Of a DNA stretch of 55,345 nt, positions 1 through 55,345 are shown one piece after another. Every line of letters begins with the position of its first letter. The stretch's first letter is position 1. This stretch comes from a virus. Lineage: Duplodnaviria > Caudoviricetes. Below the pieces are notes generated by a model, which made no database searches, was not told the origin of the DNA, and was given only the letters and a program-made list of their open reading frames with translations. Made by a program: the position numbers and the translations under genes. The stretch is taken from positions 1-55,345 of the IMG/VR virus record IMGVR_UViG_3300044971_001115; one strand, written 5' to 3'.

Positions 1-730
1 CGTGGGTAGTGGGTATGTAGGTGTAGGTAGGCGTGTATGGGTGTGTATAAGTGTGGATAGGCTCTATATGCCCACACGGCCCTCCCTTTTGACTTATCAA
101 TGACCTACCTGGCCTGGGTTAGTACCCTGATTGTGTTTGTATTGGCCCTGGTGGCTGCTTAGGTACTCTTTGTATGCCTGGATAGGGGCCCGGCTCGCTC
201 CTGAGCCCTGCTTAGCCCTTAGTAGCCCCTAAGGGGGCCTAGGTGGGAGAATATTTGCTGCCTATTTGACCCTATAGGCCTGGCTAGGGGCAGCAGTAGG
301 CGAAAAAGGGGTCGGCCTCGGCTCGGGTGGCTGGTTATTCCTGTATATCTCATTGTCTATGTCCCTAGCCATTTCTACCTGCTTTGTGTGTTTCTATCTC
401 TTTCTTTGTTTTGTTCTTTGTTTTAATCTCTACTTCTTTCTCTATTTACTTCTTTATTTAAAACTTTTTCTTTGTTTTCTTTTATCTCTTTCTTATTAAT
501 GTCTTTTTATTGACATATCTTGTCTATCTTTTCCCTTTTTACAAAAGATATTTTTATCGACCTTAACCCCGGTTTAGGAAACAATTATGCAAGTGCTCAA
601 AAACAACAACTGCCGTATGACCGACCAAAAGCACCTAGCGGTCAATATAGCATAGTACGAAAAAAGTGCCACCCCCTCTTTTCAAAAATACAAAATCCGG
701 CTCCACAAATTTTCAAAAAAATCGTCCAGA
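1..730. other. Non-coding, low-complexity, strand-asymmetric region (GT-rich, then CCT/AGG-rich, then T-rich, then A-rich)
   Basis: 1-60 is GT-rich, ~380-545 is mostly T/C tracts and ~545-730 is A-tract rich. No credible ORF. Confidence 0.7.
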
Positions 731-753
731 ACTATACCCTACCAATGTCAAAT

Positions 754-783
754 TTGACACGAAATAGCAAACGCCCCTATTAT
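754..783 (+). promoter_or_regulatory. Sigma70-type promoter upstream of the NlpC/P60 gene
   Basis: TTGACA (754-759), 18-nt spacer, TATTAT (778-783). Confidence 0.55.
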
Positions 784-809
784 GGTCATGTTATCCTTAT
801 AAGACGGAG

Positions 810-846
810 AGCACGTTCTTTCAATAAAAGAAAGGATGTGCTTTTT
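810..846 (+). terminator. Terminator/attenuator-like hairpin in the leader of the NlpC/P60 gene
   Basis: AGCACGTTCTTTC-aataaaa-GAAAGGATGTGCT forms a 13-bp stem (two G-U pairs), followed by TTTT. Confidence 0.55.
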
Positions 847-938
847 CGTATCTGGTAACACATACAACTGAATAGCGAAAACAAGTCAACCAAGACAAAA
901 CACAGCCAAGTACTAACGCAAGGAAAGGTAGGCTGAAT

Positions 939-1544
939 ATGAAATGGCTAATTGGAATAGTCACTGTTGCAATCTCGCTGGGAACACCAGGGTGTACCAC
1001 ACCCCAACCAGCGGTAGCAACACAGTTTGTATTTGCTGAGACGGACACCCCCATACTCAGCGGTGAGATATCTACAAACACCTCTTTGAAGGCTCCAGTA
1101 ATGGGACTCGCAAGTTTGCAAGTTCAACTAAAGGAATCGATAAGAGCAGCTAAGTTAATAGAGAACGCAGCTAAAATCTATGTCGCAGTGGAGAAGCTCA
1201 AAAAGTACTCAGGCAAAACCTGGTACGCATTTGGCGGATCCACCCCACGCGGCTGGGACTGCTCAGGTCTAATTCTTTGGACCTACAAGCAGGCAGGCGT
1301 AACTCTATATCACTTAGCGTCCGTGCAGAGAAACTCAGGCAAAAAGGTTAAGACACCTAAAGTCGGAGATTTAGTATCATTCAGCTACGGACGAGGATAC
1401 ATGGGCCACATTGGCATCTATGTTGGAAATGACAAGTTTATTCACTCTGTCAAACGTGGTGTCCGCACCACCACTGAAAGCGTGAGCAAGTTTGCCAAGA
1501 ACATGGGAGCCAAGGCGGTTTACACCCGCATCCTCCCAAACTAG
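939..1544 (+). CDS. Secreted NlpC/P60 (C40) cell-wall endopeptidase
   Basis: N-terminal hydrophobic signal; GWDCSGL catalytic Cys; GHIGIYVG..FIHS catalytic His residues; purine-rich RBS upstream. Confidence 0.92.
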   Translation: MKWLIGIVTVAISLGTPGCTTPQPAVATQFVFAETDTPILSGEISTNTSLKAPVMGLASLQVQLKESIRAAKLIENAAKIYVAVEKLKKYSGKTWYAFGGSTPRGWDCSGLILWTYKQAGVTLYHLASVQRNSGKKVKTPKVGDLVSFSYGRGYMGHIGIYVGNDKFIHSVKRGVRTTTESVSKFAKNMGAKAVYTRILPN

Positions 1545-1557
1545 CTAAAAGCTACAA

Positions 1558-1712
1558 AGACCTGGCCACGTCTCAAAACTGGCCACCTAAAACCTAATGA
1601 CGACTTTCTAGAATGTGTCGGTCTTAGGGCTATCCAAGTGAGCGATTAAAAACTTGGCGTTGGCAGTGAGGTCTAACCGGGCAACTTGTTAGAGGAAGCA
1701 CGATAAACTGCC
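1558..1712 (+). ncRNA. Candidate structured RNA: hairpin plus three pseudoknot-like units
   Basis: Pairings visible by eye: AGAC/GTCT with GGCCA/TGGCC; CCTAA..GAC/GTC..TTAGG; CCAAGT/ACTTGG; GGCAGT/ACTGCC enclosing TCTAAC/GTTAGA. Confidence 0.45.
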
Positions 1713-1735
1713 CCTTTTATTTCCCCCCGACGTAG

Positions 1736-1744
1736 TGATATAGT
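1736..1744 (+). promoter_or_regulatory. Extended -10 promoter for a probable leaderless ORF
   Basis: TGaTATAGT ends 6 nt before the ATG at 1751; no Shine-Dalgarno. Confidence 0.55.
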
Positions 1745-1750
1745 TAGACC

Positions 1751-1915
1751 ATGCAAAAAGTAATAGACGCCCTTATTCTGATCCCCTACATTTTCTATGC
1801 AGTGGCTCTCGTCTACAGTCTATATGCTATACTGATTCCCCGTACCCCGAAAGAGGAGCTAACCCCTCTCCTCGGTGTAGTCACCCCTCAAGAAGAAAAG
1901 ACACCAATCAAATGA
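1751..1915 (+). CDS. Small single-TM membrane protein, 54 aa (not in the ORF track)
   Basis: Manual translation MQKVIDALILIPYIFYAVALVYSLYAILIPRTPKEEL...; ATGA overlap with the next ORF. Confidence 0.65.
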   Translation: MQKVIDALILIPYIFYAVALVYSLYAILIPRTPKEELTPLLGVVTPQEEKTPIK

Positions 1916-2082
1916 CCAACTTCATCCTCTGGATTCGTTCCTTTCGAATCCTGCCCCTGCTTTCTATACTATTAATAGTGGCGTCCATCGTTCTCGCCCT
2001 ATCCGACTCCGCCACCAAGACAGTCGTCCAAGTCCTAGCACTATCTGCTATCGCCCTAGCCGTTCTTTCGAGTAAAGAGTAG
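1912..2082 (+). CDS. Small two-TM membrane protein, 56 aa (not in the ORF track)
   Basis: Manual translation MTNFILWIRSFRILPLLSILLIVASIVLALSDSATKTVVQVLALSAIALAVLSSKE; translationally coupled by the ATGA overlap. Confidence 0.65.
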   Translation: MTNFILWIRSFRILPLLSILLIVASIVLALSDSATKTVVQVLALSAIALAVLSSKE

Positions 2083-2085
2083 AAA

Positions 2086-2232
2086 ATGTTAATAGCGGTT
2101 CTTATGGCAGTTCTGATAATTGCACTGGTTTCTTTAGCCGTCTTGACAGCACTAGCATTGTTTGTTATATTCATAAGCGGCGGTGACCCGACTTATTATC
2201 TAGACGGCGTCGACCTCGACCCAGATAACTAA
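2086..2232 (+). CDS. Small single-TM membrane protein with acidic tail, 48 aa (not in the ORF track)
   Basis: Manual translation MLIAVLMAVLIIALVSLAVLTALALFVIFISGGDPTYYLDGVDLDPDN; starts 3 nt after the previous stop. Confidence 0.65.
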   Translation: MLIAVLMAVLIIALVSLAVLTALALFVIFISGGDPTYYLDGVDLDPDN

Positions 2233-2258
2233 ATAGAAAGAAGGAAAATAAAATCGAA

Positions 2259-2549
2259 ATGGCAAAAAGTATCCGTATACGAGTAGACAGTGCCGACGAG
2301 CTGCGAGACGTGCTCTACCAATCAGGAGTATTTAATATGTCTGATTGTTCAGTGGAAATTTCATGCAGCATGGAAAACCCGGAAGATGAAGTCAACAAAA
2401 TGTTTGAAATCATCAAGTACGCAATTCACGTTGTTGGCACAAGCTACGTCCCAGACGAGGACATCCACGACTACCGAGTTGTAGTACACGAAGTTACACC
2501 TCCATACATGAAGAAAACTGCCCGCCCAAGAATCCAGGGAAATAACTAA
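2259..2549 (+). CDS. Hypothetical protein
   Basis: 96-aa ORF with AAGGA RBS; fits the operon packing. Confidence 0.7.
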   Translation: MAKSIRIRVDSADELRDVLYQSGVFNMSDCSVEISCSMENPEDEVNKMFEIIKYAIHVVGTSYVPDEDIHDYRVVVHEVTPPYMKKTARPRIQGNN

Positions 2550-2550
2550 C

Positions 2551-2580
2551 TTGACAAACAGAAAGCATAAGCTGTAAAGT
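2551..2580 (+). promoter_or_regulatory. Sigma70-type promoter for a probable leaderless HTH gene
   Basis: TTGACA (2551-2556), 18-nt spacer, TAAAGT (2575-2580); ATG at 2588 is 7 nt downstream. Confidence 0.65.
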
Positions 2581-2587
2581 GATCATT

Positions 2588-3139
2588 ATGACAACGACAA
2601 ACTACGTAAAGAAAAACCAGACCCTTCCAACTCACATTCACGACGAGTTCGAAAACATCGGGAACACAGACGCACGTGATCAGCTCATCCGAGCACTTCG
2701 CGAATCGGGATGGACTCTAGAGTCAATCTCAGAAGCATCTGGCATTACCCGCGAACGCGTTCGCCAGATTGCGAAGATGAAGGACAACGGTTTTCCTATC
2801 CTTGTAGAAATTCCAGACCCTCCAGTAAAGCCAGAGCGTCCAAAGCCTGTTTACGTTGAACCAACCGAAAAGACGCTAGCTCGTCTTCTAGAGTTGCAGC
2901 CATACGCACAGCAGGTCCGCTCGAACGGCAAGAAGTACCGCGAAGAGGCAGAAGAGTATACAGCCCTTCTCAACCACGCTCACACCGTTGAAGGCGTTAC
3001 TCTGTACCGTCTAGCAAAACGTCTCGGCGTAACTCACGGTGCTCTCCGCTTCCGCCTTGTACGCTACGGCTACAAGACTCCAGTTACCGCAACCTCGAAG
3101 GTATACACTCCGATCGTTGACGAGAACCGCGTCAAGTGA
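2588..3139 (+). CDS. Double helix-turn-helix DNA-binding protein (regulator or possible terminase small subunit)
   Basis: Sigma-region-4-like HTH GWTLESISEASGITRERVRQI and a second HTH GVTLYRLAKRLGVTHGALRFRL. Start moved to ATG 2588 on promoter spacing. Confidence 0.75.
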   Translation: MTTTNYVKKNQTLPTHIHDEFENIGNTDARDQLIRALRESGWTLESISEASGITRERVRQIAKMKDNGFPILVEIPDPPVKPERPKPVYVEPTEKTLARLLELQPYAQQVRSNGKKYREEAEEYTALLNHAHTVEGVTLYRLAKRLGVTHGALRFRLVRYGYKTPVTATSKVYTPIVDENRVK

Positions 3140-3426
3140 CGATTGTATATCCTAAACCTCCAAAGCTCTACGATGTAAACGGGCGGTACTACACCGCTGC
3201 AGATATTCGAACTCAGGGCGTTGGAGAGAACTTCACTGTGCTGAACCCGGAGGACGGTTACCGCAAGGATAACCGCCTCTGGTTCGGTCACTGCTCCGAA
3301 TGCGGAGAACGCGTCACCAGCTCTAGCATTGACGGAATACTTTGGAAACATTCAGTGACCCCGCCTAGTGGAAGCCCTACGGCAACTGTTGACGTCAGCT
3401 ACTGCCCTGACGGTCCTATTAACTAG
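3136..3426 (+). CDS. Hypothetical protein, possible Zn-binding
   Basis: GTGA overlap with the upstream gene; CSEC plus distal H and C. Confidence 0.6.
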   Translation: MTIVYPKPPKLYDVNGRYYTAADIRTQGVGENFTVLNPEDGYRKDNRLWFGHCSECGERVTSSSIDGILWKHSVTPPSGSPTATVDVSYCPDGPIN

Positions 3427-3428
3427 GA

Positions 3429-3434
3429 TAGAAT
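3429..3434 (+). promoter_or_regulatory. -10 element for a probable leaderless terminase transcript
   Basis: TAGAAT ends 6 nt before the ATG at 3441. Confidence 0.5.
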
Positions 3435-3440
3435 AGACCA

Positions 3441-4844
3441 ATGGGAAAAAGTATTATGGAGCAGCTCTCACTCCTTCCAGTTGAAGAGCGTGAAGAAGCT
3501 CTAGCAGGTATGGACCCAGAGGTCTTGCTTTGGGACTGGTCCGTTTGGGGCCGTCCAGAGCAGCAAGCTCCATCAGGCGACTGGAACATTTGGCTTGTAC
3601 TAGCAGGTCGTGGTTTCGGTAAGACTCGTCTCGCGTCTGAGTGGGTTCGTGAAGAAGCCAAATACACTAATACTGGCCAACGTCGATTCGGACTTGTTGC
3701 CCGTACTGCCGCAGACGTTCGTGACGTTATCGTTGAAGGTGAGTCGGGAATCCTAAACGTTACCCCTCCTTCCGAGCGTCCACTCTATGAGCCTTCGAAG
3801 CGTCGCCTCACCTGGCCAAACGGGAACACAGCCACACTCTTTACCGCTGACGAACCAGATGGTTTGCGTGGTCCTCAGTTCACCCACGCCTGGGGCGATG
3901 AGATTGCAGCCTGGAGACAGACTCCTGATGCCGCAGGTATGACCGCGTTCGACAACTTACGTGTTGGTACCCGTCTTGGTGCCCACCCAAAGATCCTTGT
4001 TACCACCACCCCGAAGCGTACTCCGCTTCTCTACAAACTTATTGAAGAGTCCATGAAGAGCGAGATTGTAAAAATCACTCGTGGTTCGACCATGGACAAC
4101 GCTGGAAACCTTTCTGGTGCCTATCTAGATACCATGCTCGGCGTTTACGAAGGAACCTCGCTTGCCCGTCAGGAACTTTACGGTGAAATGCTTGAAGCCA
4201 TGGAAGGTGCTCTGTGGACCGAGGAAATGATCGAGCGTGGACGCGAACGTAGTATGCCTCAGTTCACCCCACTACGCTGTATCGGCGTTGACCCTTCGGT
4301 TGCCGAAAACCCTAAAGATGAGTGTGGAATCGTTGTTGTTGGCTCAACTGCCGAGCACGACCTCTACAAGCGTCAAGCCTGGGTCCTCGAAGACGCCTCC
4401 ATCTTAGGTTCTCCGACCGTTTGGGCCCAAAAAGTGGTAGAAATGGCCCGTAAATGGGGCTGTCCAGTGATTGCTGAAGTAAACCAGGGTGGTGCTCTGG
4501 TCCGAAATGCCATTAATACCATCGATCCGACCATTAAAGTGCTAGAAGTTCACTCAAAACAGGGAAAACAGCTCCGTGCAGAGCCAATTACCCTCGCATA
4601 TGAGCAAAATCGTGTCCACCACGTCCACTACCTACCTGATTTAGAGACTCAGATGATTTCTTGGGTTCCAGGTGAGGGAAAGTCCCCTGACCGCGTCGAC
4701 GCATTGGTTCACGCCCTCACTGCCCTACTAATTAAGCCCCCTCTAGGCTTTTCAGGCGGTAAAATCCGTGCAAAGAGCCTTGCAGACCGTAAAATCCCTG
4801 GAATTAACCCATCTAGGGCCGGAGGGATCTTCAGAATCCGATGA
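3441..4844 (+). CDS. terL: Terminase large subunit
   Basis: Walker A AGRGFGKT, LRGPQF, Walker B AWGDE, motif III VTTTP, nuclease IGVDP and SPDRVDALV. Confidence 0.96.
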   Translation: MGKSIMEQLSLLPVEEREEALAGMDPEVLLWDWSVWGRPEQQAPSGDWNIWLVLAGRGFGKTRLASEWVREEAKYTNTGQRRFGLVARTAADVRDVIVEGESGILNVTPPSERPLYEPSKRRLTWPNGNTATLFTADEPDGLRGPQFTHAWGDEIAAWRQTPDAAGMTAFDNLRVGTRLGAHPKILVTTTPKRTPLLYKLIEESMKSEIVKITRGSTMDNAGNLSGAYLDTMLGVYEGTSLARQELYGEMLEAMEGALWTEEMIERGRERSMPQFTPLRCIGVDPSVAENPKDECGIVVVGSTAEHDLYKRQAWVLEDASILGSPTVWAQKVVEMARKWGCPVIAEVNQGGALVRNAINTIDPTIKVLEVHSKQGKQLRAEPITLAYEQNRVHHVHYLPDLETQMISWVPGEGKSPDRVDALVHALTALLIKPPLGFSGGKIRAKSLADRKIPGINPSRAGGIFRIR

Positions 4845-5191
4845 AAATCATTCATGACATCTTTCCAGCCAAGCTTGTTGTTGCTCCAGAGGGCTTAACT
4901 GCGTCTGTTGACGAGCTAACCATCAAACCAGCGACCCGCGGAGCCTATTTGGTCGATGCAGCACGAGTAATCATCACAGATTTGCTTGTTGTAATCGCTC
5001 AAGACTCTCCAGAGGGCCCGAGAATCATTTTTCAAGAGAAATATACATCATTTGTTAAGGGAGATCCAAGCAGAGTTGTAACTGCGAGCGGAAAAATGGT
5101 AGTATACGAGCGTGACAGCAACTGCGGGTGTGGTTCTCGCCTCCGCAGCTGGAATGTTACCCGTACTCTGTACTCGATTCAAGGAGAATAG
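4841..5191 (+). CDS. Hypothetical protein (C-terminal CGCG motif)
   Basis: ATGA overlap with terL; 116 aa. Confidence 0.75.
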   Translation: MKIIHDIFPAKLVVAPEGLTASVDELTIKPATRGAYLVDAARVIITDLLVVIAQDSPEGPRIIFQEKYTSFVKGDPSRVVTASGKMVVYERDSNCGCGSRLRSWNVTRTLYSIQGE

Positions 5192-5481
5192 TGCCAATCG
5201 ACCCGTTTTTCTACCTAATCCTCTGTCTAGGTGCCTATCGAGCAACGCGTTTAGTAACTACCGATGAAATTACCGAGCCAATCCGTAACTGGATCTGGAA
5301 AAAGTGGCCACCGAGCACCAAGTTCGGCTACTTGTTTACTTGCAACTGGTGCACAGGCATGTGGGTATCCACTATGCTTGTAGTAGGTGCCTTGTTGGTC
5401 CCTACAGCCACATATGTGGTATCATTAGTACTGTCCACATCTGCGATTGTTGGTCTAATTTCGGCCCACCTTGATCGCTAA
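5191..5481 (+). CDS. DUF1360-like membrane protein
   Basis: YRATRLVTTDEITEPIR...YLFTCNWCTGMWVS pattern with TM helices. Start reassigned to GTG 5191 behind an AGGAG RBS. Confidence 0.8.
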   Translation: MPIDPFFYLILCLGAYRATRLVTTDEITEPIRNWIWKKWPPSTKFGYLFTCNWCTGMWVSTMLVVGALLVPTATYVVSLVLSTSAIVGLISAHLDR

Positions 5482-5497
5482 TACATAGGAGCTATCC

Positions 5498-7273
5498 TTG
5501 GGAATTTTTAAGAAAAACTCGGAGCCAGAAAAGCAGCGTAGATCCGCTCCTGGCGTTCGTGCGACTGCTCCAAGAACTGCAACCTCGGTAGCCCCTGGTA
5601 TCTCTGTAGACTCTTTTGGTTTGGTCTACGCTGAGCCTGCTGCCTTTGGCACTCCACGTGCTCTTACTGCTGCTGCAGCCCAACTTAAGATTGGTGACAA
5701 GGGCGAGGCCGAACTCTTTAAAGCTCGCCGCCAGTCTGCCTCCTCTAGCTGGCAGACCGAAGCCTGGGAATACTACGACTCAATTGGTGAAGTCAAGTAC
5801 GCCTTCAACCTTGTTGCGTCTGTTGTGTCTCGCATCCGTCTTTATGCTGCAATTGTTGAAGACCCAGCCGAAGCACCAATTCCAGTAGACAAGTCTTCTA
5901 AGATTGACCCGCAGCTTGGAGCCGCAGCTCAGCGTGCCCTTGCTCGCCTAGACAGTGCTTACGGAGGTCAGGCAGGTCTTCTCAAGGACGCTGCTCTGAA
6001 CTTGCAAGTTACTGGTGAATGCCACCTAGTCCAGATTCCAGAGCGAATTGGAACCGGATTGCCAGAGACCTGGGATATCCGTTCTGTTGACGAACTTCAG
6101 ATTGATGCAAAAGGTAACTTCGTTATCCAGCCACGTCGCGAAGTTGGTGGCGGTGTCCCTTCAGCCATGTCCGCTGGTAAGGGTGCAATCCGTCTACCAG
6201 GTGATGCTTTTATTGGCCGTATTTGGAAGGCCCACCCACGCTACTCACAAGAGGCTGACAGCTCGCTACGCGGCCTTTTGGACCTGTGTGCGGAATTGCT
6301 CCTACTGAACCGTACCTTCCGTGCCACGGCCCGTTCTCGCCTCAATGCGGGTGCTTTGTACCTGCCTGATGGTCTTTCGGTTGCAGCTAGCCCAGACCCA
6401 GACTATCCTTACGACGAGGATGGCAACTACAACGAGCAGTATAACCCTGAAGAGGCTGCTGACGACTTCGAAGACCAGCTCATCGACGCGATGACCACTC
6501 CGATTAAGGACGAGGACTCGGCGTCTGCTGTTGTTCCACTTATCATCCGTGGTCCTGCTGAACTTGGCGACAAGATTAAGCAGTTTAAGTTCGAGCGTTC
6601 ATTCGACGCGTCTCTTGTTCAGCGTGCTGACCGCGTGCTTGAGCGAATCATGCAGGGTCTTGATGTCCCTAAGGACATCGTTTCCGGTCTAGCCAACGTT
6701 AAGTACTCAAACGCACTTCAGATTGACGAGTCTCTTTACAAGGCCCACATCGAACCTCTGATGCTTCTGATTGTAGATGCGTTTACTGTTGTCTACCTAC
6801 GCCCTTACCTAATCGCTAACGGCTACCCAGAGGCTGACGTTCGCCGTCTTCACATCTGGTACGACCCAAGCCAGGTTGCTACTCGTAACGACCGTGCGAC
6901 AGATGCAGACGCTGGCTTCGACAAGATGGCTGTTTCTTACGACACATGGCGTCGTGCTCACGGCTTCTCGGACCAGGACGCTCCAACCCCTCAGGAGCTT
7001 GCACTTCGTCTAATCATCAACAAGGGTGCCATCACTCCAGAGCTAACCGAGGCTATGCTTTCGGCCGTAGCTCCAGAGATCATGGAACTTGTTAAAGACG
7101 TGTCTCAGGCAAACAACCCAGCTCCAATGCCTGGTAATATTGAAGATATACTTCAGGGAGGCCAGCCCGGTGCTGCTCCTGGAGCTCCTGTAGCTCCACC
7201 AGTTCCGCTGGCTGAACCTACACCTGCAGCTCCAGCTGCTCCACCTGTTCCACTAGCCGAGCCAGAGGTTTAA
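5498..7273 (+). CDS. Portal protein
   Basis: 591 aa after terL; WQTEAWEYYDSIGEVKY and IWKAHPR..ADS motifs resembling actinophage portals; TTG start with AGGAG RBS; Pro/Ala tail containing APPVPLAEP twice. Confidence 0.88.
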   Translation: MGIFKKNSEPEKQRRSAPGVRATAPRTATSVAPGISVDSFGLVYAEPAAFGTPRALTAAAAQLKIGDKGEAELFKARRQSASSSWQTEAWEYYDSIGEVKYAFNLVASVVSRIRLYAAIVEDPAEAPIPVDKSSKIDPQLGAAAQRALARLDSAYGGQAGLLKDAALNLQVTGECHLVQIPERIGTGLPETWDIRSVDELQIDAKGNFVIQPRREVGGGVPSAMSAGKGAIRLPGDAFIGRIWKAHPRYSQEADSSLRGLLDLCAELLLLNRTFRATARSRLNAGALYLPDGLSVAASPDPDYPYDEDGNYNEQYNPEEAADDFEDQLIDAMTTPIKDEDSASAVVPLIIRGPAELGDKIKQFKFERSFDASLVQRADRVLERIMQGLDVPKDIVSGLANVKYSNALQIDESLYKAHIEPLMLLIVDAFTVVYLRPYLIANGYPEADVRRLHIWYDPSQVATRNDRATDADAGFDKMAVSYDTWRRAHGFSDQDAPTPQELALRLIINKGAITPELTEAMLSAVAPEIMELVKDVSQANNPAPMPGNIEDILQGGQPGAAPGAPVAPPVPLAEPTPAAPAAPPVPLAEPEV

Positions 7274-7276
7274 TAG

Positions 7277-7729
7277 ATGCACGAGAATCATTTAGAACTA
7301 GCAGAGAAACTTTCTCACCTACTTGGTGACGTGGTCACTGTTGCTCACATTACTCAGGGCTACCACTGGAACGTAAAAGGTATCGAGTTCTCTCAGCTGC
7401 ACGAATTCTTTGCAGACATCTACGGAGACATCGACGGTTCAATTGACCCGCTAGCCGAGAACATTCGTAAGATTGGCTACGACAGCCCTTACCTACTTCA
7501 GGACTTCATCGAGCTTGGCTGCATTGACGAGCGTCGCGTAACTGGCAATGCTCAGGAGATGCTTACTTCTCTAGCTCGAATCAATGCCACCGTTATTAAT
7601 TGTCTAACCGGGGCGTTCCACTCTGCCGACGAGTGCGACGAACAGGGTATCGCTGATTTCCTAGCAGGCCGCATTGACATGCACAAGAAGTGGCAGTGGC
7701 AGATCGAATCTAGTCTCGGAATTCGATAA
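7277..7729 (+). CDS. dps: Dps-family mini-ferritin
   Basis: YHWNVKGIEFSQLHEFF, DPLAENIRKIG and HKKWQW motifs; ferroxidase H/H/D/E residues present. Confidence 0.92.
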   Translation: MHENHLELAEKLSHLLGDVVTVAHITQGYHWNVKGIEFSQLHEFFADIYGDIDGSIDPLAENIRKIGYDSPYLLQDFIELGCIDERRVTGNAQEMLTSLARINATVINCLTGAFHSADECDEQGIADFLAGRIDMHKKWQWQIESSLGIR

Positions 7730-7732
7730 GTC

Positions 7733-16700: not shown

Positions 16701-18712
16701 AAGATGTAGTCCCTGAAGCCCCTAAGGTAGAAGAAAACCCATACCTAGCAAAAAGTAGAGGCCCTATCCGTAATGAAAGGGATGCTGCTTATAGAGCCGG
16801 AATGGAAAAAGAGGCAAAATCAAAGCCAATAGTTTCTAGGTTGATGGAGCTTTTGAATTTAAATGTATCTGAAGTAACAGACATTCAGGATCAAATCAAT
16901 AAGGGCGACTGGAAACATGAAAACGGATCATACTCCGAGGCTAAATCCGGAGCCTTCTCGAAATACAACAAAATTCTTGTTGAATTTGGTGAATATGAGC
17001 CTAGTAGTTCTACATACCTAAAGAACGGCGAGACTGGTCTAGCCACTTGGTTGTCCGACGAACTAGGAATGGATATAAAAGATCTTGAGATTAAACAAAG
17101 AACATTAAAATCAGGATCAACTAGACCTACTCAAAAATTTGGATCACCAAAAACATTCAATTCAAGCCTCCGACCGCTACTAAACGGTGCAGACTATTAC
17201 TACGTAGATACAGATGCCCTGGCTTTCTATATTTACCCAAACGAGGACCTAAAAAAGGCCGTGCTAGAGCAGATAAAAAACGGTGACCTAACCTGGACAG
17301 GCGGAAAAGCTGGTAAAAGTGCTATGTCCGTATCTGTAGATAAGCCTAAGTACGCATTTAAATTGGAAACTAGTCCAGATCGTAAAACACGCACCTGGGT
17401 GTTCGACGGCACCGAAGAAAATAAGAAAGAATTTAAAGAGTATATAAAGAAAACATACAAGCAAGATCAGGGGTCTAAGGTAAAAGCCCCTAAGGGCTCT
17501 GACTTCAGTGCAATTGGCTATTCCAAGATGGACTCGATTAAAGACTTCCTAGATCCTGCAAACGGTGCCGTCCTTTCTATTGGAGATACAACAACTAATG
17601 AAGAAGGAAAGTCTGTCACTGTTGATGAGGACTTCTTCTTACCGAATAACTTTATAACCTACCAAGAACCTAGAGCTGTCCTCCGTAGGTTCGGATCTCT
17701 TGCAATCCCCCCGACTGACCAGGAGTCGCTCGACCCTGCAGAAGTGGCAGAGATGAAGTTCGACTGGATAGAAAAGAATAAAAGCAGGTTCATATATGCC
17801 AATTCAGCAAAAATCGAGGAGCTGGCACTAAAAAAGGCTGCTGAACTTGGGTACACCAGCCCTAGAGACAGAACTCTATACACGGAAGGAACCGTGCAGT
17901 CTGTGCTCAACTATGTGAATGCAGATAATAAAATTGTAGTTAGTGATTTCCTAGACTACGTATATAAAAACTACCCAGAGAAATATAAAAATACTGAAAG
18001 ATACGAACAACTTAAGAAATATTCAGAATTTGACTCTAAGTTAGATGCATATGCTAAGGATGTTGCAAAAGCAAACGTTACCGTAGCAATCGACGGTTTA
18101 GACCTGATTAGTGTATTAGAAGACGGACGACTTAAGAATCAGTTTGAAACCGGGACTAGTGGCGGGTCATATTTTCCAGATATAAGAATAAAAAACGAAT
18201 TAAATATCTCTGGCACCCCGATAGACGCCTCAAATGAAAAAAGACCTATTTTTGGACACCTAACTACATTTGAAGACTCAAAACTTCCTAAAGATCCTAG
18301 ATCTAAGAAGAACATCTTGCACGTGGCTAGCTCTTTCACTAAAGGATACGGATCCTTTAAAGTAATTATGAAATCTTCAGTTAAAGAAAGAACTACATTT
18401 ACAGCTGGAGACTCAATGGGCGGTAGTCAAATTGCTCAGGTGGTATCTCCAAATGTTGACCGAAAAGCTATGAAACTAGCCGGCTTTGTGGCAGACCCAT
18501 ATACTGCCCTAAACTACACTCCCGAGTCGGTAGCAGGGTACTATGTAGAAGCCCAGATCCACGGCGGAGTTAGTCTCTCCGACATCGAGAGAATCATTTA
18601 TGTAGGCGAGGACTCTGACGAGATATTACAACTTGTGAAAGCTAAGCTAGGAGAGCTAGGTCTAAGTATCCCACTTGAAATTCTTAAATTAGCTCAGGTA
18701 TCGAAGGAATAA
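7733..18712 (+). CDS. Giant polyvalent protein, 3659 aa: multiple ADP-ribosyltransferase domains, HipA/PI3K-like kinase, ParB/Srx domains, C-terminal DUF3626-like domain
   Basis: Three VIP2/Alt-like R-S-ExE domains (VFRG..REDEVVLPR; VYRG..FLSAS..EKEVIF; LYRG..FSSTT..EKEVLLP); Arr-like FYHAT..LKVGD; kinase FYVK..NE..WLANWD..DN..VDPGG; ParB EGHHR; KNQFETGTS..EAQIHGG. Confidence 0.88.
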   Translation: MSEYLRKILGAGKTPLIKSQPLAALTADAGPDIPGGEGANKGFWRKQLRDPRTKQFIPMDAFIICTINVPGVGIFKATGQFKGNKKIGIATIRVAGNKNVPDGDYQVPHTDVLGAAEGMIKQKDLDRVLDKADGVIDDPKNILPPGTPMAGESVKAPVALKKAIDGEEALSKIKGEAALVAKEDGRFPIARGAGDIKTAAKRQYAGVFEALKKEQPDLVKDFNSFDEFWAYADKNIAIDASQRWADSVDEIPELTKATNRIYARDVLGMEPDGLITFYRNSINHHNDPNKAAAGYISLDQRMAWNYNSDKEQSGQDGRYIVRVKPDEVLGLLGYSRVPDEYGVVVGMDVTSQEGRYERVGDLAWSPLNPLMDPTKTQMSGGGDSWFRQFRPASSFDFPVLDSKPFEAGESWSDFYKQFNMQKGDIPKKYDELFGEGAFDQDFPDSRGVPNYSRFVNNAFTEKGGKYAFDPLYLSTEFPMSSATSMEPNKNDELDLGLKFLSTIQELSGIPFMVHRSHDKSDPRLKVKEAKTKKPKAVKEAAKEVETPVGSVVKDLTGFTKVSDQLGSNKGGLYKDPITGQQFYVKFGDKARIENEALASDIYKLAGINATDLQIGTLDGKDVIYSPWIEGTSKDVKDKIIHLASTVNERETKTDPKIKASVEEAQRGFAVDAWLANWDAVGSAYDNLVFDKDGKPLRVDPGGALLYRARGELKGDAFGDEVTELDTFTQYSGTPLAGNTALELFRSMPRRRKFESAKIVHKITPEQIEQLVDSRISDPETRKVLKDRLIARRQNIIERFSLEGLVSDKQEKDGDSYVDKVYYDDIRRSEELMAPGGPGGPRISTDAGDTSGYLDRYFDDNAPLVDEVDGNDIKEILQATVVKDMVNTVNKEEGNDSSANEVFRRGLYGTLVAQHNIVYSELKSEDSDFANQFPTFNSYFKYVTEELAISDKLLVGDVNNSLASDYKKEAEHAQSWSTYFSPEKMALQKKINRKYAEKILKLNPDGKIRIYRNANSQVFKYDTPEAALAGYWSFDRNFAWAFNSNQTERSANRSSYAGRYSALISVNEITGIIGMMHVTDYETYKTDNVLDEMPLSILPNEVLRGVLSDQKYHGRTRDLTLQSGATPRVVQTMAAGTTQWRNNRTAPYVLFNPVPFNLDELKSKAKEKGIDLDNVIDPSNGKPRSLERFLTELPDGRHQIDLFGASDDNSYDLGIYGTDRMSDFQKLMYLQTQLDVPLIVNNFAKDADAHKVETDQFYGAADPMVQKLEPARIQKFITVPEPTLDPGAVLSEADLSAVKKKKDYLDTALDVSKQFTAGDNQAPFNMLDLAAKGRADVVNDYRQQIQDIYDVANAKVSADKEAVATKAADYIQSKIKSAKDSIFTYEQSLKNDPTAKDWAPGAIKDQEEIIAELESGYDRTTNPGHEPVKTRITDLADYYLQTYDPEGSIREKLFSGASEQEVVSALENTPLWKERKAAFEAAGGDTANEWDLVFSDNDSALAAVKSAFAKDSRLSDEENETNRKSALEELRNGGLPVDAPATEPVVETPAVEAPEVKTEALGWDSLGGPTEGRGESELLDNLVDGDFLDVEAIKDGDVPRNFDLDDLIEEQAKSVRYYKGAGFRYMNNLLRLGQSDEPDDLMDKLNKSIADVDELIDTYGDVYTETTVFRGMIDMGRFKETDPPTIVEILESAKPGDILSDPGYTAATTNRSIAIREYGLGRGLSDEVTINASQEQWVPTVFFAIKLPEGSKALGLPLDTNYGREDEVVLPRGAQLKINAIRRVPQVDADGEETGRFNYFVDAENIPSEESKEEPATGKQKNQLIRLYNNVESTEDKEAIFEAVKDENLTAARAKELLEADYSPKPAPEVPKEMAERFFNPKYGAGDSKTDVAMLPIDEVEKYIVQDRAGKDSWGASSDATIEKITEELKNGGSIRDPLVIDFDDENNWGALAEGHHRLIAARKAGLKYVPVRILRAQGRNVSFKNKGKGAPLTFSAGPDKFGYVPGAAHASLFDQFAEKKPETKVKKLGNEPNVKASDEKVDMLISKISRLKIEDVEKLKEAIKNGTLTNELADELSSKAPGSLDILNDPVMLKAILKKHVGDSVTADDMQDLVDGKRTQDGYGFYHATNRELKVGDIIRPTESFAASASHGGLSFDIKKEMSPEEWEKKRAFAKLDGGQGVKGLSFYIARAAEMKGEPDGMGYFYRVKPVGTLSAFPSLEPEWVTDEGWEIVHVVGRASINDTRVDDRIHFDEDTDTLWHDNPEEYNSPDYGKRKTDDIIDTSSGDMPVLNQIIKTESTNEVGKGNTTLSADFDYVSYRKFDSSYLDEDEIEAITEYRAGGYAQINELLRTARLRNSEVPEEKVQKWIDTLDSAIDTWGSPMGGSVRNVVYRGQVLSGGSAPEVGEADMTEVINRLSPGMILEDRGFLSASTSPTIAYKEFGPGLYERGAVKGDTVFWAINVPEDVKGLFSPQDIGIAAEKEVIFHRNSKLAIKGVRKIVGQDDHARYFIEADMLAPESELIPKTREESSESSPELAETLAEIAKNREEPESTEPPKSAENGPSIWGRINLRNIKDSFKYIADDPEFSDLVKQYSGSDEDIDKLKEILTEKGLNKKNEVSDPYSKFTSAAEKEYKKIDPNLDTETGIAPASPYGGIEDSGLGTTGYVDSSSVLDALGKDGWTFNNDDSARAAVKKRISEEGFTSPVVLIYDRGAKTFSLKNLEADSDRIIAAQDLKRSTPVVVEMGGMSSNPRFFGAMYTPKNLKPTEAIKEDYPDVSGIPDLPTPSRSKEEKDAIEAYQKWGFYDLKTHMDSPYGHPDKSKEEREDLDKVVDNLDKLTSTEPIPDGTTLYRGVDLSNDPEWYEYFSELKAGDRLLTPTRFSSTTLDPIIADEYSVPLSRIKTDPENTKSVVIKITTGEGATGAAFENDKTLFSREKEVLLPLTANIEVTKVEKDSDGVIRVEGVYSKTPKVEKQIEEGGGFTLTPDPEDVVPEAPKVEENPYLAKSRGPIRNERDAAYRAGMEKEAKSKPIVSRLMELLNLNVSEVTDIQDQINKGDWKHENGSYSEAKSGAFSKYNKILVEFGEYEPSSSTYLKNGETGLATWLSDELGMDIKDLEIKQRTLKSGSTRPTQKFGSPKTFNSSLRPLLNGADYYYVDTDALAFYIYPNEDLKKAVLEQIKNGDLTWTGGKAGKSAMSVSVDKPKYAFKLETSPDRKTRTWVFDGTEENKKEFKEYIKKTYKQDQGSKVKAPKGSDFSAIGYSKMDSIKDFLDPANGAVLSIGDTTTNEEGKSVTVDEDFFLPNNFITYQEPRAVLRRFGSLAIPPTDQESLDPAEVAEMKFDWIEKNKSRFIYANSAKIEELALKKAAELGYTSPRDRTLYTEGTVQSVLNYVNADNKIVVSDFLDYVYKNYPEKYKNTERYEQLKKYSEFDSKLDAYAKDVAKANVTVAIDGLDLISVLEDGRLKNQFETGTSGGSYFPDIRIKNELNISGTPIDASNEKRPIFGHLTTFEDSKLPKDPRSKKNILHVASSFTKGYGSFKVIMKSSVKERTTFTAGDSMGGSQIAQVVSPNVDRKAMKLAGFVADPYTALNYTPESVAGYYVEAQIHGGVSLSDIERIIYVGEDSDEILQLVKAKLGELGLSIPLEILKLAQVSKE

Positions 18713-18714
18713 AA

Positions 18715-18909
18715 ATGTACGAAATTGGAAAACCAATTTTCAAAAAATCCAGCGGATCCGTCATTATTTTTGACGGACTCGATAAGGATAAAATGCCTCT
18801 TGCTCACATCAAAGACTTCAAAGGCGAAGAGTTTCAAGTTATGTACCTGGACTCGATTCTCGCACGCGGTTACTGGGAAGAGATTATTAATACCGAATCT
18901 GACGAGTAA
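18715..18909 (+). CDS. Small protein, candidate inhibitor/immunity partner of the upstream C-terminal domain
   Basis: 64 aa, 2 nt after the giant gene's stop, AAGGA RBS; ends LDSILARGYWEE. Function inferred from position only. Confidence 0.65.
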   Translation: MYEIGKPIFKKSSGSVIIFDGLDKDKMPLAHIKDFKGEEFQVMYLDSILARGYWEEIINTESDE

Positions 18910-18911
18910 GG

Positions 18912-18917
18912 TACAAT
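18912..18917 (+). promoter_or_regulatory. -10 element for a probable leaderless transcript
   Basis: ggTACAAT ends 6 nt before the ATG at 18924; no Shine-Dalgarno. Confidence 0.6.
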
Positions 18918-18923
18918 AAGATA

Positions 18924-20870
18924 ATGGCAGAAGAAAAACCACAAAAATCAACTCTCGGCGATCGCATGAGCGACGTCGGTGGTATGCGTGTATACAGGGA
19001 CGGCAAATGGATCCCTCTTGAGCAGCTCTCTAAGAAACCTAAAGAAGAGCCTAAACCTAAGGTCCTAGTTAAGGACGACTCTGCCCCTAAAAAGAAACCA
19101 ATAACGGCGTCTAGTTACGCTCAAACAGTACTCCGCTCATCAGGCGGATTTGGTGCCCCTGCAGAGGTCTACGACCCTAAAAACGTACGAAAGGCCGTCA
19201 AAGCAGCGGGCCACCTAGTTCCTGAGGAACAAGACCTAGCCGATGCCCTACTGGAGATTGTTGCCAAGCACGGAAAGTTCAACGCCGACAATACCGGCGT
19301 CTGGGCTGGCTATGACTCTGCTGAAAAGAATGCAGAGAACGCTAAGATTGGCGTCAAGTGCGGCAACTGCGTATTTTTCAATTCACCTAACGGCTGCTCG
19401 ATTATTGACTCTGAAGTAGAAGAGGGCGGACTCTGCCGTTTCGCAGTTCTACCAGATGGCTCGGTTACTCCTCCTGCACTCACCGCTGATGCAGATTACG
19501 GAGACGAGTGCCCTCCTGCAACTCAGGACATCGTTCTAAACATCAATAACCGACAGAAAGCTATTGACAATGTCGGCTATGGCCCGCTAAACCCAGAGGA
19601 ACCTAACGACGAGTTCTGGGGAGAAAAGGCAGATCGCTGGAACATCGACCCAGTAGAGGCCAAGAAGAGCATCTGCGGCAACTGCGTCTTCTTTGACCGT
19701 CGCCCGAAGACCCTAGACTGCATTGAGACCGGACTTGCAGAAGGCGGCTCCGGAGAGCAGAGTGCCTGGGACTCAATTGACCAGGCTGAGCTTGGTTACT
19801 GCACCGCTCTAGACTTTAAGTGTGCTGCTAGCCGTACCTGTAACGCGTGGGCAGCGGGCGGCCCTATCACTGAAGACGCAGTCAAAGCTGGCGGCTACGG
19901 TGTAGGAGAGGACATTGATGCCCAGGTTCACAAATTCTTCAACAAGCCTGTCTACGATCTACCAAAAGGCCTAAAGAACTACACCGAAGAGGCTGACGAA
20001 GACTATGAATATGACGTACGTTTGGACGACCTAATCCCAACTCAGCGTACCGTTAACATGCGTCGCGTTGAAGACGTAATGGGCTCTGATAAGCCAATCG
20101 TAGTTTGGATCAACGAAGACGGGGAGCCAGAAATTGTTGACGGCCACCACCGTTCAGTTGCCTATCGACTAGATGGCAGCGACACCATCCGAGCCAAGGC
20201 CTACAAGACGCCTGGATTTGTGGCTACTGCTGGATCAAAGCCTGCTCCAAAGAAAGACCGCATCAAAGGCTCCGACAAGAACAAAAAAGGTTCTGCAGCA
20301 TCTGGCCGCAAGATCACGTTCTCTAAGGCCGTCGAGACATCTCTAAAGGAAAAGGTCAAGTCCCACAATGAGAGCGTCTCTGCTGATGGTAAAAAAGTAA
20401 CTCTTTCTATGCTCAAGGCAGTCTACCGCCGTGGTGCGGGTGCTTTCTCTACCAGCCACCGCCCAGACCAGAACCGCAACTCCTGGGCTATGGGCCGCGT
20501 TAACGCTTACCTACGTCTAGTTAAGTCTGGCAAGCCTGACAACGCTAAGTACACCACCGACAACGACCTACTCCCTAAGTCTCACGCAAGATCTACCAGA
20601 GCTTCAATAGTTGCGTCTGCTGCTTTCGAGGATGACTACGAGTCCGAGCTGTCTGTAGTGCTATTGCCAGAAACAGAGTATACTAGTAAAGAGCAAGCGA
20701 TTCTTTCTCTAGCCGAGTTTTCTGGCGTTGGCTATGAAATCATGCCAGCACTAAATGCTGCATGGGCCAGAGCCGAATTGGCCGGAGAAAACTCTTTTGA
20801 GAGAGCCAAAGACCTTGCTACATCTCTGCACGAAAGCCGAGATGCCGAACTACTTCCTAAGGAGTTTTAA
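18924..20870 (+). CDS. Multidomain head-associated protein: two Cys-rich (HiPIP-like) modules, a ParB/Srx domain and a DUF5824-like basic domain
   Basis: KCGNCVFF..C..GLCRF; ICGNCVFF..YC..KC..TCNAW; LIPTQ..IVDGHHR; LKAVYRRGAGAF..HRP..WAMGRVNAYL. Confidence 0.78.
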   Translation: MAEEKPQKSTLGDRMSDVGGMRVYRDGKWIPLEQLSKKPKEEPKPKVLVKDDSAPKKKPITASSYAQTVLRSSGGFGAPAEVYDPKNVRKAVKAAGHLVPEEQDLADALLEIVAKHGKFNADNTGVWAGYDSAEKNAENAKIGVKCGNCVFFNSPNGCSIIDSEVEEGGLCRFAVLPDGSVTPPALTADADYGDECPPATQDIVLNINNRQKAIDNVGYGPLNPEEPNDEFWGEKADRWNIDPVEAKKSICGNCVFFDRRPKTLDCIETGLAEGGSGEQSAWDSIDQAELGYCTALDFKCAASRTCNAWAAGGPITEDAVKAGGYGVGEDIDAQVHKFFNKPVYDLPKGLKNYTEEADEDYEYDVRLDDLIPTQRTVNMRRVEDVMGSDKPIVVWINEDGEPEIVDGHHRSVAYRLDGSDTIRAKAYKTPGFVATAGSKPAPKKDRIKGSDKNKKGSAASGRKITFSKAVETSLKEKVKSHNESVSADGKKVTLSMLKAVYRRGAGAFSTSHRPDQNRNSWAMGRVNAYLRLVKSGKPDNAKYTTDNDLLPKSHARSTRASIVASAAFEDDYESELSVVLLPETEYTSKEQAILSLAEFSGVGYEIMPALNAAWARAELAGENSFERAKDLATSLHESRDAELLPKEF

Positions 20871-21691
20871 TGTCGAATCTAGAATTCACCTCTAAATTTC
20901 ACAAGCGGGTGTCAATGATGTTTGACTCCGAAAAAGCTAGTGAAGTTATAGACGAGTTTGACAATCTAGACCCTAGAGAAGCAAACATCTTCTACCGTGC
21001 ATTTACAGCCGAACCGGGTACACCCGAGCACCTACACTCTGTTACACGAGTTAAGGCACTTGTTGCTTCTGGTTTTGTTTCCAACGAGCTAGCAAGTATC
21101 ACCAATGATGGTGCGATTAGCTCTGCTCGCGAAGATGCCGAGCGTTCATACATGCTTTCCCGAGAGGCCCTACTTGACGTCATCTCTGACCAAAAAGTCA
21201 GCAATGATGTGCTTACTAATCCTTACGATGAAGATGGACTTCTATCTCGCATGGTTATCCGCGGGAACACTAAAGAAGAGATTCTCAACTACCTGAATAG
21301 CAAACTATTCTTCCAGGCAGCCAAAGAACTAGCCGAGGCTGGCCCAGATGAAGAAACCACACTAGCCGGTCAGGAAGCTATTCTTCGCTTTACTGGTCTC
21401 ATGGAGGCTATTGACAACCTAGAGGATCCAGTTGAGCCAGCTGACTTTAAGGCTAATGCTAAACAGTTGGTTGCTTCGTATGACGAAGACGGCACCATTG
21501 CGTCCATGATTGACAGCGGAGCGTCCTCTGACGAAATTCTAGAAGCTTTCTCGCAGAATGAAAAATGGTCGGATGACCTATATAACTACATCACTCGCTT
21601 AGAAGTGAATATTCGAACTGCAGCCCAGAAACAAAAGTGGGGCAATACAGAAGTAGTTTTGTATGCTCTAAAAGACCTAGACAGTCTATAG
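20870..21691 (+). CDS. Acidic helical protein with two YDEDG repeats
   Basis: TAATG overlap with the upstream gene; PYDEDGLL..G.TKEEIL and SYDEDGTI..GASSDEIL. Confidence 0.75.
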   Translation: MSNLEFTSKFHKRVSMMFDSEKASEVIDEFDNLDPREANIFYRAFTAEPGTPEHLHSVTRVKALVASGFVSNELASITNDGAISSAREDAERSYMLSREALLDVISDQKVSNDVLTNPYDEDGLLSRMVIRGNTKEEILNYLNSKLFFQAAKELAEAGPDEETTLAGQEAILRFTGLMEAIDNLEDPVEPADFKANAKQLVASYDEDGTIASMIDSGASSDEILEAFSQNEKWSDDLYNYITRLEVNIRTAAQKQKWGNTEVVLYALKDLDSL

Positions 21692-21718
21692 CTCCGAATC
21701 ATACCCGAAAAACAACTG

Positions 21719-21724
21719 TAAAAT
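21719..21724 (+). promoter_or_regulatory. -10 element upstream of the 2642-aa gene
   Basis: TAAAAT within GTAAAATTACTA (21718-21729), a 12-mer repeated exactly at 35175-35186 upstream of the major capsid gene. Confidence 0.55.
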
Positions 21725-21781
21725 TACTAGTAAGGAATCTTACTAGATTATTGCCGATTTGCTCCTATAAGAAGGACCTCG

Positions 21782-24700
21782 ATGTTAGAGAAACTCACTG
21801 CCCTCCTAGCCGCATTTAACGACGGTGCCAACAAAGGCTTCTGGCGTTTCCAGTGGCGTGACCGTCTTGGCCGTTGGGCCGAGATGGGCCGTGGTGTTCT
21901 TGGTAAGCTTCGTCTAAAAGATGGCTCGATCGTCTCTGTTCGTGGTGTGTTCGTCGGTGGTACCGAGAACCCTGGCTTTGGTCGCGTTCTAGTTGAAGGT
22001 CAGTCTGACAAAGGCATTCCAGACGGTATCTATAAGTTTGCTTCTGGTAACGGTGAAACATTTGAAGGTCTTATTCCTGAAGAAGACCTAATCCGTCAGG
22101 GCCTACTTCCTGAGGGAGGTGCCGCTAAGAAGGACATTTTTGGAAACTCTGTTGGCGAGCGTCTAGACAAAGACATCCAGGACTTAGAAACAATCAGTCG
22201 CGAAGACATTACCGACGAAGACCGCAAGCTTGCCACTGAAACTCCTGACGAGCGTCAGAAGGCCATCATCGAGGAAGAGCGTGCAAAGTCTCCTGTTGCT
22301 AAACTTCCTGCTGGTACAGAGTCTGACCCGGACCAGCTTGCCAAGGCTCTAGAAGATGCTGGTGTTACCCCTAAGGCCGAAACTCCTCCTAGTCCAAAGG
22401 TCGACCGTGCTACTGATGGTTGGCTTCGCGGAGCTCGGGAAGAGGGCGAGCCAATCTACTGGATGTCTTACAACCAGGGCACTGGAAAGCACAGCCTAAA
22501 CGAGGGTCACATCATTGATGGCTACGTTTATAAAGGTAAATACAACCAGTTCACTGACCAAGGCCTAGAGGGTGTTGGCAGTGTTGACGACCTAATTGCA
22601 ACTAGAAAAAATAAAAATTCTGGACTTGTAGACATTTATCGCGGAAACATTCCTGCTATCGAAGACGAGAATGGTAAGTTCCGTAAGGCAGAAACTAGCG
22701 ACATCTTTAGGATTGAACGCGAGCAGGATGCTGCTAAAGCTGCTCAGCCGCCTACTCCTCCTCCATCAGACAAGGTAGCCCCGGCTGCCCCTCCAGCAGG
22801 GCCTCCTTCAGATGGCGGCGAGAAGTTCCTACCTGCCCCTCCAGAGCCAGGTGCTCCTGCAGAGCCAAGCAAGGCTGAGATTCCACCTGCCCCTAGTGCA
22901 CTTGATGGTTTGGACCCTTACACCCGTGGCGTCGTATCCAACATTATTGACGGGGCTCAGGGTCAGACCCCCAAACAAATCAACAAAAGCCTGAAGAAGC
23001 TTCACGACCTGGCAAGCAAGCCGGACTCAAACCGAGACGGCCTAAAGGTCGCTATCGACGAGCTCTCTAAACTTGTAACAGACAAAGGTGGAGTTCCATT
23101 TGTTCCAGGCGGAGAAGACGAAAACAACTTCGGGTTCAAAGAAACTACTGACGACTTTGACAAGCAGAATGGCCAGCAACGCTGGGAGAAGGACTACGAA
23201 GGTGGTCAGACTCTTCTAGAGGTTGTCAAGGGTGACGACGGCACGTACGAAGCTATTGCATATAGTGGAAACGACAACGGTGCCTGGGCACGAGAAGACC
23301 TACTACCTGTTACAGACGGTAAGGGCATCTTTAAGGAAGCTGACAAGCTAATCAATGACAACATTGAAGCTGAAGCTAAAAACGATGCTCTAGTTGAAAA
23401 AGCTATCCAGGACGCAATGGACGGCAAGCCAGTTAGTGCTGACGAGATTATTAAGAAGAGTTCCCCTACTCCTGTAGGCCGAGGCGGCTTCAACTTCGAA
23501 GAAGATGAAGAGCAGCCAGCTACTGCACCTAAGACTTCTAAATCTAAGAAGAAGCCTGAAACAGAAACTACTTCTCCAGCGACTGCAAAAGGCCCTGTTA
23601 AGCAGGAACCTATCACTCCTGAAGAGCTTGATGCTCTAGCACCGGCCGAGTCCTATGAAAAGTTCTTTGGCTTCTTACCTAGCGTAGAGCAGACTCGAAT
23701 TCTAAACTCTATCATCGTTGCTAAAAAGAAGACAGCCGTTCGTGCAGGTGCAGGTGCAGGTAAGACTACAACCTATATCGGTCTTTGTAAAGCTCTTATG
23801 GAGCTTGACCCTAATGCTCGCATTGCTCTACTACAGCTTAACCGCACTAACGCTGACGAGGCTGCAAAGTTAGTTCCATCGAACACAATTTCAAACACTA
23901 TTGATGCATATTTTGGCCGTCCGCACATCGTAAATATGGCTGCAGGCAAGACCGGAACAATGCGTGGCTCGGCAAATGACCCGCATGTTACTCGTTACAT
24001 GTCTAGGGAGTCTTGGCACATTTCTGGTGCAAAAGACCTAGGCAATCACTTCCTAATGGATGAAATGAACATTGGTGGAGAGAACTACGACATTAGCAAG
24101 GTTGCGGGTCTAGTTAGTAATGCTGTAGAGCTTTTCTGCCGTAGTACTGATCAAAAAATTGGCCCTCAGCATTTTAACGTTAAGACTAAAGCTAAAAAAG
24201 CTACAAAGACTGAAAAAGCAGTTGAGTCTGAAGATGTAGATATTCCAGACGAGCAGATGAAGAAGCTTCTTAGCTATGCCAATGCTTACTGGGAAGATCT
24301 AAATCACATACCAATTTGGGATGAGCGAGTGTCTTTCACAAAGAAAGATGGAACCCCTGGTAAGAAGTTTGCTAAGGGTGTTACAGCAATTAATCCTACT
24401 CACGCCTTCAAGATGTGGGCACTGACCGATCCTGATCTATCGAAGTTAAAGGCTGGCGATGGCAAGCCAATTACCCACCTGCTTCTAGACGAGGCTCAGG
24501 ACACTAACGCTGTATTTGAAAAAGTTATTAAGGACAACATAGATCGAGGCACTGCTCCGCTTATCGCAATGGTTGGTGACCGTGCTCAGTCTATCTACAA
24601 GTTCCGTGGTAGCCGTGATGCCCTAACTACCTTTGCAGAGAAACGAGCTGGTGCAAGCCTAACTCTCACTACTACTCGACGCTTTGGTGAAGACCTACTT

Positions 24701-27700
24701 CCAGCGGCTAACGGGTTCCTAAACCTACTAGCTGAGGATTACCGCCTAAAGAGCGAGATCGCCGGAGGAGAAATCCTTGACAGCGAAGACCTAGAGGCTA
24801 TCCCAGATTTCAAGGGCAATACTGCTATTCAAACTAGAACTAACGCTGAAGTATTTAATCAAATTGAGAAGTTAGATCAGCTGGGCTACACCGTTGGTGT
24901 TACCGACAAAATGTATGATGACCTTACTCAGGCCACCGCACACTTGGAGTGGCTAGGCCAAGACTGGAACTCGCGTCCAAAGAAGCCTTCAGGCTTTAGC
25001 AGTGACTTCGCTGGTATGAACTCTCTTAAAGATCTAATTCAAGCTGCCGAGATTGATCCTAAGTCTCGTCCTGGTTTCTGGTGGAGACTCATTCAGGAAG
25101 ATCCTGAAGCTAAAATTAAGCGTCTTAAGGATTTGGCTGCAAAGGTAACCGTTAAGCGAGACCAAATCGATGTTAACAAGATTACAAATCTTGATGCTAC
25201 CGATGGACAGGCTGGCGACTTTAATGGCGTCAAGTGGGCTATCGAAGGCGACAGCATAATCCTATCTGGAGATGTTTTTGCTAAGATCCCTGGTAGAGAA
25301 GATAGAAACTTCCGACAGGCGGTTATTGGTCAAAAAGCCAAAGGCAGCACCGCGGCTATCGAACCTGAAATCAAACTACCAGACGGAACTACACCTCAGT
25401 GGCGTACCGTAAAGGTTGGAAACGACTGGCTAAACAAGATTGTTGTCCCTGACGACAGGGAGCGTGGCGAATACCTAAACAGCCTTGCTTCTCTATTTAT
25501 GGATAACACCAAGGATGCGGTTATTCCTGATGTTATGGTCTCTACTGTCCATCGTTATAAGGGTCTAGAACAAGATAACATTATAATTGCACCTGACTTC
25601 GCGATTCCGGAGCTGGATGAAAATGGTAAGATACTTATCCCCAACGCGGAGGAGCTAAACCTAGCTTATACAGCTGTAACTCGTGCACGTAAGCGAATTT
25701 TCTATGGCCCTCTAGCCTACGGTCTAGAATACTCTGGCGAAGACGGTATGCGTAAAGCAAACAAAGATCTAGAGAGAGAATCAGAATTCGGCATGGATCT
25801 GGTTAGGAGCGAGGCCGAGGCTCAGGCAGCTATTACTGCAAGGCGTAATAACCCTACTAAATCTGCTCTAAAGTCTGGCCAGGGTCAGTCGTTTGCTGGC
25901 GGGTTCAAGTTCTACGAGGATGAAGAAACCTCTTCAGTTTTGGAAGATCTTGTCAAGAACAACCCATACGTGACAACCACTGTACCTGTTAGCCGCTCTA
26001 CCACCCCTAATGGTGGCGGCAAGAAGATTGTTGACGGCTGGGCTATCGGACAGAATGGCACCTACACTGCTCGTATCAATGGAACTACATGGAACATTCG
26101 TGAAAACCGAGATGGCACTATTACTGCTCGTCCTAGGACTAACGAAGGAAAACTAGGAAGCTTCAAGTTCAACGACTGGGATCAACTAGAGAACAACTTC
26201 CCTGGACTCCAAGAACAGGCTTCTAAGGCAAACCGAGATGTTCTAAAAGATAAGGTATCTGCGTTTGACAAAGATGGTCAAATTGCCAAGGCCATTGACA
26301 ACGGTGCTGACCCTGCTGATATTACAGATATGATCAGTAAAAGCGACGATTTTGCAGATGCCATCGAGAACGGCGATGTTAACTTTGTTAGCCTCTTTGT
26401 GGCTCTGGACAACGCTGGTTCGTCTAAGCTAAATCGACCTAATCCAAAGACTGCTAAGCCTGAGGACCCTAAGGCGAAGAAGGCTACAAAAACAACTGCT
26501 GAAGTTGCCTCTGCCCTATATACCGAGTTTGGCAACCCTGCTGATGATCGCAAAGAGATTGACATCTTTGAGAAACCTGGAAGCCTAGAGAGACTTCTTA
26601 GACAGAAGGGTGATGGCTCTGTAGAGACTACCGTTAGTAAGCTAGTTAAAGAGGCTGGCGGACGTGTAAACCCTGACGGATCAGTAACACTTTACAAGAA
26701 AGTCCACACGGAAACTGCCGGACCAGCTAATGGCCAGGACGTGGAACTAGAAGTACGCTGGACAGGCAACAAGGCATCTAGCGGTACAATCAGCTACATT
26801 ATTACTGACATGGAAGATGGTAGTCAAGACGAGTACTATGACTTCTCCCCTACCCACTCTTTGAGTCGTATTTTTAGTACCCTAGACCGTCGTCTAAACA
26901 CATACTTCCTACGCGATCCTGAATCACTGCCAAGCAACCTGAACCCAGATACGTATGGTGGCATCCGCGGTGCGGTTAATGCCATGCGTACCGGATTCCG
27001 TCAGACTACTGCTCGAAAAGGTATTGGTGGCTTGACTGGATTCCTTCAGGATCCGTCAGCCTCGGACACCAACGTTAAGTTACGTAGTCCAAGGGAGCAC
27101 GCTGCTATTGCCCTAAACGGTCGCGATTCGCGACTAAACAATAGCGACCAGAACTGGCACACAATCCAGCGTAAGGGTATCGCGTCTATATTTGACGCCG
27201 TGGACATGGGAGAGCGTGACGGAGCTATTGCTGCAGTCCGTAGATACTTAAACGATATTCCTAATACACCAGCTGCTCAGGGTGTTGCGAAAGACTACAT
27301 TAGAAGCTCGGTTAAGTCCAAGTTCCCTGACATCTCTCCAAACAAATTGGAAGCAATGCTAGAGGACATTTTTGACGGTGTTAACAGCTCTGACCCAGTT
27401 CCGACTGGTGCAGTAAAGGTTCCGCACGTATCTAAAAATGGTGTTCAAATTAAACCTAAACAGAAGGTCCGCTGGAAGAACAACATTGACGGAGAAGTTG
27501 TCGGTGAAGTAGTAGAGACTCTGACTGTGGACAACCCAGACGGTGGCCGCTACGCCTACCGAGACTTTGTATTTGTTAAATTCAAGAGCGGAGAGGTTAC
27601 AAAGCTTAACGCTAAGAACATGTCGGTTGTTGACGATGCCACCCCTGTTACCAACTACTCTCCTTGGGTTCGAAACAACGATCTAAAGATTAAGCGTGCT

Positions 27701-29710
27701 GAACAAGCCGGTCTAACGTATGACACTAACACTGGAGAATACTACAACAAAGAAACCGTAGTAGATATAGCCGACTTTGCAAATGAGAGATACGCTTCTT
27801 CGATTGAAGATGGAGAGCAAAAGCCTATCAACGACATTAAGTCTGGAGACGTCATTTATGACGAAAACGGAGATGCTTATGGTCGTGTAGCTAAGATTAA
27901 GTCTGGTAAAAAAGATGGCGTTAAGGTTTACAAGGTACAGTTTGACCCTCAGGATAACCAAGAAGACCTATTCTTTGATGACAACGAGCAGATATCTGTA
28001 CCTAAGCCTAGACAGTCGGTGGCTTCTCAACCTAAGACTACATCTAATAAGGCAATTGCTAAGGCAGCAGCCGACCTAGGTCTGGCCCCGAGTGCAGATG
28101 GTACGTCTACTAAAAAGAAGATAGCGGCCCATCCTGCAACTAAGAACCCTGATACCAACACCTCTATTAAAGGATCTAACAACAAGAAGGCCGTCAAGCC
28201 TACCAAGGAAGCTGAAGAGGTTCTAGATAAGCAACTAGAAATTGGCAAGCAAGCCTGGGACATGACTGAACCTAGAATTATCGAAGAACTAAATGCTATG
28301 GGCTATAACATCAAACCTGGAACAAAGTATGAAGATCTAGATAAAAATATAGCCGAAGAATACGATAAGAAGATTAAGGCTAATTCCAAGGCCAAGCAAG
28401 ACTTGGACGAGTTTGTCGAAGCAACGAAAGCTGGCATTAAAGGCGACAAAGATGTGTCTGACCTTATTGAAAAAATGAAGGCCGAAGGCTTAGCTGATGC
28501 TCAGGGCGAGATCAAATTTAAGGATCTAGCTGCTAGGCTGAAGGCTGCTGGACTTGAAGACTATAGCTACGAAATTCGTGGATTAGGTTCCGACGGAGAG
28601 TCCGACCTATGGAGCGGATTAGCTGCTTATAAGACGCTAACTACCCCTGACCTGAAAACCAAGTCTGCCCGTCTATGGAAGGCTCGTGCTGAAAAACAGG
28701 CCGATACTAACAAGGCTAGAGACAATAAATCCAAGTTCACTAAAGATCTAAAAACCGCAACTAAAGATGCTACCTTGAAAACTCTAAAGGATCTAGGCGT
28801 ATCATTTAATAACGTATCGCTAGATGAGTTTGAGGGTAACATCATATCTGTTCAGGATAACCAACCTCTGGACGCATTTAGCTCCTTTAAGTCAGCACGT
28901 GCCCTTCGAGCAGCTTTCGAACACATGCCTGCTAACAAGATCCGTCAGCTCGCTAAGTACCTTAAAGACAATAACGCTAAACTAGAGGTTATTTCTGGTG
29001 TAAAGCGTGGACACTTCACTCCGAAACCAAACGGAAATCTGGAAATTACTCTATCAACTGCTAAGGGAACTCAGGCTAACGACAGTACTGCACTGCACGA
29101 GCTTCAGCACTTCTTAGACAAGGTGGACCCTAACAGCAATACTCTTGCACACACCTGGCTACACCGTCGTGCAATGGGTGAAGATGGCAACCTACGCCCA
29201 ATCATGACCTGGGGTAAGGGCGAGACCGGTTTTGCTATTGCTGACCTACAGTCTCCATACACTACTCGTCGTTACGAGCGTGGTGACCTAATCCTAAACC
29301 CTAACTTCGATGGAAACGAAGTGAACTCCACCATCATGGAAGACCTATTCCTAGATGCAGGCTCAGTCTCGCGTCCTGATGGTCAGTTTGCAATTGTCAA
29401 GCGAATGGTTCCAAAGATTAGCCGAAAGACTAAAAAACCTGTAATCGGACCTGACGGCAACCCATTACTGGTCCCGCAGTACGACTGGGTGTTTGATCCT
29501 TTCTACGACCCTAAGAGCGATAAGTGGTATGCTGATAGCTCTATGAAGGAAGAACTAGATGTTCGCGACTTCTATGGCCGTAAGAAAGAAGACGGTCTAG
29601 ACCGAAATGTTAAACACTACGGAATGGGAATGATTCTTATGATGAACGACTGGTCCGCTACTGAAGGTCTAGACACCAACCTGGGCACGTCTGGAAAGAA
29701 GGGTAAATAA
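21782..29710 (+). CDS. Giant polyvalent protein, 2642 aa: UvrD/Rep-type SF1 helicase plus C-terminal zincin metallopeptidase
   Basis: Helicase motifs AGAGAGKTT, LLLDEAQD, VGDRAQSIYKFRG, TRRFG, RTNA, STVHRYKGLE, YTAVTRAR; ALHELQH (HExxH) with a downstream NE; AAGGA RBS. Confidence 0.9.
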   Translation: MLEKLTALLAAFNDGANKGFWRFQWRDRLGRWAEMGRGVLGKLRLKDGSIVSVRGVFVGGTENPGFGRVLVEGQSDKGIPDGIYKFASGNGETFEGLIPEEDLIRQGLLPEGGAAKKDIFGNSVGERLDKDIQDLETISREDITDEDRKLATETPDERQKAIIEEERAKSPVAKLPAGTESDPDQLAKALEDAGVTPKAETPPSPKVDRATDGWLRGAREEGEPIYWMSYNQGTGKHSLNEGHIIDGYVYKGKYNQFTDQGLEGVGSVDDLIATRKNKNSGLVDIYRGNIPAIEDENGKFRKAETSDIFRIEREQDAAKAAQPPTPPPSDKVAPAAPPAGPPSDGGEKFLPAPPEPGAPAEPSKAEIPPAPSALDGLDPYTRGVVSNIIDGAQGQTPKQINKSLKKLHDLASKPDSNRDGLKVAIDELSKLVTDKGGVPFVPGGEDENNFGFKETTDDFDKQNGQQRWEKDYEGGQTLLEVVKGDDGTYEAIAYSGNDNGAWAREDLLPVTDGKGIFKEADKLINDNIEAEAKNDALVEKAIQDAMDGKPVSADEIIKKSSPTPVGRGGFNFEEDEEQPATAPKTSKSKKKPETETTSPATAKGPVKQEPITPEELDALAPAESYEKFFGFLPSVEQTRILNSIIVAKKKTAVRAGAGAGKTTTYIGLCKALMELDPNARIALLQLNRTNADEAAKLVPSNTISNTIDAYFGRPHIVNMAAGKTGTMRGSANDPHVTRYMSRESWHISGAKDLGNHFLMDEMNIGGENYDISKVAGLVSNAVELFCRSTDQKIGPQHFNVKTKAKKATKTEKAVESEDVDIPDEQMKKLLSYANAYWEDLNHIPIWDERVSFTKKDGTPGKKFAKGVTAINPTHAFKMWALTDPDLSKLKAGDGKPITHLLLDEAQDTNAVFEKVIKDNIDRGTAPLIAMVGDRAQSIYKFRGSRDALTTFAEKRAGASLTLTTTRRFGEDLLPAANGFLNLLAEDYRLKSEIAGGEILDSEDLEAIPDFKGNTAIQTRTNAEVFNQIEKLDQLGYTVGVTDKMYDDLTQATAHLEWLGQDWNSRPKKPSGFSSDFAGMNSLKDLIQAAEIDPKSRPGFWWRLIQEDPEAKIKRLKDLAAKVTVKRDQIDVNKITNLDATDGQAGDFNGVKWAIEGDSIILSGDVFAKIPGREDRNFRQAVIGQKAKGSTAAIEPEIKLPDGTTPQWRTVKVGNDWLNKIVVPDDRERGEYLNSLASLFMDNTKDAVIPDVMVSTVHRYKGLEQDNIIIAPDFAIPELDENGKILIPNAEELNLAYTAVTRARKRIFYGPLAYGLEYSGEDGMRKANKDLERESEFGMDLVRSEAEAQAAITARRNNPTKSALKSGQGQSFAGGFKFYEDEETSSVLEDLVKNNPYVTTTVPVSRSTTPNGGGKKIVDGWAIGQNGTYTARINGTTWNIRENRDGTITARPRTNEGKLGSFKFNDWDQLENNFPGLQEQASKANRDVLKDKVSAFDKDGQIAKAIDNGADPADITDMISKSDDFADAIENGDVNFVSLFVALDNAGSSKLNRPNPKTAKPEDPKAKKATKTTAEVASALYTEFGNPADDRKEIDIFEKPGSLERLLRQKGDGSVETTVSKLVKEAGGRVNPDGSVTLYKKVHTETAGPANGQDVELEVRWTGNKASSGTISYIITDMEDGSQDEYYDFSPTHSLSRIFSTLDRRLNTYFLRDPESLPSNLNPDTYGGIRGAVNAMRTGFRQTTARKGIGGLTGFLQDPSASDTNVKLRSPREHAAIALNGRDSRLNNSDQNWHTIQRKGIASIFDAVDMGERDGAIAAVRRYLNDIPNTPAAQGVAKDYIRSSVKSKFPDISPNKLEAMLEDIFDGVNSSDPVPTGAVKVPHVSKNGVQIKPKQKVRWKNNIDGEVVGEVVETLTVDNPDGGRYAYRDFVFVKFKSGEVTKLNAKNMSVVDDATPVTNYSPWVRNNDLKIKRAEQAGLTYDTNTGEYYNKETVVDIADFANERYASSIEDGEQKPINDIKSGDVIYDENGDAYGRVAKIKSGKKDGVKVYKVQFDPQDNQEDLFFDDNEQISVPKPRQSVASQPKTTSNKAIAKAAADLGLAPSADGTSTKKKIAAHPATKNPDTNTSIKGSNNKKAVKPTKEAEEVLDKQLEIGKQAWDMTEPRIIEELNAMGYNIKPGTKYEDLDKNIAEEYDKKIKANSKAKQDLDEFVEATKAGIKGDKDVSDLIEKMKAEGLADAQGEIKFKDLAARLKAAGLEDYSYEIRGLGSDGESDLWSGLAAYKTLTTPDLKTKSARLWKARAEKQADTNKARDNKSKFTKDLKTATKDATLKTLKDLGVSFNNVSLDEFEGNIISVQDNQPLDAFSSFKSARALRAAFEHMPANKIRQLAKYLKDNNAKLEVISGVKRGHFTPKPNGNLEITLSTAKGTQANDSTALHELQHFLDKVDPNSNTLAHTWLHRRAMGEDGNLRPIMTWGKGETGFAIADLQSPYTTRRYERGDLILNPNFDGNEVNSTIMEDLFLDAGSVSRPDGQFAIVKRMVPKISRKTKKPVIGPDGNPLLVPQYDWVFDPFYDPKSDKWYADSSMKEELDVRDFYGRKKEDGLDRNVKHYGMGMILMMNDWSATEGLDTNLGTSGKKGK

Positions 29711-29711
29711 C

Positions 29712-30077
29712 ATGGCAGATGAACTAAAGCGTTTCACCGAACCAGTGAGAGTTAAGGTCGGAGATTCTGACAGCATTTACTGGAATCCAGATGCACCCGA
29801 GACATCTCGTTTAACAGGAGATCCAAGTATTATAAATTTGGTCACCTCTTTTCTGGAGTCTTATTCTGAGAGCGAAGGGATGATCAAGGTTACCCCCGAA
29901 GGTCCATATCTTCCGGCCACTCTAGACAACATGTACACCTTCTTCTGGGCAGTAACAACTCTGTTTGATCGCCTAGAAGAACCTGTAAAGTTTTTTGGAG
30001 AAGTTCCTAGCCTAAAAGACCTTGATCTTGACTACGCTAGTAACTTTGATGAAAACGGAAATCAAATTGTACGATAG
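29712..30077 (+). CDS. Small acidic protein, candidate inhibitor of the upstream peptidase domain
   Basis: 121 aa, 1 nt after the stop; VTPEGP motif. Function inferred from position only. Confidence 0.7.
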   Translation: MADELKRFTEPVRVKVGDSDSIYWNPDAPETSRLTGDPSIINLVTSFLESYSESEGMIKVTPEGPYLPATLDNMYTFFWAVTTLFDRLEEPVKFFGEVPSLKDLDLDYASNFDENGNQIVR

Positions 30078-30094
30078 AATTATATAAGGAAATC

Positions 30095-30433
30095 ATGGCA
30101 AATCAAGAATCTACTCGTACTAATATTTACGACATCTTTATCTATGTCGACCCTACGACCAACAGTGTCGAAACAATTCTGTCATCAGGAGCATTCGGAG
30201 ATTCTGAGTATGATCCCGAAGCCCGCCGCTGGGTTGCTCTAGGTGAAGAAGACACTTGGAGAGTTCGCGATCTCACTAATCGTGACTCTAGATACAAAAT
30301 CGACTGGGAAAACGATGCTGATTTTGACTTTGATGGAAAAATCATCACGTTAAAAAAGTTTTCTGACGGAACTCTAGACGAGAACTACCTGAAGAGCAAC
30401 ACACTTTTCGTAAATAATCCACTAACAAAGTAA
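30095..30433 (+). CDS. Small acidic hypothetical protein
   Basis: 112 aa, AAGGA RBS, TAGAAT at 30075-30080. Confidence 0.72.
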   Translation: MANQESTRTNIYDIFIYVDPTTNSVETILSSGAFGDSEYDPEARRWVALGEEDTWRVRDLTNRDSRYKIDWENDADFDFDGKIITLKKFSDGTLDENYLKSNTLFVNNPLTK

Positions 30434-30438
30434 GTAGT

Positions 30439-33400
30439 ATGGCTGAATATTTAGGAAGTATCGGTAAACTGTCTCTGTTTGCCGTAGGCAACCACAGCGT
30501 TATCGTGGACACTGACCTCAACATGGTTACTGAGTTCGGTGCACTTTCTAACATTCAAAAAAGTGGATGGGCATTAGAAGAGTTTGTATCTGATGCAGCT
30601 CACGATCTGGCCTCTGCCGCTCTCTACGACACTGCTAACCCTATAATTGCATCAGCTGGTCGTATGTACACTATTCCAGACGGAGTTAAGAGCGAGGCCA
30701 AAAAGGCCCTGGAGTGGCGTAAAGAAGAGAAGCGTGGCGGAACTCCTGTCGGCATGAACACTGCTCGCACTCTCGCTAAGGGTGGACAGATCGGTATCGA
30801 GAAGGTACGCCACATTGCCAAGTATTTCCCTCGTCACGAAGTTGACAAGAAGGGTAAGGGCTGGAAGCCTGGCCAAGACAACTTCCCAAGCAACGGTCGT
30901 ATCGCGTGGGCACTCTGGGGTGGCGATGCCGCGTGGCGTTGGGCCTCTGACATTGTTGAAAGAGAAAACAAAAAGTCCATGACCGCTGGTGGATTTGTTG
31001 AGTTTGAGTCTTATGATGACGCATACTCGGACACTAATGCTTTCAAAGCAGCCCACGAATTAGATACCAACTACGGTCCAGAGTTCCTAGCACGCGTTCG
31101 CCTAGACGGCTCTGGAATCGATAGGCTTTACAAGATCGAGATTGACGGACATGTTTATGTCTGGGACGACTGCTCCTGGGACGACCTCAGCCATGTTGAT
31201 GGCGACATCTACACCTACGACTCCTCGCTTGACGACCCATATGATCAGGTTGAAAAAACCCACGTAATGATCGACCCTGACTCTGCAGTAATTATCTCTG
31301 CCATGATGCAAGAAGCCCCGTTCAAGAGCGTTCAGATCAACGAGATCGATTACGAAGAGTCCATGATGATGTCTAATGCCATGGCTGACCTAGACTACGA
31401 GATTCTAGACCGTGCCATTATGGCCGCTGGTGTTGCTGCAGTGGACCCGAGCAAGGATGGCAACTACACCCCTGAAGAGCGTGGCGAAAAGGCTGACAAG
31501 CAGCCACGCGATGCTGGAGGAAAGTTTGCTAAGGCCGGTAACAGAGTTGTAGTTGGTGGCGATACTAAGCGTGGCATTGGAACTATTACCAAGGTCGACA
31601 ACAAGAGCGGCAAAGTTGACGTAAAACTTGACGATGGTCGAGACATCACCGTTGACTCAAAGCTAACCAAAGCTTTCAAGCCAGGCGAAGAGCCTGCCCC
31701 TATGGCCCCTGCAATGGAGCAGCCTGTACCTAAAAAGAAGGTAGAGCCTGTCAGCACCGAAGGCATTCTAGGCGAACCTCGCAAGAAGACTAACGAACCT
31801 AAAGCAGAGCTATCCGAATCACCTGCACCTCTTACAAAGCCAGAGATTGACGAAATGTTCGTCGAATGGGCCGCGTCTGTGGTCTCTGCTCGTGCGGCTT
31901 CTAGCAAAGCTGTTACCGCTGCTGCCCCTGCACCAGCCACCGAAGAACCTCTCACCCCGAAAACAAGTGACGTAACTCCTAAGTACATTGCTATCGTATC
32001 TCCTGATGATCCTCAGGCCGTTATGGACCTAGTTGCTCTAGTTCCTGCCACAGCCACCACCACGGAGCCACTTATGTACATCCGTAAGGATGGCAAGTGG
32101 GTTGCAGACGAGCAAACACTTAAGGATCTAAAGTCAGCAACGCCTCCTCCTGTTGTGGTACTAGACACTCAGGAACTTCTTAACGACATCCTCAAGCAGG
32201 TTGACAAGATTGAGAACGTTGCTAGCACCCCTAGCAAAGAGAAGCCAACCGCTGAGACTCAGGCTGCAGCTTCAATCTACGAACACCTAATCAACTTCTG
32301 GTCTGGCTCTGCTCAGGCGATGGTTGCTGCTGGTGGCCTAGACCGCAACAGGGGCAACGCTGAAGAGCTACGCCAATACTGGACCCGCGGTAAAGGTGCT
32401 GCCAAGATTCGCTGGGGGACCCCTGGCGACTGGACTCGTTGCGTTCGTCAACTTTCAAAATACATGGGTCCTCGTGCGAAGGGCTACTGCCAGCTTCGCC
32501 ACAAGGAAGCAACTGGTGTTTACACTGGTAGCCGTTTCAACCCTGGTAAGGATGACAGTAGAAGTCTTACTACGTTCAATGACCGTTTTGAAGATGCAAT
32601 GATTGAAAAGTCATACTACGCTGCTGAAGTTGCATCGATCAAGGAACGTATGGGACTAACAGCCGCGGCACTTCCTATCGCGTCTGGTGCTAAGTTCACT
32701 ATCCCTCTTCTTATTCCAGAGGACCTCGAGTCTGGAGATGGACGTAAGTTTAAATCAGAGTCAATCGATGTACGTGACCTACCTCTTCCGCTTCTGTGGC
32801 AGATCAAGACTGGCGAAGGCCACATGGGCTCTGTTGTAGTTGGTCGCATTGACCACATGGAGCGTATCCCTAGCGGAATTGGCAATGCTTATGGCGTTTT
32901 CGACACCGGACCGTATGGCCGTGAAGCTGAGCGTCTAGTCCGTAATGGGTTTATCCGTGGCGTATCTGCAGACCTAGACCAATTCGAGGCTAAAGAAGTT
33001 GACTCGGAAAACGCTGAAGATAGCGAAGAAGTTAGCAAGCAAAAACTTACCATAAATCACGCACGTGTAATGGCTGCTACAATTGTAGCTAAGCCCGCAT
33101 TTCAAGAGTGTTCAATCATTATTACCGATGATGGAGACACTGGTATCCAGGAGGATCGAGTGATTCCTGCAGATGGAATTTACGAAGAGTCTGTCGAAAC
33201 TTTCGCACCCGCCGAAGCATTAACTGCTTCTGGCTTTCTAGACTCTGCCATTCCTGTGACCCCACCGGAGCACTGGTTCCACGACCCTAAGCTAACGAAG
33301 CCAACCCCTATTACGGTTGAGCCAGATGGCCGTATCTATGGACACATTGCTGCATGGCACGTAAACCACATTGGTATGCCTCGCTCGACTCGCCCGCCTC

Positions 33401-35166
33401 GCTCACGTAGCAAGTACCAGTACTTCCACACTGGTGTTTGCCGCACCGATTCAGGTAAAGACTATCCAGTTGGTCAGCTAACTCTTGCTGGCGGTCATGC
33501 TTCTCTACACGCAGACGCAGCACAGGCAGCTAAGCACTACGATGACACAGCTTCGGCTATTGCGGATGTTCACGCTGGTGAAGATCAGTACGGCATCTGG
33601 GTCTCTGGTTCAGTGAGGCCTGATGCCTCTGAGATGGATATCCGCAAGCTACGTGCTTCGGCTCCTTCTGGTGACTGGCGTCCAATCAACGGCTCTCTGG
33701 AACTTGTTGCTGTATGTCAGGTAAACGTTCCTGGCTTCCCTGTTGCTCGTGCCCTAGTTGCATCGGGTAAGGTATTTGCTCTTGTTGCTGCAGGTGCTAA
33801 CTACTTCGCTATGATGAGGAGCCAGCACGTTGTTTCGCTTGTAGAGCGTGCAGCAAAGCTAGGCGAACTAAGTGCTAGCTCGGCTGACCTGATGGAACGT
33901 TTTGAGACTCAGTTTGGTTACATTCCTCGTGCAAAGCGTGAAGACCTTGCCAAGTCTGGCGAGGCTATGAAGGACGGCTCGTTCCCTATCAAAAACGTAG
34001 AAGACCTCAAGAACGCTATTCAGGCTCATGGTCGTGCAAAAGATATTGCTGCTGCAAAGAAGCACATTATGAAGCGAGCCAGGGCACTTGGCAAGTGGAA
34101 GCTAGTTCCAGAGGAATGGAAGAACGCTAAGACTGTTACCGCCTCTGCTCAGGTTGATGACATGCGTGAGCGTGCTCTAGTTGCTTCTGCTGTTGCAGAA
34201 CTAGCCAAGATCAGCAACGAAGAGCGTGGAACCCTTGCTGAAAAGGGCTACGCTATGTCAGATGGTGCCTACCCAATCCGTAACACCGAAGACCTAAAGA
34301 ATGCTGTTAAGGCATTCGGTCGTGCAAAAGAATCTGAGCGTGCCGAAGTTCGCCGCCACATCATGAAGCGTGCTCGCCAGCTTAAGGCTGCTGATCTGAT
34401 TCCAGACCAGTGGAAGAGCTCGCACACTATGTCTATGGCAAACAGCAACCTAGAGCGTATGCGTGCAGTTGTTGCATCGCTTAGAAGTGAGTTTGCTGAT
34501 GAAGAAGAAGAAGCTCTTCCTACCGACGCAGACATTGAGCTACTAGCTAAAGCTAAATCTGAGGCAGACAAGCAGACCGCTGAAGAGGTCCAACGTGCAG
34601 AGGACATTGCTGCAGGTAAGACCACAGATGTACCTAACTACGATGAAGAAGGTCGCAGCAAGTACACCCCTAAGACTCAGCCGCGTGATGCTAAAGGTAA
34701 GTACCGCAAGGTTCTAGCTCGTCTACGTCAGGACCTCGGTGTTGCTGGTCTACAGAAGGCTCTCCTAAAGGTTCAGGATGCCGAAAACCTAGAGTTCGCC
34801 GGAAACTACGAAGCTTCTCAGAAAGCTAGCTCCGAGCTTCTAGGAATTATCGACCGCCTAGACACCAATGCTCTTAACCCACAGGCTCTAGAAAATGTAC
34901 AGAACTCAGCTCGCGAGCTTGGTCGAGTCATTTCTAACCTTCCACTACCTTTCGGTGCAGAAGCCGAAAAACTAAGATTTAGCGATCTACCTTCTGGGCT
35001 CAAGGACCTCATCGATCAGATGATTACTCGAGTCGAGTCGAAGATTGGTAAAGAGGACGCAGATATTGCAACTAAAGATCTAAAGTCCTACATGTCCGGA
35101 GCCGATGTTTACTCTCAGGGAGAAGTACAGTCCCAAATGAGTAAGCTCCTCCGACTCCTTACCTAA
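30439..35166 (+). CDS. Prohead (capsid maturation) protease polyprotein, 1575 aa
   Basis: Immediately upstream of the capsid gene. Protease-like domain ESGDGRKF..LPLPLLWQ..GH..VVGRI..GVSADLD..IVAKPAF; second domain GGHA..HYDDT..GEDQYGIW..SGDWR..VNVPGFP; two DUF6582-like repeats (GSFPIKN/GAYPIRN). Confidence 0.85.
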   Translation: MAEYLGSIGKLSLFAVGNHSVIVDTDLNMVTEFGALSNIQKSGWALEEFVSDAAHDLASAALYDTANPIIASAGRMYTIPDGVKSEAKKALEWRKEEKRGGTPVGMNTARTLAKGGQIGIEKVRHIAKYFPRHEVDKKGKGWKPGQDNFPSNGRIAWALWGGDAAWRWASDIVERENKKSMTAGGFVEFESYDDAYSDTNAFKAAHELDTNYGPEFLARVRLDGSGIDRLYKIEIDGHVYVWDDCSWDDLSHVDGDIYTYDSSLDDPYDQVEKTHVMIDPDSAVIISAMMQEAPFKSVQINEIDYEESMMMSNAMADLDYEILDRAIMAAGVAAVDPSKDGNYTPEERGEKADKQPRDAGGKFAKAGNRVVVGGDTKRGIGTITKVDNKSGKVDVKLDDGRDITVDSKLTKAFKPGEEPAPMAPAMEQPVPKKKVEPVSTEGILGEPRKKTNEPKAELSESPAPLTKPEIDEMFVEWAASVVSARAASSKAVTAAAPAPATEEPLTPKTSDVTPKYIAIVSPDDPQAVMDLVALVPATATTTEPLMYIRKDGKWVADEQTLKDLKSATPPPVVVLDTQELLNDILKQVDKIENVASTPSKEKPTAETQAAASIYEHLINFWSGSAQAMVAAGGLDRNRGNAEELRQYWTRGKGAAKIRWGTPGDWTRCVRQLSKYMGPRAKGYCQLRHKEATGVYTGSRFNPGKDDSRSLTTFNDRFEDAMIEKSYYAAEVASIKERMGLTAAALPIASGAKFTIPLLIPEDLESGDGRKFKSESIDVRDLPLPLLWQIKTGEGHMGSVVVGRIDHMERIPSGIGNAYGVFDTGPYGREAERLVRNGFIRGVSADLDQFEAKEVDSENAEDSEEVSKQKLTINHARVMAATIVAKPAFQECSIIITDDGDTGIQEDRVIPADGIYEESVETFAPAEALTASGFLDSAIPVTPPEHWFHDPKLTKPTPITVEPDGRIYGHIAAWHVNHIGMPRSTRPPRSRSKYQYFHTGVCRTDSGKDYPVGQLTLAGGHASLHADAAQAAKHYDDTASAIADVHAGEDQYGIWVSGSVRPDASEMDIRKLRASAPSGDWRPINGSLELVAVCQVNVPGFPVARALVASGKVFALVAAGANYFAMMRSQHVVSLVERAAKLGELSASSADLMERFETQFGYIPRAKREDLAKSGEAMKDGSFPIKNVEDLKNAIQAHGRAKDIAAAKKHIMKRARALGKWKLVPEEWKNAKTVTASAQVDDMRERALVASAVAELAKISNEERGTLAEKGYAMSDGAYPIRNTEDLKNAVKAFGRAKESERAEVRRHIMKRARQLKAADLIPDQWKSSHTMSMANSNLERMRAVVASLRSEFADEEEEALPTDADIELLAKAKSEADKQTAEEVQRAEDIAAGKTTDVPNYDEEGRSKYTPKTQPRDAKGKYRKVLARLRQDLGVAGLQKALLKVQDAENLEFAGNYEASQKASSELLGIIDRLDTNALNPQALENVQNSARELGRVISNLPLPFGAEAEKLRFSDLPSGLKDLIDQMITRVESKIGKEDADIATKDLKSYMSGADVYSQGEVQSQMSKLLRLLT

Positions 35167-35175
35167 AAAGTAAGG

Positions 35176-35181
35176 TAAAAT
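35176..35181 (+). promoter_or_regulatory. -10 element upstream of the major capsid gene
   Basis: taaggTAAAAT, similar to taaggTACAAT at 18907-18917; shares a 12-mer with the 21718 site. Confidence 0.55.
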
Positions 35182-35292
35182 TACTAATAGGTAGAGTGCC
35201 TTGCAACTTATGTTTGTGTAGTCCCTCGGCCTTGATTGTTCACCATGAATGGTAAAACATTCATCAAACCAAATACTGGCCTAGGAGGTACA

Positions 35293-37338
35293 GTGTACGA
35301 CCAAATTAAAACTCAGCTAGACACCATTGCTGAGCTAAGCGACGAACAAGTCGCAGAGCTACAGGGTGGAATCGTTGGCGAGTTCGAAAAGGTTGAGGGC
35401 GAAGAGCCTACTCCTGAGACAGTTGATGCTATGACGTCACTTGCTGACTCCCTAGACATCGTGCGTGGTGAGCTAGCTCGCCGAGAGGCACAAGCTGAAC
35501 AGCTTGCCGCCCAGGCTGCAGAAGCCACCGCACGTGTTAAGGGTGTAACTGAAGAGACATCTGGAGAGGAAATGGCTATGGATGAGCCTATGGAAGAGGA
35601 GACTCCTGTAGAGGAAGCTCCTATGGAAGAGGCCCCTGTCGTCGAAGAAACCGAAACTGCAATGGAAGAAGAAGAGGCTCCTATGATGGAAGCCCCTGAA
35701 TCTGAAGAAGCTCCAATGGATATGGAAGCTCCTGTTGAAGAAGAGGAATCACCAGCTGATGAAGCTGAAGACGCCAAAGAAGAGAAGAAGAAGTCCGAGA
35801 GCGAATTTAGCTCGGAATCTGAAGACTCCGCTCCAGCCGAGGAAGCAGTAGTAGTAGAGGAAGCAGTAGAACTTGCTGTTGAATCTGAGCCTGCCGCCGA
35901 AGCATCAACCACTCAGGTAGAAGGATCCGAACTTTCGACCGACGAAACAACTAATCAAGAAACATCTATTGAGCTAGAAGCTCAGGAAGAGCAGGCACCC
36001 GTGACCGCCGCAGCAGAACAGCCTTTCGAGGCCCCAGCTGACCGTCAGCCTGTAGTTCAGGTTTCGGAGGCAGCCCCAGTAGCAATTACTGCAGGTGCCG
36101 ACATTCCTGGTTACACCGCTGGCAGCACAATTGACAGCATGTACGACGTAGCTTCGGCTATGGAGAAGCGTATCCACTCGCTCCGTCGTGTTAACGGTGG
36201 AGATGGAGAGCAGCACATTGTTGCATCTGTCACCACTCAGTTCCCAGAGGATCGTATCCTCACATCCGACGCAGAGTCAAACGCACAGAAGATTGCAGCC
36301 GTTTCCGGCCCAGAGGCACTTGTTGCTTCGGGTGGTCACTCAGCTCCATTCGAAGTTAAGTATGACATCTTCAGCATTGGTTCGACATCAGTACGTCCAC
36401 TTCGTGACGCACTGCCTCGTTTCCAGGCTGACCGCGGCGGTATCCGTTACATCGTTCCACCTACGTTTGCTAACGTAACGTCGAACACCACCACCTATTC
36501 AGACGCTGTTGGCATCTGGACATCTGCAAATGACTCTGCTGAGACACCTAGCCCTGCGGCTAAGCTCTCGAAGACCATTGCTGCTGCTTCAGAAACCACA
36601 GCCCAGACTGACGCTGTAACCCTACAGCTACAGTTCGGTAACCTAATGACCCGTGCTTACCCAGAACTAATTGCTCGTCACAACGAGCTAGCTCTAGTTC
36701 AGCACGCTCGTGAGGCTGAAGAGAACCTAGTATCGAAGATTGCTTCGGCATCGACCGCTGTTACCACAACCAACCTAATTGGTTTTGGTCGCGACTTCCT
36801 AGTACAGGTACGTCGTGCAGCTGTTGCTTACCGTAGCCGCCACCGTCTAGACCCTAAGGCTCGCCTTAAGGCTGTAGTTCCTTTCTGGATCTACGAGGCA
36901 ATGGCTTCGGACTTGACCCTGAACATGCCTGGTGATGGTACCCTCGGTGTGTCTGAGTCTGAAATCAACGGCTACCTAGCTAACTCGAACGTAGACATCG
37001 TTCCAGTACTTGACAACACCTCGTCGTCACTTGCTGGCTCGTTCAACATGTTCCAGGACGCTGCAGCTCTAAACGAGTTCCCGGACACCTTCCGCTGGTT
37101 CCTATTCGCTGAAGGAACATTCTTGTTCCTAGACGGTGGAACTCTGGACCTTGGAATCATTCGTGACTCGACTCTTGTCGGCACAAACGATTACAAGATG
37201 TTCGTTGAAACCTTCGAAGGTTTGGCAAAGGTTGGTATCGAGTCACTCGCTATCACCTCGACCATCTCGATCAACGGTTCAGCTGCTGCACTACGCGACA
37301 CCACCGGCAACACTGCTGCCGCTACTATCGAGCTTTAA
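35293..37338 (+). CDS. Major capsid protein with a fused acidic N-terminal scaffold-like region
   Basis: Start reassigned to GTG 35293 behind GGAGG. Coiled coil then ~140 aa Glu-rich linker (EEAPM repeats); core RPLRDALPRFQADRGGIRY and FLFLDGGTLDLGIIRDSTL..NDYKMFVETFEG, resembling actinophage capsids. Confidence 0.9.
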   Translation: MYDQIKTQLDTIAELSDEQVAELQGGIVGEFEKVEGEEPTPETVDAMTSLADSLDIVRGELARREAQAEQLAAQAAEATARVKGVTEETSGEEMAMDEPMEEETPVEEAPMEEAPVVEETETAMEEEEAPMMEAPESEEAPMDMEAPVEEEESPADEAEDAKEEKKKSESEFSSESEDSAPAEEAVVVEEAVELAVESEPAAEASTTQVEGSELSTDETTNQETSIELEAQEEQAPVTAAAEQPFEAPADRQPVVQVSEAAPVAITAGADIPGYTAGSTIDSMYDVASAMEKRIHSLRRVNGGDGEQHIVASVTTQFPEDRILTSDAESNAQKIAAVSGPEALVASGGHSAPFEVKYDIFSIGSTSVRPLRDALPRFQADRGGIRYIVPPTFANVTSNTTTYSDAVGIWTSANDSAETPSPAAKLSKTIAAASETTAQTDAVTLQLQFGNLMTRAYPELIARHNELALVQHAREAEENLVSKIASASTAVTTTNLIGFGRDFLVQVRRAAVAYRSRHRLDPKARLKAVVPFWIYEAMASDLTLNMPGDGTLGVSESEINGYLANSNVDIVPVLDNTSSSLAGSFNMFQDAAALNEFPDTFRWFLFAEGTFLFLDGGTLDLGIIRDSTLVGTNDYKMFVETFEGLAKVGIESLAITSTISINGSAAALRDTTGNTAAATIEL

Positions 37339-37366
37339 GCCTTAGTAGAAATAGCAGAATTGTTGA

Positions 37367-37390
37367 GGGGGGCCTGGAAACAGGTCCCCC
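37367..37390 (+). terminator. GC-rich GAAA-tetraloop hairpin after the major capsid gene
   Basis: GGGGGGCCTG-GAAA-CAGGTCCCCC, 10-bp stem, no U-tract. Confidence 0.7.
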
Positions 37391-37432
37391 GATACAAAAT
37401 CAAATAGACTTTTAAATTTAAGGATTCTTAAA

Positions 37433-38524
37433 ATGGCTTTTCCAAAGAATGGCGTTGTAGAGGCATCACAAATCATGCCCTCCGCTTTTGGCCTACTTGC
37501 CGTAGTAAAACCTGAAAACTCTGCTGACGAGGACATGTGGGTTCGTGGCTTCTCTCAGGAATATGAATCTACTGTAGACACCCTAACTAACTGGGATGAC
37601 ACAGACACAACGAGTTACGTATTGGTAAATAACGCAACAGTTAATTACTACGATGAGATTAAGCCTTTCTTTATTGAAATTGACGAAGTCCGCTCGACTC
37701 TAGGTTTCTTGGGGATTGACCGAATTGAGCGTTTAAAGCGTCAACTAGAAGGAGTAAGTCAAAAATCCATAGAGCGTGAACTTTGGAATGGTGATATTCG
37801 CATTGCTCAGGGACATGACAACAAGGCTTTAGTTTCATCTAGCGTATCTGTTCTTGATGGCACAGGGCTTTCGTCGAAGCGTGCCCTAGCTGTTCTTGAG
37901 AATGGTATTGCTCAAGTTTCTCATGGCGGGGAGCAGGGTGTAATCCACTCAACTCGCGACGTAGTTGCCCTTCTTTCGAGCAACTCAAACATGCTTTTCC
38001 ACGAGAAGGGCAAGGACCACCTACAAACCATGGGCGGCACCCCCGTCGTGGTCGGCTCTGGTTACAGTGGTGATGGTCCTCGTATTGCTGCTGCTACGGC
38101 AACCATCTCAACCAACACTACGTTGACTATCAACACATCTACTCCGCACTACCTACTTGCAGGTGACACCGTCCGTTACTCCCTTGTTGGAGCAAACATC
38201 AATCAATCTTCAACTTCTACAGCAGTCGTCACTAAAGTCGACGCTGACACAGTAACTATTACTATTGCTAGCTCAACTAACGCTAGCCAAGAGGCCGTAA
38301 CTGGGTACATCCAGCAAATCGGAACTACCTCTGCAAAATGGATTTACGGCACAGGAAAAGTTCGAGTTTACTTGGGCAATATTGATGTTGTAAACGACAA
38401 TCTAAGCCAGGCTTACGATGTGTCAGGTAATGCGAATGACATGCGTATTAAAGCAATCCGCCCTGCAGCGGCTTACTTTAGTACATCAATCCACCTAGCT
38501 GTCAGAGTAGATCTAACAGCCTAA
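37433..38524 (+). CDS. Second capsid protein (putative pentamer/vertex protein) with an inserted beta-domain
   Basis: Directly follows the MCP; IERELWNG, GVIH, GTPVVVGSGY and WIYGTG.V motifs resemble the actinophage family found in this position. Confidence 0.7.
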   Translation: MAFPKNGVVEASQIMPSAFGLLAVVKPENSADEDMWVRGFSQEYESTVDTLTNWDDTDTTSYVLVNNATVNYYDEIKPFFIEIDEVRSTLGFLGIDRIERLKRQLEGVSQKSIERELWNGDIRIAQGHDNKALVSSSVSVLDGTGLSSKRALAVLENGIAQVSHGGEQGVIHSTRDVVALLSSNSNMLFHEKGKDHLQTMGGTPVVVGSGYSGDGPRIAAATATISTNTTLTINTSTPHYLLAGDTVRYSLVGANINQSSTSTAVVTKVDADTVTITIASSTNASQEAVTGYIQQIGTTSAKWIYGTGKVRVYLGNIDVVNDNLSQAYDVSGNANDMRIKAIRPAAAYFSTSIHLAVRVDLTA

Positions 38525-38544
38525 CCAATAAGGAGAATAGCTAA

Positions 38545-39846
38545 ATGGCTACTCAAGATTATGCAGCCAGCATCCAGGGTGTGTCAATTCGTGTCACCCG
38601 TCTGGACGAGTCTGGCAACCTACTGAACGGGCCGGGTGACAGCTACGTAACATCAGCTTTCATGCGTGTATCGTTCACCCCAGAATACGAAGAAGGCGAC
38701 GAGATCACCGAAAAGAACGCTAACGGTATCGTTTGCGTAACTTACAAGTCTCCTGACGTTCTAAAGCGTATCACCATGGAGCTCGCTATCTGTGAGCCAG
38801 ACCCTGAAATTAGCTCGCTAATCTCTGGCGGTCTCTTGCTTCGCAAGGGCAACCAGTCGATTGGTTGGGCATCTCCAGGCGTTGGTGACGACCCAGCCGG
38901 TTACGGTGTTTCTATCGAGGTTTGGTCTCACGCTATTGCAAACGGTAAGAAGAGCACCACTCTTCCTTACTTCCACTGGGTATTCCCATACGCTAAGCTA
39001 CGTCAGTCGGGCGACCGCGTTATTGAAAACGGTATGCTTGCAACTACATTCGAAGGTTACGGCCTTGGAAACGTTAACTTCAACAACGGTCCTGATGGCC
39101 GCTGGGAGTTCGACGCAGCTGCAGACCGTCCATACTCATACGCACGTGCGACATGGGCTCCACAGGGTCTTAAGGGCTTCTACACCTGGAACTACGCCGG
39201 TGAGGGTGCCACTGAGGACACAACCTACAACGCAGTTACCAACCTTAATGGCATCTCTGCTCAGGTTACCGCTGCTGCTCTAACAACTAACGTTGCTACA
39301 GTGACTACTGCAACTGCACACGGCTTTGCTGTTGGTCAGAGCGTAACTCTAACTGGCGTTGAAGGTGCCCTATCAGTAACTAAGAAGGCTGTTACTTCTA
39401 ACGTAGCTACTCTAACTCTATCAAGCGTAACTGCTAACCAGATGGCTATCGGCGATGTTATTACAGTTGCTGGCGTAGATGAGACGTTCAACGGTACTTC
39501 TAGAACTCTAACTGGAGTTAATACAACTGCTGGCACTGTAACCTTCGCTCTAGTCACTGCTGATGTGACTGAAGCTAACGCTACTGGTACGATTGTTCGT
39601 AACTTCTTCAACACTACTGGTACAATTGACACCGTTCCAAGCACAACCACCTTCACGTTCAATGACCGTGCTGGAACTGCTATGGCACGTACTGGTGGAA
39701 ACATCACAACGATTACCTCGCCTGCTGGTGCTGTAGCATCGACAGACTCGCTATCGAGCTCGACAACCGGTTACAACGTTCCTGGTAACGTCAACTTCAA
39801 CCCTGACGAAGCTATCGACCGCGTAATTCAGTCGAACGAGAGCTAA
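38545..39846 (+). CDS. Major tail tube protein with C-terminal accessory beta-domains
   Basis: IRVTRLD..G, EYEEGDEITEKNANG.VC and YFHWVFPY motifs; AGGAG RBS; Thr-rich accessory domains. Confidence 0.88.
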   Translation: MATQDYAASIQGVSIRVTRLDESGNLLNGPGDSYVTSAFMRVSFTPEYEEGDEITEKNANGIVCVTYKSPDVLKRITMELAICEPDPEISSLISGGLLLRKGNQSIGWASPGVGDDPAGYGVSIEVWSHAIANGKKSTTLPYFHWVFPYAKLRQSGDRVIENGMLATTFEGYGLGNVNFNNGPDGRWEFDAAADRPYSYARATWAPQGLKGFYTWNYAGEGATEDTTYNAVTNLNGISAQVTAAALTTNVATVTTATAHGFAVGQSVTLTGVEGALSVTKKAVTSNVATLTLSSVTANQMAIGDVITVAGVDETFNGTSRTLTGVNTTAGTVTFALVTADVTEANATGTIVRNFFNTTGTIDTVPSTTTFTFNDRAGTAMARTGGNITTITSPAGAVASTDSLSSSTTGYNVPGNVNFNPDEAIDRVIQSNES

Positions 39847-39863
39847 TAAGTTAAAAACTGATG

Positions 39864-39907
39864 AAGGCGGCGTGTGTCGGTATCGAAATATGCCGACCCG
39901 CCGCCTT
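39864..39907 (+). terminator. Long hairpin after the tail tube gene
   Basis: AAGGCGGCG..GTCGGTAT-loop-ATGCCGAC.CGCCGCCTT inverted repeat. Confidence 0.7.
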
Positions 39908-39930
39908 AATCATATCTAGGAGATAAGACG

Positions 39931-41040
39931 ATGGCAGCAAACTACTGGGTCCAGACTACTGAGCTGGGCGACTATGCCAACACAGAGTATGCAGACGAAG
40001 CCTGCAAGACTGCGTCTTACCTGCTTTGGGCAATGTCTGGCCGCAAATACACTGGCACAACAATTGTTACCGAACGCTACACCTGCACCCTACGCAATAA
40101 CCGTATGGGGCCGTCCACCAAGACCAACTCTCCAATCCTTTTCGGTGGAGACGTTTACAACATCCCAAGTGACGACTACGACGAGTACTCGGAACTGACT
40201 ACTGATGGCATGTCACCTGACGCACGTATCAAACTACGTGGACGTCCAATCATTAAGATTCATTCAATTAGAAATAAGAATGGACTTATCTTAGACCCGT
40301 CGAGCTACTACCTAGTTGACCACTCGACTATCCACATCACCGCGGGAACTCCGTGGACCCCATGCAACACTGAAGTTACTTATGAGTATGGTGCCGCTGT
40401 TCCTATGGCTGGAAAGATGGCTGCTCGTACTCTTGCTATGGAGTTTGCAAAGCTCTGGGCTGGCGATGACGACTGCCAGCTTCCTCAGCGTATTACATCT
40501 GTATCTCGCCAGGGTGTGTCATTTACTATTCTTGACAACCAGGAGTTCATCGAAGAACTTCGCACTGGTCTTTACGCTGTTGACCTTTTCCTCAAGACCA
40601 CTAACCCAGACAACGCTCGTCGCAAGTCTAAAGTATTCTCTCCCGATGCACCACGTGCCCGCCGCTACACTCCCAAAACCGAGGTTCTCACTGCTAATGC
40701 TAGCTACGACCTAACAGTTGTTAAATCTACCCCTGCAACCTGGACATCCACTGGAACTGCTGCCAATCTTAGCAACTTTTTTCCAGATTCTGGCTGGTCA
40801 CCTAAGATTACAGTTTACAGCTACAGCGAGGCAAGATCGGCTGATTTAGATTCTTCAGCCATCACAGTGAATACAACCTCAAACGTTGTATCATTTACAG
40901 TTTCATACGACAAGGCTTTCTCGGCTTTGGGTATGGTAGATCCAGGAACCTGGACTCTCTTTGCCACCAAGACAATTGCTGGTGTGGAGAATATTGCAGA
41001 AATAGTATCTGGAAACCTCCAGATCAAACTATATAGTTAG
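39931..41040 (+). CDS. Head-to-tail adaptor with a C-terminal extension
   Basis: ASYLLWAMSGRKY, CQLPQRITSVSRQGVS and TGLYAVDLFL...NP motifs; gene position. Confidence 0.8.
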   Translation: MAANYWVQTTELGDYANTEYADEACKTASYLLWAMSGRKYTGTTIVTERYTCTLRNNRMGPSTKTNSPILFGGDVYNIPSDDYDEYSELTTDGMSPDARIKLRGRPIIKIHSIRNKNGLILDPSSYYLVDHSTIHITAGTPWTPCNTEVTYEYGAAVPMAGKMAARTLAMEFAKLWAGDDDCQLPQRITSVSRQGVSFTILDNQEFIEELRTGLYAVDLFLKTTNPDNARRKSKVFSPDAPRARRYTPKTEVLTANASYDLTVVKSTPATWTSTGTAANLSNFFPDSGWSPKITVYSYSEARSADLDSSAITVNTTSNVVSFTVSYDKAFSALGMVDPGTWTLFATKTIAGVENIAEIVSGNLQIKLYS

Positions 41041-41049
41041 GAAATAAAA

Positions 41050-41232
41050 ATGGCAGTTCAAACAAACTTCCGTGCAGTCGACATGCCAGGCACTACAAAG
41101 CCTGTCGTTGAAGCCGCAAAGGCTGCTCCAAAAGCTGCTGCTCCGAAGGTTACAAAGGCCTCTACTCCAAAGGTAGAAGAAGTTGTTGCTGAGGTAGTTG
41201 TAGCAGTAGAAGAAGAGAAGTCCGCAGAGTAG
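41050..41232 (+). CDS. Small low-complexity (Ala/Lys/Glu/Val) protein
   Basis: 60 aa, AGGA RBS, codon usage like the highly expressed structural genes. Confidence 0.65.
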   Translation: MAVQTNFRAVDMPGTTKPVVEAAKAAPKAAAPKVTKASTPKVEEVVAEVVVAVEEEKSAE

Positions 41233-41238
41233 TAGAAT
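41233..41238 (+). promoter_or_regulatory. -10 element for a probable leaderless transcript
   Basis: TAGAAT ends 6 nt before the ATG at 41245; no Shine-Dalgarno. Confidence 0.55.
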
Positions 41239-41244
41239 ATACTC

Positions 41245-41751
41245 ATGGCTACTCCAATCAACATCACCGACATATCGGCCGACGCACTCCGTCTAAAAGA
41301 AATGATGGACGGAGTGCTCGAACGCGTCCAAAATGTTTTCCAGTCATATAACGTGCCGCTCCCGTCAAGATGTTATTGGACCATGGGGCCTCCTGCAATT
41401 GATTGCGAGCAACTTGTAGTCAGTTTTGTTCAGATGTACTTAGGTGCTCCTGGAGACGAAGTCAGTGCCCCGCAGCGTTGCTATGTTCCTCGCACAGCTA
41501 CGGTGGAAATTATGATTGCCCGCGAGGTCGCGGCTACCGGTATGAATGGTCGAGCACCGTCTGCCGAGGCAATCCAAAAGTCATCGTGGATGTCTTCCGT
41601 CGATGCATGGGTCCTCATGGACTCCCTAAACTCTTTTGACATGTGGGACGAATCTGGCTACGGTCTAGGTGTTATTGCAAACGTAGAAACTGCTGGCTTT
41701 GAAGGTGGCTATAACGCTGTAACTATGCAGCTAACTTTGGCGGTTCCATAA
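41245..41751 (+). CDS. Putative tail terminator/neck protein
   Basis: 168 aa in the connector block; DCEQLVV and EGG..V motifs. Confidence 0.6.
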   Translation: MATPINITDISADALRLKEMMDGVLERVQNVFQSYNVPLPSRCYWTMGPPAIDCEQLVVSFVQMYLGAPGDEVSAPQRCYVPRTATVEIMIAREVAATGMNGRAPSAEAIQKSSWMSSVDAWVLMDSLNSFDMWDESGYGLGVIANVETAGFEGGYNAVTMQLTLAVP

Positions 41752-42329
41752 TGTACGGCCTTCCCGATAGCTGGATTGGCTACGGCACTAAAAAAGTATT
41801 CAAAGCTTTATCCCGTAGTCGTGGTTTTAGTCGACAAGGCGTTTTTGGCGGTGGCAAGCCTCCACGTATTGGCATGGAGTTTGCACTAAAGCACGTAACT
41901 CTTTATCCAGATAAAATGTTTGAACTACTTAACTCTCCTAATGCACGCTCTAACACTCTAGGAAAAACCCTCTCTCAGAGGGCTAAGATTATGCACGCTA
42001 TGGCTAAGGCTAAGGTTGGTAAGAAGAATGGCGAGCTTGCTAACTCTATCTACCTAAGACACTATGCGACTAAGACTGGTCAGTCTATCCGAATGGGTTC
42101 ATATAAAAAACATGCCCTCCTCCACCACGAAGGCACTAGGCCCCACATAATTAACTCTCAGCAGGGTAAAAAGCTTAGATTTACGGCACGGGCACAGGTT
42201 CAGTATGCTACAGCGGTCCGCCACCCAGGTACACGAGCCAACAGATATCTGTACCACCCGATGAAGGTTGTATTCTCTGATATAGCTAGAATTTCCCCTA
42301 TGGCTCGTGCTAAGCAGACCTTGGACTAA
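41751..42329 (+). CDS. HK97 gp10-like neck/tail completion protein
   Basis: Basic protein; GELANSI, HHEGTRPH and VRHPGT.ANRYL motifs. Confidence 0.72.
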   Translation: MYGLPDSWIGYGTKKVFKALSRSRGFSRQGVFGGGKPPRIGMEFALKHVTLYPDKMFELLNSPNARSNTLGKTLSQRAKIMHAMAKAKVGKKNGELANSIYLRHYATKTGQSIRMGSYKKHALLHHEGTRPHIINSQQGKKLRFTARAQVQYATAVRHPGTRANRYLYHPMKVVFSDIARISPMARAKQTLD

Positions 42330-42412
42330 ACTCCCCTTTTCTATTCTGAAGTACAATAGAGTAAGGCAATAACGCCTGAAATACAAATACAAAATAGAAG
42401 AAAGATATAGTT

Positions 42413-42748
42413 ATGGCTAAGTTTAAAGACTTTGGCACTCGCTCCGCAGGAGACGTCGAGCCGGTTTCATTTAAAATCTACGATGAAGAATTCCACTGCA
42501 TCCCTCAAATCCAGGGAAGAGTTCTGCTTAATATGGTTGCCAACAGCGGGTCAGATGATCCGGCTGAAGCTGCCAACACAATTAACAACTTTTTCTCTGC
42601 TGTCTTAAAAAAGGAAAGCCTAGATCGATTCAACGCTTTGCTTGAAGATGAAGACAAGATTGTAACTGTTGACACACTTGGCGAAATCGTCGGCTGGCTA
42701 ACGGAGCAGTATTCAAACCGCCCCACCGAGGGGTCATCGGCTTCCTAG
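42413..42748 (+). CDS. Tail assembly chaperone (G-like)
   Basis: Two genes before the tape measure; ends WLTEQYSNRPT..; TACAAT at 42352-42357 upstream. Confidence 0.8.
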   Translation: MAKFKDFGTRSAGDVEPVSFKIYDEEFHCIPQIQGRVLLNMVANSGSDDPAEAANTINNFFSAVLKKESLDRFNALLEDEDKIVTVDTLGEIVGWLTEQYSNRPTEGSSAS

Positions 42749-43134
42749 AGTGGGGGATCGACCTTTGGCCCTACGTGAATGGAAAAGCATTAGTGAACGG
42801 ACTACAACTCGCGGACATGGACGCATCGGACATGCTCGACGTACTTCACTTTTACTTTGAAGAGGATCTGCGTTACAGTAACGCAGAAGAAGCAGATGCA
42901 GTGAGCTCCGTTAGGGTTTCACTGTATCGAACCATGTACGAGACTGAGTATAAATATAAGGTCTCGTCTAAGAAGCCCGGCCAAGGCCGGAACTCGTATG
43001 CCTCTGGCACTGATTTTGACGATCTTGCCCCATTCGACCCAGAAACAGCAGTATCAAAACCATATGTCCCACCAACCCAGTTTGATGCATCCGGGGTTGA
43101 CTCTAGTGGCGTCTTAGACGGACCACTCGGGTAG
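42721..43134 (+). CDS. Tail assembly chaperone T segment, probably reached by a -1 frameshift
   Basis: The -1 frame is open from 42673 through 43134 and overlaps the end of G; no RBS before the GTG at 42775. Start coordinate approximate. Confidence 0.65.
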   Translation, partial: PHRGVIGFLEWGIDLWPYVNGKALVNGLQLADMDASDMLDVLHFYFEEDLRYSNAEEADAVSSVRVSLYRTMYETEYKYKVSSKKPGQGRNSYASGTDFDDLAPFDPETAVSKPYVPPTQFDASGVDSSGVLDGPLG

Positions 43135-43162
43135 TAGCAATAGTTAGGCGGTGAAGTAGTAA

Positions 43163-46100
43163 ATGCCAGTAGTTGGTGAAGCCCATATTATGGTGCGAGC
43201 CTTAACGACGAGAGTCGCTAAGGATATCAAAGACGGGTTTGATGGCATTGACGGTGCTACTGCAACCAAAGCTGGAGAGACGATTGGACAGCGTCTTAGG
43301 GACGGGTTCTCTAAAAGCACTAAAGGCAGCTGGGCTGGAAAGTGGGCAGACGGTCTAAGAGCAGCCGCCCCCGGGGCTGAAGCTGCCCGTGACAGCATGA
43401 ATCAACTTATTAAACAAGGGTATAAATTTAGTGCTATTGGCACTCTACTTGTCGGGTCGATTGGAACCATTATTGGTGCACTAGGTGCACTGATCGGTGC
43501 GGCCGGTGGGGCAGCGGCAGCATTCACTGCCATAATCGGCACAATGCTATCCCTTAAAGTTGGAATGTCGGTTGCCAAGTTTGCCTTAAAGGGGGTAGGC
43601 GAAGCCGTAGGGGCGGCAACCCAGGCACAGATAGGCTATAACGATGCTCTGGCAGAGGCCAGAAAGCAGCTAAAACAACTAAAATTTGATGCAGAAGCAG
43701 CGGCCCTTGCCGAAGAGGGTGCTGCCATGTCGCTTGAAAAAGCGATTGAAAACCTAAACATGACTGCTGACCTGCCGCCTAACTCTACAGCTAGGCGTGC
43801 AGCTGTGTTGGCCTATAAAGAAGCCGACCTAGCGTATAGGCGTGCTCAGGAAAGAAACAAAGAAGCACAGAAGGAAGCAAAGAAGACTCTTGGCGAGTTG
43901 GCAAAGGGCTCTAAGCAGGACCCGTTTGCCGGGCTAACTAAGACTCAGAAGAAATTTGCTAAGTTTCTAGTCACTCTTCAGCCTATTTTCAAAAAACTCC
44001 GGGAAAGCGTTGCTAAAGGATTTTTAGGTCCCCTACAAAAGGGTCTAGACGATTTTATAAAATCCGGAACCTTTGAAGAATTAAAGACCGGGATGGTCAA
44101 TGTTGGCAAAGCACTGGGCGTGGCTACCGAGTCCATATTTGAGTTCTTAAGTAGTAAAAAAGCCGCGGAAGACTTAGCGGTTATTTTTGAAATGATTTCA
44201 AATGTAATTAGGCAATTCGGCCCGATCATTACTGAAGCACTTGGTGCTTTTATGAAAATCATGACGGCCTCTAAAGGAATCACCGAAACCTTTGTTGGAT
44301 TTATTCTAACTAAACTTAAAGAATTTAATACTCTTTTAGACGAAACAGAGGCCAAAGGCGAGGGTGGCGGAGGCCTAGGTACGTTCTTTACGCAAGCCGG
44401 AGTCCTTGCTGGTAAGTTCGGCAAAATTATTGGCAATATTATGAAGGGTATTGGAGCCCTTATTTCGGCAAACTTCGGGCCGGACAGCGGTGGAGATATG
44501 CTGCTCGACTGGCTAATTAAAGCCACCGAAGGTTTTGCAAATATGGGAAACGATAAAGAGCTAGTAAAGTACTTCCAAGATATTGCCAAAAACTTCGAGG
44601 CAATGTTCTCTGGTATCGGCGGAGTTATTGGCGAGCTGGTAAAACTTGGTGCCGATGAAAACATTGGAATTTTCTTTAACAAGATTAAAGAAGCGACCCC
44701 CGCTATTGGCGAGATGCTTGGTAAGTTTACTCCTGTACTCCCCGCTGTTGGAGATTTGTTTGTAGCAATTATTGATATCATCAATGCGTTGGCAGATACT
44801 GATGCTCCAAAGCTGTTTTTTGAGACACTAACAAAAGCCGCTGAAGCCATGGTTCCTCTATTGCAGGACGAGGGGGTTCAGGCTATCCTTAACGTGACGG
44901 GGCAGGTTCACGCACTTGGACTGGCATTCCAGACGATTAAAGCCCCTGTTGAGCAAGTAATTGGGTTCATGTTTGGAAACTTGATATCCATACTTGACAC
45001 CATAGATAAGCTCAAAAAAGGCTTTGGTAATGTTAAAACTATTATAGAAGGCATTCCAGCAGTCTACGAAAAAATAAAAATCTTTTCCAAGGCAGCCCTT
45101 GACGATGCAAAAATCGGCCTTCAGCTGTATGCACAAGCAGCAAAGGACTTTTTTAATAAGGCAAAAGACTACGCTAAGTCTATGTTCGATCAGGCAAAAG
45201 CTGGGTTTAACTTATATAAAGAGCAGGCAAAGGGTGCATTTAATAGTGCAAAACAATATGCCATCGGTATGTTTGACCAAGCAAAAATTGGTTTTAAACT
45301 ACTAATAGATAAAGCAAAGCTTTCAGCTATCGCAGTTGGTAATAGCCTAAAAACTGCATTCCTAAAGGCTGCTGCTGCGGCTAAACTTTTTGCAACAAAT
45401 GTCTTCCTTGGCACTAAGGCCATGCTTTTGCAAGCTATTCAAGGTGCTAAGAATATTGGTGTAATGCTTGCTCAGCGGGCTGCCACTATTGGTGCAGCGA
45501 TTGCCCAGGGTGTTCTTAGAGTAGCGACCGTTATTGGAACAGCTGTTCAAGCTGCCTTTAACTTTGTACTGGCTCTAAATCCAATCACACTAATTGTTAT
45601 TGCAATCGTGGCCCTGATTGCGGCCCTCATCTACTTCTTCACTCAGACGGAGCTGGGCAAGCAAATTTTCCAAGGCTTCATGGACTTTATGGCGGGTGTA
45701 TTCGATTTTTTAATGGATGCGTTTAAGGCTGTTGGAGATTTCTTTGTTGCTATGTGGGATGGCGTAGTCAAGGGGCTAGGGGATGCAATCAAGTGGTTTG
45801 GAGATATGTTTAAGGGGGTCTGGGATGGTATCGTCGGATTCTTTAAGGGCATCGTTAATGGACTCATTGGCATGTTTGAAGGCTTTATCAACTTTGTTAT
45901 TGATGGCCTAAACGGTTTTCTTGGACCTATGAAAGACGCAATTAACGGAGTAATGAAGTTCCTAGGAATTCCTCTAACATTTAGTGCAATTGGAAAGGTC
46001 AGCATTCCTCGTCTTGCTGATGGTGGTGTGGTTATGCCGTCGGCCGGAGGTTCGTTAGTGAACGTTGCTGAGGCTGGAAAACCTGAAAAGGTTGTACCGC

Positions 46101-46264
46101 TGGACTCAGAGGGTCTATCTGCGGGAGATCGAAAAGTTCTAGAAGCTCTAAATAGTAGTACAGGAATTAACATTCAGATCAATGGTGCCGAGATGGACAA
46201 GAACGAACTTGCCGCTGAAGTGTCCCGACGACTAGCATTCCAGATGCGAAAGGGTGCTATCTAA
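43163..46264 (+). CDS. Tape measure protein
   Basis: 1033 aa, Ala/Gly-rich helical protein; VVGEAHIMVRA N-terminus; 11/22-aa periodic repeats (FDQAK.G); NPITLIVIAIVALIAAL; IPRLADGGVV..VAEAGKPE. Confidence 0.93.
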   Translation: MPVVGEAHIMVRALTTRVAKDIKDGFDGIDGATATKAGETIGQRLRDGFSKSTKGSWAGKWADGLRAAAPGAEAARDSMNQLIKQGYKFSAIGTLLVGSIGTIIGALGALIGAAGGAAAAFTAIIGTMLSLKVGMSVAKFALKGVGEAVGAATQAQIGYNDALAEARKQLKQLKFDAEAAALAEEGAAMSLEKAIENLNMTADLPPNSTARRAAVLAYKEADLAYRRAQERNKEAQKEAKKTLGELAKGSKQDPFAGLTKTQKKFAKFLVTLQPIFKKLRESVAKGFLGPLQKGLDDFIKSGTFEELKTGMVNVGKALGVATESIFEFLSSKKAAEDLAVIFEMISNVIRQFGPIITEALGAFMKIMTASKGITETFVGFILTKLKEFNTLLDETEAKGEGGGGLGTFFTQAGVLAGKFGKIIGNIMKGIGALISANFGPDSGGDMLLDWLIKATEGFANMGNDKELVKYFQDIAKNFEAMFSGIGGVIGELVKLGADENIGIFFNKIKEATPAIGEMLGKFTPVLPAVGDLFVAIIDIINALADTDAPKLFFETLTKAAEAMVPLLQDEGVQAILNVTGQVHALGLAFQTIKAPVEQVIGFMFGNLISILDTIDKLKKGFGNVKTIIEGIPAVYEKIKIFSKAALDDAKIGLQLYAQAAKDFFNKAKDYAKSMFDQAKAGFNLYKEQAKGAFNSAKQYAIGMFDQAKIGFKLLIDKAKLSAIAVGNSLKTAFLKAAAAAKLFATNVFLGTKAMLLQAIQGAKNIGVMLAQRAATIGAAIAQGVLRVATVIGTAVQAAFNFVLALNPITLIVIAIVALIAALIYFFTQTELGKQIFQGFMDFMAGVFDFLMDAFKAVGDFFVAMWDGVVKGLGDAIKWFGDMFKGVWDGIVGFFKGIVNGLIGMFEGFINFVIDGLNGFLGPMKDAINGVMKFLGIPLTFSAIGKVSIPRLADGGVVMPSAGGSLVNVAEAGKPEKVVPLDSEGLSAGDRKVLEALNSSTGINIQINGAEMDKNELAAEVSRRLAFQMRKGAI

Positions 46265-48147
46265 TGGCTCTAACTACTAATCTTGTCTCCAACCCGTCCT
46301 TTAAAGACGGCACTACCAGCTGGGCCGCCACTGGTGGGTCTACAACAATTGCTGCCGCTCTTACCGGAGGGCTTTACGGGGTCCACTGCCTAACCGTTAC
46401 CAAGTCTGCGGATGCAAACGTTGGTGCTGTAACTGATACCACCACGATCACTGTAACTGTTGGCAATACCTATGTGGCATCTGCCTATATCAAAGTTCCG
46501 ACTGGGGAAGAGTCTGGTTCGTTTAAAGTTGGTATTGGATTCTACACTTCTGGAAACTCTCTCGTCGGGTCTATTCAATACTCTGGGACCACCACTATTA
46601 CGGCTGCAAGTGGGTGGACTAGGCTCTACCAGACCTACGTGGCTCCTGCAACTTCTGCATACGCAAAAGTCTATGTTGTTCAAAGTAACACAGCCACCGC
46701 GGCCGAAACCTTCCTAATTGATGCCGTTCAGTTTGAAAACTCTTACGACCCAAACACATTTGTTGAGACGCTGACTCAGGGGCAAGAGACTGCAGCTGTC
46801 AATGATGGCTTACGTCCAGTGCCGGTCCCACACCTTACAGGCCTAGAACTTAACGCAGATATCATGCTAAATGATCTACTTCTCAACACCGTTGACTACA
46901 ATAAGTGCGTCTGGGTTTGTACGGGAATCGATGGCTGGTGGGGGGTTCCTGCTCCAGAAGTTCCGGAGCTAACTCGTGGTCTAGATGACGGTTCATATGA
47001 TGTTCGTGGTCGCTGGACTGCACGCGATATGACCCTTACTGGGACCATTCTTGTGCCTAATAGAGACTATGCCGAAGTGGCTAGACAGCGTCTGATTGAA
47101 GCAATCAGTCTTGTGCACAGCGGTGGTTGGTTGTTTGTTGGGGAGAGCCCGACCAAGGCTGCGTACGTTCGACTCAGTGGTAGACCAGAGATTGAAAACG
47201 TAAATGCTCGTGGTCGCATGAATTTCTCAGTGGGCCTTCGTGCTGCCAATCCAGTAAAGTTCAGCTGGAACTGGAATGATCAAAACGGTTACGAGTCTGC
47301 AAACGTAGCAGCCGCGGGATCCACCGCGTACGTGAATAGCGGCAACATCGAAGTACCTGTAGATCTATCTCTTGAAGGACCTCTAACAGCACCAATTAAC
47401 ATTGTAAATACTACGTCCTCTAAAACCCTAAAGATTGTCAAAGATTTACGTGGTGCTGGAAACGTAAAAACCATCACTAATGCAGTACAAAGCGGAACCA
47501 CTGTCACCCTCACAGTCGGGGCTAGCCACGGATTTCTTGCCAACGATGTTATAAATGTCAATGATGTTACTACCGCTGGATATACCGATTTAAATAATGA
47601 CAATGCAGTAACGCTAACTAGTGTTGCGAGCACAACCATTACTTATACCTCTGGGACATCCAGAACTTTAACTAGTGCTGCGTGCGATGGTAACGTAATT
47701 CGTAACCACGCTAAAGCAATTACTAATGCCGTACAGACCACTACCTCGGTTACTCTTACATTTGCTTCCGGGCATAGTTTCTTAGAAGGAGACGTTGTGA
47801 GCGTCTCTGGTGTGTCTACAGTTGGATACACTGGACTAAATTCAGATGACTCGGTTACGATTACTGCTGTCACCTCAACCACCGTTTCATACACCTCGGG
47901 AACATCCAGAACTCTAACTAGTGCTGCATGTAATGGCTACCTCTATCTAGACAGCAAAGATACGTTGGTTATTGACACCTACAATAAGTCGGCCACGTTT
48001 AGAGGTTCAGCGGGGATTGCACGTTCATACATTGATGCCGTGGTTGACTGGATCACTCTAGCTCCGGGATCTAATACAATTACGTTCACTCCAACCTCTG
48101 GGACCACTCAGTTGAATGTAAAACACAGATCTGGTTGGATCGGCTAA
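46264..48147 (+). CDS. Evolved distal tail protein (Dit) with an N-terminal carbohydrate-binding module and two inserted repeats
   Basis: Follows the TMP; NLVSNPSF..IDAVQFE CBM-like domain; IDGWWG..ARDMTLTG..LRAANP..WITLAPGSN Dit core. Confidence 0.82.
   Translation: MALTTNLVSNPSFKDGTTSWAATGGSTTIAAALTGGLYGVHCLTVTKSADANVGAVTDTTTITVTVGNTYVASAYIKVPTGEESGSFKVGIGFYTSGNSLVGSIQYSGTTTITAASGWTRLYQTYVAPATSAYAKVYVVQSNTATAAETFLIDAVQFENSYDPNTFVETLTQGQETAAVNDGLRPVPVPHLTGLELNADIMLNDLLLNTVDYNKCVWVCTGIDGWWGVPAPEVPELTRGLDDGSYDVRGRWTARDMTLTGTILVPNRDYAEVARQRLIEAISLVHSGGWLFVGESPTKAAYVRLSGRPEIENVNARGRMNFSVGLRAANPVKFSWNWNDQNGYESANVAAAGSTAYVNSGNIEVPVDLSLEGPLTAPINIVNTTSSKTLKIVKDLRGAGNVKTITNAVQSGTTVTLTVGASHGFLANDVINVNDVTTAGYTDLNNDNAVTLTSVASTTITYTSGTSRTLTSAACDGNVIRNHAKAITNAVQTTTSVTLTFASGHSFLEGDVVSVSGVSTVGYTGLNSDDSVTITAVTSTTVSYTSGTSRTLTSAACNGYLYLDSKDTLVIDTYNKSATFRGSAGIARSYIDAVVDWITLAPGSNTITFTPTSGTTQLNVKHRSGWIG
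47467..47937 (+). repeat. Two tandem ~80-aa repeats, with a third copy at 52213-52449
   Basis: K.ITNAVQ..T.VTLT...H.F...D...YTSGTSRTLTSAAC.G; similarity is also visible at the DNA level. Confidence 0.9.
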
Positions 48148-48179
48148 ACTGGACTATAACGACGAAAATATAGGTAACG

Positions 48180-51100
48180 ATGGCCATCACTTCTAATGAT
48201 TTTTCGACAAAGATTGCTAACTATAAGTACTTTGTCGTAGACATTCTTACGAACTCGATTCTTGCTGAAGTCCCGTTTGCCGACGTCTCGTTCGAGCGTG
48301 CCCTAAAAGGTGCTGGTGCTTTCTCTGGAAAAATTGCCATAGTTCCAGATACTAAAGACCTGGACCTGTATGAGAGCACTATGCCAGGCAAAACTGCCCT
48401 CTATGTGACTAGAAACGGAATTTGTGTCTGGGGCGGAATCATTTGGTCTCGTGAATACTCGATCACTTCTAGATCACTTTCTGTAAATGCTTCCGAGTTT
48501 ACTAGCTACCTATTTCACCGTGTAATTTGGAAGACTTACAATTACAACCTTTCGGCTAATCTTTATAAACTTACCCAGGGGGGGAAAGTAAAAGTAGAAC
48601 TGCTTACGCGTAAAATTTTATTTCCTGCAACAGACACCGCTGGTAATAGAACTTCGGTTATTCTAAACTTCGCTGAGTATGGTTTTGTTAAATACAACGG
48701 AACTTACAAAATTGTAAGCGAAGCTGGGTATGAACCTACAGTAGATTATTTTTATGTTGAGATTCCCGCTCTGCCGCCACGCCCAGATAGCTACTACTCA
48801 AGGGTGGAAGTAACTAGCCGAGTAGATACGTACCAGTACGTAAAAGAACTAATTACAGAAGTTCTATCGGACTTTGTTGATGTTGACTTTTCCAATGAGG
48901 CCATAAATCCTGGCGTTAGGGAGGCATTTAATGTCACCTATAAAACTGTCTTAAATAACGTAGCCACTATAGTGACCAACACTTCTCACAATCTAATTGC
49001 CGGCCAGCGAGTCGACATTAAAAATGTGGATGCTAACCTAGATGGAGTCCGGACTGTTAAAGAGGTTCTTAGTGACACCTCTTTCACCTTTGATGTGGTT
49101 ACAGCGAACATTGCTACCAATACGCCCACGGTTTCAACTACATACCCTCTTAAATACAGGGAAGTTACCACTGTTGCTCGTCGATCAGTTAAGAATGTCA
49201 AAGCATCATCTAACATAGTTACCGTTACAACTGCTGTCCCTCACTTGCTAAAAGTGACTGACAATCTCATTATGCAGATTGAGAAAAAACATAAAAGATT
49301 TAATAATAATGGTGCAGCCGTATCTGTCACTGCAGTCCCGTCGGCCACTACTTTTACATACAATCTGACCACTGACAATACCCCGACCGCGGGTATAAAT
49401 GTTAAAGATTCTTATTGTAAGTATTCCGTTGATGTTAAAGCCCTAAGGCTTACCATGTATCCGGGGTACACTCATGACTTTGACACTGACTCTGAAATTT
49501 ATGTGGATGGGGTTGACCTAGATGCATGGGAGACTCCTATGTACGACGGCTATCACACGGTTACTGAAGTTGCTGGAGATGATACTTGGTTCCAGTTTGA
49601 GCCAAAGTATGCAATGACCAAAGAGCCTGGATCTGTAATTGACATCTCCAGAAGAAAATATAAAAAGAGCTCTAACCTAGTTAGCATCACAACAACTACG
49701 GCTCATGGGCTATTCAAAGGCGACACCGTTTCGATTGACACCAAGGCTTCTGGTACGGACGTGGCGTTTGATGGAACTGTAGAAATTAAAAACATTCCTG
49801 GTGCCGATAATACATTTACATATAGACCAATTAAAACAGTCTCTAAAGATGTAAAAGATCAAGCTTCGACTGGAACGGTTACTAGGACTAAAGCCATTAT
49901 TGGTTCCATAGATAGGACTCCATCTACTATCTCAAAGATCCAAAGGGTTGCATCAACAGCAACTATTACAACTGCCGCTGCTCATAATTTTATTGAGGGT
50001 GATTATGTTTTAGTGGCTTGTAATGTTACTAGTTTCAATAACAGCAATGTTCCTGTACAGGTTTCAGACGTCCCTAGCACCACAACCTTTAGCTACTCTA
50101 GTGCTGGTAGCCCTGTTGCTGCCGACACAGCAGCGACCGGAATTGCTTCTGCCGTATTTACCGGCTTTGGAAAAGCTAGATATCCGTCTACTGCAGCCGC
50201 CTCCGGAACCACTAGAACCATAACTTGCTCTAATCACGGGTTGTCAACTGATGATTGGGTATCTATCTACATTGCTGGTAAGGACTCTATCTACAACAAC
50301 GGTGGAGCACCTGTAAAAATTACTAAGATTGATGCTAATAGTTTTAGTTATACAGTGGCTGGCTCGGCTACAGACACATCTAGCGGATTAGATGCGTATA
50401 GCATTATCACCTCTGCTGCCTATGTCACTAAGACTCCAGTGGTCTATGCAAGAAGTTATGGAGAGTTCCCGGATAACGCCGACCTGGGCGGTCTAGAGTT
50501 TGGTACCACTACTTATAGCCAAAAAGCATTTATCAACGCAACTATCACTGGTAGCGATCTACAAAATGTTGGAGAGCATCTAGATAAATATTCAAATACC
50601 CCCGAAGGCTTTGAGTATCGAATTGACTGCTCGGTTCAGACCGTGGATGGCGTTCAGTCGTTTAAACGTACCTTTGTTATTGTTCCTAGAAAACCTGAAG
50701 TGTTGACAGACTACTTAACGGCTTACCCTCTTGCTCCTGGTGAGTATGCTCCTCCTAGTGCTTTTGGTGCAGACAAGCTGACGTTTGAGTACCCTGGAAA
50801 CGTTGCTGATGTTACCCTCAGCGAGAATGCAGAAAACGCAATTACTCGAATGTTTATTGTTGGAGACGGTGGCGGTGCGGGAGAGGGCGAAGCAAGTGCT
50901 CACTACTCGGGGTCAGCTTTGACTGACCTGCTATCTAATGGCTGGCCTATTCTTGATGGCGGCGAAAAACAGTCCTGGCCGCAGTATGGGTATAATCAAA
51001 TCAACCGCGACAAGTGGGACAACTATGACGCTGAGCTTGATTTCAAAAAGACTGCTGACCGTTATCTCAATGAATCTAAGCCGCCAATGGGCGAGTATTC

Positions 51101-51341
51101 AATTAAGATCAACGGATCGCTCGATCCTGTAGTTGGTACGTACAATCCTGGTGATTGGTGTCAGCTAGTAATTAATGACGACTTTATTAGCGAGCGTTTG
51201 CAAAGCTATCTAGAACCTAGAAGTACAGCAATTGTTCGCAAGATTGAGTCAATAAATGTCTCTGTACCAAATAGCCCTGCGTTTCCAGAAGACATTACAT
51301 TGAACCTAATTCCTGAATGGGAGGTTGACGTCCGTGGGTAG
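48180..51341 (+). CDS. Baseplate hub/minor tail protein with about six inserted beta-domains
   Basis: Hub-like N-terminus (VSFERALKGAGAFSG, VWGGIIW) and C-terminus (FEYPGNV, YNPGDW); repeated T..H.L/F..GD.V modules between them. Confidence 0.8.
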   Translation: MAITSNDFSTKIANYKYFVVDILTNSILAEVPFADVSFERALKGAGAFSGKIAIVPDTKDLDLYESTMPGKTALYVTRNGICVWGGIIWSREYSITSRSLSVNASEFTSYLFHRVIWKTYNYNLSANLYKLTQGGKVKVELLTRKILFPATDTAGNRTSVILNFAEYGFVKYNGTYKIVSEAGYEPTVDYFYVEIPALPPRPDSYYSRVEVTSRVDTYQYVKELITEVLSDFVDVDFSNEAINPGVREAFNVTYKTVLNNVATIVTNTSHNLIAGQRVDIKNVDANLDGVRTVKEVLSDTSFTFDVVTANIATNTPTVSTTYPLKYREVTTVARRSVKNVKASSNIVTVTTAVPHLLKVTDNLIMQIEKKHKRFNNNGAAVSVTAVPSATTFTYNLTTDNTPTAGINVKDSYCKYSVDVKALRLTMYPGYTHDFDTDSEIYVDGVDLDAWETPMYDGYHTVTEVAGDDTWFQFEPKYAMTKEPGSVIDISRRKYKKSSNLVSITTTTAHGLFKGDTVSIDTKASGTDVAFDGTVEIKNIPGADNTFTYRPIKTVSKDVKDQASTGTVTRTKAIIGSIDRTPSTISKIQRVASTATITTAAAHNFIEGDYVLVACNVTSFNNSNVPVQVSDVPSTTTFSYSSAGSPVAADTAATGIASAVFTGFGKARYPSTAAASGTTRTITCSNHGLSTDDWVSIYIAGKDSIYNNGGAPVKITKIDANSFSYTVAGSATDTSSGLDAYSIITSAAYVTKTPVVYARSYGEFPDNADLGGLEFGTTTYSQKAFINATITGSDLQNVGEHLDKYSNTPEGFEYRIDCSVQTVDGVQSFKRTFVIVPRKPEVLTDYLTAYPLAPGEYAPPSAFGADKLTFEYPGNVADVTLSENAENAITRMFIVGDGGGAGEGEASAHYSGSALTDLLSNGWPILDGGEKQSWPQYGYNQINRDKWDNYDAELDFKKTADRYLNESKPPMGEYSIKINGSLDPVVGTYNPGDWCQLVINDDFISERLQSYLEPRSTAIVRKIESINVSVPNSPAFPEDITLNLIPEWEVDVRG

Positions 51342-55345: not shown

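Follow-up and report, generated by a model that had tools for sequence, protein, structure and literature searches.

Recurrent short motif between head-protein modules of a tailed phage, a putative cut site of its own head-maturation protease

Maturation of head proteins by a protease is a process of a known kind, and the head protease of phage T4 cleaves after L/I-x-E. In phage SPN3US, gp245 cleaves after A-x-E and the cutting of propeptides at multiple sites has been measured (PMC10052503), and herpesvirus proteases of the assemblin fold cleave after Ala (PMC4498786). An earlier note on the DNA analyzed here had taken cleavage after Ala as established for assemblin-fold proteases at large; this holds for the herpesviruses but not for the phage members that have been studied, such as gp245. 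Our search of the literature found no description of a motif cleavage code of the kind proposed below.

Here, we analyze a window of 55,345 nucleotides from a freshwater actinophage of the class Caudoviricetes (IMG/VR record IMGVR_UViG_3300044971_001115), in which a short peptide tag recurs between modules of the head proteins and, judging from sequence, is most likely the cut site of the phage's own head-maturation protease, with Ala predicted at P1. All features given below are on the plus strand, and arrows mark the predicted scissile bonds. The strings listed in the earlier note were all recovered at their places when the coordinates were re-translated, and most of them fit its class [LIVM]-[TVIM]-A-[ASG], but ALTADAG and ALTADA have Asp at P1' and fall outside; the note had also overlooked three polyprotein matches beyond its ten (VMAA at 33067, LVAA at 33781 and VVAS at 34468) and, in the major capsid protein, IVAS at 36217 beyond VTAA, ITAG and LVAS. 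The likely recognition motif is A-[LIVM]-[VTI]-A↓[AS]-[GA], with a looser P1' (G, D) in some places; the P1' residues vary among A, S, G and D, with E, F and L also seen at certain aligned positions, and the class has no sharp limits, part of its definition having been refined with the data in view. By alignment, the sites are positionally conserved in hundreds of relatives.

Chance expectations were derived from per-protein shuffles, 2000 for the motif. The protease polyprotein (1575 aa, 30439..35166) holds 13 matches where 2.0 are expected, a count reached in none of the 2000 shuffles, and two control motifs in the same protein, the reversed motif (3 vs 1.9 expected) and the motif with Ala moved to position 2 (0 vs 2.1), remain at chance. 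When residues are shuffled only inside blocks of 12, 20 or 40, so that the local Ala-rich composition is preserved, the expectation is still 2.0-2.2 against the 13 seen, with 0/3000 reaching 13; the excess (13 vs about 2) thus survives the correction for Ala content that the earlier note had set as a test. The matches number 4 vs 1.3 expected in the major capsid protein (P = 0.04), 2 vs 0.3 in a 273-aa protein (P = 0.03), 2 vs 0.5 in a 648-aa protein (P = 0.10) and 2 vs 0.8 in the portal (P = 0.19). As the earlier note had cautioned, the motif is rare inside the two largest proteins, of 3659 aa (3 vs 2.5, not significant) and 2642 aa (0 vs 2.0). The head-versus-tail comparison that it had proposed finds the head block enriched and 12 tail ORFs (5713 aa) at 7 vs 9.2, including the tail-tube chance match AQVTAAALT that it had named. 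Six upstream ORFs contain 2 matches vs 1.1 expected; a 116-aa upstream ORF holds chance matches, which are not conserved. The six-residue form of the motif, which was derived post hoc, occurs 10 times, always in the portal, the 273-aa protein, the polyprotein or the major capsid protein, and nowhere in the other 14,244 aa, including the 5713 aa of tail proteins. Judged by numbers alone, enrichment is found in the polyprotein and, to a modest degree, in the 273-aa protein and the major capsid protein; the portal, the 648-aa protein and the giant-protein N-termini are instead supported by sites that keep their position in relatives. Polyproteins of named relatives, Microbacterium phages that differ in composition, are enriched too (Pumpernickel, 10 vs 2.0; Cece, 14 vs 2.4; A3Wally, 16 vs 2.3; Zooman, 17 vs 2.3), as is Orf12 of Gordonia phage GMA2 (4 vs 0.4); Arthrobacter phage Atuin and cluster B mycobacteriophages are further cultured relatives. 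A database set of 120 polyproteins, which includes the cluster representative of the window itself, holds 1236 matches vs 220 expected.

The polyprotein consists of about 11 modules, as judged from PHROG module matches at residues 78-180, 638-700, 750-1144 and 940-1138, which begin 6-15 residues past sites (78, 638, 750 and 940 vs 72, 631, 743 and 931). At all 13 sites, the motif is found within 8 residues in 20-100% of the homologs covering the position, compared with a mean of 3% (95th percentile, 20%) at 274 control positions; these homologs do not stand for independent events, since relatives share sites by descent. Indel hot spots make up 26% of positions, and eight of the 13 sites lie no more than 10 residues from one (binomial P = 0.008); in an AF2 model of residues 620-1260, five of eight sites fall inside low-pLDDT segments (21% of the model), with two further sites within 5 residues of such a segment. 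Most sites are in predicted linkers or indel hot spots, in line with their placement between modules in the earlier note. Sequence and profile searches of the PDB found no solved relative of either the polyprotein or the major capsid protein.

Upstream of the protease domain, the sites are IIA↓S (P1 71, 30643..30654; motif in 62/81 homologs), near which three homologs begin, at the residue equivalent to M76; MTA↓G (P1 183, 30979..30990; 27/87), adjoining an indel hot spot and close to the end of the phrog_2859 match at residue 180; IMA↓A (P1 329, 31417..31428; 72/89), also adjoining an indel hot spot; VTA↓A (P1 494, 31912..31923; 4/16 under the strict coverage rule, 47/92 by column), with a 128-column insertion point just upstream; MVA↓A (P1 630, 32320..32331; 60/114), in a low-pLDDT linker near large insertions at residues 620-629; and LTA↓A (P1 742, 32656..32667; 109/118), in the low-pLDDT segment 736-748 just before the domain. 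The match VMA↓A (P1 879, 33067..33078) lies inside the protease fold, in a predicted strand (870-883, pLDDT about 76-81), and is probably not a cut site. The domain is followed by LTA↓S (P1 930, 33220..33231; 95/119), 5 residues past the low-pLDDT segment 899-925; LVA↓S (P1 1108, 33754..33765; 93/119), in the low-pLDDT segment 1095-1114; LVA↓A (P1 1117, 33781..33792; 119/119), 3 residues past that segment; VTA↓S (P1 1235, 34135..34146; 8/40), at low pLDDT; LVA↓S (P1 1249, 34177..34188; 84/113), between two tandem copies of a ~90-aa module and directly before a 164-column insertion point; and VVA↓S (P1 1346, 34468..34479; 90/93), before the conserved helical C-terminal part, with a 199-column insertion point directly past it.

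The major capsid protein (MCP; 700 aa, 35236..37338; phrog_777, E = 6.5e-77) opens with an N-terminal coiled coil (residues 20-102) that is followed by an acidic linker; a conserved stretch (246-364) leads up to the core, whose first residue is 365. This layout is based on the conservation profile and on secondary structure from an AF2 model whose pLDDT of 47.5 is too poor for placing the start of the HK97 fold. Just before this core, where the earlier note had placed ALVASGG, is the proposed maturation site E-A-L-V-A364↓S365-G-G-H-S-A-P-F (LVAS at 36319..36330), kept in 127/127 close relatives; the motif is found there in 137 of 151 diverse MCPs, with Ala in 147/147 non-gap sequences, and also in GMA2, Altwerkus (cluster B1) and Dori. 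A long helix (476-505) is located 112 residues past S365 in the same low-confidence model (pLDDT 47.5), and in HK97 the spine helix has about the same spacing from the mature N-terminus. Three more matches, VTA↓A (P1 258), ITA↓G (P1 286) and IVA↓S (P1 330), are in the prodomain (36001..36228) and recur in 110, 127 and 124 of the 127 close relatives and in 41, 95 and 67 of the 151 diverse sequences, respectively. In 146 of the 151 diverse MCPs, matches upstream of the A↓S-G-G site exceed expectation 5.3-fold (342 vs 64.9) and those downstream of it are at chance (87 vs 86.5, 1.0-fold), which is the pattern of propeptides cut at several sites, as measured in SPN3US (PMC10052503).

Candidate sites also occur in the other head-block proteins. 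The portal (591 aa, 5498..7273; phrog_776, E = 8e-104) has LTA↓A within R-A-L-T-A↓A-A-A-Q (P1 58, 5663..5674) after a variable leader of ~50 aa, at the aligned place in 75/75 portals (the window and 74 IMG/VR relatives); residues and length vary upstream of the motif, and conservation covers the motif itself and the core that follows it. The 3659-aa protein (7733..18712; phrog_802), presumed to be packaged cargo, carries an ADP-ribosyltransferase domain (PF03496, E = 1.4e-42) and the leader site LTA↓D (P1 27, 7805..7816); all three relatives that align from residue 1 have an aliphatic-[TV]-A site at this place, and the family of GANKGFWR-domain proteins has a like site 6-10 residues before the domain (strict class in 8/14, 12/14 with relaxed P1'). 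The 648-aa protein (18924..20870), with a DUF5824 domain at residues 454-549 (PF19141, E = 1e-7), has ITA↓S (P1 62, 19101..19112), kept as KKTITASSYF in L018, the one relative aligning from the N-terminus; the string LTAD, with Asp at P1' (19479..19490); and IVA↓S (P1 564, 20607..20618), 15 residues past DUF5824 and 84 before the C-terminus, in a variable linker where 16/20 sequences have the motif and the other four have aliphatic-x-A↓[AS] variants. In the 273-aa protein, LVA↓S within K-A-L-V-A↓S-G-F (P1 66, 21059..21070) is a strict six-residue match retained in the 70%-identical protein of L018, which lacks the second match (residue 200). The 2642-aa helicase protein has a motif-like N-terminal leader site, LTA↓L (21794..21805), outside the stated class, and its relatives have [LIV]-[TV]-A-[GA]-I-G-F there. 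Maturation into single-domain units, as the earlier note had envisaged for these polyproteins, is predicted for the 1575-aa polyprotein, but the two giant proteins, in which the motif is confined to a short leader at the N-terminus, would not be diced into domains.

Motif-like sites are also found next to modules that belong to the polyprotein in some relatives and not in others. The ferritin-like and DUF5824 modules, encoded by separate genes in the window, are fused into the polyproteins of P0199, P0233 and P0236, where V-[TV]-A↓D stands immediately before the ferritin-like module. The upstream joint of the fused DUF5824 module is LTA↓G or LTA↓S in P0233 and P0236, with no motif match in P0199, and its joint to the protease is MIA↓G, a match, in P0199 and ILA↓G, outside the class, in the other two. 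Orf12 of Gordonia phage GMA2 is a separate gene for the module after P1 930, with the site kept as SLVA↓G, and in GMA2 Orf11-13 the motif is about 16-22 residues from the N-termini of the separately encoded modules.

The motif is probably the cleavage code of the prohead serine protease formed by residues 749-899 of the polyprotein (32683..33135). This domain matches the assemblin/T4-gp21 fold (T4 gp21, 5jbl: Z 10.1, rmsd 2.4, 115 residues aligned; VZV protease: Z 9.4; unrelated rows, 5.8 or less), and its Pfam Peptidase_S78 match (E = 0.0084, 16.7 bits) is under the cut-off of 21. H795 and S843, the likely catalytic pair, are invariant in 58/58 aligned sequences, and motif sites flank the domain on both sides (P1 742 and P1 930). 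It is rather unlikely that the motif is cut by another enzyme, either a host protease or the second domain (residues 931-1125), leaving the assemblin-fold domain inactive or with another job. PHROGs and RefSeq do label the region of this second domain "head maturation protease" in Gordonia phages: phrog_18402 covers residues 940-1138, not 749-899, and GMA2 Orf12, so labelled in NC_070761, aligns only to residues 911-1141, with no counterpart of 749-899 found by blastp in Orf10-14. The second domain is, moreover, strongly conserved and contains a number of invariant His, Ser and Asp residues. However, a Pfam search relaxed to E = 10 gave no match for it, and it has no profile similarity to 749-899 (hhalign probability 0.1) and has no fold match among the matches listed, where those of the first domain filled the lists, whereas the first domain combines protease fold, invariant His and Ser, and flanking motif sites.

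An uncut motif, serving as a conserved docking or structural element such as a short strand or a helix cap where modules meet, by which head proteins would bind scaffold, capsid interior or protease as a capsid-targeting tag, is unlikely as well. It would fit the retention of the motif near the N-termini of the GMA2 Orf11-13 modules, the position of sites 1108 and 1117 within an invariant stretch, and the MCP, where conservation separates no cut site from a structural element, because the residues on either side of the proposed bond (A-[LI]-[VT]-A-[AS]-G-G-x-C-A-P) are equally conserved and all of 246-400 is highly conserved. Docking leaves unexplained, however, why the motif is in variable, indel-rich, low-confidence linkers with only four to six residues kept, why it is multiplied in the MCP prodomain with no excess in the mature part, and why it flanks the protease domain; in addition, a 71-kDa homolog, the Rosebush MCP, is considered by its authors to be cleaved post-assembly (bioRxiv 10.1101/2020.01.21.914465). 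That Ala-rich linkers and shared descent yield the pattern without any function is disfavoured and very improbable: the motif is short, the tail proteins (7 matches) and the 116-aa ORF hold chance matches, and the portal and giant-protein counts are at chance level, but the polyprotein excess under both kinds of shuffle, the control motifs at chance, the retention at sites over control positions and the contrast between the two parts of the MCP all argue otherwise. Each computational test able to refute the motif as a cleavage code came out in favour of that reading.

From these observations we infer the following course. The polyprotein, the portal, the cargo proteins and the MCP, still bearing its prodomain of 364 residues, would co-assemble into a procapsid. 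The protease would free itself at 742↓743 and 930↓931 and cut the polyprotein at its remaining linker sites, which would yield modules roughly 100-230 residues long. It would dice the MCP prodomain at 258, 286 and 330, and the cut at A364↓S365 would release a mature MCP of 336 aa with the N-terminus SGGHSAPF; across the MCP family, the predicted mature N-terminus is [AS]-G-G-x-C/S-A-P. About 58 residues would be trimmed off the portal, and short leaders off the 273-aa, 648-aa, giant ADP-ribosyltransferase and helicase proteins. Phage proteases of the same fold whose specificity has been measured so far cut after Glu, whereas the P1 predicted for this phage is Ala, like that of the herpesviruses and unlike that of T4 or phiKZ.

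The window is a single contig of 55,345 bases and encodes a tailed-phage module for head and tail. The gene for the large terminase subunit (TerL, 3441-4844) is followed by those for the portal (5498-7273; phrog_776, E 8e-104), a ferritin/Dps-like protein (7277-7729; PF00210), a 3659-aa protein with an ADP-ribosyltransferase domain (7733-18712; PF03496, E 1.4e-42), a 648-aa protein with a DUF5824 domain (18924-20870), a 273-aa protein (20870-21691), a 2642-aa protein with a UvrD-type helicase (21782-29710), two small ORFs (between 29710 and 30439), a 1575-aa polyprotein (30439-35166), the 700-aa major capsid protein (MCP, 35236-37338; phrog_777 "major head protein", E 6.5e-77) and the tail proteins (from 37433). 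By their starts (TerL 3441, portal 5498, polyprotein 30439, MCP 35236), the polyprotein gene sits between the portal and MCP genes. The ferritin/Dps-like gene (7277-7729) lies directly after the portal gene and lacks the motif analyzed here; a ferritin-like protein would be unusual as capsid cargo.

The nearest named relatives are Actinomycetia phage DSL-LC01 (a lake phage assembled from a metagenome), Pumpernickel, Cece, A3Wally, Zooman and Big4, which infect Microbacterium, and Arthrobacter phages, for example Atuin; Gordonia phages GMA2 and Sixama and the cluster B mycobacteriophages (~68 kb, at ~24% identity) are more distant. The MCP family is very large in metagenomes, with 3201 relatives at E ≤ 1e-5 in a word-indexed search and 2001 clusters at E ≤ 0.001 in a search of a representative library. 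In DSL-LC01 (OQ999401, 33804-38723), the polyprotein is annotated as three successive "capsid maturation protease" CDSs (603, 851 and 183 aa), the borders of which map poorly onto motif sites; frameshifts or assembly errors are possible in this metagenome-assembled genome.

The motif [LIVM]-[TVIM]-A-[ASG] had been proposed in an earlier note, from the sequence alone, as a putative prohead protease cleavage code, with the cut after the Ala (P1) and before the next residue (P1'). Re-translation of the coordinates recovered every string listed there in its place, together with three polyprotein matches (P1 at residues 879, 1117 and 1346) and one MCP match (P1 at 330) that the list had missed; two listed strings, ALTADAG and ALTADA, carry Asp at P1' and fall outside the [ASG] class. 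Chance expectation was estimated from 2000 composition-preserving shuffles per protein group. The polyprotein contains 13 matches versus 2.0 expected, a count reached in 0 of 2000 shuffles; the MCP contains 4 versus 1.3 (P 0.04), the 273-aa protein 2 versus 0.3 (P 0.03) and the 648-aa protein 2 versus 0.5 (P 0.10). The portal (2 versus 0.8), the 3659-aa protein (3 versus 2.5) and six upstream ORFs (2 versus 1.1) are at chance. As the earlier note had cautioned, matches in tail proteins occur at chance level (7 versus 9.2 in twelve tail ORFs) and the motif is rare inside the two largest proteins, at or below chance (0 versus 2.0 in the 2642-aa protein). Shortly before the portal region, a conserved 116-aa ORF (4841-5191) has two matches, which look chance-like because most of its homologs lack them.

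Independent controls were limited to the reversed motif, at chance in the polyprotein (3 versus 1.9 expected), and a variant with the Ala shifted to position 2 (0 versus 2.1); the enrichment of other permuted forms (A-x-x-[ASG] and similar) stems from their overlap with the real sites, and they were dropped as controls. The possibility raised in the earlier note that the enrichment would disappear after correction for Ala content was examined with block shuffles (12-40 residues), in which Ala-rich linkers stay Ala-rich. The polyprotein excess persists under these (13 versus 2.0-2.2 expected; 0 of 3000 shuffles reach 13) as it does under global shuffles, and therefore does not disappear when Ala content is corrected for. 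A logo from 120 polyproteins lengthens the motif to A-[LIVM]-[VT]-A-[AS]-[GA]. This six-residue form, defined post hoc from data already seen, has 10 occurrences in the window, seven of them in the polyprotein and the rest in the portal, the 273-aa protein and the MCP, and 0 in the window's other 14,244 protein residues.

Named relatives are enriched as well, with observed versus expected counts of 10 versus 2.0 in Pumpernickel, 14 versus 2.4 in Cece, 16 versus 2.3 in A3Wally, 17 versus 2.3 in Zooman, 4 versus 0.65 in Atuin gp75, 4 versus 0.4 in GMA2 Orf12 and 5 versus 1.45 in Altwerkus; the MCPs of the named relatives are likewise enriched, and these phages differ in composition from the window. 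A set of 120 database polyproteins, of which one represents the window's own cluster, contains 1236 matches versus 220 expected. For each of the 13 window sites, 20-100% of the covering homologs, counted as sequences rather than independent events, carry a motif no more than 8 residues away, versus a mean retention of 3% at 274 control positions (95th percentile 20%, maximum 36%). An invariant Ala followed by A, S or G is common to the polyprotein logo and the MCP alignment.

Within the polyprotein, large insertions in relatives directly adjoin sites (487-491, 620-629, 729-749, 1250-1251 and 1348-1357 in the polyprotein alignment), and 8 of the 13 sites lie within 10 residues of an indel hot spot, a class of positions accounting for 26% of the protein (binomial P 0.008). 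PHROG matches start just after sites, at residue 78 after 72, 638 after 631, 750 after 743 and 940 after 931. An AF2 model of residues 620-1260 (641 residues, 58 sequences, mean pLDDT 68) consists of folded blocks with low-confidence segments between them. The view in the earlier note that most sites fall between modules largely holds in this model: five of the eight sites in the modelled stretch are inside segments with pLDDT < 50 (21% of the model) and two more, 930 and 1117, are within 5 residues of such a segment, with site 879, in a confident beta strand, as the exception. The stretch at 33900-34440 (polyprotein residues ~1155-1335) contains two tandem copies of a ~90-residue module with the pattern ...DG[SA][FY]PI[KR]N.EDLKNA...GRA...HI.KRAR...P..WK, and sites 1235 and 1249 lie between the copies.

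Homologs of the polyprotein range from 931 to 2215 residues and differ in module content. In three of them (P0199, P0233 and P0236), the ferritin-like and DUF5824 modules, encoded by separate genes in the window, are inside the polyprotein. The ferritin-like module is directly preceded by V-[TV]-A|D-A-F-Y in all three; on its C-terminal side, P0233 and P0236 have only the variant A-L-V-A|E and P0199 has no match. In P0233 and P0236, LTA|G or LTA|S stands at the joint upstream of the DUF5824 module, where P0199 has no match, and the joint between this module and the protease matches as MIA|G in P0199 and reads ILA|G, just outside the class, in P0233 and P0236. GMA2 encodes the modules as separate genes, with a match retained 16-22 residues from the N-terminus in each of Orf11, Orf12 and Orf13. 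Short homologs offer weak evidence of gene splitting at sites: most start inside modules missing from the window, and three start beside a site (at the equivalent of M76).

Residues 749-885/899 of the polyprotein (130-266/280 of the model) are predicted to carry the assemblin/prohead serine protease fold. Fold matches were obtained with VIA-align from a re-scored Foldseek list and a search of 48,161 representative chains. The region matches T4 gp21 (5jbl) with Z 10.1 and rmsd 2.4 over 115 aligned residues, and the herpesvirus proteases with Z 9.4 (VZV), 8.8-9.1 (PRV) and 6-8 (HCMV, KSHV, HSV and EBV); unrelated rows in the search of 48,161 chains reach Z 5.8 at most. Foldseek itself, run with the 641-residue model, returned weak rows only and no match at E ≤ 0.001. 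The whole polyprotein has no Pfam match at E ≤ 0.01; Peptidase_S78 aligns to residues 824-895 only, with E 0.0084 and 16.7 bits, below the gathering cut-off of 21. All 58 aligned sequences share the candidate catalytic pair, H795 and S843. Sites lie on either side of the domain, LTA|A at 742|743 and LTA|S at 930|931, in the arrangement that would be expected of a self-freeing protease by analogy with the R site of herpesvirus pUL26, as described in PMC4498786.

A second, very conserved domain follows (33229-33813, residues 931-1125), labelled "head maturation protease" in PHROGs and RefSeq and lacking a Pfam family match. An impression by eye that it is also HK97-protease-like is unsupported: hhalign of the 749-899 and 931-1125 profiles, both shallow (Neff ~2), gives a probability of 0.1. 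The fold-match lists, filled by the first domain, contain no match for the second domain; for it and for the helical parts they are barely a test. GMA2 appears to encode the second domain without a detectable copy of 749-899 among Orf10-14.

The MCP consists of a conserved coiled coil (residues 20-102), an acidic, poorly conserved linker to ~245 and then continuous conservation, and all four matches lie between residues 256 and 365. All 127 close relatives have the last of these, E-A-L-V-A364|S365-G-G, which is also recognizable in distant MCPs, as QALVASGGY in GMA2, SLIAAGGW in Altwerkus (cluster B1) and TLVAAGGW in Dori, where it is the sole match in 627 residues. In a diverse set of the window plus 150 representatives, at most 50% identical to one another, Ala364 is invariant in all 147 non-gap sequences, with L/I/V/M at P3 in 145, V/T/I at P2 in 142 and A/S/G at P1' in 144; the motif class is present at the site in 137 of the 151 sequences. 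Residue 369 (36340-36342) is Cys in 129 of 147 diverse members and Ser in the window (G-G-x-C-A-P versus G-G-H-S-A-P).

Conservation at this site continues on its C-terminal side (G-G-x-C-A-P), so MCP conservation alone cannot tell a cut site from a structural element. The distribution of further matches is more telling. In the 146 of 151 sequences with the site present and at least 100 residues before it, there are 342 matches versus 64.9 expected upstream and 87 versus 86.5 downstream, the site itself being excluded. A helix at residues 476-505 of an otherwise poor model starts 112 residues after S365, a spacing that we take to be about that of the spine helix from the mature N-terminus in HK97. 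Given the site conservation, the upstream-only enrichment and the helix spacing, SGGHSAPF, predicted in the earlier note, is the best candidate for the mature N-terminus, which would leave a mature protein of 336 residues. Enrichment confined to the upstream part is the pattern to be expected of a propeptide cut at several places, by analogy with phage SPN3US as described in PMC10052503. For the full-length MCP, the AF2 model (41-sequence alignment, mean pLDDT 47.5) was unusable for fold searches or for placing the start of the HK97 fold, and no solved relative was found in the PDB by phmmer with the MCP or polyprotein or with a 44-sequence MCP profile.

Among the other head proteins, the portal has R-x-L-T-A|A-A at the aligned place in 75 of 75 sequences, after a ~50-residue leader that varies in sequence and length and before the conserved core; its second match, AFNLVAS, inside the conserved core, is probably structural. 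In the 648-aa family, the linker after DUF5824 is otherwise variable but keeps the motif in 16 of 20 sequences; the remaining four have aliphatic-x-A|[AS]. Of the two matches in the 273-aa protein, its one close relative retains the K-A-L-V-A|S-G site and lacks the second.

The 3659-aa and 2642-aa proteins have a common N-terminal domain that starts G-A-N-K-G-F-W-R-x-Q-x-R-D (7805-7870 and 21800-21860) and that in relatives stands at the start of proteins 912 to 2819 aa long. Fourteen family members have a short leader (M-S-x-Y-L...) that closes with aliphatic-[TV]-A, a few residues ahead of the domain; by manual count, 8 of the 14 leader sites fit the strict class and 12 of 14 do so with P1' relaxed, the window versions being LTA|D (3659-aa) and LTA|L (2642-aa). 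With the motif at or below chance inside them and a site at the leader, the giant proteins look like cargo with a removable leader rather than polyproteins. The polyprotein (MAEYLG..., 30439-30470) and the 3659-aa protein (MSEYLRK..., 7733-7790) have a common N-terminal M-x-E-Y-L; polyprotein homologs often start M[VIA]EYLG, and relatives of the giant proteins MS[DN]YL or MSYLDKF. This common start may be a loading signal. The string D-I-P-G follows a motif in both the MCP prodomain (A-I-T-A-G-A-D-I-P-G, 36085-36120) and the 3659-aa leader (A-L-T-A-D-A-G-P-D-I-P-G, 7805-7840), and these are its only occurrences among the window's proteins.

We consider it probable, from sequence patterns and the protease model, that the motif is recognized by the phage's own prohead protease. 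Chance is disfavoured as an explanation. Alternatively, the sites could serve as an uncut docking or structural tag, for which the conservation of the MCP site on both sides can be cited; such a tag fits poorly with the location of sites in linkers, the enrichment confined to the upstream part of the MCP and the sites flanking the protease domain, and we regard it as unlikely. Cleavage by a different enzyme, either the second conserved domain (931-1125) or one from the host, appears similarly improbable. Signal-peptidase A-x-A sites were dropped since the proteins lack signal peptides, as was double-glycine leader cleavage, given that G-G is missing from most sites and that no C39 peptidase turned up.

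Building on recognition by the phage's own protease, a broader reading can be put forward tentatively, at somewhat less than even confidence: that the polyprotein is a modular cargo carrier, that one code also trims the giant proteins and that this code predicts the mature virion proteome across the lineage. At A-aliphatic-[VT]-A|[AS] joints, a self-cleaving, assemblin-fold protease backbone would accept swappable modules (ferritin/Dps-like, DUF5824 and others), and the polyprotein would load these cargo modules into the procapsid, where they would be released. The same code, placed after a common N-terminal leader (M-x-E/D-Y-L...), would trim the 3659-aa ADP-ribosyltransferase and 2642-aa helicase proteins, which would be ejected. 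If so, the mature virion proteome, with the capsid N-terminus that has so far defied prediction, could be read from one short code in a very large lineage reaching from freshwater actinophages not yet cultured to cluster B mycobacteriophages.

Proteolytic head maturation is textbook knowledge, and cleavage codes have been measured for few phages. A literature search on prohead protease and actinophage capsid cleavage sites found no description of the code. If it holds, the code would provide testable mature N-termini for a family of 2001 representative clusters, including cluster B mycobacteriophages, for which a laboratory strain serves as host, reveal a phage protease with herpesvirus-like Ala specificity, and explain the loading and in-capsid release of swappable cargo modules and giant enzymes.

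The process is of a known kind, as in T4, phiKZ and SPN3US, HK97 and the herpesviruses. The top-scoring fold match, T4 gp21 (MEROPS S77; 5jbl, Z 10.1, rmsd 2.4, 115 residues aligned), processes both the capsid protein and itself at L/I-x-E sites, and short N-terminal leaders of packaged proteins, including the ADP-ribosyltransferase Alt, are removed at the protease motif. T4 differs in having Glu rather than Ala at P1, separate genes rather than one modular polyprotein, and a scaffold that is a separate protein. In HK97, the gene order is likewise portal, protease (gp4, Peptidase_S78), capsid (gp5, with its delta domain), and the polyprotein has a weak S78 match, scoring below the cut-off; the HK97 prodomain is ~100 residues long and cut after Lys103, whereas the prodomain here would be 364 aa. 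To our knowledge, HK97 has no comparable sequence code. An N-terminal scaffold-like domain is removed from the HK97-type capsid protein after assembly, according to a capsid survey (bioRxiv 10.1101/2022.09.09.507160), and removal of a similar domain is predicted here; the same survey states that the cleavage site of actinophage delta domains is unpredictable. The authors of the Rosebush study suggest that its 71-kDa capsid protein is cleaved after assembly, and their passages on this give no site.

In SPN3US, as described in PMC10052503, N-terminal propeptides of 20-254 residues are removed from many head proteins, among them the portal, the MCP and ejection proteins; those that are long are cut at several copies of the motif, and the protease also cleaves itself. 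The MCP family resembles this system (SPN3US gp245, phiKZ gp175) in that motif copies are concentrated in the putative propeptide with no excess in the predicted mature part. It differs in that the sites there are A/S/G-x-E, with Glu at P1, and here have Ala, which is invariant at the MCP site and present in all window matches by definition of the motif; in SPN3US, cuts were measured by mass spectrometry, here they are predicted only, and there is no polyprotein carrier there.

Herpesvirus pUL26/pUL26.5 (MEROPS S21) has the same protease fold (Z 9.4 for VZV, 9.1 for PRV and 7.1-7.9 for HCMV), and its protease is part (N-terminal) of a longer assembly protein from which it frees itself, as the protease here is predicted to do, through R (release) and M (maturational) sites. 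Those given for PrV, YLQA-T and VQA-S, have Ala at P1 and a small P1' (PMC4498786), as do the putative scissile bonds here. The herpesvirus protein has two sites, in contrast to 12-13 candidate sites and ~11 modules; P2 is polar there and Val/Thr here, with Ala at P4; the Ser-His-His triad is replaced by what are probably His/Ser catalytic residues of the phage type; and the scaffold-like prodomain is carried by the capsid protein itself. The window thus departs from the known systems in two respects: the predicted Ala at P1, which is herpesvirus-like, Glu being the P1 residue of those phage enzymes of this fold that have been measured, and what appears to be one modular carrier with a dozen joints and exchangeable cargo.

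Follow-up and report, generated by a model that had tools for sequence, protein, structure and literature searches.

P0002 is a giant head-module protein encoded by an uncultured actinobacterial phage; it contains a complete SF1 helicase and repeats a short aromatic-acidic motif between its modules. Based on sequence and structure predictions, each of the last three modules appears to be preceded by a disordered linker that opens with this motif, the third copy being probable. Such a short, strongly conserved motif between modules may mark cutting or docking points of the giant protein. Our tentative reading, which falls somewhat short of probable, is that the copies are putative cutting sites for the zincin-like metallopeptidase predicted at the C-terminus of P0002 itself.

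The window, meaning the whole 55,345-nt stretch of DNA that was analyzed, contains 21 ORFs (16,575 aa in total). The open frame of P0002 and its parts are as follows.

21782 to 29710, + strand: P0002, a polyvalent-type protein of 2,642 aa with four modules (open frame; alignment with 20 full-length homologs of 2,175 to 2,606 aa)
21821 to 22096, + strand: N-terminal domain (aa 14 to 105, "GANKGFW.Q.RD"), common to P0002 and its sister protein P0003 (BLASTP)
23483 to 23512, + strand: motif copy 1, GGFNFEEDEE (aa 568 to 577; sequence; pLDDT <50, model residues 17 to 65)
23594 to 25858, + strand: folded SF1A helicase core (aa 605 to 1359; AlphaFold2 [AF2], Foldseek, Pfam, PHROG, and profile search)
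25898 to 25927, + strand: motif copy 2, GGFKFYEDEE (aa 1373 to 1382; sequence; pLDDT <50, model residues 821 to 861)
25928 to 27964, + strand: middle module of no known family (aa 1383 to 2061), conserved in homologs
27965 to 27991, + strand: probable motif copy 3, DLFFDDNEQ (aa 2062 to 2070), directly before the C-terminal module and aligning with the leaders of stand-alone proteins
28679 to 29707, + strand: zincin-like domain (modeled aa 2300 to 2642; HELQH at aa 2439 to 2443, nt 29096 to 29110; HExxH, AF2, and VIA-align)

With a helicase, a zincin-like domain, and two conserved modules of no known family, P0002 is a polyvalent protein of an actinobacteriophage. Its predicted architecture is an N-terminal domain, the SF1 helicase, the middle module, and the C-terminal zincin-like metallopeptidase. 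The original prediction placed the helicase gene in the head module, and P0002 indeed belongs to the terminase-portal-head-tail module of the window, between the genes for the portal (5498 to 7273) and the major capsid protein (MCP; 35236 to 37338). In 44/76 related viral loci, the ORF that holds the helicase is 1,500 aa or longer, and in 33 of these 44 the fetched flanks also encode a protein homologous to the portal, protease protein, or MCP of the window. No isolated phage with a close P0002 homolog was found, the best record in the phage collection reaching 29% coverage at 27% identity. The N-terminal domain, which may target the protein to the capsid, is similar in P0002 and P0003 (BLASTP E 1e-9, 32% over 94 aa), is kept at the start of P0002 homologs, and opens giant ORFs in several viral loci by tblastn. 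For the middle module, Pfam returned only a subthreshold CUE match on 25898 to 27800 (E 0.12), and a protein atlas search gave no usable match.

All UvrD/Rep motifs had been described as intact between 23678 and 25700, and the invariant residues fit that span. K661, which we take to be Walker A, and D903-E904-A905-Q906-D907, presumably Walker B (DExQD), are identical in all 21 aligned sequences, as are G932/D933/Q936, R966/R967, T1255/H1257/R1258/K1260/G1261, and Y1296/R1301, which we assign to motifs III, IV, V, and VI with the arginine fingers. Pfam scores exceed the cut-offs for UvrD-helicase (PF00580, 47.7 bits against 23) and UvrD_C (PF13361, 32.0 against 25.6), with PF13538 (25.1) under its cut-off of 27.4, and P0002 matches PHROG 1967, "DNA helicase" (E 2.6e-42). 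The AF2 model of the helicase (mean pLDDT 79.7, pTM 0.74) retrieved FBH1 (9xzm, E 1.2e-20), Mycobacterium tuberculosis UvrD1 (7.5e-16), UvrD (1.7e-15), Rep (1.3e-14), and PcrA (4.6e-14) in Foldseek, with TM-scores of 0.35 to 0.61 that are consistent with the mobile subdomains of the four-subdomain UvrD fold. A family profile searched against PDB sequences likewise found FBH1 (E 2.7e-41). Sequence and model thus describe a complete, working-looking UvrD/FBH1-like SF1A enzyme of predicted 3′-5′ polarity. No close stand-alone form was present among 120 matches of 473 to 1,507 aa; leaving aside one fragment that is identical to the window, the best stand-alone match had 29% identity over half of the query.

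The two GGF.F.EDEE motifs of the original prediction were found where it had placed them, one on each side of the helicase, and AF2 puts both in disordered linkers directly outside the confidently folded core. The statement that they bracket the helicase is accurate for these two copies, but the arrangement is better put as one copy ahead of each module, given the probable third copy. That copy aligns with "DFDFDD"-type N-terminal leaders of stand-alone proteins consisting of the C-terminal module; it could instead form the final strand of a small beta domain, which makes it less secure than the other two copies. A strict form of the motif, F.F.{0,1}[DE]{3,}, occurs twice in P0002 and is absent from the rest of the 21 ORFs. 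Shuffled versions of P0002 contained a mean of 0.02 strict motifs, and two copies were reached in 0/2,000 shuffles. At the DNA level, copies 1 and 2 share 24/30 bases, but the 60 bases flanking them share only 15, so they are not a recent DNA duplication. Within copy 2, D1380 never varies among the 21 aligned sequences, and conservation of F1377 reaches at least 90%.

Conservation of the motifs in homologs was a check set by the original prediction, and they are conserved. The core motif (hydrophobic-x-F-x-acidic x3, the acidic run being three or four Asp/Glu in its general form) is present upstream of the helicase, before Walker A, in 13/14 close-clade proteins and downstream of helicase motif VI in 14/14, against a background rate of 26 matches in 41,700 aa (∼0.1 per 160 aa). 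It is still visible at 30 to 39% identity in P0017/18, P0019, P0020, P0022, and P0024/25 and in L007, L008, L009, and L011, with L014 having the upstream copy only. The linker directly after the motif varies freely in length and sequence while the motif stays fixed. This constancy, the retention of the motif down to ∼30% identity, the shuffling result, and the unrelated DNA flanks all speak against functionless repeats, whether these arose as a side effect of acidic linkers of low complexity or were left behind when a helicase cassette was inserted. Acidic linkers are general in the P0002 family, which suits such an origin, and short gene conversion could homogenize the copies; we nevertheless regard it as very improbable.

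To compare the copies across lineages, one protein per clade was taken from 7 clades and scored with BLOSUM62 over 12 flanking columns. Copy 1 and copy 2 of the same protein had a similarity of 22.0, compared with 8.5 across clades, and only 1/5,040 permutations reached the observed within-protein value; orthologous copies compared between clades scored 10.1 and 4.3. Because copies within a lineage resemble each other more than their counterparts elsewhere, a single, lineage-specific reader that co-evolves with both copies is likely, although gene conversion would give within-protein likeness too.

The distribution of the motif among neighboring proteins bears on which reader this might be. 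In four relatives, the four zincin-bearing giants hold 13 loose motif matches, whereas the remaining 25 ORFs of 200 aa or more hold 3, with no match in the MCP or the protease/scaffold proteins. The entries for the sister head protein in the window are as follows.

7733 to 18712, + strand: P0003, a 3,659-aa polyvalent sister of P0002 with three ADP-ribosyltransferase stretches and a ParB-like region (Pfam, PHROG)
16664 to 16687, + strand: EEGGGFTL (P0003 aa 2978 to 2985; sequence), after the ADP-ribosyltransferase matches

P0003 has three stretches matching Pfam PF03496 (ADP-ribosyltransferase) and contains neither an HExxH nor a strict motif; its two loose matches lie at aa 1940, within the ParB-like region, and at aa 2250 (IHFDEDTD), at a likely domain boundary. 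EEGGGFTL, which had been grouped with the P0002 motifs, is present as described after the ADP-ribosyltransferase stretches, but its grouping with the motif is unsupported, the common part being just "GGF." The sole relative found lacks the EEGGGFTL region, and a search for further relatives returned none. The motif tracks the zincin-bearing protein, which favors the zincin of P0002 over a prohead protease as the reader.

The zincin domain invoked in the original prediction is supported by the invariance of H2439, E2440, and H2443 in 21/21 aligned sequences and by the placement of HExxH in a predicted helix (residues 132 to 149 of the model). The AF2 model of this domain (pLDDT 85.0, pTM 0.81) is nearest to the lethal factor/PPEP fold, presumably MEROPS family M34. 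The match is a moderate one: VIA-align ranked anthrax lethal factor first (Z 8.8 over 160 aa, rmsd 3.9), then PPEP-2 (Z 7.5) and PPEP-3 (Z 7.2), with many other zincins at Z 4 to 6. By the tool's own warning, Z 7 to 8 is a common best score, and these scores are near the noise level that it gives. Foldseek was weak (best E 0.063), with the same zincins in its top rows. Candidates for the third metal ligand are H2457, with at least 90% conservation, and E2481, which is invariant but sits in a predicted strand. PF18818 (MPTase-PolyVal) did not match the whole of P0002 at E ≤0.01 or its last 642 aa at E ≤1; it is present in the more distant helicase giants P0026 to P0033, P0035, P0037, and P0038.

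Few proteins carry the P0002-type zincin domain: there are 50 representatives among 1.84 billion, most with the domain at the C-terminus. Of the 44 newly retrieved representatives that were scanned (P0161 to P0204), 37 contain HE..H. In an alignment of 10 C-terminal-module sequences, made up of the equivalent region of P0002 and 9 stand-alone proteins, 4 of the 9 (P0181, P0174, P0192, and P0179) have a DFDFDD-type motif in the N-terminal leader. Because zincin-only proteins contain 14 loose matches versus an estimated ∼11 expected from their length, just the form and position of the motif in them are suggestive.

If the C-terminal zincin is the reader, it would recognize and cut the motifs in cis or between copies of P0002, so that the helicase and the remaining modules would come apart as individual proteins, either within the head or following their delivery to the host. 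Once released, the helicase would work on incoming phage DNA; by analogy with UvrD, PcrA, and FBH1, it could clear away host proteins bound there, for example RecA-type filaments or restriction/repair complexes. Of the jobs first suggested for it, DNA entry, protein displacement, and R-loop removal would all be conceivable. We infer the packaging of P0002 into the capsid, its injection, its cleavage, the acting protease, and the helicase target. The conservation of the motif, its predicted location in disordered linkers, the concerted change of its copies, and a candidate reader on the same chain argue for self-processing, as do a rare zincin with motif leaders, the scarcity of the motif outside zincin giants, and a P0003 that lacks both zincin and strict motif. 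The co-occurrence is largely one evolutionary event, since motif, zincin, and architecture were inherited together in one clade. The moderate fold match, the missing MPTase-PolyVal match, and a copy 3 that may lie in a beta domain count against self-processing, as do the helicase giants of more distant phages, whose linkers lack the motif; one of them, gp77 of the isolated Arthrobacter phage Mimi, also ends in HExxH. Zincin-like peptidases have been proposed to process polyvalent proteins (Iyer et al. 2017, PMC5512222, in the sections available), and the same source offers the N4 virion RNA polymerase as an earlier example of a giant protein that is injected without being cut.

It is also possible, if rather doubtful, that the motifs stay uncut and are short docking or regulatory elements. 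An aromatic-acidic pseudo-substrate might mimic single-stranded DNA and silence the helicase, or the zincin in the manner of a pro-segment, while packed beside the genome; alternatively, the motif might be a handle for a phage assembly partner or host protein. An acidic run with aromatics, as in the motifs, is the make-up of known DNA-mimicking tails, such as that of T7 gp2.5. Short, disordered, conserved motifs fit binding as well as cleavage, and concerted change fits any single co-evolving partner. In the stand-alone zincin-module proteins, the motif is at the extreme N-terminus, where cutting would remove only 11 to 16 residues. The helicase giants of more distant phages, Mimi gp77 included, have plain Glu/Pro-rich linkers without the motif; strongly acidic linkers flank the helicase in gp77 and many distant giants, which suggests that this helicase generally requires negative charge beside it. 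Against bulk charge, F1377 and D1380 at fixed spacing suggest a defined pocket. A single signal per protein should suffice for docking, yet a copy is kept ahead of each module, and lineage-specific co-variation is unexpected with a conserved host partner. AF2 left both motifs undocked on the helicase, a weak point since fuzzy contacts are often missed.

A protease encoded by the next gene is another candidate reader of the motifs.

30439 to 35166, + strand: 1,575-aa protein with a prohead (capsid maturation) protease (PHROG 18402 "head maturation protease," E 1.5e-59; PHROG 859, E 1.6e-89)

Pfam Peptidase_S78 matched this protein at E 0.14 only; in isolated actinophages, its homologs carry the annotation "capsid maturation protease." Its domain lies directly downstream of P0002, and the distant helicase giants P0026, P0028 to P0033, and P0035 have Peptidase_S78 (PF04586) on the same chain. 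Moreover, T4 and giant phages trim head-internal or ejected proteins at a short Glu-ending motif, and the acidic motif could present Phe-x-Glu/Asp at matching positions; the SPN3US enzyme gp245 cleaves on the C-terminal side of A-X-E in capsid, portal, and ejection proteins (PMC10052503, in the sections available). The motif is missing, however, from the main substrates that would be expected: in the four relatives, neither the N-terminal region of the MCP nor the protease/scaffold proteins match it. The only candidate in these proteins of the window, SEFADEEEE (aa 1352 of the 1,575-aa protein), has no counterpart in the four relatives. The probable MCP maturation region follows a different pattern, (F/V)-E-A-P-x-D in 3/4 aligned MCPs, and P0003, also a head protein, lacks a strict copy. 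Cutting by the prohead protease is thus unlikely, and self-processing by the zincin remains our preferred reading.

Among known systems, UvrD, Rep, PcrA, M. tuberculosis UvrD1, and FBH1 (2is1, 1uaa, 1pjr, 9dci, and 9xzj) match P0002 in fold and in the ATPase/translocation motifs, but the P0002 helicase forms one part of a 2,642-aa chain and shows 13 to 17% identity to UvrD-type structures in structural alignments. Mimi gp77 (2,709 aa, "DNA helicase," MN234211.2) occupies the same gene position, directly after the portal, and combines a helicase homologous to P0002 aa 609 to 1361 (27%, E 4e-43) with "QLRD..G.W.EMG" in its N-terminal part and HExxH in its C-terminal part; BLASTP aligns the helicase only, and the Glu/Pro-rich Mimi linkers differ from those of P0002 in having no aromatic-acidic motif. 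The sites of prohead proteases, as described for SPN3US gp245 in the available part of PMC10052503, are likewise short, acidic-ended, and located in head-internal or ejected proteins, and a shared short site would let a single protease cut many places, as in T4-like and giant phages. The P0002 motif differs from A-X-E in its aromatic core, its longer acidic run, and its confinement to the zincin-bearing protein.

Phage P1 DarB is, like P0002, a large helicase-containing protein; it is structural in the head and protects incoming DNA (PMC5512222, in the sections available). DarB joins an SF2 (SWI2/SNF2-type) ATPase to an adenine methylase, whereas P0002 has an SF1A UvrD/FBH1-like helicase and no detected methylase; packaging has been demonstrated for DarB and is a proposal for P0002. 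In the available text of PMC5512222, which covers phages and conjugative elements, "linker" occurs 0 times and "cleavage" 3 times, none on a site motif, and a defined inter-module motif appears to be undescribed there. A UvrD-like SF1 helicase is reported in that text only in a few actinomycete plasmid-type giants, unlike the helicase of P0002, which sits in a phage head module, and the P0002 zincin differs from the polyvalent zincin family in lacking an MPTase-PolyVal match. As far as that text describes them, polyvalent proteins and P0002 are both giant multidomain chains encoded with portal-terminase late genes, and both join nucleic-acid enzymes to a zincin-like peptidase; the Alt-like ADP-ribosyltransferase and ParB-like parts of P0003 extend the likeness. 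P0002 is a variant of this already known polyvalent-protein theme.

The 2,642-aa late protein P0002 contains an SF1 helicase bracketed by two copies of an aromatic-acidic motif, GGFNFEEDEE (copy 1, aa 568 to 577; positions 23483 to 23512, plus strand) and GGFKFYEDEE (copy 2, aa 1373 to 1382; positions 25898 to 25927, plus strand). Both decapeptides are present where the original prediction placed them. The window is an entire virus record (55,345 bases), with an estimated completeness of 32% (CheckV). All of its large ORFs are on the plus strand, and the gene set reads as that of a late module.

Late module of the window
3441-4844, plus strand, terminase large subunit
5498-7273, plus strand, portal
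7277-7729, plus strand, Dps/ferritin-like protein of 150 aa (Pfam Ferritin, E = 2.2e-16; NCBIfam Dps, E = 7e-11, below the cut-off; PHROG 3636, "DNA binding protein")
7733-18712, plus strand, giant protein P0003 of 3,659 aa, after the Dps/ferritin-like gene
between P0003 and P0002, plus strand, ORFs of 648 and 273 aa
21782-29710, plus strand, P0002 of 2,642 aa
30439-35166, plus strand, 1,575-aa protein with a head maturation protease
35236-37338, plus strand, major capsid protein (MCP), with tail genes after it

The MCP shares 67.8% identity with its counterpart in DSL-LC01, a metagenome-assembled Actinomycetia phage, and is ∼52% identical to the MCPs of 186- to 195-kb Microbacterium phages, and 46 to 49% identical to those of Arthrobacter phages. 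Because these best matches belong to phages of actinobacteria, the host is most likely an actinobacterium.

The helicase was predicted to be complete, and Pfam, PHROG, the catalytic positions, and an AlphaFold2 model agree that it is. The Pfam families UvrD-helicase and UvrD_C exceed their cut-offs, PHROG 1967 matches with an E value of 2.6e-42, and every catalytic position is invariant among 21 aligned sequences. The model of aa 540 to 1400 (mean pLDDT, 79.7) matches FBH1, UvrD1, UvrD, Rep, and PcrA, and the helicase family profile matches the FBH1 sequence (E = 2.7e-41). Matches to GajB obtained with PADLOC models are due only to the common UvrD core and provide no evidence for a defense role. 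Most members of this large family are uncultured; of 76 related viral loci, 44 encode the helicase within an ORF of 1,500 aa or more. In many uncultured phages whose portal is related, this helicase is part of still larger ORFs, the largest of which is at least 7,274 aa and open at both ends of its locus. The linkers of these giants are long Pro-Glu repeats (e.g., PEVPEVPEV), and in some of them precomputed Pfam matches place ArdC-like, exonuclease, or prohead-protease domains in the same chain as the helicase.

The strict form of the motif, F.F.{0,1}[DE]{3,}, occurs twice in P0002 and nowhere else in the 16,575 aa encoded by the window; two copies arose by chance in 0/2,000 shuffles. A recent DNA duplication was ruled out as the source of the two copies because their flanking DNA is unrelated. 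The shorter string GGF was dropped as a general cleavage core, being too weak: five occurrences, all in head-internal proteins, compare with a rough estimate of ∼3 for the window proteome from typical residue frequencies. The motif presumably differs as well from SSB tails, clamp-binding motifs, and the YxxxD/E signal of type VII secretion, for which either the residue order or the position does not fit.

Conservation in homologs, which had been suggested as a check on the motifs, was evident among close relatives. A search restricted to proteins of 1,453 to 4,624 aa yielded 37 relatives, 20 of which possess the whole P0002 architecture and were aligned. In the close clade (P0002 and P0004 to P0016; n = 14), a loose form of the motif was found in 13 proteins in the 160 aa preceding Walker A, the exception (P0011) reading GAEFFEDPEQ, and in all 14 in the 120 aa following helicase motif VI, against a background of ∼0.1 per stretch of that length. 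Relatives at 30 to 39% identity retain altered pairs (ISFFDEDTP/IIFFDEDSE, IIFEDDEP/FDFDDDD, LDFGDDE/DFDDDE, and IVFDED/ISFDTD). The upstream motif is clear and the downstream motif weak in P0017/18, only the upstream motif is present in locus L014, and neither was seen near the helicase in P0021, P0023, or P0026 to P0040. The shared core spans seven residues, hydrophobic-x-Phe-x-acidic-acidic-acidic, and the linker that follows it is freely variable, both in length and in sequence, among relatives. In the AlphaFold2 model, both copies fall in segments with a pLDDT of <50 that abut the folded helicase core (aa 605 to 1359). This model gave no support for the copies pairing with each other or clasping the helicase, which at a pLDDT of <50 is not a disproof.

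The two copies resemble each other within a protein more than either resembles its ortholog. Seven proteins, one per clade, were compared over 12 columns around an anchor Phe picked by eye. Copy 1 scored a mean of 22.0 against copy 2 of the same protein and 8.5 against copy 2 of other clades; orthologous copies scored 10.1 and 4.3 against each other, below the within-protein value. The observed mean was reached by the true pairing alone (1/5,040 permutations). Part of this likeness could stem from linker composition specific to each lineage or from short gene conversion. Taken at face value, the sequences suggest that one partner, evolving with the phage lineage, reads both copies. That the motif has no function at all seems very improbable.

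A probable third copy, DLFFDDNEQ (aa 2062 to 2070), ends a small beta-rich stretch immediately ahead of the C-terminal module, and its FF..E core is kept in close clades. The C-terminal module contains a HELQH sequence that is invariant among the aligned homologs, and its model (pLDDT, 85.0) is nearest to anthrax lethal factor (Z = 8.8 over 160 aa; root mean square deviation, 3.9), followed by the Pro-Pro endopeptidases PPEP-2 and PPEP-3 (Z = 7.5 and 7.2) and then many other zincins. Foldseek matches were weak (best E value, 0.063), and the Pfam family MPTase-PolyVal did not match this module. The domain is rare, being found by HMMER in 50 proteins among 1.84 billion representatives, mostly at the C terminus. 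Shorter proteins of 476 to 710 aa that lack the helicase motifs (ten aligned) span the region of P0002 after copy 3. Of these, P0181, P0174, P0192, and P0179 have an N-terminal leader, aligned with copy 3, that contains a DFDFDD-, DFNWDD-, or DFDE-type motif; the total of loose matches in the stand-alone proteins is not above expectation. No genomic loci for such proteins were found in viral scans (P0181 and P0174) or in two metagenome scans. The middle module of P0002 had no usable match in the protein atlas.

The original prediction suggested that the motifs may be processing sites, perhaps for the protein's own zincin. The motif is concentrated in zincin-bearing giants: in four relatives, 13 loose matches fall in these giants, compared with 3 across the remaining 25 ORFs of 200 aa or longer. 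This distribution fits the 2017 proposal of Iyer et al. that built-in zincin peptidases process polyvalent proteins (PMC5512222). The association is owed largely to shared inheritance within one clade, and in more distant giants of the head module that carry this helicase, the linkers are plain and Glu/Pro-rich. Zincin-dependent cutting at the motifs is the favored reading, which we hold tentatively.

Alternatively, the prohead protease might read the motif. In phage SPN3US, such a protease (gp245) trims ejected proteins after A-X-E (PMC10052503). However, the motif is confined mostly to the zincin giants, and no loose match was present in the MCP or the scaffold part of the four relatives with downstream genes. 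P0003 lacks both HExxH and the strict motif, and the probable trimming region of the MCP precursor is conserved in 3/4 aligned MCPs as (F/V)-E-A-P-x-D, a different pattern. For these reasons, reading by the prohead protease is unlikely. The protease region of the 1,575-aa protein had no meaningful match among PDB sequences.

The motif may instead be an uncut docking or autoinhibitory element, a possibility to which we give somewhat less weight than to cutting. A complex prediction of the zincin domain with a 50-residue linker containing copy 2 (score, 0.01; mark, 0.32) speaks neither for nor against binding. Naturally split genes at the motifs were not found: of 120 proteins of 473 to 1,507 aa that matched the helicase segment, none was close except a fragment identical to the window, and a search for split forms found no zincin domain in proteins of 602 to 2,000 aa. 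The absence of split genes is weak evidence.

In P0003, EEGGGFTL had been put forward as a related site; it has only GGF in common with the motif, and the proposal is unsupported. A better candidate from sequence is the looser match IHFDEDTD (aa 2250 to 2257; positions 14480 to 14503, plus strand), which has a folded region on one side and, on the other, the linker leading to the second ADP-ribosyltransferase domain. No other motif-like site of P0003 falls outside a known fold, and IHFDEDTD likely marks a domain boundary; a genuine site here would mean that cutting occurs in trans. No relatives of the region containing EEGGGFTL and IHFDEDTD were found, and the P0003 homolog in locus L001 lacks it. 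In DSL-LC01, a 3,289-aa helicase-less giant (22801 to 32670) contains an ∼83-aa tandem repeat at aa 877 and 960, each unit ending in ARYGEDDEDRTP with a Pro-rich linker after it; this adds a further aromatic-acidic boundary element, found in the nearest named relative.

P0002 and P0003 share an ∼95-aa N-terminal domain, GANKGFW.Q.RD (21821 to 22096 and 7841 to 8113, plus strand; BLASTP E = 1e-9), that belongs to no Pfam or PHROG family. Since it is homologous between the two proteins and heads post-portal giant ORFs in related viral loci, it is a candidate domain for targeting to the capsid or portal.

Other proteins of the head module have features of their own. The Dps/ferritin-like gene lies directly after the portal gene, also precedes the P0003 homolog in L001, and could encode a packaged DNA-binding or iron-handling protein. 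The 648-aa ORF (18924 to 20870, plus strand) contains two copies of a Cys-rich segment, C.NC.FF....C.....E.GG.C.F, with weak matches to Pfam HIPIP and DUF3716, and the ORF also has a weak ParB-like nuclease match and DUF5824; a related DSL-LC01 gene is annotated "high potential iron-sulfur protein," and the product may be another head-internal protein. In the 1,575-aa protein, the prohead protease is central (about aa 750 to 1140), between a 640-aa N-terminal extension and a scaffold-like tail, and an ∼75-aa repeat, G.(F/Y)PI.N.EDLKNA...GRAK, is present in two copies. Its counterpart is split into two ORFs in L001, three genes in DSL-LC01, and two genes in Arthrobacter phage Mimi. The N-terminal ∼270 aa of the MCP are extremely acidic, with repeated A-P-(M/V)-E-E units, and are probably a built-in scaffold (delta) domain; the region common to other actinophage capsid proteins begins near aa 231 to 257.

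The 2017 description of polyvalent proteins presented them as widespread cargo sent ahead with DNA by phages and plasmids, and capsid-borne helicase fusions, such as P1 DarB, were already among them (PMC5512222). In the mainly open full-text literature searched, and in passages of the 2017 paper, we found no description of a sequence-defined processing or docking site for such proteins. Three elements appear to be new: an SF1 FBH1/UvrD-like helicase as putative head-module cargo in a large uncultured family; a distinct zincin family, predicted by modeling to be lethal-factor/PPEP-like, that is tied to this helicase; and a defined aromatic-acidic motif whose copies seem to co-vary and to stand ahead of each module. 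An SF1 UvrD/FBH1-type helicase would thereby be added to the apparent head-borne enzymes of tailed phages. A conserved, module-delimiting motif that is predicted to be disordered also makes the zincin-processing proposal directly testable.

Under that proposal, P0002 would be made late and probably enter the procapsid, with its N-terminal domain as the candidate targeting domain. The C-terminal zincin would recognize the motifs ahead of modules 2 to 4 and cut there, in the head or after ejection. Cutting would free the helicase to act on the entering genome, where, by analogy with solved relatives, it may displace bound proteins or act in DNA end processing. Were the motif a cleavage code, sequence alone would go some way toward predicting which mature products these giants yield. 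The isolated phage Mimi provides one of the more distant giants: gp77, a 2,709-aa protein encoded directly after the portal and annotated "DNA helicase" by SEA-PHAGES, has a C-terminal HExxH and a reduced form of the N-terminal domain but, unlike P0002, plain Glu/Pro-rich linkers. In its most general form, which we regard as rather doubtful, the proposal is that the virion giants of this dsDNA phage family are true polyproteins with a dedicated protease, in which a lethal-factor/PPEP-like zincin reads a private aromatic-acidic site before each module, site and protease change together by lineage, and cutting frees the helicase and effectors. Such giants would be a phage counterpart of the 3C- or NS3-type polyprotein processing of RNA viruses.
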